Shown: one piece after another, positions 1 through 64,000 of the stretch
How positions within the stretch are numbered: position 1 is the first letter of the stretch
Layout of the letters: each line of letters opens with the position of its first letter
Virus record (IMG/VR): IMGVR_UViG_3300037047_000246
DNA: 64,000 nucleotides
Direction: 5' to 3' (one strand)
Source: a virus
Taxonomy: Duplodnaviria > Caudoviricetes
Position numbers and translations under genes: made by a program
The notes under the pieces: generated by a model
What the model saw: the letters and a program-made list of their open reading frames with translations, nothing else
What the model was told of the DNA's origin: nothing
Database searches by the model: none

Positions 1-7
1 CAGAAAA

Positions 8-286
8 GTGGCTGGACGCATCGGCAAATCGCATACTTTCCTGAGTCAGATTGAATCAGGCTCGCACATGTCGCTCCCCTCGGACGAGACCATACTGAAA
101 ATCGCCGAGGTCCTCGGAGAGGACCCGGACGTGCTGCTCGCTGTGGCAGGAAGAGTATCCAAATCGCTGCAAGAGGTGATCATCAAACGGCCGAAGCTGT
201 TCGGCACACTTATTCGACAGCTCAAAGACGTGCCGGAGCATGCAATCCTCCGGGTGGTGAGGGAAGTCCGAGACGGAGACTGGTGA
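8..286 (+). CDS. XRE-family helix-turn-helix regulator (5' end probably outside window)
   Basis: Recognition-helix pattern 'KSHTFLSQIESG...PSDETILKIAEVLG'. The frame is open to the window edge. The C-terminus is VVREVRDGDW. Confidence 0.8.
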   Translation: MAGRIGKSHTFLSQIESGSHMSLPSDETILKIAEVLGEDPDVLLAVAGRVSKSLQEVIIKRPKLFGTLIRQLKDVPEHAILRVVREVRDGDW

Positions 287-301
287 ACAGGAGATACGAA
301 A

Positions 302-1557
302 ATGTTGGAGCTCAAAAGTGACACGCTGCAGTTTCATTTTCCGGAAATCCACCCGGAGGCGCGCGTCAGCGTCGTCTTCAATCGGACGCTCCGCATCCCG
401 GACGACGGCAGGACGTATCCTCTGCCTCCGGGCCTCGGCCGGTTCCCCATCAAGCACGTGGACGACTACAAAGACAAGGTACCCGAGAAGTGGGTCCGTC
501 ACGGCGGAGTCATGTTGCCCATGTGGCAGTCTGAGGCCATGTGGCTGCAGTTCGCTCCGCACACGCCGCACGGGCACGCGCACGCTTGGCCATTCGCCAT
601 CAAGGTTTCGACCGGCAAGCGCTCGGCCGTCACCGGCAAACCATGGTCCAAAATGCTGCGCGAAGGCGACTACTGCGTGGTCCCGGAGCAGCCCTGGCTT
701 GATGGTTACGTGGTCGAAGACGGCGTCGTTCGCCAGTTCGTCGCTGCTCCGCTCGGCATGGGCGTGACCGCCGAGGAGCAGATCACGGGCAAAGCCGAGT
801 TCGGAGGCCTGCAGATTGAAATGTTCCCAATGCTCGCCGCGGAGTTCCTGAAGCGTTGGCCGAAAATTGAGCCGCGGCGCCAAGACTTCGGCCGCAGGAT
901 CTTGCGCAAATGCTCCGCCAGCTTCGAGAGCAGCAGCTCTAGCGAAGGGCTCGGATTCGGCCCGGAGACACCCATTGGAGATTGCGAGCTGTCCGAGAGC
1001 TCCGACACCCTGGACTTCATGCCGCAGAGCTACAGCGCTGGGCCGGCTGCGGCCGCAAGCGTCAACTACTGTGCCGACGTCGACGTCAGGCTCGAATCGG
1101 CGACGTCGGCCAGTCGCGCGGCCTGACCAGAGACTGCGCGTTCAACGGCGAGGTCAAGACCTCGGGCATCATTCGGCCCGACATGGGCCTGGCGCCTGGC
1201 GGCCGCATGGCCCAGCAGGTGTTCGCCGACGCGTACGGCATGGACTGCTGGTCCCGCGATCACCACGACCGGTGCTTCGTGCATCTGTCGAATTCTCTGG
1301 CATGGAAGGCCATCACGGGCCAGGATGTACCCACCATGCCATTCACCGCGGCCGATTATAGCCGCCGCGGCTACCCGTGGTATGAAGCATACTCCGAAAT
1401 GCCATCCTTGTCTGGAACTACACATACCAAGGCACTCAAAAGTGTGGTTTCAATGGATGCATCATCGGGTGGGCCGCCGATCGTATTGGATAATGAATCA
1501 GCGCACATCAAACTCCATCAGGTAATGAAAGTGGTGCGAGACGGGAAATGGGGTTGA
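302..1557 (+). pseudogene. Conserved hypothetical protein split over two frames (302-1126 and ~1127-1557)
   Basis: ORF 302-1126 (RTLRIPDDG..YPLPPGLG.FP; QPWLDG; RQFVAAPLG) stops at 1126. The expected continuation (DMGLAPGGRMAQQVFAD...RCFVHL...PWYE) lies in the -1 frame (ORF 982-1557). Family continuity is recalled, not searched. Confidence 0.65.
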
Positions 1558-1722
1558 TTGGTGATCCGTTTTTCTGGGTTGGGCCATCCGGATCATTTGC
1601 TTCCCGTACGCAGGGTATGCCAGTGAAATAATGCTTGACGTTAGCAATTGCGGCCTCACTGCGCGTCTTAGGGTATGACTCGTAATCCATAATCACTAAG
1701 GTCACAACAAATTGAGTAAACC

Positions 1723-1956
1723 ATGATGATTTGCCACAGTTATTGCGCTAGTCACTGCTGGCACGTTTACCATGGCCTAGTGTGGATGGTCGTGCCTGCC
1801 GGGCACGTTGTAATGCAGTGCTGCAAGTGCAGCGCGATGGCGCTCGAGCGAAGTGAGCATTCGACTTGTTGCCCGCCCATTCGCCGCCAGCGCACTTGGA
1901 CGACAAGCGAGTGGAAATTCACTCCGACATCTGTGCGCAGCGGCACGTGGACGTGA
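1723..1956 (+). CDS. Small Cys/His-rich hypothetical protein
   Basis: 77-aa ORF filling the gap between genes, with CxxHC and CCxC motifs. No homology recognised. Confidence 0.35.
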   Translation: MMICHSYCASHCWHVYHGLVWMVVPAGHVVMQCCKCSAMALERSEHSTCCPPIRRQRTWTTSEWKFTPTSVRSGTWT

Positions 1957-2008
1957 GCACATCGCTGGCTGCGCAGGTGCACTGAACCTTCGATGCACCT
2001 GCCGAGGT

Positions 2009-2320
2009 ATGATCGACCCCAATACCCTGTCCGACAATTTGCGAAAACTCGCGTCTGCTATCGCCAATGCAAAATCTCCGTCCAAGTCAGCCGTTTTGGC
2101 CCATATGAGCAGAATCATTGCATCTGTGGAGTCCGGTCTGGATTTGAAGACGCAAAGGGAGATCGAGAAGCAGACAAAAGATACCGTCAAGAAGACTCAA
2201 GACGATCTCGGCAAGAAAATGGAAGACCTTGTCAAAAAGGGCGTGTCCGGGGAAGACATAACCCGGGCGGTAGGCGACGTCGAGAAGGATTTTGACGACC
2301 TAGAGCGTCAAAAACGCTGA
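2009..2320 (+). CDS. Hypothetical helical protein with an N-terminal motif shared with 47954-48388
   Basis: GAGG SD before ATG 2009. N-terminus MIDPNTLSDNLRKLASAIANAKSPSK. Confidence 0.65.
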   Translation: MIDPNTLSDNLRKLASAIANAKSPSKSAVLAHMSRIIASVESGLDLKTQREIEKQTKDTVKKTQDDLGKKMEDLVKKGVSGEDITRAVGDVEKDFDDLERQKR

Positions 2321-2445
2321 CTTGGCCCCAACACCCTCTCCTCACTGATTGCTCTATTGGCTGCACACAGAAGCTGTAAATTTGAACACAGCTGCAGTAC
2401 GGCGAACGTTCCACGTCGTTCGACTGACGCCGATAGTGAGGAAAT

Positions 2446-2826
2446 ATGGAAAACACATACAGAGAAAAGGTCATTGCCGCAGTTTTGCGCCTACACGAAG
2501 CAGGCGCCGCGTACCAGAAAGCGCAGGCTGAGCTTGACGACTTGATATTCGATGTTCGGCCAGAGAGCCCGCCTGAAAGCGGCGGCAGCGAGGTCGCCAT
2601 CAGCAATCCCAAGTTGCGAGCAGTTATTGACGCCATCAAGCCGCACGGCGCCGACGTATGGACAGCAGCAGATCTCATTCGACGGGCCAAGGTTAAGAAG
2701 CCTCAGCAGTTGTCTCATCAGCTGTCTGCGCTGCTGCGCGCTGGCGCCATCGAGAGAGTCGGAAAGAAAGTGTGGCGAGCAGTGCCTGAAACGCTGGAGA
2801 AATTCTCGCGGCGCGTTACTGATTGA
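2446..2826 (+). CDS. Hypothetical protein, possible winged-helix C-terminus
   Basis: GAGGA SD. 'WTAADLIRRAKV...LSHQLSALLRAGAIERVGKKVWR' has wHTH-like spacing. Confidence 0.6.
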   Translation: MENTYREKVIAAVLRLHEAGAAYQKAQAELDDLIFDVRPESPPESGGSEVAISNPKLRAVIDAIKPHGADVWTAADLIRRAKVKKPQQLSHQLSALLRAGAIERVGKKVWRAVPETLEKFSRRVTD

Positions 2827-3103
2827 CGCGACGCGTGAATCCTGAGGTAATCAGGCCGGTGTTGGATACCCAGTACTCTTGTCCTAGTTCCGAGTCGTGC
2901 AACAGAAGTCCGCCGTTGCGTTCGCCCGTTACCCACAACTTGGTCGATGAGGACGCGCCGCCAGGCGCGGCAGGAGGGACCCAGCCGTTGCCAACGAGAG
3001 CGTCTGCGGGGACGAAAAAAGTTTCCTTGGAATCGGCCACGGTCATGCCGTCTCGGCCGCTCTCAACTATTTGCACATGCCTGGGTACCATTCACTCTCC
3101 TCC

Positions 3104-3733
3104 TCATATGTCGTGTTGGCTCGGCATCGAAGGTCTGTCGTCATCATCGTCTACGAAATCTCCCTCGTCGCTGACTTCCGGTGGTCTAATTTGCTTGCGC
3201 CAATAAAACAACACCGTGAACACGCTCAAAGCGGCAAGCCCCAAAGAGACGCAGAAAGTCGTCAAACCAACGGTCCGAGCCGCAGCTAGGTTATCCTGAG
3301 ACAATACCACCATCGCAGCCACTGGCATCAGAAAGCATGCATGCATGAACTGATCTATACCCATGGTGAGGGTGAAACCATACGGCTTTGCGCACCATGC
3401 AGTGAAACCGCCGACAGGATTGTCTTGCATTTCTGATGGCTTACGGAAAAATCTCGCCCAAAGCCATATTGGCGTGTAGGTGTCTATGGCGCCGTGCGAC
3501 ATCATGAGCATCAGTGTGGATGTGACAGTCATATACACTGACCTGTCAAGAGCGAAGTATAGCAACGGAGCAAACATCGCAGCGTACGTCGCGCTGTGCA
3601 CCACCAGCATCCAAGTGGACTCGCTTGCCTTGCGTTTGGCCATAGAGTCAGTTTGCATTAGCCAGTCAGCAAGGAAATGCACAAACATTAGCAGGACGAA
3701 GACGCCACCGGACGCGCTAAACGAGTGAATCAT
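3104..3733 (-). CDS. DUF3307-like membrane protein
   Basis: Motifs 'HFLADWLMQ', 'VHSATY', 'SHGAID' and 'IDQFMH' with several hydrophobic helices. Start taken at ATG 3733 (alternative 3751). The longer 4507 start overlaps the endolysin on the other strand. Confidence 0.75.
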   Translation of the reverse strand: MIHSFSASGGVFVLLMFVHFLADWLMQTDSMAKRKASESTWMLVVHSATYAAMFAPLLYFALDRSVYMTVTSTLMLMMSHGAIDTYTPIWLWARFFRKPSEMQDNPVGGFTAWCAKPYGFTLTMGIDQFMHACFLMPVAAMVVLSQDNLAAARTVGLTTFCVSLGLAALSVFTVLFYWRKQIRPPEVSDEGDFVDDDDDRPSMPSQHDI

Positions 3734-3817
3734 TACAGCAGCAGCAAGCATTAAAACCTGTGTGCGCGCTTGTTTGTACAGTGTGTGTGCTTTGCCTATG
3801 CGTTTGCGAGGATTACA

Positions 3818-4924
3818 ATGGTTAAACCGGCTGATATTGGATGGGGTAGTTACAAACAGTGGGAGGGTCCGTATCACATCGGAAACATTCCGTTCATCAT
3901 GCCGAACGACCCGACAGATGACGAGAAAGTTCTGTCCGTAATCACTGCAACGGAAGGCGGATCGTACTCCGCCATCAACATGTACGACTCGTGCATACTT
4001 AGCGTTGGCCTGATTCAGTGGTGCGAAGCTCACTACCTGGTATCGGGTCTTCTCGGAACAGTGGCGGCCAGCAACCCGGCTCTGCTGGATCCGATGGGCC
4101 CCGCCTTGAAGTCTGTCAGCGCCGCGTTCAAACAGCGGCAAGACGGCAGATGGCGGTTTTTCGACAGCACAGGCGAGGTCAATACCTTGGCCAAGCAGCA
4201 AGCGCTGTTTTTGGGATGCTCTGGCACGAAAGGCGCGTGGACCGCAGAAACCAAAGCGAGAGCCAGGCTGTGGGCGGCCTGCGTGGCTTCGATCTGGGAG
4301 AATGAAGAAGCCTGCAGAATTCAGATGCGATACACAGCAGACAGGCTCAGTATGTTCCACACAAAGGAGTCTAAAGCAATCCTTTGCGGGCCAAATTCGC
4401 CGAAGCACAACGATGGGTGGGTCGGCGCCGTCCGTGCCGCTTATTTGAGCTTTGCTGCCAACTTGCCCGCCGTGGCTTCGGAACACCTTCGCTTGGCCGT
4501 CTCTCAAACCAACGCGGCTGTGTGGACCGAACCGTGGGCGATTGCTGTTTTGCGTCAGCTAACGTTTGGGCCGAAGATTGCCATATATCCGGCCCGATAC
4601 GAAAAAATCCGCCCCAAGCTTGAGTCGCTATACTCTGTGGATTTGCCTGATTTTGCGCCGGATTTGTCTGAATGGCATGCAGAAATAGAGCTGAACACGA
4701 TACCTGGCATGGCGCCAGAGTTCCTAGAGCCCAAAGAAGTGCAGGAAGAGCTCATCGCCCAAGGTTACGACCTGGGTCCAAGAAAAGCCGACGGCGTGTT
4801 TGGTCCAAAGACAAAGCAAGCTGTGCGAGATTTCCAGTTGAAACACGGCTTGTCTGAAAACGGAGTGGTCGGCATCAACACGCGCAAGGCACTGTTGGCG
4901 GAGTACGTGAAGAGGTCATCATGA
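3818..4924 (+). CDS. Endolysin: lysozyme-like N-domain plus C-terminal peptidoglycan-binding domain
   Basis: C-terminal PG_binding_1 pattern 'VQEELIAQGYDLG..ADGVFGPKTKQAVRDFQ..HGL..NGVVG.NT..AL'. N-terminal 'TEGG.YSAINMYD...SVGLIQW' resembles lysozyme-fold catalytic motifs. GAGGA SD. Confidence 0.8.
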   Translation: MVKPADIGWGSYKQWEGPYHIGNIPFIMPNDPTDDEKVLSVITATEGGSYSAINMYDSCILSVGLIQWCEAHYLVSGLLGTVAASNPALLDPMGPALKSVSAAFKQRQDGRWRFFDSTGEVNTLAKQQALFLGCSGTKGAWTAETKARARLWAACVASIWENEEACRIQMRYTADRLSMFHTKESKAILCGPNSPKHNDGWVGAVRAAYLSFAANLPAVASEHLRLAVSQTNAAVWTEPWAIAVLRQLTFGPKIAIYPARYEKIRPKLESLYSVDLPDFAPDLSEWHAEIELNTIPGMAPEFLEPKEVQEELIAQGYDLGPRKADGVFGPKTKQAVRDFQLKHGLSENGVVGINTRKALLAEYVKRSS

Positions 4925-5115
4925 CAACTCAGTCACTGACGCATCTCAACGACACGGAGCTGCTCGATCTGCTTGATCAGGTGAGCGCCGAGGTCAAGCG
5001 CCGCAACACGCTTGTGCCGTCTGAATCGGAAAGCTTCGTAGACCAAGAGGCGCTGAAGAATGCTACCGCGGCTTTTGCCCGGATGATGAAAGATGTCACA
5101 AGTCAAGGTCGCTGA
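4921..5115 (+). CDS. Small hypothetical protein coupled to the endolysin
   Basis: ATGA overlap with the endolysin stop; 64 aa, helical. Confidence 0.55.
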   Translation: MTTQSLTHLNDTELLDLLDQVSAEVKRRNTLVPSESESFVDQEALKNATAAFARMMKDVTSQGR

Positions 5116-5608
5116 TATCGCCCACAGAAGCGATTGGCTTGGGCTTGCGTTCTTCTATTTCTTCGTTGATGAGTCTCAGTACTGCTCGCAGTGAGGCTGC
5201 TGTTTCTTGAAAACAGTCCAGCCCGAGGTTGCTTTCCCAGCTGTCCTGGTGTCGCCTCAAGCAAAGATTGGCCGCGTGTATGGCTGTCGTAAGTTCAGGC
5301 GGACCTACCTGAAAATATTTGCAGTCGCTCATTTGCCTATACTCCCAGTCGCACACGTCTGTGCCGTCGTGCGGACAGTGGTAATACGGCGCATTTCTCT
5401 CAAGCGGTGCGCCGTCGCTTCGCACGCCAGGGTCAAACCTGTAACTGCCTTCTAGCTTGATCCAGCTACCCACCCGAAGCGGCGTCGGCGCATCGAACCT
5501 GAAAGCAATTTTCTCTTGTGGACATTCAACTGTCACCGCCCACGGGCCATGTCCGGTCACATAGCACACTCGGCCGACGTGAGGACCTGCTTGAAATGTT
5601 GTTTGCAT
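5096..5608 (-). CDS. Hypothetical protein
   Basis: ATG 5608 is preceded by TG-TATGTT-N6, the leaderless signature seen elsewhere in the window. Confidence 0.55.
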   Translation of the reverse strand: MQTTFQAGPHVGRVCYVTGHGPWAVTVECPQEKIAFRFDAPTPLRVGSWIKLEGSYRFDPGVRSDGAPLERNAPYYHCPHDGTDVCDWEYRQMSDCKYFQVGPPELTTAIHAANLCLRRHQDSWESNLGLDCFQETAASLRAVLRLINEEIEERKPKPIASVGDISDLDL

Positions 5609-5706
5609 ACCCAAAACATACACTGCGCAGGGTCGGCGTCGTGCCACAAACGGCCCAATCCGCAAAACGACGGCGCTTCTAATCCTCCGTAGTTTGCGAA
5701 TCAGCA

Positions 5707-5952
5707 ATGTACATACTATGGCAGCCCGAAATGGGCAAGTGTTCGCACTGTGGCAAAAGATCTCGCATTGTGCGCAGATTCACGGATGCCAGGTCCCACT
5801 CAGTTTTTTGCCATTCCTGTTGGAGTCGAGCTCAAAGAAACAGGATGGAATACGCCGTGAGCAAACATGAATGGAAAGACGACTCGGCCGTCACATTCGA
5901 ATGCGAAGTTAGTGTGAAGCACGGGTTTGCGTTGGACGTAGTGTGGCACTGA
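5707..5952 (+). CDS. Small zinc-finger-like hypothetical protein
   Basis: CSHC...CHSC double CxxC; 81 aa. Confidence 0.45.
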   Translation: MYILWQPEMGKCSHCGKRSRIVRRFTDARSHSVFCHSCWSRAQRNRMEYAVSKHEWKDDSAVTFECEVSVKHGFALDVVWH

Positions 5953-5969
5953 ATTTGGCAGTCCGGCAG

Positions 5970-6368
5970 TCAGGACTCCTGGACGTCGTTCACGAACATG
6001 CTGAGCTGAACGTCCTCTGGAATGGCAGCTACCAGGCTGCGCACCAGCTCATTCAAATCGGCGTGTCTCAAGTGGTCAAATTTTTCAGTCAAAAGAGTCC
6101 GGCAAATGTCGCCGGACTCGAGACTGAGTGTCACCCATCCGCCTGGTGGGTGACTCAGCACCATGAGCACGACAAGTGTCGCATTCGGCAAACTGAATTC
6201 CGGCAAACGGAATCTCCACTCAATCTCAAGTTCAGTACTGCTGCTGACGACCAAGGAGCACAGTTCGGACGAATTTTCACCTGGCAGCACCAACTGCCGG
6301 GTGAATGACTCCAGTTTCTCCTTCATTTGCCTCTCGACGTCATGGCGAATCATGGAAGGACCATACAT
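5970..6368 (-). CDS. Hypothetical protein
   Basis: 132-aa ORF filling the gap; start uncertain. Confidence 0.4.
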   Translation of the reverse strand: MYGPSMIRHDVERQMKEKLESFTRQLVLPGENSSELCSLVVSSSTELEIEWRFRLPEFSLPNATLVVLMVLSHPPGGWVTLSLESGDICRTLLTEKFDHLRHADLNELVRSLVAAIPEDVQLSMFVNDVQES

Positions 6369-6421
6369 GCGAATTCTTCCGGTGTAAGGTCTGTGCTGAA
6401 CCGAATCAGCACAGAGGTCGA

Positions 6422-7378
6422 ATGGCTCACTTCATGTTTTGCGTGTCTGGCTACTCCGGCACAGGCAAAGACGAATTTTGCAAATGTTTGGTGGACAAAT
6501 ACGGCGCGGTCCACACTGGGCTCGCCGACCCGGCCAAACGCCACATGGCAGACGTGTACGGGTTCACCAAGCATCAGTTGTTCGGCCCTAGCGAAGCTAG
6601 GAACTCTGGCGATCCTAGATACCCCAAGACGCGCTTGATCCATCTAGGGGGTAGGCCGGCCGATGCTGCAGAGTTACTGCCGACAAGCACAAAATCGCCA
6701 CCGTATCCTAGGCTTGGATGGTGGCTATTTGACGTGACGCCGCAGTCAGCTTCTGAGGCCGGCCTGAAGTATGTGGCGCGCGGAGACAATTCTGCAGTTT
6801 TGGCCGGAGACAGGCACCTGCCGACTCAGTATTTGGGGAGAATGCAGACGCGGGTGTTTGTGCAAGACACAGACCCTGGATTCTTTCTGTCGCCCAGGGA
6901 AGCGCTGCAGCTGTACTGCGACCTCATGAACCAACTGGACATGTTCACTTGGGTACGCGCCGGCGTAAGCACGCATCGGAAACTGGCTGAGCTGCACGTC
7001 CAGGCCCGAGGCACCCGCATGCGTAGTCCTAAGTACGCGTACGATCGCATGCTCGGACTATGCATCAACAAGCGCGGAGAGGAGTGGGAAAGGGGGCTGA
7101 CTGAAGACGTGGTCACATGCTTCTCCGATTTCAGACACCGGCACGAAATTCAGTATGTGCGCCAGGCCGAAAAAACGCACGAAGACTTCAAACCGGTCCT
7201 GATTCGAGTCAAGCGTCCAGGGGTGGAGACGCCGCCGTTCAACCATAGGTCAGAGACCGAGCAGGCCACCATTCCAGATTCAGAGTTCGACTACGTGGTG
7301 GACAATAACGACACCATTGAGAGTTTGCACAAAGTGGCTGCCCAGATCGTGGAGCAAGTGAAAGGCGTTTCCAAATGA
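6422..7378 (+). CDS. Deoxynucleoside monophosphate kinase (T4 gp1-like P-loop)
   Basis: 'VSGYSGTGKD', 'LADPAKR', 'SPREALQ', 'SDFRHRHE', 'HRSETE', 'DYVVDNNDTIESL' are typical of phage dNMP kinases. Confidence 0.85.
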   Translation: MAHFMFCVSGYSGTGKDEFCKCLVDKYGAVHTGLADPAKRHMADVYGFTKHQLFGPSEARNSGDPRYPKTRLIHLGGRPADAAELLPTSTKSPPYPRLGWWLFDVTPQSASEAGLKYVARGDNSAVLAGDRHLPTQYLGRMQTRVFVQDTDPGFFLSPREALQLYCDLMNQLDMFTWVRAGVSTHRKLAELHVQARGTRMRSPKYAYDRMLGLCINKRGEEWERGLTEDVVTCFSDFRHRHEIQYVRQAEKTHEDFKPVLIRVKRPGVETPPFNHRSETEQATIPDSEFDYVVDNNDTIESLHKVAAQIVEQVKGVSK

Positions 7379-8328
7379 AAGTGGACCAAATTCTGCAAGC
7401 GTCAGAAATCGTGTCACACGCTGGTTGCCCTGACGGCATCGGAGCAGCCATGATTTGCGCTGCTGCGTTCGTGGGTGCCGGAATGAAACCACCTCCTACG
7501 AACTTCATCCAGTACGACACAAGAGGCCACGAAGGTATGGCTGTCCACCCAAGGCAGATATTTGCAGACATTACTCCCCCCAAAAGCCGGTGGGAAGAGT
7601 GGAAAGGCCTGTCGCCTATTGTGTTGGATCACCACGAAACGGTGCAGCACATTGTGCAGGCGCTCGGCGGTCAGTACGGCGGCCCGGACGAGTCTGGGTC
7701 CACTCTTGCCTTCGATAAAATAATGATGCCGTTGGCTGGCGACAGAATCGGGAAGGCTGCACTGGAGTCGTGGCGCACATTTGCTCACTTATGCATGACG
7801 AGGGACACTTGGAAAACCGCTTCGCCCGACTGGCCGGAGGCGTGCGCTCTGGCCCAAGCTCTTCTTCTGTACGGACACAGCTGGGCCGTGTCAGTGTCTT
7901 CGTTCGGAAGTCTTCCCATGGAAGAGTTGCTTGCAGTCGGCAGGAAAATGCACGACAAGATTATTCGGCAGTCTAAAGGAGTGACCAGATCGTCAGCCAA
8001 ATACGACGTCATACTGCCGTCAGGCACCATCAAATTGGCGTTTTTCAATCATGCCAACGGCGGGTCCATGAGCGACATCGCCCACTACATGATGGACGAG
8101 ATGCCGTGCGACGCTGTGGTTGGGTACTTCTATAAGCACGACAATGGGCAAACGCAGTGCGTAATGTCTGCAAGGACAAACGGCAGTTTCTCTGCTTCGG
8201 ATCTTGCCAGGTCTTTCGGCGGCGGCGGACATGCGAAGGCAGCTGGTTTTAGGCTCGATGGGAGCGTGTCGCCAGACGATGCCATTTCAGCGGTGCTGAA
8301 ACGCATCGTGGAGCTCAATCGGGCATAG
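7375..8328 (+). CDS. DHH/DHHA1-family phosphoesterase (nanoRNase-like)
   Basis: 'SHAGCPDGIGAA', 'LDHHET', 'SARTN', 'FGGGGHAKAAGF'. ATGA overlap with the kinase. Confidence 0.85.
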   Translation: MKVDQILQASEIVSHAGCPDGIGAAMICAAAFVGAGMKPPPTNFIQYDTRGHEGMAVHPRQIFADITPPKSRWEEWKGLSPIVLDHHETVQHIVQALGGQYGGPDESGSTLAFDKIMMPLAGDRIGKAALESWRTFAHLCMTRDTWKTASPDWPEACALAQALLLYGHSWAVSVSSFGSLPMEELLAVGRKMHDKIIRQSKGVTRSSAKYDVILPSGTIKLAFFNHANGGSMSDIAHYMMDEMPCDAVVGYFYKHDNGQTQCVMSARTNGSFSASDLARSFGGGGHAKAAGFRLDGSVSPDDAISAVLKRIVELNRA

Positions 8329-8351
8329 ACTCCTTGTCTGCTTGCGGTTTC

Positions 8352-9101
8352 ATGCGTTGCAGACTTGCACTAACTACTGTAGACGACATCCTGAAACTCA
8401 TTGGGCGACGGGATGAATACGACACGCGCGTGCTGGAAGACGGAACGCTGGAAGTAGATGCGTACCCGTACCTCATTAGCATGAAGCAAAACACCCCAAT
8501 ATTTCACTGGACGGTGGAGGCTGTACAAGACTCATCCGACCGTGACGAGGGGTACTCGAGCAGCCCGACAGAAGACATCATAGAGTTCGTCAAGGGAGAG
8601 GTGCCAGGCGGACAGTTCATGGACAGGTTTGTGACCTCTGCGCTTCTTCGCATCGCGAAAGCCGTGATGTCCGCAGAGTGCAATCCTGACGATGCAGCGC
8701 TAGCGCTTCGGCGCTTGGCCGCTCGAATTTTGCATCTCGGAACCGCGGAGTCTGTGCTGCTTACGCTGCACAAGATGGAGCTTGGTCAGTTGGCCGGAAA
8801 GATGACCAAAAACGGCTGGCGGATTCAGGAGTTCAAAGACGACAGCGGTTTGCCGGCGCTAGAGTACGAGATTGGCGAAATGTACTTCGGCAAGATAATG
8901 CTGCACGATGTCATGTACGACTACAAATTTGTCGTGCACGGCTCCCCGAACGTCACAGCGTCAGGCACGACGAACGACCTGGAAGCTGAATTCAAGAAAT
9001 GGTCGAAAAGCGACGCCGTGGATGAGGCAAGAGAGAACGCCCCGGACTCGCCGGACGCGGACACTCTGCCGCCCGACGGTGGTCAGACTAAGCGTCCGTA
9101 A
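8352..9101 (+). CDS. Hypothetical acidic protein
   Basis: Long ORF with an internal 'NPDDAALALRRLAARI' motif. Confidence 0.65.
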   Translation: MRCRLALTTVDDILKLIGRRDEYDTRVLEDGTLEVDAYPYLISMKQNTPIFHWTVEAVQDSSDRDEGYSSSPTEDIIEFVKGEVPGGQFMDRFVTSALLRIAKAVMSAECNPDDAALALRRLAARILHLGTAESVLLTLHKMELGQLAGKMTKNGWRIQEFKDDSGLPALEYEIGEMYFGKIMLHDVMYDYKFVVHGSPNVTASGTTNDLEAEFKKWSKSDAVDEARENAPDSPDADTLPPDGGQTKRP

Positions 9102-9130
9102 ATCTCTACGCAGCAAACGTACTCTTGCCT

Positions 9131-9505
9131 ATGGCGTACGAGCTGGAACCGTATCCCTCGAAGATTCAAGACGGCATGCTGCACATGTCTCTGGGGACAG
9201 ATAGCAAAGACGTGTCCGCAAGGCTCCGTCGACTGATCATCCGTCGCGTGGCGGACGACAACCCGGGATCCATGGCTGGGATCTTCAGGGCAGCCCGTAT
9301 GTGCTTTGAGCTTGAAAGAGACATGGCCGTTAGCGGAGCGACACTGGAAGACGTCGCGCTTCTGTACGAAATGGTGCTGGACGAGGTCACGGAAAGACTA
9401 TTTAAAACTCTCAACACATACAAGTCCAGGGTGACCGCGAGCAGCGTTGATCCTGCCACGGCCCACGCTGCCGCCATGAGTGTTATGTCCGTAATGACGT
9501 CGTGA
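9131..9505 (+). CDS. Hypothetical protein
   Basis: ATG 9131 is preceded by G-TACTCT-N5. Confidence 0.6.
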   Translation: MAYELEPYPSKIQDGMLHMSLGTDSKDVSARLRRLIIRRVADDNPGSMAGIFRAARMCFELERDMAVSGATLEDVALLYEMVLDEVTERLFKTLNTYKSRVTASSVDPATAHAAAMSVMSVMTS

Positions 9506-9509
9506 CGGC

Positions 9510-10439
9510 TCACCGCAAGAACTTTTCCAGAAGTATCTGGATTATCGTCACCACGGCAGCAATAACCGACATCGGGATTACGATCCTGCGGCTGAGTCCT
9601 TTGGAGGACTCTTTAGCCTGCTTTGCTAGACCGTCGGACGAGGTCTTGGCTTGCATTTGAATAGACTGAACTGCAAGTTCGGCAGTAATTTTCATGTGCT
9701 GCTCGAACGCGTCTATGCGCTTGTCGTGAACCACGTCGGTGCCTATGAGCTTCAGGATTTCTGCCCCATACTTGGCCTCTAGATCCTGAAAAGTACGCTG
9801 CAGCCCGTCGATCATTTTTATTGATGTTTTGGAAGAGGCAGCAGACTCCTTGGTGGCGGCGAGCGCCTCAGTCAGTTTAGACTCCAGCGAAGTCAAACTT
9901 TCGTGAAGGCGTTTGTCCTCGGAGTTAAGGTTGTCTATCTGGTTTGACGTCCAAGCTTTGAGCTCGGCTATCTGGTTGCTGAGCCCGGTCTGTCCGTTTG
10001 CCGCGCGCATGAACGCGCGCATGAACGCATACGACATCCCGTTTACGCCAGTGGTTTGCACGTGGTCGCCGTGGATCCAAACAAGCGGGAACTCTATGGT
10101 GGTCTTTATGACAGCCCACCACGTGACTTTTCCGCCGGAAGTCAGCATGGGCCATACTGACGTAGTTTCTTCTTGGGCGTTGTGTTTCCGGTCAGCAGTG
10201 TTGGCTATCGCTGTCTGCACTTCGCTATGAAACGGAGACGGGGTCAGGTCGAGAAGAGTCATATGCTTGACTTGGTCAAGCGTATAACCGGACTTGTCTA
10301 TTGCGAACTCATTTGCCCAAACAACTCTGTTCTCGATCAAATCGATTTCGAACACGCCTATGTCGTCTAGCGATCTGCCTTCTTCTCTCGCCTTCATTAC
10401 GAGACTTTGCGATGGTGGTGCTTTAGGCTTTGTAACCAT
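9510..10439 (-). CDS. PAS-domain / coiled-coil / C-terminal transmembrane protein
   Basis: 'IGVFEIDLIENRVVWANEFAIDKSGYTLDQVKHMTLLDLTP' is PAS-like. It is followed by a heptad-rich region and a terminal hydrophobic helix 'IVIPMSVIAAVVTIIQILL'. Confidence 0.65.
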   Translation of the reverse strand: MVTKPKAPPSQSLVMKAREEGRSLDDIGVFEIDLIENRVVWANEFAIDKSGYTLDQVKHMTLLDLTPSPFHSEVQTAIANTADRKHNAQEETTSVWPMLTSGGKVTWWAVIKTTIEFPLVWIHGDHVQTTGVNGMSYAFMRAFMRAANGQTGLSNQIAELKAWTSNQIDNLNSEDKRLHESLTSLESKLTEALAATKESAASSKTSIKMIDGLQRTFQDLEAKYGAEILKLIGTDVVHDKRIDAFEQHMKITAELAVQSIQMQAKTSSDGLAKQAKESSKGLSRRIVIPMSVIAAVVTIIQILLEKFLR

Positions 10440-10484
10440 GATTCCCCTGAACGGGGAATAAAACTCCGAGCGGTATTGTGGTGC

Positions 10485-10811
10485 ATGCAGATGCGATGCG
10501 ACAAATGTGCTGTGGCACTATCGTGCCCACGCAGGGGATCTGTTCCTGTCGTGGTGGGCAAAAAGCAATACTGGTGCAACATAATCGGAGGATATGGCAG
10601 GAAGCCAGTGGACGCGGACGTTCTGTCGACGGAGTCTGCTGCAGTTGTGTCGAAGAATGGTCCGTGTTTGACTATCGCCGAAGTGCCGGAAGTGGACTCT
10701 GGGATGGTTCACTATGCAATAGTGAAAATTTTCAGTCAACCGGTGCTTGCGGACAGGGAGAAAAACGTGGTCACAACGTCTTCAGATGTGGCAGTGAGAT
10801 CCCACAAGTAA
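10485..10811 (+). CDS. Small Cys-rich hypothetical protein
   Basis: CDKC..C..WC motif. ATG 10485 is preceded by G-TATTGT-N5. Confidence 0.6.
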   Translation: MQMRCDKCAVALSCPRRGSVPVVVGKKQYWCNIIGGYGRKPVDADVLSTESAAVVSKNGPCLTIAEVPEVDSGMVHYAIVKIFSQPVLADREKNVVTTSSDVAVRSHK

Positions 10812-10818
10812 GATGCTG

Positions 10819-12144
10819 TCACTTGTGCTCGCCCACGGATGATGGGACGCACACTCGACACCACTGCATCAAGCTAGGCAGACTTTCAGCAGCTAGCTGG
10901 TACATCTTGTGCGCCACGCGACGGTAGGACATGTGCCCTTTCGGTGTTGTGCGCAGCTCTACGATATAGTACAGCTCCTTGAGCGACATCTGAAAACTGG
11001 ACCGGTGCAAGTAGCCTAGCGGCACTACGTACTGCGACAAATCCGTGTCGTAAGCGGCCTCTTCGTCGTAAGTCGACGCATAGTCCATGGCAGCCACGTA
11101 CTCCGGCTCCAACTCCGAGCCAGCAATGTCGTCTGGAATGATGTAGCCGTACTGCGTTGTCAGCGGCTCGGGGAACTGCTCGCACCGCCTGTGCCTCTGC
11201 AAATCGCGAAATGCTCCGAAATCCATCAGGACATCGAAAGTCAACACGATCGTTTTGAATACGTCCGGTACTTCGGCGTGTTCAGGCCTGGCCGACATGT
11301 GTTTGCAGAACATGTCCGGATTCATGCCGTATCGCTGCTCCACCAAATCGAAAAACTCTGGTTCTGCGTTTGCTGGCACTTTGGTGACCAAGTCCACATA
11401 CCAGTCGGGCCGCTCCATCGAAAACTTGTCCGACGTAGGCCCTAGCGATAGCACCCTCGGCTCGAACGTGTTGGGAGACGCGTGGCGCATCAATACCGGG
11501 CAGACGTCTGACACAGCGGACAAAATGCTTTTGCCGATCTGCACGACTTCAGGATTGGAATGACCCATCATGGTGGATACCAGGTCCCTGGCGTCTCTGA
11601 AATTCAAGACGCAAGCGACGTTTGTGCCTGTGCCGGCCGGCAGAAGATACCGAAGGTTGTCGAAAGCCCTGGCGCGAACGACTCTGTCCACCTGCGAGGG
11701 GTCCTCAGGGTCTCTGCCCATCAAGACCGCGCATCTCCTGACCATCGCATCGTGCAACTTGTCGTATGTGGCATACATGCGGCTGGCGAATGGCTTCATA
11801 GTCTCAGGGCCGCCTGGGGGCGTCACGAAACTGTCTTTGGAAAATCTCTGGTACCTGGTGCTTTTTTCTGAATAAGCGCCTCTCTGCATCGTTTCCACCA
11901 CTTTGGATGCCACTATGGACAGCCCCTCGATGCAAATAGGCACTGTCGCCAGTTCAGCGACGGAGCTATGCCCATAGCCGATTACCCACTTGTCGTGGAA
12001 TTTGCCAGACTCTTCTAGCGTGATGTTGCTCAAGATTTCTTTGGCAGACATCGGGGAACGGGAGTACTTGGCCAGCACAGTGGCCTGCACTGCTGGATCG
12101 AGCAGTTTTCCATCAGATCCCATCAAACAGAATACGTTAGGCAC
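10819..12144 (-). CDS. thyX: FAD-dependent thymidylate synthase, long two-domain form
   Basis: 'AKYSRS', 'YGHSSVAE', 'SEKSTRY', 'RYLLPAGT', 'RDLQRHR', 'ELRT..KGH.SYR'. GTG start at 12144 with GGAGG SD. Confidence 0.88.
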   Translation of the reverse strand: MPNVFCLMGSDGKLLDPAVQATVLAKYSRSPMSAKEILSNITLEESGKFHDKWVIGYGHSSVAELATVPICIEGLSIVASKVVETMQRGAYSEKSTRYQRFSKDSFVTPPGGPETMKPFASRMYATYDKLHDAMVRRCAVLMGRDPEDPSQVDRVVRARAFDNLRYLLPAGTGTNVACVLNFRDARDLVSTMMGHSNPEVVQIGKSILSAVSDVCPVLMRHASPNTFEPRVLSLGPTSDKFSMERPDWYVDLVTKVPANAEPEFFDLVEQRYGMNPDMFCKHMSARPEHAEVPDVFKTIVLTFDVLMDFGAFRDLQRHRRCEQFPEPLTTQYGYIIPDDIAGSELEPEYVAAMDYASTYDEEAAYDTDLSQYVVPLGYLHRSSFQMSLKELYYIVELRTTPKGHMSYRRVAHKMYQLAAESLPSLMQWCRVCVPSSVGEHK

Positions 12145-12298
12145 AGTTTCCTCCACACGAACACTGGCGTCTTGGCTCCGATTCCGACCTCCCCATCCTA
12201 CAGTCGAAAGCATTCCAAGCTAAGACTGCTGGAAATGCTCGAGCCAGGCGACAGCGAGTGGTGCCGGCAGAACCTGTGCGGACAAGTATTGTTTACGC

Positions 12299-12868
12299 AT
12301 GATTGCCGACATTCAAGCCGAGGTCACCCAACTGGGCGTTTTCCACGTCAAGTCTTTGCACACTTTTGCCGGCGTCCCGCCTGAGTTCAAGCCTTGGGAA
12401 AGTGGTTTGTCGCCGTCCGCGCTATACAACTGTTCACTGGCTTGTCGCAAGCAAGTCGGGCTAAAAACTCCTGAAGTCAAATGGATGTCGATCAAGCGGT
12501 GGGTCACCACTACGCCTGGCGGCGTAGATCTGCCACCGGGCGTGTACTTCTCAATCAAGAGGAAAGAAACATTCTGCGCTATTCCAAAGCCTCATTTTGA
12601 GAAGAAAGAGTTTGTGCTCATGATGTTCCCGTACGGCAACGTGTGGAGTCAGCGAGAGCAAGATGTGCCGATAGACGAGCAGTGGCTACTGTCTGAATGT
12701 GGCGGCAAGACAGTGCTTGAGCTGCTGATGCGCAAGGATGCAGCATTTCCTGTCCTGGGTTACTTCAAGTCTTGTCTGGACTATATGCGCAGCAATAGCG
12801 ACCAGCTATGGATACACATGAAGCGCAGACGCAGGGAGATCAATCCTGCCGAAGCTGCAACCATCTGA
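12299..12868 (+). CDS. Hypothetical protein
   Basis: 189-aa ORF; ATG is preceded by G-TATTGT-N6. Confidence 0.6.
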   Translation: MIADIQAEVTQLGVFHVKSLHTFAGVPPEFKPWESGLSPSALYNCSLACRKQVGLKTPEVKWMSIKRWVTTTPGGVDLPPGVYFSIKRKETFCAIPKPHFEKKEFVLMMFPYGNVWSQREQDVPIDEQWLLSECGGKTVLELLMRKDAAFPVLGYFKSCLDYMRSNSDQLWIHMKRRRREINPAEAATI

Positions 12869-13127
12869 GCGCGGCAAGCAGTCTGGCCTCTTGTTCTGTT
12901 TTCAAGTCCTGCTGTTGATTTCCAGTCAACGGAGCCAGAGACACTTCTACTTCAGTGGCGTTTTCGCCAACAGAGGCGCGCACGCGCCGCACAAGGGATA
13001 GTTTGTGTGGTCCGGCATACACTTGAATACTGTCGGGCCACGGCTCCGGCCCCATGACCACCGTCAAAGTGCCGTCAGCGAATACCCTCGGCGGGTTCAC
13101 GAAGACCTTGGAGCTGGCATGGCGCAC
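12840..13127 (-). CDS. Hypothetical protein
   Basis: 95-aa ORF downstream of 13097-13387. Confidence 0.5.
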   Translation of the reverse strand: MRHASSKVFVNPPRVFADGTLTVVMGPEPWPDSIQVYAGPHKLSLVRRVRASVGENATEVEVSLAPLTGNQQQDLKTEQEARLLAALRWLQLRQD

Positions 13128-13387
13128 CGGACCCCTGGAACTTTGCGAAGAAGCTCGAAATGCCTCTTCGCTGTCGCGACGATACCCTCGTCCAGCAAAC
13201 CAAGGTCTGCGCCCCGAAGCATGTCTATCTGAACTGCCGGCGTCGCATCGTCAGAGTCGTAGTCTACGCGCAACCGGCTCACCAGTCCGATCGGTTCGCC
13301 GTCGACGTGCAGCTTGGCGGATGTGGACAAAACACCTTCATCGTTGACTTCGACGAGCATTGAAATCTCGAATTTCACAGGGGACAT
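13097..13387 (-). CDS. Hypothetical protein
   Basis: 96-aa ORF; ATG is preceded by G-TAGAGT-N6 on the minus strand. Confidence 0.6.
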   Translation of the reverse strand: MSPVKFEISMLVEVNDEGVLSTSAKLHVDGEPIGLVSRLRVDYDSDDATPAVQIDMLRGADLGLLDEGIVATAKRHFELLRKVPGVRCAMPAPRSS

Positions 13388-13425
13388 GGCTTTACTCTAC
13401 GTTTGGGCAAACGATGCCTAGACTA

Positions 13426-13454
13426 TTGACTTTTCTAATCCTCAATGTTACGGT
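13426..13454 (+). promoter_or_regulatory. Sigma70-type promoter (TTGACT-17-TACGGT, extended -10 TG) for a leaderless 13461 mRNA
   Basis: TTGACT at 13426-13431, exact 17-nt spacer, TG at 13446-47, TACGGT at 13449-54, and ATG 6 nt later. Confidence 0.65.
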
Positions 13455-13460
13455 GGTTAT

Positions 13461-14990
13461 ATGGTGGACTGGACTGACTTTTTAAACAAATCGGAAACTC
13501 TTCGGCAGTTCGGGTACTCTATGCCGGATAAAGATGCGCAGGACTGCTTCGCCAATTGTGCCTTGTGCAACGAAGCAATTCGCACCACGCGCAGGGCACT
13601 GCGCCGCACTGTGCGTAAAAGGTGTACGTACAGGTGCGGCCCATGCATTGCCAGATCCGACGAAGGTCGCCTAGCTCGATCGCGCCAAGCTAAAGCGGTG
13701 TGGGGAGATCCAGAGATTGCCCGCGCCATACAAGACAAGAACGCACAAAACGCCAGATCTGCGGCTGGCCGGCAGCAGCGCTCTATGCAAGCCAAACTTG
13801 CTTGGGCGACGCCAGAGTTTGCGAGGTTGCACAGAGCGCGCATAGCAACTTTGTTCAAATCGGCTGAACATCGCAGACTTGTTGCAGAGCGCAATAAGTC
13901 AGATTACGCGGCAAATCCGGAAGAATACCTGAAAACCAAGACAGCTGCGCTGCGCTCAGTGCAGGCCAAAGCGGCGCACAAAGCAGCTTTGGCCAAACCA
14001 GAGTACAAACAGCTGCATGCAGAACTGGCTCGAGCTCGTTTTCAAGATCCAGTTTACAAGGCCAAAATCGCTGCTGGGCTCGAAGGTTTCCCCCGCGGAG
14101 GGCGGCAGTCTGCGCCGGAAGTGGCTGTGCGAGATGTGTTGACTGGACTCGGTTGCGAATTCATCTACAACAAATCCCTAGGACCATATAACTTCGATTT
14201 TTTCATCGAGAAGCTAGATTTGTTCGTTGAAGTACAAGGTGAATACTGGCACACGTTGCCTAACAACGAACGCCGAGATAAAGCCAAGTATGCTTATTTG
14301 CGAAGCACCAGGCCCGCATCGAGGATAGTGTACATATGGGACTATGACCTGGTGACTGGCGCGGCTAGCGCTAAACTGGCACAAGCCGTCGGTGTGGCAT
14401 CTTTGCCAGTGCAAGACTTTTGTTTTCACGAAATAGCTTTAAGGGTTGTCGATTCGACGACGGCCAAGAATTTTCTCAACACCTGGCACTACGCACAATT
14501 TGGGAAATCGGGCAAATTCATAATCGGGGCATTTCTGGGTGACCAACTGGCGGCGGTAGCCAAACTGGGTCCAGTGTCACGCAAAGAAGTGGCCACTTCC
14601 CTAGGATCCAATCCTCGAGAAACATTTGAACTGGATCGACTGTGCATCCATCCTATGAGGCAAAAGAAAAACTTTGCTTCATACTTCCTTAGTCGAGTCA
14701 CCACACTGTTTTTCAACGCGTTTCCTGGTGCGATGCGCGTTGTTGCTTTTTCTGATGAGACGTTTGGGCACGACGGCACGGTGTATAAGGCCTGCAACTG
14801 GTCCCAAACGGGCACAGTGCGACCCGACTACATGTACGTGCGAAATGACGGTTGGTCTATGCACAAGAAAACGCTGTACAACCAAGCCCTCTCGGTGCAC
14901 ATGACCGAGAAGCAGTACGCGCAACAAAATGGATGGACGAAAGTGTTCGGCAAATGCAAGCACAAGTTCGTGCTTGAAAGGTCAAAGTAG
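13461..14990 (+). CDS. Free-standing endonuclease (DUF559/Vsr-like PD-(D/E)XK) with N-terminal helical repeats and a C-terminal GNAT/Mom-like domain (subfamily A)
   Basis: 'FDFFIEKLDLFVEVQGEYWH' nuclease core, then 'FLNTWHY...ELDRLC...VAFSDETFGHDGTVYKACNW'. Paralogous to 49345-51201. Confidence 0.75.
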   Translation: MVDWTDFLNKSETLRQFGYSMPDKDAQDCFANCALCNEAIRTTRRALRRTVRKRCTYRCGPCIARSDEGRLARSRQAKAVWGDPEIARAIQDKNAQNARSAAGRQQRSMQAKLAWATPEFARLHRARIATLFKSAEHRRLVAERNKSDYAANPEEYLKTKTAALRSVQAKAAHKAALAKPEYKQLHAELARARFQDPVYKAKIAAGLEGFPRGGRQSAPEVAVRDVLTGLGCEFIYNKSLGPYNFDFFIEKLDLFVEVQGEYWHTLPNNERRDKAKYAYLRSTRPASRIVYIWDYDLVTGAASAKLAQAVGVASLPVQDFCFHEIALRVVDSTTAKNFLNTWHYAQFGKSGKFIIGAFLGDQLAAVAKLGPVSRKEVATSLGSNPRETFELDRLCIHPMRQKKNFASYFLSRVTTLFFNAFPGAMRVVAFSDETFGHDGTVYKACNWSQTGTVRPDYMYVRNDGWSMHKKTLYNQALSVHMTEKQYAQQNGWTKVFGKCKHKFVLERSK

Positions 14991-16181
14991 CGAAATCATG
15001 TCTGCGTGGTCAGCGCCTGTGCCGATCAGCACTACGGGGACGTTGGCTGCAGCTTCAATCCTGTCCACCATCGACCTTGTTTTGGAGGATAGTTTATTGA
15101 ACGCTTCCCTTCCTCCGCGAAGGCCGTGATCGCGCCAGTCCAAATACTGCACGAAATTCAGCGCCAGCTTTGTTGCGCCGTTCGTTGCGACAGCGTCTTC
15201 CAAACCCACCCAAGAGAACGTGCAAACACGTCGCACCCTCTTTGTGACTGTCGTCCTTTCGCGCTCCATGAGTGCAGCTGCCTCTTCGTCTGGCATTCCA
15301 GCTTCCTGTGCTATTTGCTGCCAGGTCAGCTCTTTGCAGTCAGTGTAGAAATCGCCAGAGTACCCCGTCTGCACGCCGTTCTCCTGCACGTTGCCGACTC
15401 GGATGCCAAAAGTACGGAGATTCAGGTATACGTCGCCCACCATGGAAGCTGGCACTGCCATGTCGTCCATGGCCTTTTGGGCGGTGCAGTTGCGCGAGGT
15501 GCAGTGCGGGTAGCTGGAGCCATGGTCGACGGACAAGGCGTATCCTTGGGAACCTTCATGCAGCCAAGTGTTGCCCGCCTTGATCAGACCTTGCACGCTC
15601 GACCTGAACTGCATGCCGTCCAAAATGCGCACTCTGGACTCAAACTCGTGCATGAGCTCGAGCATGCCTGGTCTAGCATGTCCTGTCCATTCAGCCACTT
15701 GTTTGGACCCAACAAGCAGGCATTCCTTCCTGCGCAGAATCTTGTCCACCATGGACGCGGAGCACCCCTGCATCGTGGAAGCGATATGTTTGGTTGACCC
15801 GGAGCCGTTTCTTTCTTGCTCCGCATGGTCCGGAGTGACGACGGAAGCCCTGCTGTGTAGGCACAAACTAGGTCTGCCTGTTTCCACCCATTCGTCGAAC
15901 AGCCTATCCCATGTGCCTTGCTCGGTCACGGTCAGTCCGGAGGCCGGAGACAGCCACCCCTGCATGTTGACGCCTTTGGCCTTCCGAAGTGCCAAAGCAG
16001 TGGGGATGGCTTTCGCCACGAACTTGTAGTTGCCAGACAAGAACGTGTGGCCTGCGTTGGGGAAATTCGAAGACGAGACGTGGCTGACGCCGTACGCGTC
16101 TGCCAGCCAAGCGGACACCTTGCCTTTGCCGGACGATCCCCAGAACCCGTCTAACAAAATGTTGAACTTGCCAGGTTGCAT
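14982..16181 (-). CDS. purZ: Adenylosuccinate-synthetase homologue with PurZ-type (2-aminoadenylosuccinate synthetase) signatures
   Basis: 'WGSSGKGK' (Ser in place of the PurA catalytic Asp of WGDEGKG), 'NAGHT', 'EGSQG', 'YPHCTSR', 'RTFGIRVGN', 'TTVTKRVRRV', and 'LNFVQY' in place of PurA TKLD. Confidence 0.75.
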   Translation of the reverse strand: MQPGKFNILLDGFWGSSGKGKVSAWLADAYGVSHVSSSNFPNAGHTFLSGNYKFVAKAIPTALALRKAKGVNMQGWLSPASGLTVTEQGTWDRLFDEWVETGRPSLCLHSRASVVTPDHAEQERNGSGSTKHIASTMQGCSASMVDKILRRKECLLVGSKQVAEWTGHARPGMLELMHEFESRVRILDGMQFRSSVQGLIKAGNTWLHEGSQGYALSVDHGSSYPHCTSRNCTAQKAMDDMAVPASMVGDVYLNLRTFGIRVGNVQENGVQTGYSGDFYTDCKELTWQQIAQEAGMPDEEAAALMERERTTVTKRVRRVCTFSWVGLEDAVATNGATKLALNFVQYLDWRDHGLRGGREAFNKLSSKTRSMVDRIEAAANVPVVLIGTGADHADMISLL

Positions 16182-16510
16182 TATTTTTCCTCCGGCGAGG
16201 CCGGTTTGTGCGACGTTTGCTCAGAATCTGCAGAAAACATCACCATCCCTTTGTACTCTCTGACCCCTGAAACGCCATCGGACGAGACGTCCTGGCCCTC
16301 CGGTTCGTACACCGCCAAGACCAGCTCGCCCGGACCAAGCGAGTTGCCGCTGTCCTCGGCCAGCTGCTGCAGCAGCTGGCCGAGCGTACCCCCGGTGCGC
16401 AACGACAGCAGCTCCGGCACGTCTCTTTGCCAACCGCCGGCGCCGAGGTACCAGGTACCTTCTGGGGCCGAGTACATGTCGTTAATCTGTATCACTGCCA
16501 GTTTCAACAT
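16181..16510 (-). CDS. Hypothetical protein coupled upstream of the purZ-like gene
   Basis: The stop (TAA) overlaps the purZ ATG; 109 aa. Confidence 0.6.
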   Translation of the reverse strand: MLKLAVIQINDMYSAPEGTWYLGAGGWQRDVPELLSLRTGGTLGQLLQQLAEDSGNSLGPGELVLAVYEPEGQDVSSDGVSGVREYKGMVMFSADSEQTSHKPASPEEK

Positions 16511-17243
16511 TGAACACTTCCGATTCTACCGACGATACCCTCGCCTTGCCTGCAGCTTTTGCAATTTTGCCGAGGTCTTTTGCTTCGATATACTTGGCCA
16601 ATTGGAAGCGTGCGTCTGTGGGTGGTCCGAGAGCTGCGATGCGGGCGCCGTTTATTTCCTTAGGTGAAAATACACGGCCCACCAGCTGCAACTGCCTGCG
16701 TTTGTTCACTCTGTTGGCCCACCGCATATCCAGCTTCCTTCGAATCGCCTTTTCGGTCATAAACATGACTCGAATTGTGAGATCAGCCGGGATGCGCCCA
16801 TGTACGCGCAAGGATGCTCGACACGCGTAGTCGCAAGCCAGAGCGAACGCTTCTTGGTAAGAGTCTGCTCGGATGAGCACATGTGCTAGCTTAAAACGAG
16901 GCGGAAGTATGACTCTCCACACTTTCGTGCGGTCGCTTATCGAAGCGCCTGGTCCGAGAAGCCTTTCCAGGGTTTCTTGCCGATATCCGGGAAAAGACAA
17001 GTCCGTGGCGGCGTCGTACAACTGGTCAAATCTGGTTTTGCCGATTTGTGCCGGAGACGCGGGCAGAGTATCCAAAAGCTCAGCCGGTATGGAGTTGTTC
17101 ATCACCATCGAGTAAAGGAGCGACGCCAGATACTGCTTTTCTTTGCTGCCTCTGAAGCGCTTCATACATTTCTCTACGGCTGCAACAGCTTTACGCTGGT
17201 CCACCCGGACAGTGCCTCCTTTACGTTTCTTTGAACTAGCCAT
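16482..17243 (-). CDS. Basic hypothetical protein
   Basis: AGGTGA SD before ATG 17243 (MASSKKRKGG); 253 aa. Confidence 0.65.
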   Translation of the reverse strand: MASSKKRKGGTVRVDQRKAVAAVEKCMKRFRGSKEKQYLASLLYSMVMNNSIPAELLDTLPASPAQIGKTRFDQLYDAATDLSFPGYRQETLERLLGPGASISDRTKVWRVILPPRFKLAHVLIRADSYQEAFALACDYACRASLRVHGRIPADLTIRVMFMTEKAIRRKLDMRWANRVNKRRQLQLVGRVFSPKEINGARIAALGPPTDARFQLAKYIEAKDLGKIAKAAGKARVSSVESEVFNVETGSDTD

Positions 17244-17621
17244 CTGTCTCACCTGTAGAGTATCGAGCAATGTGCAGACTGAGGGAACATACGTGACAAT
17301 ACGCTGCACTCGGTTCCCTTCGGTTTTGTGCGTTCTTGGAACCAAGGCGCCCGAAGCCGATCTCGCAGAGACAGAGGCACGATCCGAAAGATTTGAGAAA
17401 AAGGACTGCTCGATGATTCGGTTCCTTGTGAGTCATCCTGCTGCATCAGGTAGCCAGATCCAAAAAGTCTGTTGCCCCCTGATGGAGAGTTTTTAACTCT
17501 CTTGCTTTTTCTTTCTTCGATCTGTACTATTGCTTAATCAAAACGCAGTAACGGTGATCGTGTTGCAACTTCAGTTGCATTGAGTAAGACAGCAGAGGCA
17601 GTGGAGGTGTAAGAGTTAGAG

Positions 17622-17891
17622 GTGGAAGGTGGAGCAGAATTGGTTCGCACATATTTGGTATTTCATGATTTGCCGGTGCATGTCGAGTACAGAGTAAGCG
17701 ACATGCCTCTTGTGCCGGAAGGCACGCAGATCGATTTTAGGATCGATCTGCGGCACCCGCGCAATCCAAAGCGAGTTCGGAAAGTGAATGGGGCGTACGT
17801 AGTGCAGAAGCGATACCTCATTTACTCTTCTGAAAAGCCGCGCGACCAGGGACTGACTCAATACCTCGAGTTGGACCCGGTCGAAGACTGA
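17622..17891 (+). CDS. Hypothetical beta-rich protein
   Basis: 89-aa ORF with purine-rich sequence upstream. Confidence 0.5.
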   Translation: MEGGAELVRTYLVFHDLPVHVEYRVSDMPLVPEGTQIDFRIDLRHPRNPKRVRKVNGAYVVQKRYLIYSSEKPRDQGLTQYLELDPVED

Positions 17892-17969
17892 TCGACCGGT
17901 TTTTTGCTCTGAACGGCAAGAAGCTGACTGATCAGTCGTGGCTGTCAACAACAAACATAGGAGGTTGGT

Positions 17970-18896
17970 ATGAGGAAGTTTGTTCCCCACATCGTGGCAT
18001 GGTCTGTTCTTGCCATTTTGATAGGATGGAACTCGCCCTCGAGAGCGGACGAACCCGACGCAGCAGACCTGCGAAAATGGGTTGTTGACCGCATGACTGC
18101 TTGGTCCAAACCAGGCGCCACTTTGCATCCGCCAGCAATGGAGACGTTTGAAGACGGTCGGGCGAGATATGAGCTCATAGCAAATTCCGTTCTGGCCACC
18201 GTGGCCAGAGAAAAACCTGTGTTTAGCGGCAAACGAGGCAGAATTCGCACAGCGGCTCTGCTGCTGTCCATTTCAATGTTCGAGAGTTCGTATCGAAAAG
18301 ACGTGGATATGAACTTGGGCAAACAGGGGCGAGGAGACAACGGGCGCTCCTGGTGCCTCATGCAGGTGCAGCTGGGGTCTCCTGTGTACGTGGACGCCGC
18401 CACTAGGCAACGGGTGCAGCTTGTGCAGGTATGCAACGACGTGCCACTATCTGGTATCAAACCAGGTGCCGCGGGCTCGTTCAGGAAATGCGAATTCCGT
18501 CCGCCTGCTGGTGCCCTGGCCTCCACGCCTTCGCGCATCGTCCTTGACGGTGAAGGATATGAACTCACATCGGACCAGACGCGCGGACACAGTGGTCAGG
18601 ATTTGGTCGCCGACAGAGGGCTGTGCTTCACCGCTGGTCTCAGGATACTGCGCAGCTCTTTCAGAGCCTGCAGGTCGCTGCCTGTGTTGGAGCAGTTGTC
18701 GGCTTACGCCTCTGGCAACTGCGTCAGCGGCAGGGATGCTTCGCGCCGCAGGATGTCTGCGGCGATTCGGTGGCTGTCCTCTTACCCGCCTCCGGCAGAC
18801 GACGAACAACTGATGAAGCTCTTCTTGGACGCACCTGACGAAGAGCCGGCAGACGAGCCGTCTGCCGTCCTGAACGCACTGTACGCAGGCACCTGA
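17970..18896 (+). CDS. Signal-peptide-bearing lytic-transglycosylase/lysozyme-like protein
   Basis: AGGAGG SD and an N-terminal signal (HIVAWSVLAILIGW...SRA). SLT-like motifs 'ISMFESSY', 'GDNGRSWCLMQV', 'LSAYASG'. Confidence 0.6.
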   Translation: MRKFVPHIVAWSVLAILIGWNSPSRADEPDAADLRKWVVDRMTAWSKPGATLHPPAMETFEDGRARYELIANSVLATVAREKPVFSGKRGRIRTAALLLSISMFESSYRKDVDMNLGKQGRGDNGRSWCLMQVQLGSPVYVDAATRQRVQLVQVCNDVPLSGIKPGAAGSFRKCEFRPPAGALASTPSRIVLDGEGYELTSDQTRGHSGQDLVADRGLCFTAGLRILRSSFRACRSLPVLEQLSAYASGNCVSGRDASRRRMSAAIRWLSSYPPPADDEQLMKLFLDAPDEEPADEPSAVLNALYAGT

Positions 18897-19067
18897 AATA
18901 TCTGTGCGCCATTTGGCGACCCACGCCGACCGTGCGTGACCGCACAAAACGCTTGCAACCAGACCGGGGCTGTGGTATTGTGAGTTTTAGGCTGCGGGCC
19001 TGTAAACTCTGACCCGCAGTCAGTACCCACCGGTAAGTCGGCGCGATAAGCGCCGCATGGAGGCAAA

Positions 19068-20741
19068 ATGGAGCAGGGGTCCCTATGGGTAAGAGGCGAC
19101 AAGTCTTTGTGGCGGGAGATCAAGATCCCCTCCAACAGCGAATTTTTGCAGCTGTACTACAAGTGGACCTTCGGAAAGGTCGCGGAGCTGTTTCGGCGCG
19201 ATAGGGACCGCATCCAGGACTCTGTGCAGGATGCGTGCATGCGTCTGCTCCAGAAGGACTTCATAGGCCGCTGGTTCTTCCGGCATCTGTCTCACGAGCT
19301 GGTGTCCCGCGACGAAGCCGAGCGCATCCTCGGCCCAGGCTCCAAACTCAAGTTCATCTCTGCTGTTTGTCCAGTCGTGGGCAAACGCTCAGAGAAGGAC
19401 TCTCTGTGGCGCATAAGCGATCTGCTCGCCTATGCGAAGTTCGACCACGACCGATACTACTACTCTATTCAAAATCACACAATCACATCTGACTTGGTGC
19501 TGAGGATGCTTGGCTATTCTGATCTTGCTGTGCCGGTGGAGTCCCCAGAGGCCTCCAACCCAAAGAGCAAGGTTCAGGATCCTAACAATCCGGGACAGTT
19601 CATCAGCCACAAAGCTGAAGCCTACAATGTGCTGAAGTCCTTGTACAAGCAGGGCCGGTTGAAGCCGGCCGAGCTGACCCAGCACGATTGCTGCGAACAG
19701 TCAACTTCCGGTTCGGCTCTTCGCGGCCAGGACGGCGAATTCGCGAGGAACAGCGCGGGCGAACTCATGTGCTCAGTGCCGGATTGCGGCAAGAAGCATT
19801 TTGCGCGCGGATTCTGCACCCTGCACTATGGCCAGCAGACGAAATCGGTCTGTCAGGAATGCGAAAGGGGTCGAGCGTCTTTGCGATCTCGCCATCTTTC
19901 CTTGGCTGACGACTGGACGAAAAATCCGCAAGCGGCCTCTGTCCTCAGGTGGAACGATTCTCAGCTGCGCCCATTTTTGCGGCATTGGCGGGGGTGCAAT
20001 GCCGTCAGCTCTGTGCCTCACTACATCGTTCGTCCGGACAATCATCAGGGGCAGTACCAGGGGATCAAAGCCGGTTTGTTGGCTTACGCTGCTAAAGTCA
20101 TAAACAACGCGGTATGCAATAACTTCACCAGGTTGGGTCGCACGTCAGACTTGGACAGCACGATCTTCAACGACGGCATTTCGCCGGACGTAGGCAATCA
20201 AGACGTGGTTGCCTGGGAAACTGAAGACGGCACGGACCACAAGGTCATGGTGGTCAAAGACTCCAGTGCGCTTGAGTCTTTCCGCATCGCTGAAGCTGGT
20301 CACGACGTACGCGCAATGGCGGCAAAAGCCAGCCTCACTGACGAAGAGCGGGCGGCTCTGGACTCGGTGGATATGAACGACACCAGCATCAGAGAGTTTG
20401 CTCAGCAGCGAGACGTGTCTGTGGCGTATGTACATAGGATCCGCAATGCAGCTTTTGAGAAGCTGCGCAATGCCGAGATTGCAGACGCATTTGTGGACAA
20501 GATGGCGGAGCTGGTGTGTGCGAAGTACGGCTGCTCGTACGGCGAGCTGATAGGTGACGACAGAGTCGGTCCGTGCGTTCTGGCCAGAACAGAGTTCTTT
20601 CACCACCTGCACGAGTTTGGTTTGTCAGTGGACGAAATCGCCAGTCGCATCGGCATGTCGAAGGATCGCGTCAGCCTGTCGATAAGCCGGGCAGTGGTCA
20701 TGTGCAAGCCGTTCACTGACATGAGCGGCATAACCCTTTAG
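19068..20741 (+). CDS. Sigma70-like factor with large insertions and a C-terminal DnaA_C-like helix-turn-helix
   Basis: Region-2-like 'IQDSVQDACMRLL'; a Cys/His finger 'CSVPDCGKKHFARGFCTLHY'; region-4-like 'LTDEERAAL...SIREFAQQRDVSVAYVHRIRNAAFEKLR'; C-terminal 'VCAKYGCSYGELIG..R...VLARTEFFHHLHEFGLSVDEIA'. Confidence 0.6.
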   Translation: MEQGSLWVRGDKSLWREIKIPSNSEFLQLYYKWTFGKVAELFRRDRDRIQDSVQDACMRLLQKDFIGRWFFRHLSHELVSRDEAERILGPGSKLKFISAVCPVVGKRSEKDSLWRISDLLAYAKFDHDRYYYSIQNHTITSDLVLRMLGYSDLAVPVESPEASNPKSKVQDPNNPGQFISHKAEAYNVLKSLYKQGRLKPAELTQHDCCEQSTSGSALRGQDGEFARNSAGELMCSVPDCGKKHFARGFCTLHYGQQTKSVCQECERGRASLRSRHLSLADDWTKNPQAASVLRWNDSQLRPFLRHWRGCNAVSSVPHYIVRPDNHQGQYQGIKAGLLAYAAKVINNAVCNNFTRLGRTSDLDSTIFNDGISPDVGNQDVVAWETEDGTDHKVMVVKDSSALESFRIAEAGHDVRAMAAKASLTDEERAALDSVDMNDTSIREFAQQRDVSVAYVHRIRNAAFEKLRNAEIADAFVDKMAELVCAKYGCSYGELIGDDRVGPCVLARTEFFHHLHEFGLSVDEIASRIGMSKDRVSLSISRAVVMCKPFTDMSGITL

Positions 20742-20761
20742 TGGCTTGGCTCAGCCGAGCC

Positions 20762-22486
20762 ATGCAACCTACATTTCGTGTATCCGCAAGCACCAGGTTC
20801 GTCCTAGCTTTCATGCGTCTCAGCGCGGACATCGCTGAAGGATTTGGCAGAGCTATCCTGTCGATTCTCCAGAAGCAATATCCGGAGATGCGCAGGGAGA
20901 TGGCTGAAGACGAAAAGTACAAAGAGAATCCTGCTGCCGCGGTTGGCCACAAGCTGCTTGCTATCGCCAGGAAGCAGCTTCAGTACAACGATCAGGACGC
21001 GTACGACGCCATCCAGGACTTTCTGGTATACCTGACTTCAAGTAATTTCCAGTTCAAGTCCCCCACCAAGCGCGGCAATCCAGGCGCGTCCACATGGCGC
21101 CACGCCCTAGGCAACATCTTTTCGAATATGCACACTCGGGCGATGTCGCATTCGTTCAAGAAGTTCAAGGCGGGCAAACACACTGAGGAGGACCTGTACT
21201 CTGATTTGAAGTGGCGCAAAAACCAGTTTGATCAAGGCAACAAGCGATATAACTGGACTGAAGACGACGAAGACGAGCTGGCTAGGCTGGAGCAGGCTCT
21301 GCGTACGAAGAACGTAGACATCAACAAGATCGTCCCTACCAAGCTTCGGCGCAAAAATACTCGCGACAAGACTCTGGACGAGGCGTTCGGCAAGCGGGAT
21401 GAAGGTGGCTCGCCTTCAGGCGGTTTGGAACGCATGCCGGTGTCGCCTGAGTCTTCCATGGGAATGCCTTCTGACGAGCGTGCGGCGAAGAAGAGCTTCA
21501 TGGAAGTGCTTGACGAAGTTGTGCCGGACCTTCAGAACGAGCTCAACCAGCCTGAGTATAGAACAGTTGACCGCACCCCAGATTTCCCAGTCGGTCTGCC
21601 GGCGCAGCGGTTTTTGTTTGAGTATATCATGTCGGAAGAGGGCACTGGATCATTTTTGCCCGATATCAAGGCGAACATGGGCCAGGCTTCAGAATTCCGT
21701 GACTGGCTCGAGGAGCGAGCTACCAGGCCGGGCCCCAACGGCAAAGAAGCACGCGAAGTCCTCAAGCGATATGCTAAGAGGTGGTCCGGATTTGTCGGCG
21801 ACACCAGACTGAAGCTGATGAAATCCGTGCAGAGCTTCATGGAAGACGCGCTGCCCGAGCAAGAGTACGAGCAGCTGTGGAATGAATTTTTCTCCGACAC
21901 CACGCCGCGCCAAGTGGAGAAGCTCAAAGAGCGGCGTGACTTGGAAGCTGTGCGGTACCAGCGTGGTAGGGACTTGCGGGCTTTGATCCGCATGATGGAA
22001 TCCAGCAAGCTCGGACTGCTGTCCACAAAAGAGCAGTCCGACATGACCAAGCTGAAGCAGAAGATCGGGCGCGAGATCGAAGACGAAATGACAGATGCCG
22101 TGGTCAGCGCGCAGAACAAATACAAGAAGGACATGGAGCAGTATTCTAAGATGCTTGACTCCTATATGCGCAAACGCGAGCAAGTGTCGCATCTGCCCGT
22201 GGAGAAACAGCCGAAGTTGGATAGGCCTGAGAAGCCTAAGCCAGTTAATCCTGCCGCAATCAGAGCGGCTATTGGGCCCTTTGACGCTCAGCTCAAGTAC
22301 GCATATGCGGAGTGGGGCGAAGATATCACGAAAGCCATCGAAAAGGAACTTGGCCACCAGATCCAGAAAGAGGACGAGGAGAAGGCCGCAGCTGATATTG
22401 CTGAGCAGGCCATTGCCGAGGTAGACCAGCGCAGGGAGCCCATCGCATCTCGCGTGGCCCGAAAGTTCCTTCGTTTGTGCACCTGA
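20762..22486 (+). CDS. Large helical hypothetical protein
   Basis: ~575-aa ORF (GTG 20741 or ATG 20762), charged and coiled-coil-rich, ending 'PIASRVARKFL'. Confidence 0.75.
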   Translation: MQPTFRVSASTRFVLAFMRLSADIAEGFGRAILSILQKQYPEMRREMAEDEKYKENPAAAVGHKLLAIARKQLQYNDQDAYDAIQDFLVYLTSSNFQFKSPTKRGNPGASTWRHALGNIFSNMHTRAMSHSFKKFKAGKHTEEDLYSDLKWRKNQFDQGNKRYNWTEDDEDELARLEQALRTKNVDINKIVPTKLRRKNTRDKTLDEAFGKRDEGGSPSGGLERMPVSPESSMGMPSDERAAKKSFMEVLDEVVPDLQNELNQPEYRTVDRTPDFPVGLPAQRFLFEYIMSEEGTGSFLPDIKANMGQASEFRDWLEERATRPGPNGKEAREVLKRYAKRWSGFVGDTRLKLMKSVQSFMEDALPEQEYEQLWNEFFSDTTPRQVEKLKERRDLEAVRYQRGRDLRALIRMMESSKLGLLSTKEQSDMTKLKQKIGREIEDEMTDAVVSAQNKYKKDMEQYSKMLDSYMRKREQVSHLPVEKQPKLDRPEKPKPVNPAAIRAAIGPFDAQLKYAYAEWGEDITKAIEKELGHQIQKEDEEKAAADIAEQAIAEVDQRREPIASRVARKFLRLCT

Positions 22487-22519
22487 ACTCAGACCGACTC
22501 AGGCGGGGTAACGTTCGTC

Positions 22520-22720
22520 ATGGAAAAAGATTACCCCGTCGTTCTGATCAAATGCCGCCGAGGCCAAGACGCGGCGACTTCCGGCCAAGAGTGTGGCAGC
22601 AATCAGGCCTACAATTTGGCCAACCACGGCGACTTCGTGGTCAAGTTCAAATGCGTCAAGTGCGGCTACATTTGGTCCACACCTGTCGGCGGTTCCATGA
22701 ACCTTCCGCCCGGCGTTTAA
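22520..22720 (+). CDS. Small zinc-ribbon protein
   Basis: C...CG...CVKCG. ATG is preceded by G-TAACGT-N5. Confidence 0.6.
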   Translation: MEKDYPVVLIKCRRGQDAATSGQECGSNQAYNLANHGDFVVKFKCVKCGYIWSTPVGGSMNLPPGV

Positions 22721-22960
22721 ATGATCGCGCTTTGCCCCAAATGTGCCAAGCCCATGGAGCCGCTTGGGCAAGTGAACCGCATGGCGTGCTTTAGCTGCCG
22801 ATGTATCTTCGATGTTAGAATAACAGTAGACATCGAAGAGGTTTTCAGCAGTGACAAAGACGCCAACTTTGACGCGGACAGAGCAGTTCGAGGAGCTTCG
22901 CCGCCTAATCTTTTGCCCGCCGACTGCAGCCGTGTTGACGGGGCCAGAGAAGACGGGTAA
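22721..22960 (+). CDS. Small CxxC-CxxC protein
   Basis: CPKC..CFSC, abutting the previous stop. Overlaps the next gene by 110 nt. Confidence 0.4.
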   Translation: MIALCPKCAKPMEPLGQVNRMACFSCRCIFDVRITVDIEEVFSSDKDANFDADRAVRGASPPNLLPADCSRVDGAREDG

Positions 22961-23624
22961 ATGGCGCACCGCTGTGCAGGTGTCGGAGTTTGCAGGCCTT
23001 AGTGACGTCCTGCAAGTCGACGGGTCCATAGATGGAGCGCGTCAAGCGGCTTCATTTTTGAAGTCCATGCCGCTTGACGGCGTTGTGAGATTGGTCGTGG
23101 TAGACGGCCGGTCCGGCATATCAGAACCTGCGCAGGACGCCTACCTGAAAACTTGCGAAGAGACGCCAGAATTTGCCTCAATTCTGTTCGTGGCGGAAGA
23201 CGCGAACTTGCTGCGGCCCGCGCTGCTGTCTCGCTTGACCGTGCTGCATTGGTCTGCTGCCACCGCGGACGAGGTGCGCGCAACGACAGAAGTTGACGAC
23301 TTCGTTGCGACTATGTTGCGAGGAAGGACTGAACTTTGCCAGACTGCGACTAAAAATGCTGTCGCGCTGCGCGCACTGTACGACGCTGCAATTGACCTGG
23401 CGAACAGCTCACTAGACCTGACCAGGGCGCCGTCCATGCTGACCGAGTGGTCCAAACTGGACGATGACTGCAAGAAAGCAGCCATTTTGGCGTGCGAAGC
23501 TGCGGCCGCGCATGCGCTAGAAGCACCGCGTTTGACGTCTCTGCTTCTTTTTGTAGACGTGCTTAGGACCTGCCCGTCTGCAAATGTTGAAGTCCATTGG
23601 TGGCGAGCCTGCATGGCGGTGTAA
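22851..23624 (+). CDS. holB: DNA Pol III clamp-loader delta'-like subunit
   Basis: 'VLTGPEKTGK', 'AQDAYLKTCEETP', 'LRPALLSRL' (HolB LLPTIRSRC-like). Confidence 0.7.
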   Translation: MTKTPTLTRTEQFEELRRLIFCPPTAAVLTGPEKTGKWRTAVQVSEFAGLSDVLQVDGSIDGARQAASFLKSMPLDGVVRLVVVDGRSGISEPAQDAYLKTCEETPEFASILFVAEDANLLRPALLSRLTVLHWSAATADEVRATTEVDDFVATMLRGRTELCQTATKNAVALRALYDAAIDLANSSLDLTRAPSMLTEWSKLDDDCKKAAILACEAAAAHALEAPRLTSLLLFVDVLRTCPSANVEVHWWRACMAV

Positions 23625-24556
23625 TGTGCTTTGCGGTGAGCACTTTAATCATTGTTAACGGGGACGACGACTTCCTGAAAGAGCGTGCAGCTCTTGACGA
23701 GTCGGCTATGAGTCTGGCGCCTTCTGTTCAGCATTTTTCGCTGAAGAGCGACGCTGAAAAGTATGCCGAGTGGCTTGACATGATTCCGATCGGAGGCGTC
23801 TGCACTTTGGTGCTGTGGGATGCTACAGAAGTGCCGGATTTGCCGTCTGACGGCACTGTCGTTTTGGTTGCCGCAAAAGGCAAAACCATTCACAGTGCAC
23901 GTGCTAAGCGCGAAGTCGAAGTCAAAAAACCCAAGCCGTACGACGACGGAGCAGAGTACGTGCGATGGATTCTGAAGGAAGGCGAGCGGCTTAACATAGA
24001 TCTAAGCATGATTGCCGTCGCACTTTTTTGGAACTGTGGGACGGACCTACGGAAGATATGCTCAGAGATCACGAAGATCAAAGTGCTGGTGGGTCCCGGA
24101 GGCACCGCTGAACCATCTTTGGCTCGGCGCGTCATGTGCTTTTCCGCTGAACTAACCCCTAAACATGTTATCGATGCTGTGTGTGAAGGTCATCCAGCTA
24201 AAGCCATCGCCTTCTACGATAGGCTGCAAGAAGGGGGATGCGAGACGGGATGGATAATAGCATACATGCAGCGTCATGCTATTCAGCAGTTACGTGCGGA
24301 GCTGTTGCTGAAGTCCGGGCACACGGTGGAGCAGGTGGCCGCTGCTTTCGGCTCACATCCGGCGTTCGTGAGGAGTAACATCCTTCCTAAGCTTGGTCTG
24401 TGGAGCATTTCTTCTTTGCGCTTTAGCCTTGACACCCTGTGCAGTCTTGATCTGAAGCACAAGCGCGGCACAGATGTTTCTCGATGGGGACTGGAACCAG
24501 AAATCATACGTTTGTCCGAGGAGGCCAAACACAATGTCACAAGTCGTCGAAGTTGA
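23624..24556 (+). CDS. holA: DNA Pol III clamp-loader delta-like subunit
   Basis: 'LIIVNGDDDFLK', 'GTDLRKICSEITKI', 'LCSLDLKHKRG...WGLE' match the HolA layout. TAATG coupling to holB. Confidence 0.75.
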   Translation: MCFAVSTLIIVNGDDDFLKERAALDESAMSLAPSVQHFSLKSDAEKYAEWLDMIPIGGVCTLVLWDATEVPDLPSDGTVVLVAAKGKTIHSARAKREVEVKKPKPYDDGAEYVRWILKEGERLNIDLSMIAVALFWNCGTDLRKICSEITKIKVLVGPGGTAEPSLARRVMCFSAELTPKHVIDAVCEGHPAKAIAFYDRLQEGGCETGWIIAYMQRHAIQQLRAELLLKSGHTVEQVAAAFGSHPAFVRSNILPKLGLWSISSLRFSLDTLCSLDLKHKRGTDVSRWGLEPEIIRLSEEAKHNVTSRRS

Positions 24557-27305
24557 GCGTTGCAATGTTGTTGAGCTGCAGCGTCCGACCGCAGCAAAGG
24601 AAGCTGAGTCCGCTGGCCGTTGGACCAGATTTTTCACAAAGGAAGAAGTACACCCTTTTGACGAAATCCGGTGGAAGATTACCGATGCCAGGATAGTCAG
24701 CTCTGACGGCGTTGTCGTGTTTGAGCAGCTCGGAGTTGAGGTGCCTGATTGGTGGAGCGTCAACACGATCAACATCGTTGCTGACAAATACTTCCGGGTG
24801 ATTGATGGAGAGAAAGAAAACTCCGTCAAGCAAATGATCTTTCGAGTTGCGGTAGTCATGCGTAAGTGGGCTGCGGAGCAGGGTTATTTCAACTCTGATC
24901 ACGACGCCCAAGTCTATGAAGACGAACTGTGCTACGTGCTTCTGCACCAGTACGGAGCATTCAACTCGCCCGTCTGGTTCAACATCGGAGTGCCTGGTCG
25001 CAAGCAACAAGCCTCCGCTTGTTTCATTTCTAGCGTCGACGACACGCTTGACGCCATCATGGAGTTTCAGAAATCTGAAGTCAAAATTTTCGCTGGCGGT
25101 TCTGGTTCTGGCGGAAACTTGTCCAACTTGCGCTCGTCTTGGGAACGTCTGTCGTCTGGTTCATATGTGTCTGGCACGCTGGCATGGATGGAGGGCTTCG
25201 ACAAATTCGCCAAGGCCATGAAGTCCGGCGGCAGCACGCGCAACGCGGCCAAGATCATTGTGCTGGATATGGACCACCCAGACATCCTTGAAACAAAGGA
25301 CGGCCGCCCCGGATTTATTCGTTGCAAAGCGGCCTCGGAGAAAATTGCCCAGGACCTGGCTGCTCTGGGCTACGGCGTGGCCTACGACGATCCAAATTCA
25401 GTTTACAAGCTTGTGCCGTTCCAGAACGCCAACCATTCGGTCAGCGTCGACGATGCCTTCATGAAAGCTGTGGTCGACGACAAAGAATGGTGCACTGTGG
25501 AACGCACGACAGGCAAGGTTGTGCACACTTACAAAGCGCGCGACATGTGGCGCGAAGTGGCAGAAGCTGCTTGGACTTGCGGCGATCCAGGCATTCAGTT
25601 CACAGATACGATCAACGATTGGCATACCACTCCAGCTGCCGGTCGCATTCGTTCAAGTAACCCGTGTGCTGAATATCTCAACATAGACAACACAGCTTGC
25701 AACCTGGCGGCTATCAATCTGACAAAATTCTTTGACGGCCGAAAATTGGCGACAGACCGCTTGGCGCATGTGGTGCGTGTGCTAGTGACGGCGCAAAATG
25801 CCATAATTGCCATGGCCGAGTATCCGACGCAGGCTATCGCTGACAACTCGATCAAGCTGCGACCGATCGGGCTGAACTATGGCAACCTTGGGTCGCTCAT
25901 CATGAAGCTCGGATATGGCTACAATTCGGACGAGGGGCGGGCTGTTGCTGCTCGCACAGCGAGCTTGATGACAGGCATGGCGTATGTGGCGGCAGCAAAG
26001 TTGGCTTCCCGCATCGGTGCCTTCCCTGCTTTCCATGACAACAGGGAGCCCATGCTTGGCGTCATTGCTAAACATGCCGCTGCTGATGCCGACGTTTGCC
26101 AGCGCTGGAGTTTGCATCATGACCCGCTGGGGAAAGACGTCAAATCGTGCAGTGCATCCATATGGCGCGAAGCGCTAGAGCTCGGCCGCAAATATGGCTA
26201 CTCGGTGTCTCAAACTACGCTGCAGGCGCCGCTCGGCACGCTGTCGTTTTTGATGGAGATGGACACGACTGGCGTCGAGCCCATGTTCTCTCTGGTTACC
26301 TACAAATCTCTGGTCGGCGGCGGGGCGCTCAAACTGGTGAACTCGGCAGTGCTAGGTGCTCTGGAAGGTCTAGGGTACTCTAAGTCGCAGATTGAAGTCA
26401 TCTGCAAGTACATTGAGACCAATGACTACATAGAGGGAGCGCCTGGCCTCAATCCAAAGCATCTGCCTGTGTTCGACGGCGCCATGGCTTGCGGCCCCTC
26501 TGGCAGACACTTGTCTCCGATGGCGCATGTGGATATGTTGGCGGCCATCCAACCGCTCATCACTTGCTCCATCAGCAAAACTGTCAACCTAGCTAAAAAC
26601 ACCACTCCAGAGGAAATCGCCGACATTTACCTGCAGGCTTGGAAGCTCGGGGTCAAGTGCATCGCACTGTATCGGGACGGCAGCAAGATGTCGCAGCCTC
26701 TCGTAACAAAGACTTCTGAAGCTCCCACCGTGTCAATCGCGCCTCCTAGCGAGGAGGCGACACGACGCCGGCATCTGCCCGCGGATTTGGAAGGACACCG
26801 GCATCGGTTCACCATGGGCGGCTGCAAAGGGTATATCATGATGAACGAATACCCGGACGGCAGTTTGGGCGAGGTGTTCTTGCGTCTCGGCAAGACCGGC
26901 ACGACAATGGCTGGATTTATCGATGGGTTCACGCAGCTGCTTAGCATTTCTCTTCAGTATGGCGTGCCGCTAGACAAGATGATCCGATCGTTCGTGCATA
27001 CGAAGTTCGAACCGTCTGGGTTTACAGACAATCCGCAGATCCGGTTCGCCGACAGTCTGTTCGATTACCTGTTCAAACTGCTCGACATACGATATTTCGA
27101 AGGTCGCAACTCAGGCTTGGCAGACAAACTTGCGGCGATGGCATCTGAATCCGAGGACGCCGGCTCGCTGCCGCCGGTGTCCATGCCGGCTCCTGAACCG
27201 GTCAACGTCAGCGCCCCCATCTGTCCCAACTGCGGCAGCATGACGCGCCGGGTCGGCACCTGCCACCTGTGTGCGACGTGTGGAACAAGCACTGGATGCA
27301 GCTGA
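24534..27305 (+). CDS. nrdJ: Class II (B12-dependent) ribonucleotide reductase with C-terminal TSCPD domain and zinc ribbon
   Basis: 'FNSPVWFN', 'ASACFI', 'GSGSGGNLS', 'SSNPCAEY', 'TACNLAAINL', 'RPIGLNY', 'ISKTVN', 'LYRDGSK', C-terminal CPNCG..CATCG. GAGGAGG SD. Confidence 0.95.
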   Translation: MSQVVEVERCNVVELQRPTAAKEAESAGRWTRFFTKEEVHPFDEIRWKITDARIVSSDGVVVFEQLGVEVPDWWSVNTINIVADKYFRVIDGEKENSVKQMIFRVAVVMRKWAAEQGYFNSDHDAQVYEDELCYVLLHQYGAFNSPVWFNIGVPGRKQQASACFISSVDDTLDAIMEFQKSEVKIFAGGSGSGGNLSNLRSSWERLSSGSYVSGTLAWMEGFDKFAKAMKSGGSTRNAAKIIVLDMDHPDILETKDGRPGFIRCKAASEKIAQDLAALGYGVAYDDPNSVYKLVPFQNANHSVSVDDAFMKAVVDDKEWCTVERTTGKVVHTYKARDMWREVAEAAWTCGDPGIQFTDTINDWHTTPAAGRIRSSNPCAEYLNIDNTACNLAAINLTKFFDGRKLATDRLAHVVRVLVTAQNAIIAMAEYPTQAIADNSIKLRPIGLNYGNLGSLIMKLGYGYNSDEGRAVAARTASLMTGMAYVAAAKLASRIGAFPAFHDNREPMLGVIAKHAAADADVCQRWSLHHDPLGKDVKSCSASIWREALELGRKYGYSVSQTTLQAPLGTLSFLMEMDTTGVEPMFSLVTYKSLVGGGALKLVNSAVLGALEGLGYSKSQIEVICKYIETNDYIEGAPGLNPKHLPVFDGAMACGPSGRHLSPMAHVDMLAAIQPLITCSISKTVNLAKNTTPEEIADIYLQAWKLGVKCIALYRDGSKMSQPLVTKTSEAPTVSIAPPSEEATRRRHLPADLEGHRHRFTMGGCKGYIMMNEYPDGSLGEVFLRLGKTGTTMAGFIDGFTQLLSISLQYGVPLDKMIRSFVHTKFEPSGFTDNPQIRFADSLFDYLFKLLDIRYFEGRNSGLADKLAAMASESEDAGSLPPVSMPAPEPVNVSAPICPNCGSMTRRVGTCHLCATCGTSTGCS

Positions 27306-28954
27306 CCCTACGGGACCTTTGGACCGAGGCGCAGTGGGGTAAACTGCGCCTCGTTCCTCCTTTTCCTGATTGGAGTGCCAAATCACACAACAAAGCATTG
27401 TGGCAATGCGAGTGTGGCCGGCGCAAGCAGATCATAACCCAAAATGTGACTAGCGGAAGGACAACCTCCTGCGGACAGTGTTCAGTCCTGTCTGCAGAAT
27501 ACTGGACTGCGACCAAGTTCGGCCACTTGCGCATGCAGACGCCTCAAGATATGCATCCGAAATCTTCTCGGAAAGTGGCTTGGCTGTGTGACTGCGGGCG
27601 TAGCAAGCTCATCGTGGTGCACAGCGTAGTCAACGGCGCCACTGTGCGATGCGGCCAGTGCAACGTTGTGGACCCTGGCCTGGCGCAGTTTGGGCTGTGG
27701 ACAGTGTCGCTGACCGGCAACGAGACTCAAAGCAGTGATGCGAAAATTCAGGCTCGATGCCGGTGCGGCCTGCAGTCTGAGGTTCGTTTAGCTGACCTCA
27801 CATCAGGCAAATCTAAAAGCTGTGGTCGGTGTTTTGAACGCGCCATGCAGTGGTATGAAGATCACCGAGATCAACTGCGTCAACTGCGCCTTCCATTTCC
27901 GCCAGATGCCTTGCCGAGCGGGTGGATCGTGGCCCGGTCGGCGGTTGTGCGTAGCAGCGTGCCGTTTGACGCTGAGTGCGGGGCCTGCGGTCGCTCGTAC
28001 AGGCCAACGTGGAACAATATTAGACAAGGCAAATCGCTAACTTGTGGCTGCGTTTCATCAAGAGTGTCGCATGGCCATAAACGACTAGCGGACTTCATAG
28101 TGTCGCTTGGTTTTGATGTTGAAGTGGAACACGCTATTGGCGGGCTAAAATTCGACGTTGTGGTGCCTAGTGCGCGCCTGGCGATTGAATTCCAGGGGCT
28201 CCACTGGCATTCTGCAGAGGGGTCGCAGACGAGGGACTTTAAAAAATTTGCTTTGGCCAGGAGCCTTGGTTACGGCGTAATATGTTTATATGAAGACGAA
28301 TGGCACGAGCATCGGCATAAAATCGAGAACTTGTTGCGCAGCCGGCTCGGTGTGAGCCGACCCGTCAGGTGGCGCGGATCCAAGTGCACGGTGTCTTGCG
28401 TATCGAGTGCGGACGCGGATGCCTTTCATGACAGTTACCACTATATTGGAGCCGCCCGATGTCCAGTCAACTACGGGGTGTTCGTTGAAGGAAACCTCGT
28501 TGCTTGCGCTTCTTTCAGGCGTCCAACCCGCCAGTCCAAATATCAGTACGAACTGGCGAGAATGTCCTCCTGCCCAAATATCACGGTGCATGGCGCATGG
28601 TCCAAGGTGATGCAAGCTTTTGCTTTTGACCACAAGCCCGAATCCGTCGTATCATTCTCTGACGATCGGTTATTTGACGGGCTCGTGTATGGCAAGATCG
28701 GATTTCGGCGCGACGGGAAAGTGAAGCCGGACTATTACTGGACTGACGGGAAGCGACGTTGGCATAAATCGTCGATGCGCAAGCGTGGTACTGAGCGCAC
28801 AAGTGGCAAGACAGAGGGGCAACTCAGGTCTGCCGTCGGTTTGTGCAAAATTTGGGACTTGGGTAAAACGAGGTGGGTATGGCCGCACACTTCCAATTCA
28901 GTGGTAAAGGAAGCTGACAGACGAGGAGATGGCCGCGGTCGTTCCCATGTCTAA
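27296..28954 (+). CDS. Free-standing endonuclease with Cys-rich N-terminal repeats and a GNAT-like C-domain (subfamily B)
   Basis: Repeated 'FG.L...W.C.CG...SCG.C' modules; nuclease core 'FDVVVPSARLAIEFQGLHWH'; 'YHY...YELARM...SFSDDRLFDG.VY...IWDLGKTRWVW'. Confidence 0.75.
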   Translation: MQLTLRDLWTEAQWGKLRLVPPFPDWSAKSHNKALWQCECGRRKQIITQNVTSGRTTSCGQCSVLSAEYWTATKFGHLRMQTPQDMHPKSSRKVAWLCDCGRSKLIVVHSVVNGATVRCGQCNVVDPGLAQFGLWTVSLTGNETQSSDAKIQARCRCGLQSEVRLADLTSGKSKSCGRCFERAMQWYEDHRDQLRQLRLPFPPDALPSGWIVARSAVVRSSVPFDAECGACGRSYRPTWNNIRQGKSLTCGCVSSRVSHGHKRLADFIVSLGFDVEVEHAIGGLKFDVVVPSARLAIEFQGLHWHSAEGSQTRDFKKFALARSLGYGVICLYEDEWHEHRHKIENLLRSRLGVSRPVRWRGSKCTVSCVSSADADAFHDSYHYIGAARCPVNYGVFVEGNLVACASFRRPTRQSKYQYELARMSSCPNITVHGAWSKVMQAFAFDHKPESVVSFSDDRLFDGLVYGKIGFRRDGKVKPDYYWTDGKRRWHKSSMRKRGTERTSGKTEGQLRSAVGLCKIWDLGKTRWVWPHTSNSVVKEADRRGDGRGRSHV

Positions 28955-29023
28955 AGACGAACTGACCTAGCCTTGGAGCAAGGCCGGCGAGATCGTTACG
29001 TACTGAGAGGGCCTAAGAGACCT

Positions 29024-29296
29024 ATGAAAAGCGCATGGATTTTGTTTACCATGGCAGCGTGCGGCTACGACGGAGCAGTGCTGCCTCCTCAAGCTCCGAT
29101 GCAGTCCCGTTCGATGCAAGAGATCGACGGCACTTTCGAGGTGGAATGCCGATTCGGCATATCGGCGTGTGAGAATCAGGCCGCAGCGAGGTGTAAGTAT
29201 GCCGGGTACCGCATTGTCAGCAGTTATCGCACAATCGGGCCGCTTGGTCCGTATTGGTACGCCAAGATGGCCTGCGGTAAGGACGAATCTGATTGA
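29024..29296 (+). CDS. Putative lipoprotein
   Basis: N-terminus MKSAWILFTMAAC is lipobox-like; additional Cys residues follow. Confidence 0.5.
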   Translation: MKSAWILFTMAACGYDGAVLPPQAPMQSRSMQEIDGTFEVECRFGISACENQAAARCKYAGYRIVSSYRTIGPLGPYWYAKMACGKDESD

Positions 29297-29339
29297 CCAA
29301 AGGGGACCGGTTGATTAGTAAACATTGCCACTTCGTGAT

Positions 29340-29365
29340 GGACGAGTGACTCGTCCTGGTAAAAT
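29340..29365 (+). promoter_or_regulatory. Perfect palindrome (operator candidate) adjacent to a -10 box
   Basis: GGACGAG-TGA-CTCGTCC at 29340-56, then TAAAAT at 29360-65, then N6-ATG of the HTH gene. Confidence 0.5.
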
Positions 29366-29371
29366 AACTGG

Positions 29372-29572
29372 ATGGAAATCACTGAGCAAGACCGCAGCAT
29401 AATTGAGCTGATGAAGGTGCACAGGTCCCTCAAGGTGATTTCCAGGACCTTGCATTTGACTGAAGGCAGAGTGAAGCACAGGCTGTTTCGCGCCGCCAGG
29501 ATACTCAGGGACGGAGGGGATGTTCCATCTGCTGAGGCTTTGGAAAAACTATTTGCCTTGTCTGGACTGTAG
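29372..29572 (+). CDS. Small LuxR/sigma-4-like HTH protein
   Basis: 'ITEQDRSIIELMKVHRSLKVISRTLHLTEGRVKHRLFRAARIL'. Confidence 0.7.
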   Translation: MEITEQDRSIIELMKVHRSLKVISRTLHLTEGRVKHRLFRAARILRDGGDVPSAEALEKLFALSGL

Positions 29573-29581
29573 AGTGTACGC

Positions 29582-29836
29582 ATGGAAGACAACGAAAGAG
29601 ACAGGTTCGACTGCGGCTACGACGCCGGCACAATCGTCGACGGCATAGTGCAGCAGGATCCCGGTACCAAGCAGTACATTCTGGTAGACGAAGATGGCAA
29701 AGCTTTCAATCCGCAGCGCGTGCTCGAAACCCTCGTTGGCAAGAGGGTACGGATGACAATGGTGTCATTCGAAGCCATGGAAAATCTTGAGCGCATGTAC
29801 GAAGCGGCTCAAGCGGCCATGGGCAAGCCGGACTGA
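29582..29836 (+). CDS. Hypothetical protein
   Basis: 84 aa; ATG is preceded by TG-TAGAGT-N6. Confidence 0.65.
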   Translation: MEDNERDRFDCGYDAGTIVDGIVQQDPGTKQYILVDEDGKAFNPQRVLETLVGKRVRMTMVSFEAMENLERMYEAAQAAMGKPD

Positions 29837-29947
29837 TGTTGACTGAGGATTAGGACCATCTTGCTGATAAGGGGTCCCACTTGGACTGCCATGCGTCGCT
29901 CCTGGCAGACCAAACCTTCTGGCGGTGAGTTTTTTCAGGCGGCTTGC

Positions 29948-31063
29948 TTATGTGGTTTCCAGGTCGAGATTTGCCGCCAGGTAAGGAATGACGTCGTTCC
30001 TGCGCTCTACCAACACTCTGCATCCGCGGAACAATTTGAGCTCGGTGAACATTTTGAGATTGTGCAGAGACACGCTCTCTATGGTGACTCCTCCGATATG
30101 GACTGGCTCGACTTTAGCTACCGGGCAGACACGTCCGGTGGGGCCTACTTGCCACACCACGTCCAAGACCCTGGTTTCCGCTTTTTCCGACTCGAATTTC
30201 CAAGCGATCTGACCAAGTGGACACTTGTCGACATGACCAAGCTCTTCAAGCAGCTTCATGTCGTCCACTGAGACCACCATGCCGTCGATGTCGTAGGCCA
30301 CGGAGGAGCGCCAGGCCGCAGATTTATCAAATTCTTCCACGATGAGCTCGACAGTACCTTGGCAGATAGGCGGCACTTTGAATCCTAGGCGCTCTAGCCA
30401 GCTGAACACTAGCACCATGGAGTCGGGGCGTTCTTCAGCTTGAGCCCAATATGCTACGAACTCCAAATCTTCGCACGCGGCGCCCGCTCCTTTCTTCTCC
30501 CGCATTTTGGCTGCCGCCGTGTTGCGCGGGTTGGCATACTTCGCCGCATATTTGTTCTGAAACATGGACCGGAGCATGACCGCTTCGCCGCGCACTGTGG
30601 CGTCGATCTCAGCAAGTTTGCCATCCAACTCTAGTCTGTGCGGCACTGACGGAATGCGCCGCACATTGGTGGTCACGTCTTCTCCAACTATGCCGTCGCC
30701 GCGAGTGACCCCTCGAACAAGCTTTCCGCCTCTATACACTAGCTCAAGAGACGCTCCGTCTATCTTGTGGGTCATGACGAAGGCGCCGGTCGCTCCTGTC
30801 TTGGCTGCCCAGCCGCGGAATTCTTCAGCGCAGTGCACTTTGCTGAGCGACCCCATCAGGATTTCGTGGCGGACCTTTTCCCAGACGGAGACTGATGGAG
30901 GGGCGGCTCCTACTGCACGAGTTTCAAAGTGCTCCGGGCATATTTGCCGAAGTCTGTCTCTGGCTTCGTCGTACTCGTGATCAGGGACCAGCGGGTCCAA
31001 GTTGTAGTACGCTTGTCTCCACAAAGATAATTTGGCAGCAAGTTTTTTGGCTTCTTCGTCCAT
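29948..31063 (-). CDS. ligA: NAD-dependent DNA ligase, N-terminal part (domain Ia + adenylation + OB fold)
   Basis: 'AYY..DPLVPDHEYD', 'HKIDG' (motif I), 'TRGDG.VGEDVT', 'VRGE', 'NPRN', 'DIDGMVV', 'AWKF', 'WQVGPTG', 'SLHN', 'RRNDVIP', then a stop. Confidence 0.92.
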   Translation of the reverse strand: MDEEAKKLAAKLSLWRQAYYNLDPLVPDHEYDEARDRLRQICPEHFETRAVGAAPPSVSVWEKVRHEILMGSLSKVHCAEEFRGWAAKTGATGAFVMTHKIDGASLELVYRGGKLVRGVTRGDGIVGEDVTTNVRRIPSVPHRLELDGKLAEIDATVRGEAVMLRSMFQNKYAAKYANPRNTAAAKMREKKGAGAACEDLEFVAYWAQAEERPDSMVLVFSWLERLGFKVPPICQGTVELIVEEFDKSAAWRSSVAYDIDGMVVSVDDMKLLEELGHVDKCPLGQIAWKFESEKAETRVLDVVWQVGPTGRVCPVAKVEPVHIGGVTIESVSLHNLKMFTELKLFRGCRVLVERRNDVIPYLAANLDLETT

Positions 31064-31084
31064 GGAACAAAATACAGTTGGCAA

Positions 31085-33025
31085 TTACGTCAGCTGCATC
31101 ACCCACCGCTTCTTTCCCAGGTCCCAAATCTTCGTGTAACCCTGAGACTCCCTTAGTTTGCTTTCTGTCGCCTCGCATCCAGGCGGTTTGCGCAAGGCGC
31201 TTTTGTGCCATCTTTTTTGGCCGCGCGTCCAGTAGTAGTCAGGAGCAACGTCGCCGTCGAAGACAAAACCTAGCTTTTCGTAGACCGAGCCAGTGAACAG
31301 CCTGTTATCAGAGAAGCTCACCACAGACCCGCTGCGACCTTCGGCAAACTCACGAAGCAGTTTGTGCCAAATTCCGTGCACCCGGTACCTGGGATTCGAA
31401 GCCATGCGCACCAGTTCCCAACTGTGCTTAGACTGGCGCGTAGGCTTTTTGAAGCTCACGCATGCCACCACTTCTCCGTTCACTGCTGCGCTGAAATTGA
31501 ACTTGGCGCAGCAGCCGCCAAGGTAGTGGTGTTTGTCGTAGAAAGCGTCCGCTTGCGCAGCCTGGATTCGCCCCACTTGCGTCTTGCTCGGGCGCATAGG
31601 TAAACAGTCCAGTCGGCCGACCCTGTTCAAGATCAGGTTCCCAAACACTTCCCGTTTGTTCGCCCATTCGTCTTCGAATATGGACAACATCCCCCACCCG
31701 CATCGCATTGCTTGCGCAAACTTCCGCGCGTCTCTATTGTGAGACTGTTTTCCGGAGTGCCACCGAAGTCCGTTGTGCTCTATGAGAATGCGCTTGCTCG
31801 GCACGCCCACGTCGTACTTCATTCCGTCGACTTCGAACTCTGCCTGTGCATGCACTCCGTTGGCAGCAAGGAAGTCAAGGATGCCTTGTTGCCCGGAGGA
31901 GACTCGGCTGCTCGCACATCCGCAGTTCAAGGAAATTCCCCGCTTGATGTCGTTCATGCGAGGTCTGTATGTTGCGCCACATGCCGGGCACATGGCGTCG
32001 AACGGCGCGTTTCCGCTGACTATCGGCTGCAGCGGCACAACGCCCCCAGGCGGGAAGTCTGACGGAGACACTGGGTACTTGAGCTGACTCAGCTCAAGTA
32101 CGTTGCTGGTGTGCCAGTCTTTTGCGTTTTTGCGGCATTTGCCGCAGCTTTTCGTGACTCCGTTGACGACGTTGGAGACTGTGGCTACGATTTCGTTGCC
32201 GCATGTGCACACCCATACGGTTTGCTTGACTGAATACTTCTTCAGAGCTGTTGGCTTTTTGACGCGGAGCCTGCCAAATGTTCGTCGCTCAGACTCACCG
32301 AGCGTCACTTCGCAGCAGTTTCTGCATCTGCGCGACTTGCTTGACGCGGCGTACTTGACTACGAACAAGTCTCTTTGCCCGCACTTTTCACACACGAAAA
32401 ATTTTCTTGCTGAAGACCTGACGGAAGCAGGTTCGTCGTCGTATACGAACCCTCCAGACTTGTCGCCTCTCTTCAGCATGTCGCACTGACCGCACGTCGT
32501 GCGTCCTGTTTTGAACGCTGAGAAGGTCATGCTGAACGTCGAACCGCATCTGCACCTGAAGGACGCTTTTAGCCTGGATTTGAGTGACCAGGACTGCGGC
32601 AGTCCGTCTTGAAGCAGCTCCGGGACGTCCGCCATCCAGTCTGACGCTGTTCTGACCAGATGCCGTTTTCCGCGCTGTGGTGCTTGCATCTTGTACAAGC
32701 AGCCGCAACTGCTCTTTATGCCAGATGCCACGCGGCTGAGAGGCGCATGCGTGGTGTTGCCGCAGTCGCACACCCAAGGCAGCTGTTGTCTGCCCATGTT
32801 GACCACTTCATCTGCGCGGCATCCCAAGGTCAGCTTGCCGTACCGAACTATGCCGGACTTTTTCCAAACGTGCAGCGCGCAACTGCCGCATGTGGGCGTT
32901 CTGTTCGCGAAAGTGTTCCACCTGACCAAAACCTCGCTCGGATTTCCGCAAGAGCAAACGCACGCGACGAACTTCTTGGAAAAGCGCGATTTTGGCAGTT
33001 TGTCCGGGTTTATCGGCTTTAACAT
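31085..33025 (-). CDS. Free-standing endonuclease, subfamily B (between the ligase halves)
   Basis: Cys-rich repeats; 'YDVGVPSKRILIEHNGLRWH'; 'HHY...WELVRM...SFSDNRLFTG...IWDLGKKRWV'. Start is ATG 33025 or 33076. Confidence 0.75.
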   Translation of the reverse strand: MLKPINPDKLPKSRFSKKFVACVCSCGNPSEVLVRWNTFANRTPTCGSCALHVWKKSGIVRYGKLTLGCRADEVVNMGRQQLPWVCDCGNTTHAPLSRVASGIKSSCGCLYKMQAPQRGKRHLVRTASDWMADVPELLQDGLPQSWSLKSRLKASFRCRCGSTFSMTFSAFKTGRTTCGQCDMLKRGDKSGGFVYDDEPASVRSSARKFFVCEKCGQRDLFVVKYAASSKSRRCRNCCEVTLGESERRTFGRLRVKKPTALKKYSVKQTVWVCTCGNEIVATVSNVVNGVTKSCGKCRKNAKDWHTSNVLELSQLKYPVSPSDFPPGGVVPLQPIVSGNAPFDAMCPACGATYRPRMNDIKRGISLNCGCASSRVSSGQQGILDFLAANGVHAQAEFEVDGMKYDVGVPSKRILIEHNGLRWHSGKQSHNRDARKFAQAMRCGWGMLSIFEDEWANKREVFGNLILNRVGRLDCLPMRPSKTQVGRIQAAQADAFYDKHHYLGGCCAKFNFSAAVNGEVVACVSFKKPTRQSKHSWELVRMASNPRYRVHGIWHKLLREFAEGRSGSVVSFSDNRLFTGSVYEKLGFVFDGDVAPDYYWTRGQKRWHKSALRKPPGCEATESKLRESQGYTKIWDLGKKRWVMQLT

Positions 33026-33139
33026 TGTCGCGCTAGGCTCTTTGTCCAATACCGTACAATGGAAACGTCCATACATCTGTAATATTCCCAGGTGCGGTCT
33101 GTAAGACTGCTTGGGATAGCTGACGTGGAGCGATCGCAC

Positions 33140-33634
33140 ATGAAATTGTCGACTCAAGATGAAGACCGTGGGCTGGTGCGTACTGCGGCAGCTGACCAAG
33201 ATGCTGAGTGGCAGAGGGTAAACTCCTACATTGCCGATGTCCTTAAGGACTGCTACGTTTTGTTTGCCAAACTCGCCCGGTTGCGCGGGGATTTTGCTGG
33301 GTCGGAGCTAGGGAAGCTCGACGGCATTTCCGGCAAGGTTCGAGATCTTGGTCAAGAGCTCGCTGGCTTCTCCAAGTCCTTTACCGAGGGCGAGTATTCG
33401 ATGGACAAGAAGGAGCAGTTTGGCGACCAGGGCGCCGCTGATGAGTTCGACATGCCTGCTGATTTCGAACCCACTGCTGAAGACTTCGACTTTTCTACAG
33501 AAGATGGCGGGCAAGGCGGGCAAGGCGGGCAAGGCGGTGAAGAAGACTTCGAATCTCCCCCCGAGGACGGCCAGGGTGAAGAGGAAGATTTTGAGTCCCC
33601 GCCTGAGGATGAAAAGTCAGATAAAAAAGACTGA
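33140..33634 (+). CDS. Hypothetical protein with an acidic low-complexity tail
   Basis: GGAG SD; tail with (GGQ)x3 and EEDFESPPED x2. Confidence 0.7.
   Translation: MKLSTQDEDRGLVRTAAADQDAEWQRVNSYIADVLKDCYVLFAKLARLRGDFAGSELGKLDGISGKVRDLGQELAGFSKSFTEGEYSMDKKEQFGDQGAADEFDMPADFEPTAEDFDFSTEDGGQGGQGGQGGEEDFESPPEDGQGEEEDFESPPEDEKSDKKD
33506..33538 (+). repeat. 9-bp tandem repeat (GGCGGGCAA)x3 plus a partial unit, in-frame GGQ
   Basis: Read directly from the sequence. Confidence 0.85.
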
Positions 33635-33657
33635 TCCCATGTAGTGTAATCTGCCTC

Positions 33658-34485
33658 ATGGCAGAACTCCAGTTTTTCTCAATACCTGACATTTGCCCCG
33701 TTTGTTCAAGTTCCCTGACCATTGAGGGAGACTTTCTGTACTGCCAGGCGAAGTCGTGTCCAGTGCGCTTGTCGGGGGCCATCAAAGTCTGGGTGGATAG
33801 ACTTGGCCTGTTGCATTGGGGAGATGCTCTCATTGGATCGCTGACTGATCCAGAGAAAACTTCGTCAATTCAGTCGGTCGGTGACCTATATAGATTGTCT
33901 GTTGAAGACATCCAAGAACACTGCTCTGGCCCGAAGATGGCCAAAAAGTGCTGGAAAACGCTGCACGACAATACTTCTGTGCCGCTTGAGATAGTTCTTG
34001 CCGGCATGAATATTGCGAACCTCGGCCTCGCTACAGCCACGGACATCGTTAAAGCTGGTCACGATTCCATAGACAAGGTCCTAGCTCTGACGTTGGAACA
34101 GCTCCAAGAGATCCCCAACATCGGCGAGATAACGGCTCTTCAAATTAGAAACGGGCTTGACTCCCGTCGCGACACCTTGCTTGACTTGGCTTCCATACTC
34201 GACATAACGCTGCCAATTTCCGGACCCCTTCGTGGCAAAAAGGTGTGCATCACAGGCGACGTCTGGGCCCCTCGCAAGGCTGTGCAGAAAATGGTGACTG
34301 CCGCTGGCGGTCAGGCGGTCGATAGCGTATCAAAAGACACGAGCTTTCTGGTTTGCGATGACAGCAGCAGCACCAGTTCTAAGGCCAAGCGCGCAGCTTC
34401 CTACGGCATCCCAATCATAAAGGGTGCCGATTTGAAAAACATTTTGGACGGCGTTGCCACTTGTGACGAGATCGCAAAAAGATAG
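33658..34485 (+). CDS. ligA: NAD-dependent DNA ligase, C-terminal part (Zn finger + HhH + BRCT)
   Basis: 'CPVCSS...YCQAKSCP', HhH 'GDLYRL', 'LGLATA', 'IPNIGEITA', BRCT 'LRGKKVCITG...GGQAVDSVSKDTSFLV...SKAKRA..YGIPII'. Confidence 0.9.
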   Translation: MAELQFFSIPDICPVCSSSLTIEGDFLYCQAKSCPVRLSGAIKVWVDRLGLLHWGDALIGSLTDPEKTSSIQSVGDLYRLSVEDIQEHCSGPKMAKKCWKTLHDNTSVPLEIVLAGMNIANLGLATATDIVKAGHDSIDKVLALTLEQLQEIPNIGEITALQIRNGLDSRRDTLLDLASILDITLPISGPLRGKKVCITGDVWAPRKAVQKMVTAAGGQAVDSVSKDTSFLVCDDSSSTSSKAKRAASYGIPIIKGADLKNILDGVATCDEIAKR

Positions 34486-34488
34486 GCC

Positions 34489-36732
34489 ATGGAAGACCTC
34501 ACTTGCAAAGTGACGAACGTCGTGTTTGTCAATCGCCAAACAGGGTTTTTTGTGCTCAGGGGCACCATCGATGGTTCGGCGAAACTCGTTACTGTGCGCG
34601 GAAGCATGCCTGGTTTGAGCATTGACGTTGGGTTGAAGATCCGGTGCAAAGGTCGGTATGAGGACAACCCAACATACGGCAGGCAGTTCAACGCCAATAT
34701 TTGCGACATAGTGCCAGAGAACGGCCGAATCGGCGTCGTGGCGTACCTGACCACGCATGTCAAATCGATAGGGCCGATCACGGCAGCCAGGATGTATGAT
34801 GCCTTGGGCGACGATCTCCTGCGCGTCTTGGATGAAGAGCCAGATCGCATCAAAGAACTCTCGTTTTTGACCAGGCCTCAAGTGGCCGCTGTGCTCGCAG
34901 AATGGCAGACGGCGTCGGCCTCCCGCACTACAGCAATATTTCTCACAGATCTAGGCTTAGGCGCGTACCAGATCAAGTCTGTGCTTACAGTTTTCGGCGT
35001 TGAGGCAAGGAAACAGATAGAGTCCGATCCGTACAAGCTTTGCGCATGCCCAGGAATCGGATTCTCTACGGCTGACCAAGTGGCCCGCAAGTTGGGTATT
35101 GGCGTGGACGACCCGAAGCGTCTTCGGGCGATGATCCTGTTTCTGATGGAAGACATGGCCAGTAGCGATGGCCATGTGTACGTCACGTCCGATAAAATAC
35201 TGGAACACACCCGCAAAGCGTTCAAACGTCACCACATAGAGCCGTTCTCTCATGGAGAGTACCTGGCGGAGTCTCCGTTTTATGCAGAGCTGTGTGCGCT
35301 CAAAGCCAGCGGAGATATCGTTGGCGACGGGCCGAATTTGTACCTGCCTCACCACTGGACGCACGAGTCGCAGTCGGCTGACCAGGTGTCGGCCATCCTG
35401 GCTGCAGGCGGCGTTGACATTGATTTTGCGTCAATGGTCGCTGAGTTCGAGTCCACCAAAAAGCTGACGCTGTCCGATGACCAGAGAGCCGCGATAGAGC
35501 TGCTGCGGCAATCTCGCATTTGTGTGATATCCGGGTATCCAGGCACAGGCAAGACTACGCTGGTGTCTGCTTTCGTGCATATCTTTGAGCACATGAATTT
35601 GGACTACGCTCTTCTGTCGCCCACAGGCATCGCGTCCAAAAGGTTGTCGCAGGTGACCGGGAAACCCGCATACACCATTCACCGAGCTCTCGGGTGCGAC
35701 AGGGATGGTCAATGGGAATTCAACGCTGCAAACAAATATGTGGTGGATGCGGTCATAGTCGACGAGATGAGCATGGTCGACGCAGCAACTTTTTACCATC
35801 TCATCACTGCTTTGCCGCCCACCACCATTGTGGTGCTTGTTGGAGACTCCGCGCAGTTGCCGTCAGTGGGCGCAGGGTACGTGCTGCATGAACTGATGCG
35901 GTGCCCGCATGTGCCGCATATCTCTTTGACCCGCATCTATAGGCAAGAGGGGTTTTCAGACATCATCGGGGTCGCCCATTCGGTGTTGCGGGGCGAGTCC
36001 GTAGACACTTCTTTCAAGAAGGAGTCTGAGTTCGTATTTCTGCCGATGCCGGCCGACTCTGTGATGGGCGAGGTTGGCAAACTCGCGGCGATGATGAAGG
36101 CTAAGTCTAGCCAGCCAGGAGCAGCGCCTCTGACTTTCCAGGTAATTGCCCCGATGTACGACGGCGACATCGGCGTCAACCGTCTGAACATCCACCTCAG
36201 GCAGGTGCTGAATGACGACTTCGTCGCTGGCAGCGCGAGCAAAATAAAGCACGGCGAAACCGACATCTACGAGGGCGACCGCGTGATGATTATCCGCAAC
36301 GATTACGACCGGATGATCTTCAATGGAGACGTGGGCAAGGTGCATCGCATCTCCATTAAGCAGGATGAGGTGGAGGTACGCATCTTCAACTGGTTTGACT
36401 CTGAATCTAGGATCCCGCGGTATATCGACAAAGTCTTCACCTTCAAAATGGAGGAGGCTCGGTCGATGATGAAAGTCGCCTACGCATGCACCGTCCACAA
36501 GGTGCAGGGCCAGGAGTTCGATTACGTCATTCTGCCCATGACCATGAAGTATGGCATTATGTTGTATCGCAATCTGGTGTACACTGCCATCACGCGGGCT
36601 AAAAAGAAAGTGTTCGTGTTCGGAGATCCGATGGCCTTTAGGTACGCGATCAGCAACGACCGGGAAACTATCCGCAACTCGAACTTGTCCGGGCTCGTCG
36701 GCTTCGACGAAGCGCAGGTGGCGACTGGCTGA
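34489..36732 (+). CDS. recD2: RecD2-like ATP-dependent helicase
   Basis: N-terminal OB fold, 'KSIGPITA', 'DPYKL..CPGIGFSTAD', Walker A 'GYPGTGKTT', 'VDEMSM', 'GDSAQLPSVG', 'AYACTVHKVQGQE', 'YTAITRAK'. Confidence 0.95.
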   Translation: MEDLTCKVTNVVFVNRQTGFFVLRGTIDGSAKLVTVRGSMPGLSIDVGLKIRCKGRYEDNPTYGRQFNANICDIVPENGRIGVVAYLTTHVKSIGPITAARMYDALGDDLLRVLDEEPDRIKELSFLTRPQVAAVLAEWQTASASRTTAIFLTDLGLGAYQIKSVLTVFGVEARKQIESDPYKLCACPGIGFSTADQVARKLGIGVDDPKRLRAMILFLMEDMASSDGHVYVTSDKILEHTRKAFKRHHIEPFSHGEYLAESPFYAELCALKASGDIVGDGPNLYLPHHWTHESQSADQVSAILAAGGVDIDFASMVAEFESTKKLTLSDDQRAAIELLRQSRICVISGYPGTGKTTLVSAFVHIFEHMNLDYALLSPTGIASKRLSQVTGKPAYTIHRALGCDRDGQWEFNAANKYVVDAVIVDEMSMVDAATFYHLITALPPTTIVVLVGDSAQLPSVGAGYVLHELMRCPHVPHISLTRIYRQEGFSDIIGVAHSVLRGESVDTSFKKESEFVFLPMPADSVMGEVGKLAAMMKAKSSQPGAAPLTFQVIAPMYDGDIGVNRLNIHLRQVLNDDFVAGSASKIKHGETDIYEGDRVMIIRNDYDRMIFNGDVGKVHRISIKQDEVEVRIFNWFDSESRIPRYIDKVFTFKMEEARSMMKVAYACTVHKVQGQEFDYVILPMTMKYGIMLYRNLVYTAITRAKKKVFVFGDPMAFRYAISNDRETIRNSNLSGLVGFDEAQVATG

Positions 36733-36756
36733 ACGCGAGTGTAATGTGGTTTGCCT

Positions 36757-38553
36757 ATGCCTTCCTTCATTTGTGGACAGCAGTTCGGGATTTTCACATA
36801 TGAGGGCGATCAAGTTCATCTGACCAGGCGTCAACTCGGGCAACGGGGTCAGTTCAGGTGTAAATGCGGGGCTTTGTCGACGCTGTCGTTCACGAGCGTG
36901 ATGTACGGCGCCTCGGCTCACTGCAGCAAATGCGCGCACACGCATCTTTTGCCAGGATCGCGTTTCGGACGGCTGACTTACGACGGAGCGTCGAAGAGTG
37001 TCGCTCCTGGTAGCACCGCCAAGGTCGAGTTTGTTTGCGACTGCGGCCGGCGCAAGTCAATAGTACTCAGGAGCGTATTAAGCGGAGCGTCCAAGAGCTG
37101 CGGCGACTGCTCCGCCATCGCTCTTACGAACGGTGCCGCCTACGGCAAGCTCACTTACGTCGGACCTGAGCTGCGTGTCAAACCGAGCTCTCGCCAGCGG
37201 GTCCAGTGGTCGTGCTCTTGCGGACGAAGCGTCAGGCGCACAGTGAAAAGCGTACTGAGCTCTGCTGGCAGCGCCGGACTTAGGGGGTGCGGCAAGTGCA
37301 GCGAAGTTCATTTGGAGCCTGGCGACAAATATAAGTGGTTCGAGTATGCAGGGCCTTCTGCGGACGTGTTGCCCAGCAGCACTCAGTGCTGCCGCTTCAA
37401 GTGCAGGTGCGGAGCAGTCAAAGACTACCAGATTCAGCATATCACTCGCGGCCAAAAGACGTGCGGGGAGTGTTTCAACTCAGCGCTTGACTGGTACTCG
37501 AGAAACCGCGATCTGCTGCGTTCAGCGCAGTCGTTCCTTCGGCAGGATTTTCCTGGCGGCGGACTGATCCCTCTGGCAAACATCGTCAATGCCTCTCAGC
37601 CGTTCGACGCCAAATGTCCACTTTGCGGCTCCACGTACAGGCCGCGACTCAGAGACATAAAACGCGGTGTTTCTTTGTCGTGCGGATGCACAAACTTCGC
37701 CGTATCCAGTTTGAATTTGCAACTGTTGGACTGGCTCAAGTCTATTGGCGTGGACGCGGTGCCTGAGCATTCGGTTGGCGGAAAAAGATTCGACGTGGCT
37801 GTGCCAGCATCGAATTTGCTCATAGAAATAAACGGACTCAGATGGCACTCGATGCCAGGAGCCAAAACCAGGGACCTGTCGAAGCACAGGCATGCCGCGT
37901 CCTTCGGCTTCGAAACCCTTATGTTGTTTGAAGACGAGTGGGTGAACAAACGGCAGATCATGTGCGGCATCATCGCCAACAGGTTGAGGATCAACGAGGC
38001 CCGCTGCGCAAGGGCATCCAAATGCGTGGTGGAACGCGTGCCTGTGGCTGCAGCCGACTTGTTTTACGACAGTCACCACTACATCGGCAAAGCAAAAGCC
38101 GGACTGAACTATGCCGCGTTCCTTGGCGGCGTTCAAGTGGCCTGCATGTCGTTCAAACGCCCCACAAGGCAAACTTCCAGACATGAGTGGGAGCTCGTGC
38201 GCATGGCGTCTTCACGCGAGGTCCGCGTGCACGGGGTGTGGTCGAAGCTCATGCACGCTTTTGTGTTGGACAAAGCTCCGGCGTCCGTTGTATCATTTTC
38301 AGACAATCGTCTTTTTACAGGCGGCGTTTACTCTCGCATCGGATTCACTTTGGATGGCGATGTGCCTCAGGACTATTACTGGACCAAGCAGCGGTCTCGC
38401 TGGCATAAATCTGGGCTCCGAAAAACGGATTCGGAGAAAGCCACGGGTAGCACCGAAACTGCACTCAGGACAGCCCAGGGGTACCGGAAGATCTGGGATC
38501 TAGGCAAAAAACGGTGGGTTTGGAGAGACTCATGTCAGAAATCAGATTTTTAA
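36757..38553 (+). CDS. Free-standing endonuclease, subfamily B
   Basis: Repeats 'FGRLTY.G...F.CDCG...SCG.C'; 'FDVAVPASNLLIEINGLRWH'; GNAT-like C-domain ending 'IWDLGKKRWVW'. Confidence 0.75.
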   Translation: MPSFICGQQFGIFTYEGDQVHLTRRQLGQRGQFRCKCGALSTLSFTSVMYGASAHCSKCAHTHLLPGSRFGRLTYDGASKSVAPGSTAKVEFVCDCGRRKSIVLRSVLSGASKSCGDCSAIALTNGAAYGKLTYVGPELRVKPSSRQRVQWSCSCGRSVRRTVKSVLSSAGSAGLRGCGKCSEVHLEPGDKYKWFEYAGPSADVLPSSTQCCRFKCRCGAVKDYQIQHITRGQKTCGECFNSALDWYSRNRDLLRSAQSFLRQDFPGGGLIPLANIVNASQPFDAKCPLCGSTYRPRLRDIKRGVSLSCGCTNFAVSSLNLQLLDWLKSIGVDAVPEHSVGGKRFDVAVPASNLLIEINGLRWHSMPGAKTRDLSKHRHAASFGFETLMLFEDEWVNKRQIMCGIIANRLRINEARCARASKCVVERVPVAAADLFYDSHHYIGKAKAGLNYAAFLGGVQVACMSFKRPTRQTSRHEWELVRMASSREVRVHGVWSKLMHAFVLDKAPASVVSFSDNRLFTGGVYSRIGFTLDGDVPQDYYWTKQRSRWHKSGLRKTDSEKATGSTETALRTAQGYRKIWDLGKKRWVWRDSCQKSDF

Positions 38554-39530
38554 CGTCGTCCGACGAGCACTTGTCTGACCAGATTCCTGGCTTTCGCAAG
38601 GACGACTACAGGGCTGCGATCTTGGCAAAGTTGTCTTGGCAGGGGGACGAGGCGAAGAAGTTCAGCGCCGACGCTGTGCTTCGCGGCGGTGATTTCTTTC
38701 ACGCCAAGAAGCCTGGCCGGACCACCAAAGCTACGCTGGTTGAAGCAATGGCCATTCACAAGTCGTACTCCTGTCCGACTTACGCCATAGCTGGCAATCA
38801 CGACGTGGTCTACAGCGACCTGTCGTCACTGCCGCGCCAGCCGCTCGGGGTCATGTACGAGTCTGGCATCTTCAAACGCATGTCGGACGTCGTGTTCGAG
38901 TCAGGCTCCCTCAGCGTGAGAGTGGTCGGGGTGGATTACGACCCTGGCATGACGGCGGAGAAACTGGTCGGGATGGTTGGCAGCAAGGGCCATACGTACA
39001 CCATAGCCGTAGTCCACGCGCTGGCGGAAATGTCTCCGTCTGTGCGCACCCAGTCGTTCTTCAATGAGCAAATTTTGGACTACAGAGACTTGGTGTTCCC
39101 TGGGTGTCCAGACGTTTACGTATTTGGTCACTACCACAAAGACCAATCCGTTCAAAACCACATGGGCGTGCAGTTTGTCAACCTCGGGGCCATCGCCAGA
39201 GGCTCTTTGACCATAGAAAACCTTGAGCGCAAGCCGAAGGTTGCCTTGATCAAATGCAGCAGTTCTGGTGTGTCCATAGATCAGTCGGTTGTGCCGCATT
39301 CTGCCTCAGCAGACGTTTTCGACCTGGAGCGCAAGCAGTCGGCAGAAGTCAGTCAAAAGTCGATGTCCGCATTTTTGGAAAAGCTGAGGTGCAACGCCGC
39401 GATGATTGGCGGAGCAGACGTCAGGCGCCGCATGAGCCAATTCATGGAATCGGACGAGTTTTGCCCGGACGAGAAGAGCGTTGTCAGAGAAGTGTTTGAA
39501 GCCGCAGAGTCCGGCCAGACGGAGCTGTGA
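38532..39530 (+). CDS. sbcD: SbcD/Mre11-like metallophosphoesterase nuclease
   Basis: 'SDEH', 'GGDFFH', 'AGNHD', 'AVVH', 'FGHYHK', 'VNLGAIAR'. Confidence 0.88.
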   Translation: MSEIRFLTSSDEHLSDQIPGFRKDDYRAAILAKLSWQGDEAKKFSADAVLRGGDFFHAKKPGRTTKATLVEAMAIHKSYSCPTYAIAGNHDVVYSDLSSLPRQPLGVMYESGIFKRMSDVVFESGSLSVRVVGVDYDPGMTAEKLVGMVGSKGHTYTIAVVHALAEMSPSVRTQSFFNEQILDYRDLVFPGCPDVYVFGHYHKDQSVQNHMGVQFVNLGAIARGSLTIENLERKPKVALIKCSSSGVSIDQSVVPHSASADVFDLERKQSAEVSQKSMSAFLEKLRCNAAMIGGADVRRRMSQFMESDEFCPDEKSVVREVFEAAESGQTEL

Positions 39531-40366
39531 TGGCGGATTTCTTATATCTAAGCTACACCGGTCGAAAGACGTATCTGACCTGTCCTCGCAAATACTGGTA
39601 CAGGTACGTCAGCCGACAAGCGGCAGTGGACGACGGCAGGAAGGCCTTGTTCGGCTTAGCCATGGGCAAGATCTTCGAGTGGTTCTATAACCGCAAATTT
39701 TGGCTGGAGCCAGATCCTGTGCGCAAATGCTTGTCTGTGTCGGATGCTGCCATAGACGACGCGTGCGACTCCAAAAACATAGATCGTGTGCTGCATCAAA
39801 ATTTCTTGGGCGACCTGCGCAGGGATGTGCGCATGTTTGTTCCGCACGCTGTGGAGACCATACGCACACACAAGTTGCTGACGCCTTGCAGTCGCAGCGA
39901 AGTGGACCTGACTGTGGACCACGTGACAGATGGTTTAAAACTTCGACTCGGCGGCCGTGCTGACTTTGTGCACGGAGTCAACACTGTGTGGGTGGTCGAT
40001 GGCAAAGGCAGCGTCCACAGAGAGAAGTATGTGGACTCGGAGCAGCTAATATGGTATGCGCTTTTGCACTATTTGAAGCACCATATTGCTCCCAGCAGGC
40101 TAGGATTTTTGCATTACAGATTCCCGGACGATCCAATGCAGTGGATCGTGTACGACGAGCAGTCCATGCGGTCGCTCTTCAACAAGACGTTGGCCATAGT
40201 AGACAGCATACTTGGCGGACAGTTTGACCCGACGCCGTCTGGAGACTGCAATCGGTGCGAATTCAAAACTTCGTGTACCGATGGCACTAAGCACCTGGCA
40301 GCGAAGCGCGTAGCCAGCGGAGGTCGAATAGAGTCATCGATCTTTGACCTTGAAAATGTAACATGA
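39527..40366 (+). CDS. PD-(D/E)XK nuclease (RecB/Cas4-like superfamily, PDDEXK_1)
   Basis: 'LSYTG...CPRKYW', 'GRAD...VVDGK', 'QLIWY', C-terminal 'C..CEF...C'. Confidence 0.82.
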   Translation: MMADFLYLSYTGRKTYLTCPRKYWYRYVSRQAAVDDGRKALFGLAMGKIFEWFYNRKFWLEPDPVRKCLSVSDAAIDDACDSKNIDRVLHQNFLGDLRRDVRMFVPHAVETIRTHKLLTPCSRSEVDLTVDHVTDGLKLRLGGRADFVHGVNTVWVVDGKGSVHREKYVDSEQLIWYALLHYLKHHIAPSRLGFLHYRFPDDPMQWIVYDEQSMRSLFNKTLAIVDSILGGQFDPTPSGDCNRCEFKTSCTDGTKHLAAKRVASGGRIESSIFDLENVT

Positions 40367-40379
40367 CACGGGAGGCATC

Positions 40380-40667
40380 ATGGCAGACAAGATTGAAGAT
40401 CTCGACGAGAAGTATAAGCGTTTGTCGCGCCGCAGGGACTCTCTTCAGCAGGACAAGACTCGGATAGAAGCAGAGTTGGAAGCGCGCAAAAGGGCTCTGA
40501 AGAGTCAGATGGAAGCGGCGAAAAAAGAGGGGTATAACCCGGACAATCTGCAAGAGGACATACGCAAGAACGAGGAAATCCTCGCGCTGAAGCTCGACAA
40601 TTTCGAGGCGGAACTTGCTGACGCCGAACGTGTGATGAAGCCGATGTTGGAAGAGATCAAGGGTTGA
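40380..40667 (+). CDS. Short coiled-coil protein
   Basis: GGAGG SD; heptad-rich, 95 aa. Confidence 0.7.
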   Translation: MADKIEDLDEKYKRLSRRRDSLQQDKTRIEAELEARKRALKSQMEAAKKEGYNPDNLQEDIRKNEEILALKLDNFEAELADAERVMKPMLEEIKG

Positions 40668-40668
40668 C

Positions 40669-41778
40669 ATGACTCACAAGTTCGCGTTTGCAGCACAGAG
40701 TTTGAAGCGCGGGTTGGCCTTGGTGAAATTGGTCAAACCTGCTTCAGGTGACTTTGCGGTACGTTTTGGGACGACCGGAGTGAGTTTCTTTTCAGCCGAC
40801 AAGCGCCGCATGGCCCTTGTGAACGTGGCCGCTCTTGAAACTCCTGAAGTGCCTGGTGGTTGGGTTTCTGACGAGTACTTCATTCCTGTCAGCAAAATGG
40901 TGCTGTTTGACGCGGATTTGGCGGACGTCAGCTTTGTGTTGGGTGAGAACTCCCTGACTGTGCAAGCTACCGGAGGTAAGCACACTAGGAAGGCTACCAT
41001 AAAGCGGCGCGTGGACTCCACGCGCCGCAAGCATATGCCGACTGTGCGTTGGGGCAACTTGGTCATGGTGGACGCCCGTCGGCTCGCAAAGATGTTGCGT
41101 GTCGTCGGGTGCTCGGCTTTAGTGAAAGAAACCAAGACTGAGGAGGAAATGCGCGTCAATCAGGTGCATTTCGACTCAGTGTCGTCCAGCGCTTCGTCAA
41201 ACGCCAGGTTCCACGCGTCTGTGGTTAAGACTGAAGGCATGGACCTGGACGTGTCTATCGTCGGTTCAGACATTCCGACAGTGCGGACGTTTTGTGCAAA
41301 GCTGGAAGGTAAAGTCGGTTTGTGCCAGGACAAGCACAGATTGTACGTCGTCGACCCGCAGTCAGATTCGGCAATAGTCGTGAGCCGGGTCGCATCTGTC
41401 AGCACGAAGTTTGAGGCGCCTACGCTAGAGTTCGCAACTGAAATATTGCTGTCGCGCGAGAATTTGATAGATGGACTCGATTGGGCCTTGGCGGCTCTGG
41501 ATGGCACTCAGCGTTTGACGTGCGAAGCCAGCGGTGAAGAGTTGAAGATGTCCAACAGCGGAGAGATCTTCAACATGCCAGTCACATTCAAGTCGGGTCG
41601 CGAGTTCAAAGCAGATCTGCCCGCCAAGTTCATGCGTACGGTTGCGGACCATTTGGACTCTGACAACATCATGCTTCGGTTTGGCCACGCGCAGCACCCT
41701 ACGCTGATGGAGGTGTCGAACGTTGACGAGCCAGACATTCAGGTCAGGCATTTCATACATACGATGAGGAGCCGATGA
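40669..41778 (+). CDS. DNA Pol III beta-clamp-like protein
   Basis: 369 aa (DnaN size) with a three-domain alpha/beta pattern ('LSRENLIDGLDWA', 'KFMRTVADHLDSDNIMLRFG...PTLM'). Lies in the same block as the clamp-loader genes; sequence is divergent. Confidence 0.55.
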   Translation: MTHKFAFAAQSLKRGLALVKLVKPASGDFAVRFGTTGVSFFSADKRRMALVNVAALETPEVPGGWVSDEYFIPVSKMVLFDADLADVSFVLGENSLTVQATGGKHTRKATIKRRVDSTRRKHMPTVRWGNLVMVDARRLAKMLRVVGCSALVKETKTEEEMRVNQVHFDSVSSSASSNARFHASVVKTEGMDLDVSIVGSDIPTVRTFCAKLEGKVGLCQDKHRLYVVDPQSDSAIVVSRVASVSTKFEAPTLEFATEILLSRENLIDGLDWALAALDGTQRLTCEASGEELKMSNSGEIFNMPVTFKSGREFKADLPAKFMRTVADHLDSDNIMLRFGHAQHPTLMEVSNVDEPDIQVRHFIHTMRSR

Positions 41779-42401
41779 ACGACAGACTTGACGCTGTGCG
41801 CGCGGGCGTAGCTCACTTGAGCGCCTACCGAGACGTCATGCTGTCTCAGGTTGCAACTGCTGAGGCGAAAGTGTCAAAGCTGCAACGGCGCTCCGAGCTT
41901 CTGCAAAAAGCATCAGATGTTTTCAAGGAATGGCTTGACGATTCGCTCAAGCAGAACGTCGGCGCCATCGGGGACTTGGTCACAACTGGTTTGCAGCACA
42001 TTGTGCACGACCAGAGTTTGACTTTCAAAATCAAGCAGGAGATGAAGTTCAATCGGTTGTCCATGAGGTTTGCCATAGAAGACGACGGCGTCGAAGGCGA
42101 CCCGATGGCTTCGTTTGGCGGAGGAGCGGTGCTCACAGCCTCTCTTATTTTGCGCCTTGCGATCATGGCGCGTTTGGGCATGGGCAACCTACTTCTGCTG
42201 GACGAGTCCATGCACGCTTTGGCGAACAGGTACGTGCCGGCGGCGGCGGCGTTCATGCGGCAACTTTCTGAACAGACCGGCATCAACATACTTATGGTGA
42301 CGCACAACGAGGAGTTTCTTAACTACGCCCACACCGCATATGAGGGTCGCAAAGAAGGGGCTTTGCGGCTGCATAAGCGCAAAGCGTCAGGTGACCAGTG
42401 A
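41775..42401 (+). CDS. SbcC/Rad50-like ABC ATPase, C-terminal half only
   Basis: Coiled coil, a signature-like 'SFGGG', Walker B 'LLLLDES' and H-loop 'MVTHN'. No Walker A. Confidence 0.75.
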   Translation: MNDRLDAVRAGVAHLSAYRDVMLSQVATAEAKVSKLQRRSELLQKASDVFKEWLDDSLKQNVGAIGDLVTTGLQHIVHDQSLTFKIKQEMKFNRLSMRFAIEDDGVEGDPMASFGGGAVLTASLILRLAIMARLGMGNLLLLDESMHALANRYVPAAAAFMRQLSEQTGINILMVTHNEEFLNYAHTAYEGRKEGALRLHKRKASGDQ

Positions 42402-42982
42402 AATCGCAAGAAGATGTAAGGCAGCGATTGGAAAAGCTGCGTCTCAGATATATGAAGCGCCACTGCGCCGAGGTGCTGTCTAGGAAGCCTCAGAACTGCA
42501 TGTTCAATCGTGAGCATACACCCACCCAACTGAAGCCTGACATCTTGACAGAGATGGAACTGGCTCCTCGTATTTCCAAAACGCTGGTTGTGTTTCAGCA
42601 AGACGCTACTATTCGTTTGTGCATGCTTGGATCTGAATCCGTCCAGTTTTGGAGTGGAGATATTTGCGATTCGGAAAACGTGGCCAAGCAGTGCAAATAC
42701 TTCCAGCCAAAGCTGACAGACAAGCAGGCGGCGGACGAATTTTGTGCCAAGATGGCTGACGACGATTTTGTCTATGCGAACTACCAGGACATTGCTGCCT
42801 TGCAGTGGGTGATTGAAGACAGAATATACAAAACGCCACTTTCGTGGTGGGGCAGGTTGCTGCTGTGGTTCCATATTTTGGTCCGCAGAGCTTACCGGCC
42901 CAAAATGCTTCCGCCTGCTTCTGACGAACCGATTCCGGGAGATCTGTGGCAAAATGCTGATGCTGAAGATACTGGAAAATGA
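42398..42982 (+). CDS. Hypothetical Cys-containing protein
   Basis: 194-aa ORF, translationally coupled. Confidence 0.65.
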   Translation: MKSQEDVRQRLEKLRLRYMKRHCAEVLSRKPQNCMFNREHTPTQLKPDILTEMELAPRISKTLVVFQQDATIRLCMLGSESVQFWSGDICDSENVAKQCKYFQPKLTDKQAADEFCAKMADDDFVYANYQDIAALQWVIEDRIYKTPLSWWGRLLLWFHILVRRAYRPKMLPPASDEPIPGDLWQNADAEDTGK

Positions 42983-43529
42983 TCTGCATAGGTCAAAGAA
43001 TCAGTCAGCTTTGCCTTTGATTGTGGAAGTGCCGGCCATTCCTGATTTCCTGCCTGCCCTTGTTTCCAACAGCACTGGAAAATTTTTGGTGGCAAGACGG
43101 CTCACCGGGGACAACCGGATCAGAGTTGGCGTCTTCCAACATGACTCAGACAAGATAGACCAGCTGATAGGTCCCATGGTTCAGGCCGCCCTGTCCATGT
43201 CGCACGAGGAGGGGTGGCCGAACGTCTTTGGGGCGAGCGAATTCAAGAAGGCTTTCGACTATATAAAAACGCAGAGCAAGATGCCGGCGCAGCCTCACGT
43301 GTGTTTGGTTCCAGAGTCTTGGCCTCAAGACAAGATCTCCAAACTGTTTGGCACGGACGCGAACATAGCGAAATATCGCAAGTACTGCAGAGTGATTGCG
43401 GCCGGCGTGCCTTGCGTAGTTTTCCTATCCAGACCCGACATGGTGGGTCTTTACACGTATTTTTGTGGCCTCAACACCATCGCCTTGCTGCTTCATAATG
43501 TGAAAAAAGGCATGGCTTTCTGCACATGA
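42954..43529 (+). CDS. Hypothetical protein
   Basis: ATG 42954; ATGA overlap with the primase. Confidence 0.6.
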   Translation: MLMLKILENDLHRSKNQSALPLIVEVPAIPDFLPALVSNSTGKFLVARRLTGDNRIRVGVFQHDSDKIDQLIGPMVQAALSMSHEEGWPNVFGASEFKKAFDYIKTQSKMPAQPHVCLVPESWPQDKISKLFGTDANIAKYRKYCRVIAAGVPCVVFLSRPDMVGLYTYFCGLNTIALLLHNVKKGMAFCT

Positions 43530-44335
43530 CTGTGGTCGATCGTTTCGTGGAGTGGGCGCACACCGGACTGATGCAGTCTCAAGAAGCGCAGCAGTATCTG
43601 CTCGGCAGAGGCGTGTCCGAAGAGCAGTGGATTCGACACAGAATGGGGTACGTGATAGGCGATTATTGTCCTGATTCCGGGTCCGATCCAGGCCACAGCG
43701 GGTGTTGCGGGGAGTCTAGCGACTGGAGTCAATGGTGCGATTCGTGCAGAATGATTCGGTGGTCGTCTGCCTGGGAAGATCAGGAGAACGGACCTCGGCG
43801 CGCTGTAGCGGGTCGCAAGATGGCCGGATGTGTGGTGCTTCCTCTGACGTCGTACTCCGGGGCCGTCGTTGGGTTTCAGACGCGCTCCATCCAGGGCAAG
43901 GTATTCGACTCTTTCTCGCTCTCCAGAAGGCCAGAAGGATACTTTTTCGGCGCCGCGTCGAATATGGGTCCCATATGGTCTACCAGAAAAGTGGTGGTGG
44001 TAGAAGGGCCCTTTGATCATTTAGTAATTGAACGCCTGGTCACTAGAAACGTTGTTGCGCTCATCACCAACACCGCCAATCGTGTCCAGACAAAGTTCTT
44101 CCGCCGCTTTGTGGAGTCTGTCGATTTGCTGCTGGACAAAGACGTCGCTGGCCGAGACGGGGCCGAGTCCCTGCAAGCTAAGCTACAAGGCGGTCCATAC
44201 GTTCGGACTGTCAAGTTCGATGTAAAGGATCCGAGCGGGGCCAGATGTAAGGACCCGAACGAGGCATGGAAAGCGATGGGCGACGTTCGCTTTTCCAGAT
44301 ATTTCACTCAGTTGCTTGATGTTGTGCGTTACTAG
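43526..44335 (+). CDS. DnaG-like primase (TOPRIM core, no N-terminal zinc-binding domain)
   Basis: 'YLLGRG', 'VVGFQTRSI', 'VVVEGPFD', 'LLDKDVAGRDG', 'KDPNE'. Confidence 0.85.
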   Translation: MTVVDRFVEWAHTGLMQSQEAQQYLLGRGVSEEQWIRHRMGYVIGDYCPDSGSDPGHSGCCGESSDWSQWCDSCRMIRWSSAWEDQENGPRRAVAGRKMAGCVVLPLTSYSGAVVGFQTRSIQGKVFDSFSLSRRPEGYFFGAASNMGPIWSTRKVVVVEGPFDHLVIERLVTRNVVALITNTANRVQTKFFRRFVESVDLLLDKDVAGRDGAESLQAKLQGGPYVRTVKFDVKDPSGARCKDPNEAWKAMGDVRFSRYFTQLLDVVRY

Positions 44336-44347
44336 GAGAACACATTC

Positions 44348-44809
44348 ATGGAACAGCCCAAGAAGGCCGCCCGTCCGAAGCCTGAGCCGATCATGTACGA
44401 CAAGCACGACTTGTCCAGGGAAATAGCAGAAAAGTTGATTCCCAAGTTTCACGCTGAGCTAGCTTCAGCCAAGTTTGAATACCTGTGCCGCACCAAGTCG
44501 GCGAAGGCTGGCGGCAAGCCTGTGCCAGGCAAAATCTACAAGCCTGGTGGCTGGTCCAAGTTTCTTGTTGGTGTCGACTTCGTGCTGGAAATCGCGCTGG
44601 ACTGTTGGAACCAGTTGGAGCCCAACCAGCGCAGTGCTCTTGTCGACCATCTGTTGAGTCGGTGCGTTGGCACCGAAGACGAGCAAAACGGCGAAATGAA
44701 GTGGAGCCTCAGGCCGCCTGAGGTGCAAGAGTTTCCCGAAGTGGCAGAGCGCCACGGGTGCTGGAACGAGGGGCTTTCTGAATTCAGGCAGTGCTTGGTG
44801 AATAAGTGA
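44348..44809 (+). CDS. Phage metallopeptidase-like protein with a degenerate HExxH
   Basis: AGGAG SD. 'DFVLEIALDCW..L...QRSALVDHLLSRC...PPEVQEFPEVAERHG' matches the family pattern, but HELxH reads HLLSR. Confidence 0.65.
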   Translation: MEQPKKAARPKPEPIMYDKHDLSREIAEKLIPKFHAELASAKFEYLCRTKSAKAGGKPVPGKIYKPGGWSKFLVGVDFVLEIALDCWNQLEPNQRSALVDHLLSRCVGTEDEQNGEMKWSLRPPEVQEFPEVAERHGCWNEGLSEFRQCLVNK

Positions 44810-44813
44810 AGCC

Positions 44814-45028
44814 ATGGCTCCCAGAAAACGCGCCACGCCGTCCAAGCAGATCGGCGACATCCTTTGGGAGCGGGTCTTCCAGATCAAGTGTAAGTCAAAA
44901 AACGGGCAGACGCTCACAGACGAGGAGCGCGGCTTGATCGAAGAGGCCTTCCAAACCGATCCTAGGCGGTATCGCGATTTGGAGGGAGAAGTTTTCAACG
45001 CGACGGTGCCCTTTGGATCGTCTGCCCG

Positions 45029-45041
<13 letters not shown>
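44814..45041 (+). CDS. Small hypothetical protein
   Basis: 75-aa ORF in the operon. Confidence 0.55.
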
Positions 45042-46393
<1,352 letters not shown>

Positions 46394-46897
46394 GTGGGTC
46401 GTAGTCGGCCTTTCTGCGGCTGGCGAGCGAGAAACCAACCTTTCTGCAATAGCCAACGCTGTAAAACGGATACTCGGGTGCGACGTAGAAGTGTTTGTGC
46501 CCGCTGTGTCGCAGCAAGCTAGAGACGAGTCTCATACAGCGGTATATATGGACGGATACATATTCGTCAAATACCGCGACAACGTTTCATTCATCAAGCT
46601 CCAAGACACCATGTACTTCGGCCAAGTGTTGTGTTGCAAAGTAAGAGGAGGAGCTGTGGACTACTCGCTTGTGGACGACCGGGTGCTGGACCCTTTGCGC
46701 AAAGGCGTCAAAAACCTCAGCGTGTGCAAGTTTTCTGCTGGCGACTCGGTGCGAGTCACCAGAGGCGAGTTCAAAAACTTGAGAGGCGTAGTCCGCCTGA
46801 TTCACGAAGGTGGCGAAACTGTCTTGGTGGACGTGAGTCAGAGGTCCAAACCGATGCTCATAGACTTTCCTGTAATATACCTTCAGGTGGTGGATCC

Positions 46898-47908
46898 GTG
46901 AGAAAACACATCCTGATCGACGGCGGAAACCTGCTGCACCGGGCGTTTCACGTGTTTGTGGCTCCAGCAGAAGACTCCGGGGCGCGCCAGTTGTGCTCCG
47001 ACTTCGGATATCCGACGGGACTCGTGTATGGCCCTCTCAGCTTCTTAGCTGATTGGATCCCTACGCTCGGGCGGTTTGATGCCGTGCACATGTTCATGGA
47101 CGGTCGGCCGGCTAGGCGCAAGTCCATGGACCAGACGTACAAAGTCAGGGACACGTCTAGGCGGTCCATGTTTAGCGCAGAGCGAAAACCGCTGGAGCTG
47201 CCGAGCGGCTGGATTGCCGCTGACGAAGTGGACGTGCTTTTGCACATCTTGGAGCTGCTTGGTGTCAACGTATATGCGGACCCTGGGGAAGAAGCCGACG
47301 ACCTCATTGCCAGCTTCGTGAAGGCGCATGAGGACGATGTGCATGTTGTCGTGTCGTCCGACAAAGACTTTTTTCAGCTTCTGACCAATCCGCGCGTTGT
47401 GCAGTACAGGCCTGGCGCCAGCGGCCAGCGCCTGGTCGACGCTGAAGCGGCTGAAGCGTACTGGGCTACGCTCAATCGTGGCAATCATCCGCCCGTACCT
47501 TGCGCCCACGTCAGAATGTTCAAGAGCCTGTGCGGTGACGCGTCAGACACCATAGTGGGGGTGCCAAGGCTTCGCAAGAGGACTGCTGCAGCTGTGGCTG
47601 GGTATGCGGATGTGGACTGCATAGCTGCAGCTGGCTGGCCTGGTTTTTCCGAGCTGGAAAAGCAGCGAGCGCAGGAGCTGTTGGATAGACTGAAGCTAAA
47701 CTGGCAATTGGTTGGTTTGATAGATACTCTGCCAGTGGAGCCGTTGCGCAGGGTCGAGCCTAACGCTGGTTTGGCAGCTGTGGTCCTGAAGCATTTGAAC
47801 ATCTGCTTGGACACCACCTTTTTGGTGCCAGGCGCAAGCAGGATGTCCGTAGCCGATGCTCCGGCAAAAGTGGTGAAGCTCGACGACAACTGGCTGGACG
47901 CGCTGTGA
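46898..47908 (+). CDS. 5'-3' exonuclease (Pol I N-terminal/FEN-like)
   Basis: 'LIDGGNLLHRAF', 'MDG..ARRK...YK', 'EEADDLIA', 'SSDKDFFQL', 'GDASDTIVGVP'. Confidence 0.92.
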   Translation: MRKHILIDGGNLLHRAFHVFVAPAEDSGARQLCSDFGYPTGLVYGPLSFLADWIPTLGRFDAVHMFMDGRPARRKSMDQTYKVRDTSRRSMFSAERKPLELPSGWIAADEVDVLLHILELLGVNVYADPGEEADDLIASFVKAHEDDVHVVVSSDKDFFQLLTNPRVVQYRPGASGQRLVDAEAAEAYWATLNRGNHPPVPCAHVRMFKSLCGDASDTIVGVPRLRKRTAAAVAGYADVDCIAAAGWPGFSELEKQRAQELLDRLKLNWQLVGLIDTLPVEPLRRVEPNAGLAAVVLKHLNICLDTTFLVPGASRMSVADAPAKVVKLDDNWLDAL

Positions 47909-47953
47909 AGCAAATGTGCTCGCACGGCGCTGTTCGAGCTCGTTGAAAACTGC

Positions 47954-48388
47954 TCAGGGGATGTTCACCATAACCTCAGAGTGCCACCACTCTGAGATGA
48001 CTTCATGAGCGGAGAAAGGCACCTTTACGGGTGCTGCCAGGCCGCCTCCTGAAATCACGGCATACCCCATGTCCCGGTCTTCAAGGTCAACAGCGTCGAC
48101 CCTGATGGGTTCCATGACAGGATTTTGCGGGTCTTGCTGCTCTTGATTCCCGGACTGCTTACGGGCCGCGGCATCGGCCTGAAACTTGTTCTCAGCGTCG
48201 CATACCATCTGGACTATCGACAAGAGATCTCCGCCTGAGTTCACCACATCCATGAACGTTCCGTTTGCGTCCACGGCGGCGAGCATTCGGCGTAGTTCAG
48301 CGGCCACAAGCACCTTACTGGGCTGCTTGGAATTGGCTACTCGTTGAGCGATTTGATGCAACTTAGCTGCAAATTGGGCCGGGTTCAT
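47954..48388 (-). CDS. Hypothetical protein sharing an N-terminal motif with 2009-2320
   Basis: MNPAQFAAKLHQIAQRVANSKQPSKVLVAAELRRMLAAV. Confidence 0.65.
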   Translation of the reverse strand: MNPAQFAAKLHQIAQRVANSKQPSKVLVAAELRRMLAAVDANGTFMDVVNSGGDLLSIVQMVCDAENKFQADAAARKQSGNQEQQDPQNPVMEPIRVDAVDLEDRDMGYAVISGGGLAAPVKVPFSAHEVISEWWHSEVMVNIP

Positions 48389-48551
48389 GTTCTGGCCAGT
48401 CAATAAAACATTCAAGATGCCTTATTGACTGGTAGTGTAGTGTAGGCAATTCCTCTTCCTGGGTAATGGCCTGTCGCGATACGCACATCTATACGCAGAC
48501 TTTCCTCCCAAACCGATACGCATACCCACACCACCCAGGCTGGGGTCGGAA

Positions 48552-49331
48552 ATGTCTAACTATGTGATCATTCAGAATCCGAGTGATTTGTCTGCAAGGT
48601 TCAGCAACAGGGATCGTCTCGGATGGGACGGCCAGGAGCTGGACGTAGACGAACTGATAGAGCAGAATCTTGCGCCAGAAGAAGAGGAGGAGATAGACGG
48701 GACATGTCTCCCTGACTTCAGCCTGATCGAGCGATATCTAGACAGGATCCCGGACCGAGAAGCTGACCTGATCACCCTGTACTACAGGGACAGGATGAAG
48801 CAAGAGCAGATAGCAAAGCTGTTTAGGATCACACAAGCCGCAGTGTCATATAGACTTCATAGAGGCATTCGGCGCATTCAGTTTCTGCGAACCATTCCTG
48901 AGCTCATGCGGGACCAGTTCGAGCTTGAGCTCGGTCCGAAGTTCTCTGATCAAGACAGGGAAATTCTGTGGCGCATGTACGAGACGACGTGCCAATCGGA
49001 GATCGCCAAGCAAATGAACCTCACGCAAGGGCGAGTCAGGCACAGGTTCTTCAGATCGCTGGCGAGGGTCAAAGAGCTCATTCGCGAAGAAGTGCGCGAG
49101 GAGCAAGTGAGGATGCAGCTCAAGCACAAGAAAACAGGCCTGGACCCGGAGTCCGATGAAGCCAAGAAGGCAATATCGGACGTGGCCAACGCTGCCATCG
49201 ATTCGTCCAAGTATGCCAAATATTGGACAGTGTTCTTCGCCATTTCAGACAAACACTTCAACATACTTCACGAGGTGTCACTCCCTCAGTTCTTAGACCG
49301 CGGCGACGCTCAGATAATGACTATCAGGTGA
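48552..49331 (+). CDS. Sigma70-like factor / tandem region-4 HTH protein
   Basis: 'LDRIPDREADLITLYY...KQEQIAKLFRITQAAVSYRL' and a second 'SDQDREILW...QSEIAKQMNLTQGRVRHR'. Confidence 0.75.
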   Translation: MSNYVIIQNPSDLSARFSNRDRLGWDGQELDVDELIEQNLAPEEEEEIDGTCLPDFSLIERYLDRIPDREADLITLYYRDRMKQEQIAKLFRITQAAVSYRLHRGIRRIQFLRTIPELMRDQFELELGPKFSDQDREILWRMYETTCQSEIAKQMNLTQGRVRHRFFRSLARVKELIREEVREEQVRMQLKHKKTGLDPESDEAKKAISDVANAAIDSSKYAKYWTVFFAISDKHFNILHEVSLPQFLDRGDAQIMTIR

Positions 49332-49344
49332 TGTAACTTGGCGC

Positions 49345-51201
49345 ATGGCCAAAGACCTATCAGAACTGGGCATTCCGCAGTCCATAGTTAAAAATCCAGG
49401 ACAGGGCCCATTCAAAGGCAGCACAGTACTGACCGTCGTGTGCGCTTGCGGCGTCGAGATAGAGCTCAAAGTCAGCTCCATTCTTCGCACGATGCGGCGC
49501 GTCGGTCACTACAGGTGTCTGTCCTGCGGGATGCAGGCCAAACACAAAGATCCTGCTTATGCGAGGAAGCAGAGAGCCGGATCTTCCGACTCGTGGTCTC
49601 AAGAGCGCAGATTGCGCCAGTCATTGATATCCAAAAAGATGTGGACCGACGATAACTTCAGACTCCGGTTGACTGAAGCGTCGACCAGCGCTTGGGCAGA
49701 AGATGGTAAAAGGCAAAAGGCTTCCAAATTTGCCATCGGACTATGGCAGGACAGTGAGTACGTCGCCAAGCATGCACTTGCCCGCAGCACCGATGAGGCC
49801 CGAGAAACTCGTTCCAACGCCGCCAAAGCAGTGTGGCGTCGACCTGAATATGCTGAACAGCAGTTGGCAATCAAGGCGTCGGCAGAGCACGTAGGAATCC
49901 AGCGCAGACTCGCGCTGGAGCGGTTTGATAACCCCGAATATCGCCAGCACATTGCCGAATCTTTGCGCACCTACTGGTCGGATCCTGTGCTCAGAGCAGA
50001 AATGTCGGCTCGAGTGCTGTCTTGGTGGGATGACCCGGCGTACCGGGAAAAGCAAGCTCGCGCCGCCGCAAGTCCGGACTTGATCGCAGTTAAGTCCGAA
50101 AATGCAAGAGCGCAGTGGCAGAAGCCTGAGACCAGGCAGGCCATCATTGACGGCATCAAGAAGGTGTGGAGGGACCCGGCCTATAGAGCTCGCGCATCGC
50201 AGATAGTCAAAGCGCTGTGGCAAAATGATGAATTTAAGAAGAAGCAAGCTGTTGGCAGGGCAGATATGCTCGCGAACGGCAAAGACAGCATACTGGAACG
50301 CACCGCCCAGATCTTGCTGGACTCACTGAAGATCCCATACGTGCGTCACCACGTGGTTGGGTATTTTGAATTCGATCTGCTCATTCCGTCGCACAATGTG
50401 CTTGTTGAATGCAACGGCGAGTACTGGCATTCGATGCGTAAGGATCGCGACGCTGCCAAGTTCACATATGTCGACACATACTTCCCTGAGTACAGCGTCT
50501 TGTATCTGTGGGAGCGCGACTTCCTCAACCCGAATCTGATTCGCCATAAGCTTTTGCGTGCGCTGTTTGGCGACGATGGTGGGCACCACGGAGAATGCGC
50601 AGATTTCAGCTTCGAAGACCTGGAAATTAAGCTTATGGACCCGAGAGCCAAAGCAGACAAGTCGTATTACTCCTATGCTGAAGAGTTTCTTCAGTCTTTT
50701 CACTATGCCGGGTTTGGCAGGTCGGCAAAGGCGGCGTACGGCGCGTACCTTGGCGACACTTTGATCGGCGTGTGCAAATTTTGTCCGCCCATAAGGGCAG
50801 AGGTGGCCACTTCGATGGGTATGGCGCAGAGCCAGGTGCTGGAGCTAGACCGGTTCTGCATCCACCCAAGCTACCAGAAGAAGAACTTTGCTTCCTGGCT
50901 CGTTTCCAGATGCGCAAAGCTGGCTTTCTCAGCCCACCCCGGCGCGGCTTGCCTGGTCAGCTTCGCAGACTCCACGTTCGGGCACGTCGGCACCATCTAC
51001 AAAGCGGCAAACTGGAAGCAGGTTCGCATTGTGCCGCCGGACTACCACTATGTTAGCCCGGAGGGCTTCGTCGTGCACAAGAAGACGCTGTACGACCACG
51101 CTTCTCGCGTAGGGCGCAAAGAGGCGGAGTATGCGGCGCAGTTTGGCTACGCGAAAGCGTACGGCAAGTCGAAGACCAAATTCCGATTCGATAGGCCGTA
51201 A
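49345..51201 (+). CDS. Free-standing endonuclease, subfamily A (helical W.DP.YR repeats + DUF559-like + GNAT/Mom-like)
   Basis: Repeats 'W.DPAYR'; 'FDLLIPSHNVLVECNGEYWH'; 'FLQSFHY...ELDRFCIHP...SFADSTFGHVGTIYKAANW'. Confidence 0.75.
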   Translation: MAKDLSELGIPQSIVKNPGQGPFKGSTVLTVVCACGVEIELKVSSILRTMRRVGHYRCLSCGMQAKHKDPAYARKQRAGSSDSWSQERRLRQSLISKKMWTDDNFRLRLTEASTSAWAEDGKRQKASKFAIGLWQDSEYVAKHALARSTDEARETRSNAAKAVWRRPEYAEQQLAIKASAEHVGIQRRLALERFDNPEYRQHIAESLRTYWSDPVLRAEMSARVLSWWDDPAYREKQARAAASPDLIAVKSENARAQWQKPETRQAIIDGIKKVWRDPAYRARASQIVKALWQNDEFKKKQAVGRADMLANGKDSILERTAQILLDSLKIPYVRHHVVGYFEFDLLIPSHNVLVECNGEYWHSMRKDRDAAKFTYVDTYFPEYSVLYLWERDFLNPNLIRHKLLRALFGDDGGHHGECADFSFEDLEIKLMDPRAKADKSYYSYAEEFLQSFHYAGFGRSAKAAYGAYLGDTLIGVCKFCPPIRAEVATSMGMAQSQVLELDRFCIHPSYQKKNFASWLVSRCAKLAFSAHPGAACLVSFADSTFGHVGTIYKAANWKQVRIVPPDYHYVSPEGFVVHKKTLYDHASRVGRKEAEYAAQFGYAKAYGKSKTKFRFDRP

Positions 51202-51380
51202 GCTTTCTGCGAGCGAGTGTACTTTGCTAGTGACCCGGGGGGATCTCTCGCTACCCGGCTCTGATCTTTCAAAATTGACTCTGCGCACACGGTGCTACAC
51301 CTGTGCAGGGACAACCGGACGACAACCTCTCGCAAAGCGTGCTACGGTGCACGTTCCGGACTTTGTTTGAGAATATGGCT
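51202..51380 (+). promoter_or_regulatory. CRISPR leader with a candidate extended -10 (TGC-TACGGT at 51340-51348)
   Basis: Non-coding stretch at the conserved-repeat end of the array. The -10 hexamer is identical to that of the 13426 promoter. Confidence 0.55.
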
Positions 51381-52220
51381 ATTGCAACGCCTAAAGATTG
51401 CTCGATACGTCGAGACTTGTCCGAGAGGCTGCAAAAAGTGGAGCCGACTCAGGGATTGCAACGCCTAAAGATTGCTCGATACGTCGAGACTTATACGGCT
51501 GACCGGGCAGACTGCGCCGCGCCACTATTGCAACGCCTAAAGATTGCTCGATACGTCGAGACGCTCCAGTGGGGCGTGGCTCGCCACGTTTCCCATGTAT
51601 TGCAACGCCTAAAGATTGCTCGATACGTCGAGACGCCCTATCGCTCTCTCGTTCACACCCATCCTCCTAATTGCAACGCCTAAAGATTGCTCGATACGTC
51701 GAGACCTTGCTGTGCCGCAGCAGCTGGCGGCAGCTGCGGCCAAATTGCAACGCCTAAAGATTGCTCGATACGTCGAGACATTCCGCAGCCACTTGACTCG
51801 CCTGTCAAGCTCCACTCATTGCAACGCCTAAAGATTGCTCGATACGTCGAGACGATTCCGCGCACAGAGCCCTAGCCTCAGCACGGGTGTAATTGCAACG
51901 CCTAAAGATTGCTCGATACGTCGAGACCCTCCATCACCACAAGCAACATCGCCACTGCCCGCACATTGCAACGCCTAAAGATTGCTCGATACGTCGAGAC
52001 CCTAGCCTGGATTTGAGCATGGCGATCGCCGAACGCGAGATTGCAACGCCTAAAGATTGCTCGATACGTCGAGACATAGCCTCAATCTCTGGCCTATCAT
52101 CGAGCGCAGATACTGCAACGCCTAAAGATTGCTCGATACGTCGAGACAAGCACATGCTACCCCGCTGTAACCGTGCGTCGCAAAATTGAAATACCCAAAG
52201 ATTGCTCGATACGTCGAGAC
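51381..52220 (+). CRISPR. CRISPR array: 12 repeats of 36 nt (ATTGCAACGCCTAAAGATTGCTCGATACGTCGAGAC) and 11 spacers of 35-39 nt
   Basis: Repeats start at 51381, 51455, 51527, 51599, 51670, 51744, 51818, 51892, 51965, 52040, 52112 (1 substitution) and 52185 (4 substitutions). Spacer lengths are 38, 36, 36, 35, 38, 38, 38, 37, 39, 36, 37. The 3' hairpin is CTCGA-TACG-TCGAG, ending in AC. Confidence 0.99.
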
Positions 52221-52303
52221 ACGGAACCGAGGACGATCTCGAGATGTCGAGACACGTCGACCAGACCCGCGGAAATTTGACGCGGTCCGTTGTAATGCTA
52301 ATC

Positions 52304-54595
52304 ATGGCAAAAGCGAAGACATTGGCGGCGCTGCTGCGCGAACTTCTCCCTGGCCAGCATTTGGCACCCCATCATAGGTGGGTGGCGAACAAGTTGCTGA
52401 TGACGTCAGGTGATGCCGCGGCTTTTGTGATCGGCAAGAGCGTCTCCGATCCTGTTCGGGGCTCCTTCAGGAAGGACGTGATCACGAAGGCCGGCAGGAT
52501 TTTCAAAAAAGATGGGCCGGACGCCGCCGCCGCCTTTCTGGACGGAAAATGGGAAGACAGGCCGCCGAATTTTCAACCCCCCGCGAAGGCAGCCATCGTG
52601 GCCATCAGCCGCTCTTTCGATGAGTGGCCAATCGTCAAAGTCTCTTGTGCCATTCAGCAGTACCTGTACGCGCTGCCAGTTCAAGAGTTTGAGTCTAGCG
52701 TGCCGGAAGCTAGAGCACAGGCTCACGCGGCGTGGTTTCAAGACACTGGCGTGGACGATTGCAACTTCAAGTCTACGCAGGGCCTGAACGCGATCTTCAA
52801 CCATGGCAAGCGCACTTACGAAGGTGTGTTGAAGAAGGCACAAAACAGGAATGATAAGAAAAACCTCCGCTTGGAGCGCATCAACGCCAAGCGCGCGGAA
52901 GCCGGACAGGCTCCTCTGGTCGCTGGCCCTGATGAGTCTCCTACAGACGATGCCGGGTGTTTGTTGCATCCGCCAGGCATAAATGCAAACATATACTGTT
53001 ATCAGCAGGTTTCCCCGAGGCCTTACGAACAGTCATGCGGCATTCAGCTTCCGCCGGAGTATGCCGGATATAACCGGTTGTCGAATGTTGCGATTCCACC
53101 GATGCCGAATCGCCTGGATATCCCTCAAGGCCAGCCGGGATACGTGCCGGAGCACCACAGGCATGGTATCAAGAAGTTCGGCCGAGTCCGCAAGAGGTAT
53201 GGCGTGGTGCCAGGACGGAACAGAGATGCGGATGGCAAGCGCACGCGCCAGGTTCTAACCGAAGCCGGCGCCGCAGCCAAAGCCAGAGATTCGGTTCTCG
53301 CTGTGATCCGCATCGGTGATGACTGGACAGTAGTCGATTTGCGCGGCTTGCTGAGAAATGCGCAGTGGCGCAAGCTTGTGCCAGATGGCGGCATCACTGT
53401 CCAGGGTCTGCTTGATCTTTTCACTGGCGATCCGGTGATCGATCCTCGGCGCGGCGTGGTGACTTTCATTTACAAGGCTGATTCTGTAGGGATACATTCC
53501 GAGAAGGTTTGTCGTGGTAAACAGTCGAAGAACCTGCTGGAGCGCCTATGTGCAATGCCTGAAAAAAGCTCGACACGTCTAGACTGCGCGAGGCAAGCAG
53601 TGGCTCTAGTGTCTGTGGACTTGGGGCAGCGCAATCCAGTCGCAGCAAGATTTTCCAGAGTTTCCCTCGCAGAGGGGCAACTTCAGGCGCAGCTGGTCAG
53701 TGCGCAGTTCCTTGACGACGCGATGGTGGCAATGATCCGAAGCTATCGCGAGGAGTATGACCGCTTCGAATCGCTCGTGCGAGAGCAAGCAAAAGCGGCT
53801 TTGTCGCCCGAACAACTGAGCGAGATTGTCAGGCATGAAGCGGACTCAGCAGAGTCGGTTAAATCCTGCGTCTGTGCGAAGTTCGGTATCGATCCGGCCG
53901 GACTTTCGTGGGATAAAATGACATCGGGTACATGGCGCATTGCCGATCATGTTCAGGCGGCAGGCGGCGACGTCGAGTGGTTCTTCTTCAAAACTTGCGG
54001 CAAAGGCAAAGAAATCAAAACGGTGCGACGCAGTGATTTCAACGTGGCGAAGCAGTTCCGGCTGAGGCTCTCGCCCGAAACTCGCAAAGACTGGAACGAT
54101 GCCATTTGGGAATTGAAGCGTGGGAACCCTGCGTATGTCAGTTTTTCTAAGCGCAAGTCGGAATTCGCTCGCCGCGTCGTGAATGATTTGGTGCATCGGG
54201 CGCGGCGCGCTGTTCGATGCGACGAGGTCGTCTTTGCAATCGAAGATTTGAATATCTCTTTCTTCCACGGCAAAGGCCAGCGCCAGATGGGGTGGGATGC
54301 CTTTTTTGAAGTGAAACAGGAGAATCGATGGTTTATTCAGGCGCTGCATAAGGCGTTTGTCGAGCGAGCTACGCACAAGGGCGGCTATGTCTTGGAAGTG
54401 GCTCCTGCCAGGACGAGCACGACTTGTCCGGAGTGTAGGCATTGTGATCCGGAGAGCAGGCGTGGTGAGCAGTTCTGTTGTATCAAATGCCGTCACACGT
54501 GCCACGCGGACTTGGAAGTGGCCACATTCAATATCGAGCAGGTGGCGCTTACAGGTGTGTCTTTGCCGAAGCGCCTTTCAAGTACGCTTTTGTAG
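52304..54595 (+). CDS. cas12j: Type V CRISPR effector, CasPhi (Cas12j) family, 763 aa
   Basis: RuvC-I 'VSVDLGQRN', RuvC-II 'AIEDLN', RuvC-III 'HADLEVATFNI', Zn ribbon 'CPECRHC...CIKC'. CasPhi-like motifs 'PPNFQPPAK', 'SRSFDEWP', 'PPGINANIYCYQQVSP', 'DLRGLLRN', 'LFTGDPVIDP', 'ENRWFIQALHKAF'. The ORF-track start at 52202 lies inside the last repeat and is artefactual. Confidence 0.95.
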   Translation: MAKAKTLAALLRELLPGQHLAPHHRWVANKLLMTSGDAAAFVIGKSVSDPVRGSFRKDVITKAGRIFKKDGPDAAAAFLDGKWEDRPPNFQPPAKAAIVAISRSFDEWPIVKVSCAIQQYLYALPVQEFESSVPEARAQAHAAWFQDTGVDDCNFKSTQGLNAIFNHGKRTYEGVLKKAQNRNDKKNLRLERINAKRAEAGQAPLVAGPDESPTDDAGCLLHPPGINANIYCYQQVSPRPYEQSCGIQLPPEYAGYNRLSNVAIPPMPNRLDIPQGQPGYVPEHHRHGIKKFGRVRKRYGVVPGRNRDADGKRTRQVLTEAGAAAKARDSVLAVIRIGDDWTVVDLRGLLRNAQWRKLVPDGGITVQGLLDLFTGDPVIDPRRGVVTFIYKADSVGIHSEKVCRGKQSKNLLERLCAMPEKSSTRLDCARQAVALVSVDLGQRNPVAARFSRVSLAEGQLQAQLVSAQFLDDAMVAMIRSYREEYDRFESLVREQAKAALSPEQLSEIVRHEADSAESVKSCVCAKFGIDPAGLSWDKMTSGTWRIADHVQAAGGDVEWFFFKTCGKGKEIKTVRRSDFNVAKQFRLRLSPETRKDWNDAIWELKRGNPAYVSFSKRKSEFARRVVNDLVHRARRAVRCDEVVFAIEDLNISFFHGKGQRQMGWDAFFEVKQENRWFIQALHKAFVERATHKGGYVLEVAPARTSTTCPECRHCDPESRRGEQFCCIKCRHTCHADLEVATFNIEQVALTGVSLPKRLSSTLL

Positions 54596-54637
54596 GTGCG
54601 CATAGAGTGTGAAACCTCCGGACTGAGGACTCTCTAG

Positions 54638-54799
54638 ATGCTTCTGTACTACTATTTGACCCTGGCGCTGTTCGCTGGCGTCGCGCTTGGCGCGGCACTC
54701 ACAAACTTTGCGATGAATGCGCGGATGCGCGAGAACGCGGCCAACGGGCGGCGCATGTGCGCTGGCGGCAGGCTCTACGAAGTCAAAGATGTGATTTGA
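54638..54799 (+). CDS. 53-aa single-TM protein directly downstream of casPhi (absent from the ORF track)
   Basis: GAGGA SD; MLLYYYLTLALFAGVALGAALTNFAMNARMRENAANGRRMCAGGRLYEVKDVI*. Confidence 0.5.
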   Translation: MLLYYYLTLALFAGVALGAALTNFAMNARMRENAANGRRMCAGGRLYEVKDVI

Positions 54800-54857
54800 G
54801 GCTGGCGCTGCCCGCCGCATTTCGCTGCCGCTGAATCGTTAATCTTCTGGCCTGTGC

Positions 54858-55757
54858 ATGGCACTGACAGCTTCAGGCGGCGGATTCACTTTCAGTTTGG
54901 CTTCTGTCGGAGGCGTTTGGAGGTGGACCGTTGTGGCCTCCAGCCTCAACACTCCGAGCCAAAATTACCAAATTCAGGATGTGGCGACCCCCTGGGGTCC
55001 GCTTCACGTTGCGGCGGCTCCGCTTCCAGCTGACGTGGTTGCATCTATGGCTCAGTCCATAATCGAGGTGGGGGACCAAATAAAGCCAGGGATGGCTTTG
55101 GCGTCTTCTTTGACTTCCTTCTCCATCGGCATCACCGAAGGCGACGCCAGAAGGTCCGCGGGAACTGTCCAGGTGAGGAACGATGGGGGATTCGGGTCCT
55201 TCATGTCCGTTGCGGCCACGTCTGACGTGCCATGGCTTTCAGTGCTGACTCCGGCCACCGCCGGCGTGACCAAGGGTCAGACTGCCTCGTTCAGCTTCGA
55301 CGTGGTGCCTGACTCCATGTTGGCGTTGCAGTCGCCCTACGTGGGCCACATCAGGGTGCAAGATTTGAATGACCCGGCTTCGTTCATAATCGCCACAGTG
55401 ACTGTGCTTGTGTTGCCGAGGCCGCAGATTCAAGTCAATACGAACGCCGTTTCTGTTGTTTGGTCGATTAGTACTCAGACGCCGTCTGTAGCCAACCTGG
55501 TCGTTACTAACAGTGGGCCCGCCACCTCTTCGTTGAACTGGTCAGCTACTAAGCTGGCTGGATCCGCATGGCTTTCTGTCTTGCCGTCTTCTGGCGGACC
55601 GCTGGACTCAGGGGCTACGGCCACTTTGGCCGTGTCCGTGGTTGCGGCTTCGGTGCCGCAGTTGGTGGGGAGCTACGTGGAGACTGTCAGAATTGCGTCC
55701 CCCAACGCTTCTAATGGATACGTTGACGTTCTTGTGACCCTGACTGTCGAACCCTAA
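54858..55757 (+). CDS. BACON/Ig-like tandem-domain protein (virion surface candidate)
   Basis: Two repeats 'V.N.G...S.......S...WLSV.P..G......T....V.V......L...Y...I.V...N'. Confidence 0.7.
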   Translation: MALTASGGGFTFSLASVGGVWRWTVVASSLNTPSQNYQIQDVATPWGPLHVAAAPLPADVVASMAQSIIEVGDQIKPGMALASSLTSFSIGITEGDARRSAGTVQVRNDGGFGSFMSVAATSDVPWLSVLTPATAGVTKGQTASFSFDVVPDSMLALQSPYVGHIRVQDLNDPASFIIATVTVLVLPRPQIQVNTNAVSVVWSISTQTPSVANLVVTNSGPATSSLNWSATKLAGSAWLSVLPSSGGPLDSGATATLAVSVVAASVPQLVGSYVETVRIASPNASNGYVDVLVTLTVEP

Positions 55758-55780
55758 TTTGTTTTTAAACTGGTGAAATC

Positions 55781-56041
55781 ATGAGTACCCTGAAAATCGA
55801 AGACTTTCGATTTTCGTCGAGTTCCATCGACGAATTCTTCGCTGACCTAAAGCCTGCCGCAAGAGTAAGCTCCAGCCGGATCAGAGTCGCAGGACTCCAC
55901 CAGCTCGCAGGTTTCGAAATGCTGTCTGACGACAAACTTGTTAGACTGTCCCAACAAGACTTCTGGAAGCTCGGTCAGGATAATGAAGGATACTTCATCG
56001 AGCGCCTCGTGGACGACGACGCAGGGCCCGTGCGAGGCTAG
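55781..56041 (+). CDS. Hypothetical protein
   Basis: GGTGA SD; 86 aa. Confidence 0.65.
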   Translation: MSTLKIEDFRFSSSSIDEFFADLKPAARVSSSRIRVAGLHQLAGFEMLSDDKLVRLSQQDFWKLGQDNEGYFIERLVDDDAGPVRG

Positions 56042-56100
56042 CCTGGCGCGCGTTTGGCGCTGTGCTCCGAAACATAAGCTCATTATGGTGTGTGGCTACC

Positions 56101-57243
56101 ATGGCAGATCGAACACCAATGGATCTTGAGAGAATTGCTCGCAAGCTGTGCGCCTCCGGCGCAGTTCGCACGGCTGGCACCATCGAGTTCGTTAAGGACC
56201 AGGGGCCTGTTCGTCGCGATGTCAGAGTTAAGGGATACAAGTGGTCGTCCGACGCCCTGAGAGACTTGGCCAAGATTTTGTGGGCCAGTCAGCGAGCTCA
56301 TAGCTACGCCATGGCTGCGTTGCGGATTTTTTCCAAAATGCCGTCTTCAGAGTTTAGCCCTGACGGCCTTTTGGGCGGCAGGGGCTACATCCAAAGCGTG
56401 AAGGACATGCGCAGCGGTCTGGCCAACACAGTCGAGCTGATGTCGTCTTTCACAGACACGGTGCATGACGAAATTAATGCTGAGCATTGGTCTTCCGTTG
56501 AAGACAAAGCTGATATCCAGGGGCTCGTAGACGACGCCGCAGAAGTGAAATCTAACCCTGAGGGGTTTGTTGAGGGAGAGTTCGAGGAAGAGGGAGAAGC
56601 GGAGCCGCTGGTGAACCCTGTTGCGGAAAATCCTGTTGTCGAGGGACAGAGCGAAGACGACGAGGACGACGAAGCGCAGGAGCAACCGGGGTCGCAAATG
56701 CCGCCTGACTACCCCAGAGTGTCTTCTGGCGTCGATTACGACAGGTACGCCGTTGCTTTTGACAAGATGATTCGCCACAAGCGTGTAGCCTCCAGGCAGG
56801 CGGGAGGAGCGCTTGACGAACTCCCTTTTCAGGGTGGTGAGCCGCTGATCACTGAGGTCGATTTGCCTGGACCGAGAGCTTACAAAATCGGCCCTGCCGT
56901 GAATCCGGACCTGGACGTGGAGGCTCAGATTCTGGACGGAGCAGCTCCCCAGAATCCTTGCGACGAGCAAGAGCTGCTCATCAACAACGGCTTGGCGCTG
57001 CCCGATCAGGCGTACCCCACGGACGGCGACGATTATCGTTTGTCTTTCGCCGCCAATCCGGAGAGTTACTCCTGGCTGCCCGGAGCCGACAACGACAAGC
57101 CTATGCCTTGGTACGGGCTAGGGATTACAGACGCGGACACCAAGTGGATGGAAGAAAACTGTCGGCCGAACATGCCTCCGGGCATTCTGCCGGAGGCGCT
57201 GGAGCCTGACATGGTGTCGCTCTGGGACGGAGTGAAGTCCTGA
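56101..57243 (+). CDS. Acidic hypothetical protein (head/virion region)
   Basis: Long ORF with an acidic linker, starting MADRTPMDLERIARKL. Confidence 0.7.
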   Translation: MADRTPMDLERIARKLCASGAVRTAGTIEFVKDQGPVRRDVRVKGYKWSSDALRDLAKILWASQRAHSYAMAALRIFSKMPSSEFSPDGLLGGRGYIQSVKDMRSGLANTVELMSSFTDTVHDEINAEHWSSVEDKADIQGLVDDAAEVKSNPEGFVEGEFEEEGEAEPLVNPVAENPVVEGQSEDDEDDEAQEQPGSQMPPDYPRVSSGVDYDRYAVAFDKMIRHKRVASRQAGGALDELPFQGGEPLITEVDLPGPRAYKIGPAVNPDLDVEAQILDGAAPQNPCDEQELLINNGLALPDQAYPTDGDDYRLSFAANPESYSWLPGADNDKPMPWYGLGITDADTKWMEENCRPNMPPGILPEALEPDMVSLWDGVKS

Positions 57244-58235
57244 TGCCCGCGCAGTTGCCCACCACAGACACACTGAACCGCCAGGTAAACACGTTCGGCA
57301 TTGGCACATACGACCAGTCTCCTGGTGGAGACGCAAGAGAAGAAGGCGACAGCGAAGTTCGAGGCGAGTCTCTTCCGGCCACCAAGAATTTTGTCGATGG
57401 CAAATCTGCGGACTCTCCTGACGATGGCAGTCAGTATTCTCCGCTGTCTGAGTTTGGTCGAAACGGGTCTGCCGGGTTGCCTGGCGATTTGGACCGGCCT
57501 TCGCAGTCGAGACGACGTCCTGAAAGCAGCGTGATCCAGCCAGTGGTGCAGTCTGTGGCGGAGTCAGCGCTGCCTAGCGACGAAAACAATCCGCCAGCCC
57601 GTGCTGACTACTACGACAAGACTAAGGTTGGAGAAACTAGGTTGCCGGGTCAGCCAAAGAATGACCAGACTCTGGAAAGGTTCCTTGGCGCTTTCGGAAA
57701 CATGTGGTCGGGTTGGGAGTGCGACGATGTGGCACAACCCACTTCGTTCCCAGGCAACGACAGGCCCCCAGAGGAAGCAGACAAATACGTGAGCGTTCCT
57801 GTTGGCTCGTCCAGACGAGCTGGGCGCCCTGAGGAGAGCGGCATCATGCAAAAACTAGCCACGAACTTGGACCTTGTCGGCACGCTCGCCGCAGACTTCT
57901 TGAAGAAGCGCGACAAAAAAGGCATCACGCGCCGCCACGTCATGTCTTTTCTGCAAGAGGCCGGATATCACCAGTATCTGGCGTCTGACGTGATTCGATG
58001 CCTGCAGCAGAGGCACAACGTGCACGTGGCTGATGTGCTGGATCAGTTTCCTGTTGCGACCTCCAAGGTTGCCGCCAGCGTGTCTGCCGCCAGAGAGCTC
58101 GTCAATCTGGCTGGCCGCATGGCTTCTGCAAAGTCCGAGAACCGGTTTGCCGCAGCAGTGCTGGGGAAGCTTTCCAGTACTGCTGTGAGCGACGCTTCGG
58201 CGATGTTTCAGCACATTTCTGCCGAAACTGAGTAA
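57243..58235 (+). CDS. Hypothetical protein (head/virion region)
   Basis: TGATG coupling; low-complexity N-half and helical C-half. Confidence 0.7.
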   Translation: MPAQLPTTDTLNRQVNTFGIGTYDQSPGGDAREEGDSEVRGESLPATKNFVDGKSADSPDDGSQYSPLSEFGRNGSAGLPGDLDRPSQSRRRPESSVIQPVVQSVAESALPSDENNPPARADYYDKTKVGETRLPGQPKNDQTLERFLGAFGNMWSGWECDDVAQPTSFPGNDRPPEEADKYVSVPVGSSRRAGRPEESGIMQKLATNLDLVGTLAADFLKKRDKKGITRRHVMSFLQEAGYHQYLASDVIRCLQQRHNVHVADVLDQFPVATSKVAASVSAARELVNLAGRMASAKSENRFAAAVLGKLSSTAVSDASAMFQHISAETE

Positions 58236-58343
58236 AGTCCTGTCGATTTTGACGCCTGACTTCGACGCGCTCGAATTCGCTGCACAAGCGGTTGTTCGAG
58301 CCAGTCAAGCTTGAATAGCCCTATGATGGATGAGTAAGCGGAA

Positions 58344-60290
58344 ATGGCGCGAAAAATTCCTGATATTGGGTCGACCGGAGTCGGAGACATCAGCGCGGTA
58401 ATGCAGGACCGTGGCTTGTCGGATTTGTCATGGCTGGATGTGGACCCTGAAGACTACAGGGCCAAAGAGGCGCTGCCGAAGCAGAACCTGGACATCATAC
58501 CGGAGCTTCAAAGAGCCCTGACGTACGACGACAGCGGGGTGCCGGCTTTGATTCCGCTGCGTCCTCACACTCTGGTCAACACCAATCCTCTTGATGCGCC
58601 CAGTGCTGTAAGCAAGACGTCCTCCGCCGAAGTTGCGAACAAAGTGGCTCGCCATCTCATGTCTGGAAGCGCACCCAGACAAGTAGGCGAAAAACTCATG
58701 CTTGAGTTTTCACCAGGGCAGATCAGGCATGCGTCAGCAAGCATTTCTTCGGTGTTGTCTGAGCGCGGCCTCATAGGCAATGTGTATGTGGACTCCAAGC
58801 ATTTTCCAAGGTGTTCTCAAAACAGCGACGACAAGAAGTTCGTTGCCACTCGTGCTGCCGGGGCCAAGTTCGTGCTCTCGAAGAGCGAGTGCTCAGGCTG
58901 CCTCCACAATCGAGGCGGGATGTGTGCCAATTTGCACAAGCAAATCGTGCATAGCGTACCTTATGACAAAAAGACGTTCGCCCATTACGCAGTACAGCTT
59001 TCGTCAGAGGGTAGGTTGGACAGTGCAGGGCTCGATGCGGCACTGACCGGGTCTGACTTCGACAGGCGAAGAGTGCTCAAGTCCAGCTTCAGCACGCCCG
59101 CTCTCCAAGCCAAAGCGGACTCCAGCGGACTTTATTTGAGGCATCAGGCCAAAGTGGCCAAGCCTGCAGTGACAGACGAGCAAGCCGATGCGTACTTGGC
59201 GCGGCCTCGTAGCGATCAGCCTGTGCTTGGCAGAGGGTTCACTGCCGCCGTAAAGCATCTCATGCTTGGAGGCTCCCCGGACCCTCTGCACGGGTCGCTG
59301 GACGACAGCGTCAGGCGCGTTGCATCGGAGCACGGCCTTCTCGGTCACACGTATTTGGATATGGACGCGCTCGGCGGGTGCGGCGTCACCCTGAGTTTCC
59401 TGTCTCGCATGGACTACATGCCTGACTTCATCGTTCGCAGGTCGTCTTGCTGCGAAGAATGCAAAGGGGCGTCGGACGGCGCCTGCGCGCAAATCCAGAA
59501 AATTTGCCACATCAGCGATCGCTCTGATATTGGCAAAGAAAACTTTGTTGCTGCTTTGCTCAGAGCAGCAGACCGAGGTGCGATAGATATTGAGCAAGCC
59601 AGGCATGCAGCGTCTAAGGCGCCAGCAAAGTCCAACTGGCGCCGGCTGACTGCTCAAGCCAACTTCCTGCAGCCAGTCGAGGGCAAAGCTACCTACTCCG
59701 GTGCTCGAGTGTCGGCACACTACGGCGCTATCGTTCCTGCCAAGGAAATGACGCCGTCTAAGCCTATGGACGCCGAAGAAGTGCGCCGCAGCATTTCCCA
59801 TATGATGAACACAGGACTGCGCGGCAAGGCTTTGGCGGCTGCTATCTTGCAAAGGTACGCTCGCAGCGATTTGGCCCGGGTGCCGCGCGTTGGCGCCAGT
59901 CTCGCTGGCAACGACGGCGTCCAAGGCACATACTTTATAGATCCCACAGCGTACTCTGACTACGGCAGGGGTTGTGTGATCGGGGCCAAGAAGTTTCGCA
60001 AGATTGGTGCTGAAAACGTGTTCGCAGGAGAATCTTGCATTGGATGCGCCATGCAGACGGCACCGGGTTGGTGCGCCAAGTATGCCAAGTCTTTGATCCG
60101 TAGCGTTCCTGCCTCGGTTGCGGCAGCTGCCGCTGAGGCAAAGCGCAGGCCTGTCGCATGCAGCGATGCTCCTGTGGACAATCCGGTGGACAGCTACCAG
60201 TTGTCCGCCAGCATTACTGTGGAGCCTGACAAGAGCCGGGTTTTGCCTTCTGTGCAGTTCGCCGATTCTGATGCTCTAGACGCTGTCTGA
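58344..60290 (+). CDS. Large hypothetical protein with three repeated Cys-rich modules
   Basis: Recurring '(E/D).GL.G..Y.D....' followed by 'C..C......C' at three places. Confidence 0.75.
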   Translation: MARKIPDIGSTGVGDISAVMQDRGLSDLSWLDVDPEDYRAKEALPKQNLDIIPELQRALTYDDSGVPALIPLRPHTLVNTNPLDAPSAVSKTSSAEVANKVARHLMSGSAPRQVGEKLMLEFSPGQIRHASASISSVLSERGLIGNVYVDSKHFPRCSQNSDDKKFVATRAAGAKFVLSKSECSGCLHNRGGMCANLHKQIVHSVPYDKKTFAHYAVQLSSEGRLDSAGLDAALTGSDFDRRRVLKSSFSTPALQAKADSSGLYLRHQAKVAKPAVTDEQADAYLARPRSDQPVLGRGFTAAVKHLMLGGSPDPLHGSLDDSVRRVASEHGLLGHTYLDMDALGGCGVTLSFLSRMDYMPDFIVRRSSCCEECKGASDGACAQIQKICHISDRSDIGKENFVAALLRAADRGAIDIEQARHAASKAPAKSNWRRLTAQANFLQPVEGKATYSGARVSAHYGAIVPAKEMTPSKPMDAEEVRRSISHMMNTGLRGKALAAAILQRYARSDLARVPRVGASLAGNDGVQGTYFIDPTAYSDYGRGCVIGAKKFRKIGAENVFAGESCIGCAMQTAPGWCAKYAKSLIRSVPASVAAAAAEAKRRPVACSDAPVDNPVDSYQLSASITVEPDKSRVLPSVQFADSDALDAV

Positions 60291-60340
60291 CGCAGGTTGC
60301 TTCCGGATGCGATGCATCGCTCAGTACGGTTTACATACCT

Positions 60341-60931
60341 ATGAGCGATGACAAAGGTCCTTCCGACAATGGCGGAAGCGACGACAAAAACGACAATCTG
60401 ATACTCTTTCCTGGCGGCAAAGCTGTGGACCCTGCGGACGTAGGTCCCGGGTTTGTGGTTGGCAGCTCAGGTCAAGTTCCTACCGGAGAGCTGCTGGATC
60501 CGGCCGATATCAAGAGGGACCTTAGGGACCGCGTTGCTTACGTCAAGGACCAGCCTTTGGTCAAGGTCATGGCCGAGAGCTCTGCTCAGGCCATGGACGT
60601 GCTTCTCGTCGAGATAGCCGAGGAAATATCGCATCTCAAATGGGAGAGGCGCAAGGCGGCCAAGGACGGCAAAAACACAGCTCAATACACGGTGGCCCGC
60701 ATCAACGGCTTGCGCTCTTTGGCGGAGGCCTTGATACGCCGCAAGGAAGCTGCCAGGGCCGAGCACCTAGATTTGAAGTCCCCCCGCTTGCAAAAGATTT
60801 TCAAAATTTGGATGCAGCTGTTCTACGAGGCCATGGAGAAGTCCGGCGTGTCCTCTCAGGACATCAACGTCGTCTTTCAGCAGATGAAAGCTGATCTTGT
60901 TGGTTGGGAGCAGCGCATGGAGAGCGAATGA
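60341..60931 (+). CDS. Helical hypothetical protein; terminase small subunit candidate by position
   Basis: 196 aa, helical, ~400 nt upstream of terL. The functional call is positional only. Confidence 0.55.
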   Translation: MSDDKGPSDNGGSDDKNDNLILFPGGKAVDPADVGPGFVVGSSGQVPTGELLDPADIKRDLRDRVAYVKDQPLVKVMAESSAQAMDVLLVEIAEEISHLKWERRKAAKDGKNTAQYTVARINGLRSLAEALIRRKEAARAEHLDLKSPRLQKIFKIWMQLFYEAMEKSGVSSQDINVVFQQMKADLVGWEQRMESE

Positions 60932-61134
60932 GCTGCACCATCATGGATCGTATGATTGCCAATGCTGTCCGGCAGATCCAGGAGCATGAAGACGCCCGCA
61001 TCATTGAAGCCATAAGTAACATGACGTGCTGTTACGATGGCGACGGCACAGGCATTTGCGACAGGTGCGGCCTTCCTGTTGCGGCAGACGGGGTATGCCC
61101 AGTGTGGGAAGTGTCTCAGATCATGGATTCATGA
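60928..61134 (+). CDS. Small Cys-rich protein ending CPVWEVSQIMDS
   Basis: ATGA overlap with the previous gene. Confidence 0.6.
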   Translation: MSCTIMDRMIANAVRQIQEHEDARIIEAISNMTCCYDGDGTGICDRCGLPVAADGVCPVWEVSQIMDS

Positions 61135-61346
61135 ACCACACGAGCGTATCGCATCAGGCTCGTTGCGACATCGTTAGACAATGCGACGAGGAAGCTTTCT
61201 CGCAGCTCCCGGGTGAGCCGTGGCGCTACGAGCAAGACGGCCGAACATGTTCGGCCTGTGGTCAGGCGGTTTGCCGCGTGTGCGGTGCACACGCCGAGGA
61301 ACCGTGCCCTGTGTTCCCCGGAATAGCGCAAATCATGGAATCGTGA
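61131..61346 (+). CDS. Small Cys-rich protein ending CPVFPGIAQIMES
   Basis: ATGA overlap; C-terminus parallels the previous ORF. Confidence 0.6.
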   Translation: MNHTSVSHQARCDIVRQCDEEAFSQLPGEPWRYEQDGRTCSACGQAVCRVCGAHAEEPCPVFPGIAQIMES

Positions 61347-61347
61347 C

Positions 61348-64000
61348 ATGCCGAGCACGGAGAAGAAGCAGCAAAGCGAGCTAGTCAGCGTAGTTGACAG
61401 CTTTCTGGATGAAAAGAACGTCGGCAAAGATGGCGAAGGCATTGAGTTCCTTACCATCATCGAGTTCATAGACAGGTTCAAGCTTCTGCCGAACGGGCTT
61501 TTTCCCGTGCAGAAGTTCATTCTGAAGCTGTACTACAACATCCCGCTGGACGATAAAGACAAAGTCATAAAGATCACTGACAGATTCAACACCAGAGTCA
61601 TTCATGAGATGACAGAGGTGCAGTATCTGAAGTATTTGTATGATCAGGGCAGATGCAACATAGCAGCGCAGGACGGCAACGTACGGCATGAGCTCGTGCT
61701 GGTGCTTGGACGAAGAAGTGGCAAATGCGGAGATATAGAGTCTCGCGTTGTCACCACATCCGGACTCAGAACTCTTGATGAGCTTTTGCGCGATAGCGGA
61801 GCAGATCGGACTAAGACCGGCTGGCATAAGCTGCAGGTCGGGATAGTACAACAGGGCGGTAGGATGGCCGTAACTGACGCTATCTATTACGGCGGCAGAC
61901 AAGCTGTGCGGCGCATTTCTACGTATTGCGGGTACGGGCATGCGATTACGCCAGAGCACCGGCTGAAAGTGATGGAGGACTCCGGGAACATTGTTTGGAA
62001 ATATGGACACGAGCTGCGCGAGGGAGATTTTGTTGGCGTCAATAGGTCATGCCAACTATGGCCCGATTCTTATGTGGACATCTCTGGTTTTGTTCCCAAG
62101 TACACTCGGGTAGCCGACATCAATCGTAAGTCGCACATCAGAACGGGGCGCGTTGTTCGTCCAAGGTCCAGCTGGGGCATTCGTTTGGACGAGTCTTTGG
62201 GCGAGTTCCTTGGCATACTTACTGGCGACGGAACGTGGTCGTGCGGCAAATACAAAGGCTTGATCGCAGTCACAGGAGGCTGTGAGCAGTTTAGGCCTCA
62301 TGTTGAGGGACTGTTCTCCAAATTTTTGGGGGGTTTTCATCTCAAGCGCATCAAAAAAGACAAAACCACCTGCGAAGTCAGTCCGTGGACTGTTTACTTC
62401 GGAAGTGTCAAAGACCGAGCGTTTCTTGACTCCATTGGCTTCAGGTTGTCGGTCACCAAAGCGACGAAATCGGTGCCGTGGCCGGTATTTCAATCGCCAA
62501 AGAGCGTGGTTGCCGCTTACTTGCGGGGCTTGTTTGAAACTGATGGCGGAATAGAAAAAGGCACGTCGATCACGATGTGCTCACATTCCAAGCAGCTGTG
62601 CCGAGACGTCCAAGATTTGCTGCTGAATTTCGGAATCGTGTGTCGAGTCAAACCGAAATATAACAAAAAGTTCAAGTCCACCAATTACGTCTTGAATCTT
62701 CTTGGGAGTATTTCCAAGAAGATATTCGCTACGGACATAGGGTTCATTACCCCGCGCAAAAACGCTGCGTTGGCAAGGTCTTTAGTGAACGCTTCATCTG
62801 GATGCTCAGACACCGAGTCGGTGCCGCATCTGCGCGGCAAGCTCAGGCAGCTTCGAGATAGTATCCCCAAATCCACAAACAACATGCCTGGTCGATGTTT
62901 TCGACCGCGTTCTGAGATCAAGGAGCTCATGGGGGACGCGGCGAAGCCGGGAAGCGCGGAAGCGCTGTCATACAGCCGGTTGCAACATATTCTGGATTTT
63001 TCTGCCAAGTGGGGCGCATCTCTGGAGTTGCGACGCGAACTGCAAGACGTCGTGGATTCCAATTACTTCTGGGACCCCATTGTGTCGGTGCAGGACGACG
63101 AAGTCGAGGTGGCCGATCTTAGTGTGCCCGACGGCGAGTCGTATGTCGCCGCCGGCATGACCAACCATAACAGCACAATATCAGCAATAGTCGCCTCGTA
63201 CGAGCTGTATAAGCTGCTGCGTCGTCGAAACCCGCAGCTGCACTACGGCATTCCGGCCAACAGCGAAATTCGCGTGCTGTGCATAGCCAACGACAAGGAG
63301 CAGGCATCGATCGTGTTCGGTGACATGTCTGGATATGTCGACAACGTCGATTATTTCAAGACTTCGCGCACCAATCAGACCCAGACGTTCATGCGGTTCC
63401 AGACGGATAACGACAGGCAGCGGTACGGGACCAGCAAAGGCGCCAGATCCACAATCACGGCCACGTTCAAGAGCTCCATCGCGAAGGGCCTCCGCGGCCG
63501 CGGCATTATTTGCTACATATTGGACGAAGTTGCCTTCTTCGTTGATAACGGTAAATGTGAACGGCTGTTCAGTATAGTCCAGACTGATTCTGGTCCGGTT
63601 AGCTTGGAGCAGATTCTCGCCGAGAACGATATCGACAAATCCCGGATTGGCTGGACTGACATTCGCCCATTTGAGGTAGCGCAAGAATGCGGTCGCAGGG
63701 CCTGGGCTACGCGCATTTACTACGGCGGGATACAGAAGACTCGCTACATCACCACTAAGAGTCGTTACTCTATCGAGCCCACTCCAGAACATCGTCTGAA
63801 GGTGATGTCCCTGAATGGGAACATTGAGTGGAAGTACGTCCGGGATATTGCTCCTGGTGATTTTGTCGGTATCAATCGTGAGACCAGGTTATGGCCATTA
63901 CAGGAGTTCGATTGTTCTCGCGAGTCGATCGGAATAGCTCCTACGCGCCTCCATAGGGTCCCGTTTCCCTCGTTCATAGACCCCGGTTTTGGCGAGTTCC
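61348..64000 (+). CDS. terL: Terminase large subunit (partial, runs off window) interrupted by two inteins
   Basis: Translated by hand; the frame is open from 61348 to the end. Walker A 'LVLGRRSGK|S' is split by intein 1, followed by 'CIANDKEQA', 'KGLRGRG' and Walker B 'ILDEVAFF'. Confidence 0.9.
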   Translation, partial: MPSTEKKQQSELVSVVDSFLDEKNVGKDGEGIEFLTIIEFIDRFKLLPNGLFPVQKFILKLYYNIPLDDKDKVIKITDRFNTRVIHEMTEVQYLKYLYDQGRCNIAAQDGNVRHELVLVLGRRSGKCGDIESRVVTTSGLRTLDELLRDSGADRTKTGWHKLQVGIVQQGGRMAVTDAIYYGGRQAVRRISTYCGYGHAITPEHRLKVMEDSGNIVWKYGHELREGDFVGVNRSCQLWPDSYVDISGFVPKYTRVADINRKSHIRTGRVVRPRSSWGIRLDESLGEFLGILTGDGTWSCGKYKGLIAVTGGCEQFRPHVEGLFSKFLGGFHLKRIKKDKTTCEVSPWTVYFGSVKDRAFLDSIGFRLSVTKATKSVPWPVFQSPKSVVAAYLRGLFETDGGIEKGTSITMCSHSKQLCRDVQDLLLNFGIVCRVKPKYNKKFKSTNYVLNLLGSISKKIFATDIGFITPRKNAALARSLVNASSGCSDTESVPHLRGKLRQLRDSIPKSTNNMPGRCFRPRSEIKELMGDAAKPGSAEALSYSRLQHILDFSAKWGASLELRRELQDVVDSNYFWDPIVSVQDDEVEVADLSVPDGESYVAAGMTNHNSTISAIVASYELYKLLRRRNPQLHYGIPANSEIRVLCIANDKEQASIVFGDMSGYVDNVDYFKTSRTNQTQTFMRFQTDNDRQRYGTSKGARSTITATFKSSIAKGLRGRGIICYILDEVAFFVDNGKCERLFSIVQTDSGPVSLEQILAENDIDKSRIGWTDIRPFEVAQECGRRAWATRIYYGGIQKTRYITTKSRYSIEPTPEHRLKVMSLNGNIEWKYVRDIAPGDFVGINRETRLWPLQEFDCSRESIGIAPTRLHRVPFPSFIDPGFGEF
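61726..63171 (+). mobile_element. Intein 1 (482 aa) with LAGLIDADG homing endonuclease, inserted in the terL Walker A
   Basis: Starts at Cys (CGDIESRV), block B 'TPEH', LAGLIDADG 'FLGILTGDG' and 'YLRGLFETDG', ends 'MTNHN|S'. Confidence 0.93.
63556..64000 (+). mobile_element. Intein 2 (N-terminal part), inserted just after the terL Walker B
   Basis: Starts at Cys after 'FFVDNGK' (CERLFSIVQTDSG); block B 'PTPEHRLKV'. Confidence 0.88.

Follow-up and report, generated by a model that had tools for sequence, protein, structure and literature searches.

A divergent PurZ-like synthase in a CasΦ-bearing huge phage, and candidate partner genes for a proposed, dispersed route to 2-aminoadenine DNA

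An uncultured phage with a complete genome of 362 kb, which carries its own CRISPR-CasΦ, encodes an enzyme that by sequence and predicted fold is a member of the Ser-type "PurZ group" and not a PurA, but a divergent one (we use the term for Ser-type 2-aminoadenylosuccinate synthases, in the sense of PMC12884076). Judging from sequence and model, PurZ-type chemistry is likely. As the best overall explanation we favour, with moderate confidence, a PurZ-type synthase within a mostly phage-supplied, genome-dispersed route to DNA containing 2-aminoadenine (Z). That the phage genome is itself largely Z-substituted is suggested by the gene content, and we lean slightly towards it.

Results

A PurA-fold protein with PurZ-type residues

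The purZ-like gene lies on the minus strand at 14982-16181 of the window (the whole stretch of 64,000 nucleotides that was analysed, IMG/VR record IMGVR_UViG_3300037047_000246). It encodes 399 aa. Its ATG start codon is preceded by a GGAGGA Shine-Dalgarno motif and overlaps, as TAATG, the TAA stop of an upstream 109-aa ORF (16181-16510, minus strand), to which it is translationally coupled; this ORF had no Pfam or PHROG match. An earlier note, made from the letters of this DNA, had claimed here a PurA-fold protein with the motifs WGSSGKG, TTVTKRVRRV and NFVQY, and all of them are indeed present: the P-loop reads D-G-F-W-G-S16-S-G-K-G-K, the Asp-loop region is T310-T-V-T-K-R-V-R-R-V, and N342-F-V-Q-Y346 occupies the site of the GTP motif of PurA. 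The protein matches PF00709 in a Pfam profile search (E 9.5e-29), and the best PDB fold matches of its AF2 model (pLDDT 95.4) are PurZ and PurA structures, so that the predicted PurA fold is far beyond chance. No second PF00709 gene was found in the complete genome.

The best PDB sequence matches were the PurZ proteins of phages phiVC8 (7e-31) and S-2L (6.5e-27), followed by archaeal short PurA (5e-20), PurZ0 (4e-12) and bacterial PurA (~1e-9 to 1e-10). Foldseek, run on the pLDDT-95 model, also placed PurZ structures first (6fko, 6tnh, 6fm1 and 7odx at the top), with a slight gap to Pyrococcus PurA (1.8e-26 vs 3.6e-25). The Pyrococcus horikoshii enzyme (5K7X/2D7U) shares the short fold, with a TM-score of ~0.76 by model length and 0.89 by that of the target; in PurA, which works with IMP and GTP, the catalytic Asp is in place, whereas our protein has Ser16, and an F/Y motif where the GTP motif would be. 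The top PHROG was phrog_1211 (7e-45), annotated as a PurZ-type synthetase. The top NCBIfam model was likewise PurZ (NF038379), at 170.7 bits, below its curated cut-off of 300 and near the 161 bits given by the archaeal PurA model NF003295; scores against the purA equivalog models were far under their cut-offs. With only ~30% identity to characterised PurZ, the protein falls outside classical PurZ, the ATP-using subgroup of phiVC8, S-2L and SH-Ab 15497, both by the NF038379 cut-off and by clade.

We then compared it residue by residue with the phiVC8 (6FM1/6FKO) and S-2L (7ODX) enzymes, with which it shares the short PurA fold. Among the phiVC8 positions with described roles (bioRxiv 10.1101/2025.10.22.683976), S14, T262, F295, Y298, W252 and Y244 are kept, and S273 is Thr, as in S-2L. 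In the dGMP pocket and Asp loop of S-2L PurZ (roles from PMC8342488), 20 of the 23 positions are in the PurZ state, including S23, V241 and the TTVT aspartate loop, which is identical in phiVC8 (T262-T265), S-2L (T273-T276) and our protein (T310-T313). V262 corresponds to the Val next to C2', and after the R-V motif comes the PurZ-specific insertion, longer here. F343 and Y346 correspond to the phiVC8 F295/Y298 pair that stacks on the ATP adenine. Unlike the two phage enzymes, ours is about 45-55 residues longer and has Trp, as in PurA, for Phe12 of phiVC8, and Gly for Pro233, which is near-universal in the family.

The hallmarks of PurA are not kept: Ser16, TTVTKRVRR and NFVQY replace Asp13, the TTGR(R)RR loop with its Arg303, and (N/T)KxD, respectively. 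Asp13 is catalytic and 99% conserved in true PurA (PMC12884076). Among the 270 homologues that we collected, Ser occupied this site in all ~250 with a readable P-loop motif, and Asp was seen only in the two true PurA controls.

The protein belongs to a large branch of the Ser-type clade

In the careful tree, for which bacterial Asp-type PurA was the only outgroup, the Ser-type sequences formed a clade with 100/99 support, PurZ0 was basal to all its other rows, and our protein was nested inside. The phylogeny with PurA, PurZ and PurZ0 that the earlier note had proposed as a check thus sets the protein away from both PurZ0 and PurA; quick trees likewise grouped it with the Ser-type sequences and not with Asp-type PurA. 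It fell within a clade of 20 rows (98/93), and its clade of 28 rows (97/99) was separate from the 12-row clade with classical PurZ. PurZ0 of the Gordonia phages Ghobes and Archimedes (7VF6) is of the same Ser-type group, but differs from our protein by branching outside all other Ser-type sequences, by its much weaker match and, in Ghobes, by Gln at the site of Tyr346. PurZ0 identity was rejected on this basal position and on the genome, in which neither a dUTPase-family nor an NDT-family gene was found. Of the PurZ/PurZ0 reading given in the earlier note, the PurZ-like, ATP-type part is supported by the Ser-for-Asp change, the TTVT loop, the F/Y pair, the insertion and the position in the Ser-type clade, and the PurZ0-like part is set aside by residues and tree position.

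The branch comprises more than 1000 homologues, with 349 stretches in IMG/VR, many on contigs of 150-436 kb, and is a large, so far uncharacterised part of the Ser-type PurZ group, common in huge phages. Homologues in other phages bear one or two inteins, elements that typically sit in essential genes of replication and nucleotide metabolism. Within the clade, the purZ homologue adjoins a pair of MazZ-like and YfbR-like HD genes in one branch (L071) and a DutZ-like gene with a dUTPase domain in others (L047, L049, Sorangium and Chondromyces), as PurZ0 genes adjoin their DutZ/DmtZ partners; L076 carries a DutZ-like gene together with a homologue of purB. A canonical PurA is kept as well in Sorangium, Chondromyces and the MAGs G034 and G035, while the MAG G033 has the Ser-type copy plus only a divergent Asp-type PurA.

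A branch ~30% identical to any assayed enzyme, under the curated PurZ cut-off and changed at the family-typical positions W14, G259 and H226, could also consist of Ser-type enzymes with an undescribed substrate or product, such as GMP converted into 2-aminoadenosine nucleotides, or another 6-oxopurine, serving RNA, cofactors or signalling and not DNA. We consider this very improbable: the deoxy-selective features are kept (Val262 with the insertion, loss of the Arg303 equivalent), dNTP and dNMP enzymes neighbour the gene in sister branches, and there is no positive pointer to another substrate.

Neighbouring genes and the CasΦ locus

Convergent with purZ, and overlapping its stop by 9 nt, is a plus-strand gene (13461-14990) for a 509-aa protein with a Vsr-like nuclease and a Mom/GNAT-family domain (PF25680 Mom, 1.7e-21), which also matches PHROG homing/HNH endonuclease families. 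The same neighbour adjoins purZ in the relatives L020, L022, L043 and L081. This is probably, by its sequence matches, a homing-endonuclease-type mobile gene, and we take it to be a passenger and not a pathway enzyme.

The earlier note had also listed a dNMP kinase and an RNR in the window. The RNR is confirmed: it is a class II (B12) enzyme of 943 aa with a TSCPD domain (24474-27305, plus strand; PF02867 2.2e-112, PF08471, PF12637), which could supply dNDP or dNTP, including dGTP. The kinase is a borderline candidate, a 357-aa protein (6305-7378, plus strand) whose weak assignment to PF21448 DNMK is at 27.4 bits for a cut-off of 27.1; phosphorylation of dZMP or other dNMPs is a possible role. 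It is coupled to a gene for a 317-aa DHH/DHHA1 phosphoesterase (7375-8328, plus strand; PF02272 DHHA1, 2.6e-10). A 464-aa homologue of ThyX-family thymidylate synthases (10819-12213, minus strand; PF02511, 9e-33) is taken as nucleotide-metabolism context only.

Cas12j was correctly recognised in the earlier note. The 797-aa CasΦ effector (52202-54595, plus strand) matches CasPhi-2 (7lys) over its full length (8.9e-189, residues 88-791), as well as a TNB domain, and directly upstream is a CRISPR array whose 36-nt repeat is present 12 times, with ~73-nt spacing (51381-52220, plus strand).

Candidate partner genes in the complete genome

The usual Z partners are absent from the window, as the earlier note had found, but the rest of the genome does hold candidates: a DatZ/YfbR-like HD protein, a MazG-fold protein beside it and a second, MazZ-like protein. 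DUF550, also named in the search that the note proposed, was not found in this genome.

The HD protein (genome 46220-46855) matches PF12917 (YfbR-like, 3.9e-18), and its best PHROG is phrog_7076 (3.9e-16), annotated "dATP triphosphohydrolase". With the adjoining MazG-fold gene it forms an operon-like pair (genome 46220-47622), kept in 5/5 related huge phages; the co-occurrence of the HD gene with purZ is confined to a single clade and thus counts as about one evolutionary event. Compared with S-2L DatZ (6ZPA), it retains the metal ligands H34, H66, D67, D119, E70 and D75 and the phosphate ligands R19, K81 and K116. Since E. coli YfbR, a dNMP nucleotidase, keeps all these catalytic residues, they cannot separate DatZ from dNMP nucleotidases. 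DatZ has W20, which contacts the deoxyribose, and Ile22, which excludes the 2-amino group, but the HD protein has Y20 and T22, and six relatives have Y or F with S. A Y20-T/S22 combination is reported to be prevalent on dZ-enriched contigs, resistant to a dZ-selective restriction cocktail. By sequence, we regard the HD protein as a candidate DatZ/YfbR-like hydrolase. The adjoining MazG-fold protein, placed as mazZ is next to datZ in S-2L, is nearest to dCTPase/iMazG, and S-2L MazZ (7ODY) ranks only 49th among its matches.

The MazZ-like protein (genome 345912-346418) has S-2L MazZ as its best match in the whole PDB (7ody, E 1.1e-3), a short and weak one (37% over 60 aa by BLASTP). It keeps W15, I16, E34, E35, E38, D53, I56 and D60, thus the guanine determinants I56/D60, but not K31. 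Unlike S-2L mazZ, its gene is away from the HD gene and is not conserved among relatives, the protein being found in none of five. The genome further encodes a bona fide PurB (genome 351119-352570; 418 bits for a curated equivalog cut-off of 326), missing from three complete relatives, and an NDK (genome about 81.2-81.6 kb). Among the complete genomes of close relatives, some lack PurB, some NDK and some the MazZ-like gene.

A PurA-fold protein and a bona fide PurB form the textbook two-step AMP branch, and might turn IMP (dIMP) into AMP (dAMP) as an auxiliary purine supply for the replication of a huge genome made of canonical DNA, with HD and MazG proteins as pool housekeeping. Purine-metabolism genes are frequent in huge phages (PMC7162821), and the 735-kb phage LR756503 does encode a true Asp-type PurA. 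The nearly equal scores of the PurZ and archaeal PurA HMMs, and the likeness of the HD protein to YfbR, also fit. Nevertheless, we judge this explanation quite unlikely. Ser replaces Asp13 here and in every readable homologue, the ATP-stacking F/Y pair stands in the GTP motif's place, and the TTGR loop, in which Arg303 touches aspartate and the 2'-OH of the ribose, is replaced by the PurZ TTVT loop; the protein also has the insertion by which Val is pressed against C2'. Moreover, the bacteria and MAGs cited above retain a canonical PurA beside the Ser-type copy (G033 only a divergent Asp-type one), and in sister branches the gene is linked with genes for dATP/dGTP hydrolases of the kind usual in Z phages.

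A single polymerase of the replicative type was recognised, and it belongs to family A (genome 55695-58679), with Klenow and Taq as nearest structures and 23% identity to phiVC8 DpoZ. DpoZ identity was rejected (NF038380, 59.6 bits for a cut-off of 500; NF038381, 22 bits for a cut-off of 350), and DpoZ, which the earlier note could not recognise in the window, is lacking from the genome as well. The Pol III-type replisome described in that note is partly right: clamp-loader subunits are in the window, but Pol III alpha (PF07733) was not found in the genome.

A polymerase not of the DpoZ type is one reason to consider that dSMP and dZMP are made while A is only partly replaced, or that the Z nucleotides, or the loss of dGMP and dATP that goes with them, are put to a different use, for example to poison replication in hosts or competitors or to escape a defence that senses nucleotides. 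The PurZ-state residues favour the chemistry, the exclusion of dA is weak with an HD enzyme devoid of the Ile22 that blocks the 2-amino group in DatZ, and PurB, NDK and the MazZ-like protein vary among the complete genomes of close relatives. However, S-2L reaches full substitution without DpoZ, via dATP removal (PMC8065100), the Y20-T/S22 HD variant is reported from contigs that physically resisted the dZ-selective cocktail, and the HD and MazG-fold pair is constant in every complete close relative. We rate such partial or diverted use as unlikely, yet as the foremost competitor of a Z-substituted genome.

Discussion

The earlier note proposed, with a hedge, that Z may take the place of A in this phage, and the HD and MazG-fold pair, the MazZ-like protein, PurB and NDK in the complete genome lend support to this proposal. 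In the route that we propose, the class II RNR and the MazZ-like pyrophosphohydrolase would provide dGMP, which the PurZ-like enzyme would convert into dSMP; the phage PurB would split dSMP into dZMP and fumarate, and the candidate dNMP kinase with NDK would raise dZMP to dZTP. Meanwhile, the HD hydrolase and the MazG-fold enzyme would lower the pool of dA nucleotides, and the family-A polymerase would form the Z:T pairs of the 362-kb genome. Most of the route could be phage-supplied, which is unusual. We infer the substrate of each enzyme, the joint working of genes that are scattered over more than 300 kb with no Z cluster, and the presence of Z in packaged DNA; the fold, the PurZ-state residues, the clade membership, and the presence of the partner genes and their conservation among relatives come from sequence, structure-model and phylogenetic analysis.

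In the literature and GenBank records searched, all Z-genome phages are small (about 38-68 kb; about 40-45 kb for phiVC8 and S-2L), with purZ tightly clustered with datZ/mazZ or dutZ, and with PurB and kinases provided by the host (PMC8342488; bioRxiv 10.1101/2025.10.22.683976). Here, purZ is unclustered with datZ or mazZ, and ~200 kb separate it from the pair of HD and MazG genes. The divergent PurZ branch is regularly met among huge phages, CasΦ carriers included, with phage-borne PurB and other partners. In the literature searched, we found no paper linking PurZ to huge or jumbo phages. The label "adenylosuccinate synthase" on metagenomic huge phages is probably functionally wrong. As the number of Z viruses predicted by surveys of PurZ homology already exceeds 2000 (PMC13128860), the present prediction extends known work and brings no new principle.

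More tentatively, with odds we put a little short of even, a clade of CasΦ-bearing huge groundwater phages (about 360-436 kb) may package fully Z-substituted DNA via a largely self-encoded, dispersed pathway. Theirs would be the largest Z genomes by far, and the first with their own adenylosuccinate lyase, and Z-DNA might shield them from host nucleases and from their own Cas12j, which would attack competitors. If Z-DNA is indeed present, base replacement reaches the largest phage genomes, with new variants of Z-DNA enzymes: the PurZ branch, a Y20/T22 HD hydrolase, and a non-DpoZ polymerase for which dZTP has to be an acceptable substrate. It would then also be relevant to the evasion of restriction and CRISPR by these phages, and to whether Cas12j cuts Z-DNA.

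The PurZ-type gene and its product

The virus record is 362,524 bp long, with direct terminal repeats and a completeness rating of 100%, and the window corresponds to genome positions 201348-265347, on the minus strand of the record. The purZ-type ORF (window 14982-16181, minus strand) is intact and codes for 399 aa; all three motifs claimed in the earlier note, WGS16SGKG, T310-TVTKRVRRV and N342-FVQY, were found in its translation. A GGAGGA Shine-Dalgarno precedes the start codon, an ATG that shares bases with the TAA stop of a 109-aa ORF upstream. This good initiation signal and translational coupling, the clear conservation of the family (42 invariant columns in an alignment of 40 sequences), and the one or two LAGLIDADG inteins present in some homologues led us to reject the reading of the gene as an inactive relic. 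Intein-broken copies include the PurZ-like genes of other phages coding for P0122, P0123 and P0124 (786-1197 aa).

The protein has the adenylosuccinate-synthetase fold (PF00709, 9.5e-29). When its sequence was searched against the whole PDB, phiVC8 PurZ came first (7e-31) and S-2L PurZ second (6.5e-27), followed by the short PurA of Pyrococcus (5e-20) and PurZ0 (4e-12), bacterial and eukaryotic PurA trailing at about 1e-9 and weaker. Foldseek, run on an AF2 model built from 40 homologues (pLDDT 95.4), also placed phiVC8 and S-2L PurZ first, with Pyrococcus PurA and PurZ0 close behind and the long bacterial PurAs well below. The PurZ family was the top match among PHROGs (7e-45). Among NCBIfam models PurZ was again the best, at 170.7 bits for a cut-off of 300, and the archaeal PurA model reached 161 bits, so that by profile the protein is an outlier of the PurZ/short-PurA superfamily, outside the narrowly defined PurZ model.

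Active-site residues were compared using roles taken from the literature (bioRxiv 10.1101/2025.10.22.683976; PMC8342488). Of the 23 S-2L positions that form the pocket or the loop, 20 show the PurZ state, among them V241 and the strictly conserved TTVT aspartate loop; departures from phiVC8 PurZ include F12 to Trp and P233 to Gly. W252 and Y244, the best separators of dZ-associated from canonical enzymes in a metaGPA study (bioRxiv 10.1101/2025.10.22.683976), are both conserved. The PurZ insertion after R-V-G, which presses Val against C2' and thereby disfavours ribonucleotides (PMC8342488), is present as well, and is longer than in PurZ. Finally, PurA Asp13, the TTGR loop with Arg303 and the guanine-specific (GTP) motif are each replaced. 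These losses speak against an ordinary module with PurB that supplies AMP from IMP in a phage with canonical DNA, which we consider improbable; action on an undescribed substrate has a slimmer chance still. We regard PurZ-type chemistry as the probable activity of this enzyme.

Position in the PurZ family

More than 1000 homologues were found at E<=1e-10, and 178 clusters at 50% identity and E<=1e-30. IMG/VR contains 349 stretches with a homologue, many of them on contigs of 150-436 kb, and the closest homologues in GenBank phages are at most 32% identical to the query. Wherever the P-loop of a homologue could be read, Ser occupies the position of Asp13, Asp occurring in the two PurA controls only, and a genome scan with alignment A1 returned Ser-type copies exclusively. 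A careful tree (54 rows, LG+C20 PMSF, UFBoot/SH-aLRT) was computed with bacterial PurA and divergent Asp-type MAG copies as outgroup, the absence of archaeal Asp-type PurA being the main gap in the phylogeny. In this comparison with PurA, PurZ and PurZ0, a check proposed in the earlier note, the query lies inside the Ser-type clade (100/99), after its first branch, PurZ0. Classical PurZ (phiVC8, S-2L, DMU1, BCSR129) fall within one 12-row clade, together with metagenomic loci having an adjoining DpoZ, MazZ or DatZ gene. The query belongs to a different clade of 28 rows (97/99), in which huge phages abound, and within it to a nested 20-row clade (98/93) made of three branches, its own among them. 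In the branch of locus L071, MazZ-like and YfbR-like HD genes follow the purZ-like gene; in that of L047, L049, Sorangium So ce131 and Chondromyces apiculatus, the next gene encodes a dUTPase domain with an N-terminal extension. The same dUTPase-domain neighbour occurs at L076, in the DutZ-like branch. This 36.7-kb viral contig also has a purB homologue directly upstream of its PurZ-like gene.

Candidate partner genes

The usual Z partners had been reported missing from the window, and this is correct for the window; the complete genome does carry an HD-MazG pair, a MazZ-like protein and PurB. The genome-wide search for datZ, mazZ and DUF550 recovered YfbR-like HD and MazG-fold or MazZ-like genes, and profile searches of the whole genome gave no match to DUF550 (PF04447) or MazG (PF03819). 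The MazG-fold genes were detected only through a phmmer query with S-2L MazZ, weak Pfam and PHROG matches, and fold.

The HD protein (genome 46220-46855, 211 aa) is YfbR-like (PF12917, 3.9e-18), and its top PHROG is 'dATP triphosphohydrolase' (3.9e-16). It retains every metal and phosphate ligand of DatZ, as E. coli YfbR does likewise. Its specificity sites are Y20/T22, versus W20/I22 in DatZ; among contigs selected by physical enrichment for dZ, this Y20-T/S22 combination is reported to be prevalent, and with a small side chain at position 22, Z might not be excluded (PMC8065100). Immediately downstream lies a MazG-fold gene (genome 46855-47622; core model pLDDT 74). Nearly all of its top 40 or so Foldseek matches are DCTPP1, iMazG, MazG or HisE-type proteins, S-2L MazZ ranking 49th, and because an hhalign comparison with S-2L MazZ reached a probability of only 49%, we name it MazG-fold and not MazZ. 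The two genes are neighbours in each of the five related huge phages that were tested. Since this HD type is confined to 13 IMG/VR contigs, all of the query's close clade, its co-occurrence with purZ counts as roughly one evolutionary event.

For a second MazG-like protein (genome 345912-346418), the top match in the whole PDB is S-2L MazZ, and the alignment covers the acidic ligands as well as I56 and D60, the guanine determinants; the protein was not found in the five relatives. PurB (genome 351119-352570, or 13120-14571 of locus L009) scores 418 bits with TIGR00928, whose cut-off is 326, and matches 1f1o at 2.6e-117; it is a bona fide adenylosuccinate lyase, and is present in 4 of the 7 close-clade genomes. 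Its gene adjoins one of the sigma-70 family; the MazZ-like gene is about 5 kb away.

Among other nucleotide enzymes, the RNR announced for the window is there and is of class II, the match of the dNMP kinase announced with it is borderline, a DHH phosphoesterase is also encoded in the window, and the genome has NDK and a ThyX homologue as well. None of the seven close-clade genomes has NDT/DmtZ (PF05014). The single family-A polymerase has a 3'-5' exonuclease; its nearest structures are Klenow and Taq, and it is not of DpoZ type.

The query's genome has no dUTPase. Across 14 near-complete PurZ-bearing huge-phage records (G000-G029), those of the close clade have the YfbR-like HD gene and, except for one genome, no dUTPase; distant ones, whose enzyme is about 42% identical, have no YfbR-like gene, and most carry one or two dUTPase-family genes each. 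Two of the 14 have neither. This complementarity recalls the known division between DatZ/MazZ and DutZ, and we give it little weight because dUTPases are common in phages.

A candidate route to Z DNA

These genes could form a pathway, in which we infer all substrates. The MazZ-like enzyme would convert (d)GTP to dGMP, which the PurZ-type enzyme would condense with aspartate, using ATP, into dSMP; phage PurB would then yield dZMP, and kinases dZTP. The HD and MazG-fold pair would lower the dA nucleotide pool, and PolA would build Z into phage DNA. We likewise infer that these dispersed genes are functionally linked and that the virion DNA contains Z; what the analysis shows is the fold, the active-site residues, the clade, and that the genes are present and conserved. 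A genome largely substituted with Z is the reading we favour, by a narrow preference; that Z nucleotides are used partially, or outside the genome, is a less likely outcome, to which we would give perhaps one chance in five.

Known Z phages use host PurB and GMP kinase and have a compact Z cluster (PMC8342488; bioRxiv 10.1101/2025.10.22.683976). Unlike them, this phage has a 362-kb genome, a divergent PurZ branch, dispersed candidate Z genes, its own PurB and a variant HD enzyme. Surveys based on PurZ homology predict more than 2000 Z viruses (PMC13128860), and our literature search found no paper linking PurZ to huge phages.

Genes in the vicinity

The Cas12j claim was borne out: the gene encodes CasPhi (7lys, 8.9e-189) and is accompanied by a 12-repeat CRISPR array. 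As to the 'Pol III-type replisome', Pol III-type clamp-loader subunits (delta', delta, tau/gamma-like) are encoded at window 22851-24556 and 45029-46393, and a profile search of the genome gave no match to Pol III alpha (PF07733), so the claim holds for the clamp-loader genes only.

At least six paralogous genes encode a Vsr/MTES_1575-type nuclease fused to a Mom/GNAT-family domain: window 13461-14990, 27269-28954, 36751-38553 and 49345-51201 (plus strand), window 31085-33199 (minus strand), and, outside the window, 9418-11124 of L010 (genome 47417-49123). All of them border on a gene of nucleotide metabolism or replication (purZ, RNR, helicase, HD-MazG pair), and relatives L020, L022, L043 and L081 have the copy beside purZ at the same position. 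They resemble homing endonucleases with a Mom-like domain. Mu Mom modifies adenine N6, an activity that would be curious in a Z genome.

Homologues in other phages and in bacteria

To our knowledge, the 735-kb uncultured phage LR756503.1 (L015) has the largest described phage genome. It encodes an Asp-type PurA (G-D-E-G-K-G, at about 345.3-346.5 kb) that groups with bacterial PurA; true PurA and PurZ-type enzymes thus both occur among huge phages, and annotation should keep them apart. The cultured Bacillus phage vB_BpsS-140 (L006) has a Ser-type enzyme (G-S-E-G-K-G), its group being the sister of the huge-phage clade. In published restriction data (PMC6483233), DraI (TTTAAA) is reported to leave the DNA of this phage uncut and EcoRI to cut it, an anecdotal result that could hint at a modified A or T.

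Bacteria and MAGs with a Ser-type copy all keep an Asp-type PurA, canonical in 4 of 5 genomes and divergent only in MAG G033, so that the Ser-type copy is an extra, specialised paralogue. A large group of Ser-type homologues (L108-L163), about 30% identical and with a G-S-C-G-K-G P-loop, comes from contigs that were binned into MAGs of gut Bacillota (Clostridia, Bacilli, 'Tenericutes'), in one case together with canonical PurA on a single 398-kb contig. Two cultured myxobacteria, Sorangium sp. So ce131 (L107, chromosome of about 9.767 Mb) and Chondromyces apiculatus DSM 436 (L106, contig18), have, as well as canonical PurA, a PurZ-like gene of Ser type whose product is 43% identical to the query. 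The gene directly after it encodes 253 aa with a dUTPase domain at the C-terminus, and HNH and ERCC4 nuclease genes are near the Sorangium locus. Both loci resemble a Z cluster carried by a prophage; their hosts being culturable, they could give an experimental handle on the query's branch of the enzyme.

Follow-up and report, generated by a model that had tools for sequence, protein, structure and literature searches.

The window, a stretch of 64,000 nucleotides, is part of the complete 362.5-kb genome of a jumbo phage that carries a purZ-like gene and a Cas12-like CRISPR locus. Five long reading frames within it encode proteins of 509–646 aa, each with a variable N-terminal region, a Vsr-like (EDxHD) nuclease domain and, always at the C-terminus, a GNAT domain resembling the Mom protein of phage Mu. 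An earlier note, made from the sequence, had described them as nuclease and GNAT/Mom-like fusion genes of about 9 kb in total. Pfam, phmmer, Foldseek and sequence alignments together bear out this organization in all five, which are open over the following coordinates and sum to 8,784 bp:

13461..14990, + strand: predicted Hef-type homing endonuclease gene, subfamily A, 509 aa (Pfam Mom 77.3 bits)
27296..28954, + strand: predicted Hef-type homing endonuclease gene, subfamily B, 552 aa (phrog_3339 6.8e-61, phrog_559 1.3e-60)
31085..33025, − strand: predicted Hef-type homing endonuclease gene, subfamily B, 646 aa (phrog_559 1.2e-70, GNAT PF13508/PF00583, 3r3p match)
36757..38553, + strand: predicted Hef-type homing endonuclease gene, subfamily B, 598 aa (phrog_559 7.3e-66)
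49345..51201, + strand: predicted Hef-type homing endonuclease gene, subfamily A, 618 aa (Pfam Mom 77.9 bits; phmmer to 8bv8 and 3r3p)

For three of these frames, the mechanical ORF list also allows GTG or TTG starts farther upstream, at 27269, 33199 and 36751. The neighbours, a purZ-like gene, nrdJ, the N-half of a split ligA, recD2, an sbcD-like gene and a CRISPR array (51381-52227), are those named earlier. The gene at 13461-14990 and the convergent purZ-like gene overlap by 9 bp at their 3' ends, and 27296-28954 starts 10 bp within the end of nrdJ. Furthermore, 31085-33025 shares its strand with the ligA N-half, which follows it directly downstream, 36757-38553 is placed between recD2 and the sbcD-like gene, and 49345-51201 is flanked by a sigma-like gene and the CRISPR array. 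The idea that the gene at 31085-33025 had split ligA was rejected, as the ligase is split, with its halves arranged divergently, in every relative, with or without a Hef gene.

The three subfamily B genes feature the Cys-rich repeat N-termini that had been noticed previously, and these proved to be three to five (or six) CxC...CxxC treble-clef modules (PF14311). At least three such Zn modules are found in 27296-28954, five or six in 31085-33025, and four plus a terminal one in 36757-38553. Both subfamily A genes start with one zinc ribbon (C29-C62 in 13461-14990), followed by a Cys-poor repeat region with a recurring W.DPEY-like motif, of which 49345-51201 has about 10 copies. The genome as a whole contains 13 nuclease-Mom genes: eight with a zinc-finger array, three with a zinc ribbon and another N-terminal region, and two, outside the window, in which the Mom-like domain is fused instead to tandem HNH/EndoVII modules. 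That the Mom-like domain also has a nuclease partner unrelated to the first speaks for a functional tie to DNA cutting.

The nuclease domains were delimited as follows:

14103..14360, + strand: Vsr-like (EDxHD) nuclease domain of 13461-14990 (Pfam Vsr residues 215-265, MTES_1575 residues 221-283, catalytic residues)
28055..28345, + strand: Vsr-like nuclease domain of 27296-28954 (PF18741 residues 262-350, Vsr residues 254-307)
31643..31888, − strand: Vsr-like nuclease domain of 31085-33025 (PF18741 residues 380-461; phmmer to 3r3p, residues 410-454)
37723..37965, + strand: Vsr-like nuclease domain of 36757-38553 (PF18741 residues 323-403; Foldseek 3r3p)
50287..50574, + strand: Vsr-like nuclease domain of 49345-51201 (phmmer to 3r3p, residues 318-395)

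The Pfam Vsr and REase_MTES_1575 matches of the window genes lie under the curated cut-offs. I-Bth0305I (PDB 3r3p), the EDxHD prototype, is matched by 31085-33025 and 49345-51201 in phmmer (E 0.0012-0.013) and by the AF2 model of the 36757-38553 nuclease in Foldseek (TMt 0.73, rmsd 3.0 over 95 columns). Its active-site residues D196, E206, N208, H213 and D222 have counterparts in all five window genes, with N or Q at the 208 position: D246, E257, Q259, H264 and D273 in 13461-14990; D287, E298, Q300, H305 and D314 in 27296-28954; D405, E416, N418, H423 and D432 in 31085-33025; D346, E357, N359, H364 and D373 in 36757-38553; and D344, E355, N357, H362 and D369 in 49345-51201. In one paralog outside the window, E replaces the last D of this set. 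I-Bth0305I shares the nuclease fold, a Vsr-like one derived from PD-(D/E)xK, and all five active-site residues with the window proteins, and its DNA-binding region is likewise N-terminal to the nuclease. It differs from them in being intron-encoded and 266 aa long, with NUMOD/HTH motifs and without a Mom-like domain (PMC3239194).

The Mom-like domains were delimited likewise:

14427..14987, + strand: Mom-like GNAT domain of 13461-14990 (PF25680 residues 325-490, phrog_1384 residues 323-505, alignment with Mu Mom)
28388..28885, + strand: Mom-like GNAT domain of 27296-28954 (Mu Mom alignment; whole-domain homology to subfamily A)
31088..31585, − strand: Mom-like GNAT domain of 31085-33025 (phrog_1384 residues 481-645; Acetyltransf_7, Acetyltransf_1; alignment)
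38005..38532, + strand: Mom-like GNAT domain of 36757-38553 (Foldseek 8bv8, E 6.1e-7)
50662..51198, + strand: Mom-like GNAT domain of 49345-51201 (PF25680 residues 444-614; phmmer to 8bv8, residues 445-561)

Against a gathering cut-off of 27.1 bits for the Pfam Mom family (PF25680), the subfamily A genes score 77.3 and 77.9 bits, and subfamily B scores 14.5 bits or gives no match; GNAT families of Pfam match 31085-33025. The PF25680 match extends to profile positions 169-188 of 202. The structure of Mu Mom, 8bv8, is the top Foldseek PDB match of AF2 models from both subfamilies, with E 7.7e-12 for residues 305-618 of 49345-51201 (pLDDT 91.6) and E 6.1e-7 for residues 300-598 of 36757-38553 (pLDDT 91.0), the latter also finding 3r3p. 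Both models have helices between the late strands, as in the extra helical insertion that follows the Y159 strand of Mom. Additionally, the two subfamilies are homologous across the nuclease and Mom-like domains (hhalign 99.9%, E 1.4e-31). Direct comparison of the subfamily B profile with the single Mu Mom sequence was not significant in hhalign (E 0.11), so the Mom link of subfamily B is drawn through the fold search and its homology to subfamily A. The C-domain is therefore of GNAT fold and a true relative of Mu Mom, as had been suspected.

Mu Mom is a Gly-tRNA(Gly)-dependent GNAT that makes N6-carbamoylmethyl-adenine, the glycine going to adenine N6 in dsDNA, and its activity requires H58, Y59, R111, S124, D149, R151 and Y159 (PMC13219725). 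The R151A and S124A variants are inactive, and the inactive Mom protein that was crystallized carries its mutation at S124 (PMC13219725). All seven residues are found in 27296-28954 (H382, Y383, R422, S436, D456, R458, Y465) and in 36757-38553 (H441, Y442, R482, S496, D516, R518, Y525). Six of the seven are present in 31085-33025, with His at S124 (H500, Y501, R540, H554, D573, R575, Y582), and six in each subfamily A window gene, with Thr at R151: H343, Y344, R393, S407, D432, T434 and Y442 in 13461-14990, and H453, Y454, R503, S517, D542, T544 and Y552 in 49345-51201. The equivalents of H58, Y59, R111, D149 and Y159 are invariant in all 108 homologs, and S124 persists in most copies. R151 is kept in every subfamily B sequence (48/48), and the same position is Thr in 57 of the 60 subfamily A homologs; W48, a dimer residue of Mom, is not conserved. 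Mean pairwise identity across the 60 and 48 homologs is 51% and 58% for the Mom-like domain versus 44% for the nuclease. Judged from these alignments, the Mom-like domain is constrained at least as much as the nuclease. Some copies may not perform Mom chemistry, given the Thr at R151 in subfamily A and the His at S124 in 31085-33025.

The setting of the domain also differs from that of Mu Mom, a stand-alone, Com-controlled 231-aa dimer that modifies its genome widely, whereas the window domain forms the C-terminal third of a predicted site-specific nuclease. All PF25680 matches in the genome fall in open frames of at least 522 aa, and none is a stand-alone frame of about 230 aa. At E<=1e-3, phmmer with the Mom-like domain of 36757-38553 matched 10,606 cluster representatives, in nearly every case at the C-terminus of a 400-700-aa protein. 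Short Mom-only proteins also exist (P0247, P0285).

The closest known group, which shares the three-part build of DNA-binding array, Vsr-like nuclease and Mom-like tail, comprises Hef of phage U5 and the Hef-like genes of T4-related, Campylobacter (NCTC12673, CP220 group), Dickeya LIMEstone (F-LimIII, VII, VIII, X) and jumbo phages, and corresponds to PHROG 559 and 3339. The window genes match these PHROGs over their full length, with E up to 1e-70. Moreover, tblastn matches to Hef71, Hef168 and the 'Hef-like homing endonuclease' of Campylobacter phages (E 1e-26 to 1e-31, the best 5e-31) cover 77-87% of the query and span query residues ~81-645, including the Mom-like tail. Hef-type genes are free-standing, multi-copy and located beside core genes (PMC3296691; PMC2988022); the founding member behaves as a homing endonuclease targeting nrdB (PMC2988022), and Taylor et al. 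2011 assigned Hef to the EDxHD family (PMC3239194). Compared with the Hefs of cultured phages, identity is only ~24%, the copy number is 13 as against 10-11 matching places per Campylobacter phage genome, and the carrier phage, 362 kb in size and uncultured, is set apart by its purZ-like gene and its Cas12-like CRISPR locus.

When 22 kb of the window were compared with GenBank phages by Megablast, no match appeared, and a search for related loci with the Cas12-like 797-aa protein found no relative. Among syntenic relatives, the site of 13461-14990 is empty in two (L018, L020) and holds a 60%-identical ortholog in a third (L019). No Hef gene follows nrdJ in any relative with that gene among the 12 syntenic IMG/VR loci, and none lies between recD2 and sbcD in 12 of 12 relatives, the latter spacer being 37 bp in L006. 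The ligN-orf180 site, where 31085-33025 lies, is empty in all of these loci but L008, where a decayed Hef tail is left; in L006 its empty spacer is 17 bp. The site of 49345-51201 is empty in G001, G002 and G006, and G003 has a 42%-identical Hef there. All five sites are thus polymorphic among syntenic relatives and empty in most, and the spacers concerned are short, about 17-40 bp (17-37 bp in the closest relative). Copy number likewise varies: this genome has 13, and of three complete relatives one has a single copy and a fragment, one has none and one has 6. The existing orthologs, with 60% and 42% identity, are more diverged than their flanks (65-80%). The five genes are mobile insertions and are not vertically fixed, because their sites are empty in most relatives, the fully checked complete relatives have 0-6 copies, and decayed remnants occur.

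Together, the five genes are very probably free-standing Hef-type EDxHD (Vsr-like) homing endonuclease genes with Mom-relative tails, belonging to the 13-gene nuclease-Mom set of the genome. The suggestion of the earlier note that they are selfish, free-standing homing endonucleases is borne out by the Hef/EDxHD homology and by presence and absence at the five sites. By analogy with Hef of U5 and I-Bth0305I, the variable N-terminal array would recognize a long stretch of DNA within or next to a conserved gene of replication or nucleotide metabolism, and the Vsr-like domain would cut the gene-less allele of a co-infecting relative. Recombinational repair would then copy the endonuclease gene into the short intergenic spacer.

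As for the Mom-like tail, the best guess is that it is slightly more likely than not to be enzymatically active on nucleic acid. We infer only tentatively that it might modify a base at or near its own target and spare the carrier genome, as Iyer et al. 2021 proposed. Self-marking of this kind is plausible, given that most of the active-site residues persist and that conservation is higher in this domain than in the nuclease. Classical free-standing homing endonucleases, however, spare their own genome without modification, which counts against it. It is rather doubtful that the tail is an active, site-directed base-modifying module conferring portable immunity on each homing endonuclease; if it were, this would explain the wide spread of the design and the presence of at least two assemblies, Vsr-like and HNH/EndoVII, in one genome.

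A non-enzymatic tail is somewhat unlikely, yet it is the best of the alternatives. The domain would then be a DNA-binding, base-flipping or oligomerisation module aiding the nuclease, and the genes would be plain homing endonucleases. The losses of R151 in subfamily A and of S124 in one window gene fit such a role, as do the binding of dsDNA by Mom, which is modelled to flip out its target adenine (PMC13219725), and the need of I-Bth0305I to dimerise for a double-strand break (PMC3239194). The predicted models (pTM 0.78-0.84) suggest that nuclease and Mom-like domain pack as one unit. However, five active-site residues are invariant over 108 diverged homologs, and conservation above that of the nuclease exceeds the usual demand of a fold-only or binding-only role; the dimer residue W48 of Mom is, moreover, not kept.

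The genes could instead be restriction-modification-like weapons, whose Mom-like domains protect the phage genome broadly and whose nucleases degrade host or competitor DNA, a prediction that Iyer et al. 2021 (PMC7824862) published for jumbo phages and that is compatible with the shielding of DNA by Mu Mom from many restriction enzymes and with the many copies per genome. This is improbable. The genes are dispensable and sporadic, since copies are absent from one complete syntenic relative and a second has just a single one; the long modular DNA-binding array owned by each copy suggests rare, long targets; copies that sit in 17-40-bp spacers by conserved genes and decay in place show the pattern of a homing cycle; and Hef has been shown to act as a homing endonuclease on nrdB (PMC2988022). 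It is scarcely credible that the phage lineage domesticated the genes and inherits them vertically as accessory factors of replication or repair: they do sit among replication and nucleotide-metabolism genes, co-oriented with their neighbours, but the presence/absence data contradict this reading, the five sites being polymorphic among relatives of otherwise identical gene order and the orthologs more diverged than the flanks.

Under the favoured homing endonuclease reading, the window genes are further copies of a known selfish phage gene, and neither the fusion design nor the cut-and-protect idea is new to the literature. Iyer, Anantharaman, Krishnan, Burroughs and Aravind (Viruses 13:63, 2021; PMC7824862) described the fusion of a Mom domain with a REase-fold endoDNase in jumbo phages, cited PA5oct with five such genes, and proposed that momylation protects while the nuclease attacks. 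Their survey thus holds the same architecture and idea as the earlier note; it reads the fusions as restriction-like, aimed at host or superinfecting DNA, and makes no tie to Hef homing or site polymorphism. The HNH/EndoVII-Mom variant of the present genome differs from the typical fusion of that survey.

About 9 kb of the window and about 23 kb of the genome are accordingly selfish Hef-type endonuclease DNA, and the five genes should be taken neither for core functions of the phage nor for a novel defence system. An analogy to their putative activities is offered by Type IIG / IIL single-chain restriction-modification enzymes (e.g. MmeI), which combine recognition, cleavage and base modification in one polypeptide. 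These enzymes differ in having SAM-dependent methyltransferase domains and a role in cellular defence, and no sequence relation of the window genes to them was found here.

The earlier remark that an adenine-directed Mom-like activity would interact with a Z genome draws on a single gene, the purZ-like one. A profile search of the genome found no MazG (PF03819) pyrophosphatase, and PF04447 was not found either, a weak negative in that the control likewise had no match. If the phage replaces A by 2-aminoadenine, an active, base-modifying Mom-like domain would have to act on Z or discriminate Z from A, and this would be a new substrate for Mom-type chemistry.

Beyond the window, the general question is what function a DNA-hypermodifying enzyme's well-conserved relative serves as the tail of homing endonucleases in their thousands, and this question has become directly testable with the 2026 demonstration of Gly-tRNA(Gly) use by Mom. 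The genome offers natural variants for this purpose, namely copies with all seven Mom residues, copies without R151 and one without S124, as well as two HNH-Mom fusions, and the empty alleles in relatives are candidate targets. F-CphI was considered as a relative and rejected because it belongs to the Endo VII type (PMC6083498), although nucleases of this kind are matched by the two HNH/EndoVII-Mom paralogs that lie outside the window.

The five endonuclease genes of the window are new members of a known, already described family. All five reading frames are open and sum to 8,784 bp:

13461-14990 (+), subfamily A, zinc ribbon and Cys-poor N-terminus
27296-28954 (+), subfamily B, Cys-rich zinc modules
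31085-33025 (-), subfamily B
36757-38553 (+), subfamily B
49345-51201 (+), subfamily A

A nuclease of the Vsr/REase_MTES_1575 type lies in the middle of each protein (Pfam). The two subfamily A proteins end in the Mom family domain PF25680, scoring 77.3 bits (13461-14990) and 77.9 bits (49345-51201) at a cut-off of 27.1 bits, and the 31085-33025 protein matches GNAT families. In PHROGs, the subfamily A proteins match phrog_1384, 'Mom-like DNA modification protein', and the three Cys-rich proteins match phrog_559 and phrog_3339 over their full length (E 1e-51 to 1e-70), both of which carry a homing endonuclease annotation; the HNH label of phrog_559 is a mislabel. Sequence matches in the PDB are the catalytic domain of I-Bth0305I (3r3p) and Mu Mom (8bv8). 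Module number in the N-terminal arrays varies among copies, as it should if every copy recognises a long site of its own.

As cited in PMC2988022, Hef ('homing endonuclease-like function') of the T-even phage U5 was described as an endonuclease targeting nrdB, and Taylor et al. 2011 assigned the Hef type to the Vsr-like EDxHD family (PMC3239194). LIMEstone1 (PMC3296691) and Campylobacter phages have genes annotated as Hef-like, the alignment of the Campylobacter Hefs with the window proteins running through the Mom-like tail; in Bastillevirinae, phrog_559 members are intron-encoded (PMC11878797). Among cultured phages, PA5oct, the Campylobacter NCTC12673 group and the T4-like U5 and Acj9 also carry Hef genes. 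Iyer et al. 2021 already described the Mom-nuclease fusion itself in jumbo phages, with the idea that momylation shields the phage and the nuclease attacks other DNA (PMC7824862, section 3.4.7). The family with the Mom-like domain is very large: with one such domain as query, phmmer matched 10,606 cluster representatives (E<=1e-3), of which 3,001 reach E<=1e-10, and among the best 150 of the 10,606 the match is almost always C-terminal in proteins of 400-700 aa. No experiment on the Mom-like half was found.

The nuclease and C-domain were modelled for one gene per subfamily from alignments of 60 and 48 homologs, with high confidence in both cases (pLDDT 91.6 and 91.0; pTM 0.78 and 0.84). The top PDB match of each is Mu Mom (E 7.7e-12 and 6.1e-7), above ordinary GNATs, and the nuclease part recovers I-Bth0305I (TMt 0.73, rmsd 3.0). 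Since the subfamilies are also homologous over both domains (hhalign 99.9%, E 1.4e-31), the C-domain is GNAT-fold and Mom-type. The earlier note had proposed this resemblance together with a fold check of the C-domains; that comparison bears the proposal out for both subfamilies and speaks against a fold other than GNAT.

Active-site residues are largely retained. All five genes have equivalents of I-Bth0305I D196, E206, N208, H213 and D222 (PMC3239194). For Mom, the residues known to be important are H58, Y59, R111, S124, D149, R151 and Y159 (PMC13219725); in alignment with the Mu Mom sequence from NC_000929, the equivalents of H58, Y59, R111, D149 and Y159 are invariant in 13/13 paralogs of the genome and 108/108 aligned homologs. 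The R151 equivalent is invariant in subfamily B (48/48) but replaced by Thr in 57/60 sequences of subfamily A, the two window genes among them. The S124 position is mostly Ser, with His in the 31085-33025 gene. These substitutions at R151 and S124 count against a uniform Mom-type reaction, and Mom chemistry in every copy is doubtful. Mean pairwise identity is higher in the Mom-like domain (51% and 58%) than in the nuclease (44%), and the domain is clearly under selection.

The window belongs to a complete virus record of 362,524 bp with terminal repeats, in which 13 genes carry a Mom-like C-domain and there is no stand-alone Mom gene. A Vsr-like nuclease follows a zinc-finger array in eight of the 13, and a zinc ribbon plus another N-terminal region in three. 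The remaining two, both beyond the window, have two tandem HNH/EndoVII-type modules ahead of the Mom-like domain; between them they match phrog_2255, phrog_3106 and phrog_1035, and PF25680 scores 85-90 bits:

G000:C1:122425-124053 (+), HNH/EndoVII-Mom paralog (locus L014)
G000:C1:146128-147753 (-), HNH/EndoVII-Mom paralog (locus L015)

In these two, the Mom-like domain is paired with a nuclease unrelated to the Vsr-like one, its second partner within a single genome.

Comparison with relatives bears on the mobility of the genes. The gene order nrdJ, ligA-N (minus strand), orf180, ligA-C, recD2, sbcD-like, Cas4-like nuclease and orf369 is common to twelve related IMG/VR loci; in none of them does a Hef gene follow nrdJ or lie between recD2 and sbcD, and none has an intact copy between ligA-N and orf180. 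The matching spacers of the closest relative measure 17 and 37 bp. In the related locus L008, only the decayed tail of a subfamily B gene is left, exactly at the ligA-N site, and a second remnant lies in the related genome G001:

L008:3956-4501 (-), 106-aa ORF, the Mom-like domain reduced to its last part, at the ligA-N upstream site filled here by 31085-33025
G001:C1:358916-359068, 51-aa fragment with an internal TGA

Of three relatives, two have an empty purZ-side site, and the third has a 60%-identical ortholog there, between flanks of 72-76% identity. The sigma-like-gene site is empty in three of four relatives, the fourth having a 42%-identical Hef. Whereas the present genome has 13 copies, three complete relatives, each searched with a subfamily B query as well as the Pfam Mom model, hold one (plus a fragment), none and six; in a fourth, G006, the subfamily B query, the sole one applied, found nothing. 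This pattern is one of invasion, fixation and decay, as expected of homing endonuclease genes, and contradicts vertical inheritance at fixed loci.

The earlier note was right about the five fusion genes, and its interpretation stands in part, namely for the GNAT-fold, Mom-type C-domain and for mobile genes that are not vertically fixed. A broad reading as restriction-modification weapons is a poor fit, since there are complete relatives with a single copy or none. For homing, homology leads us to infer that the Hef protein would cut Hef-less alleles site-specifically in mixed infections, and that repair would copy the endonuclease gene into the cut allele. More tentatively, the Mom-like domain may be active and act locally where its own array binds, given an array in every copy, no free Mom and its joining to two unrelated nuclease folds. 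What the Mom-like domain does is a general question rather than one peculiar to the window.

The product of 14982-16181 (-) matches PurZ structures (6fm1, 7odx) better than PurA, its best PDB matches being PurZ of phiVC8 and S-2L, and also matches phrog_1211; relatives have a purZ-like gene as well. No MazG-type or PF04447 pyrophosphatase was found in the whole genome, and its lone HD-domain ORF (G000:C1:46319-46471) sits ~1 kb upstream of a further Hef paralog. Therefore, a Z genome is possible, but not established. If true, the N6 amino group modified by Mom would still be present in 2-aminoadenine, so the earlier note's idea of a Mom-like activity that interacts with a Z genome would be conceivable.

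Further loci stand out in the window and in relatives. Two divergently transcribed genes encode the halves of the NAD-dependent DNA ligase, which is divided after the OB domain, with no room for split inteins:

29948-31084 (-), ligase half, phrog_3869 positions 7-379
33658-34485 (+), ligase half, phrog_3869 positions 388-648

The split is kept in all relatives showing both halves, with or without a Hef gene between. The recD2/sbcD-like spacer (36757-38553 site) holds other inserts of 0.8-1.3 kb in L003, L004, L009 and L011, with no Hef similarity, which makes the junction a hot spot for insertions. In L008 (6001-9528), recD2 is a single ORF of 1175 aa in which a helicase motif is interrupted at residue 671 by an in-frame insert of ~420 aa; this insert begins 'CVSPDTLVETPEGL' and looks like an intein. 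The ThyX-like ORF at 10819-12213 (-) is, at 464 aa, long for ThyX and has two separate Pfam Thy1 stretches, which suggests an insertion or extra domain. Finally, a compact Cas12-type locus, reminiscent of CasPhi/Cas12j, is present in this jumbo phage:

51381-52227, CRISPR array, 12 repeats of 36 nt, spacers ~37 nt
52202-54595, 797-aa ORF directly after the array, Cas12f1-like TNB domain (PF07282)

The ORF at 51303-51683 is an artefact overlying the array, whose last repeat runs over the TTG listed as the start of the 797-aa ORF.
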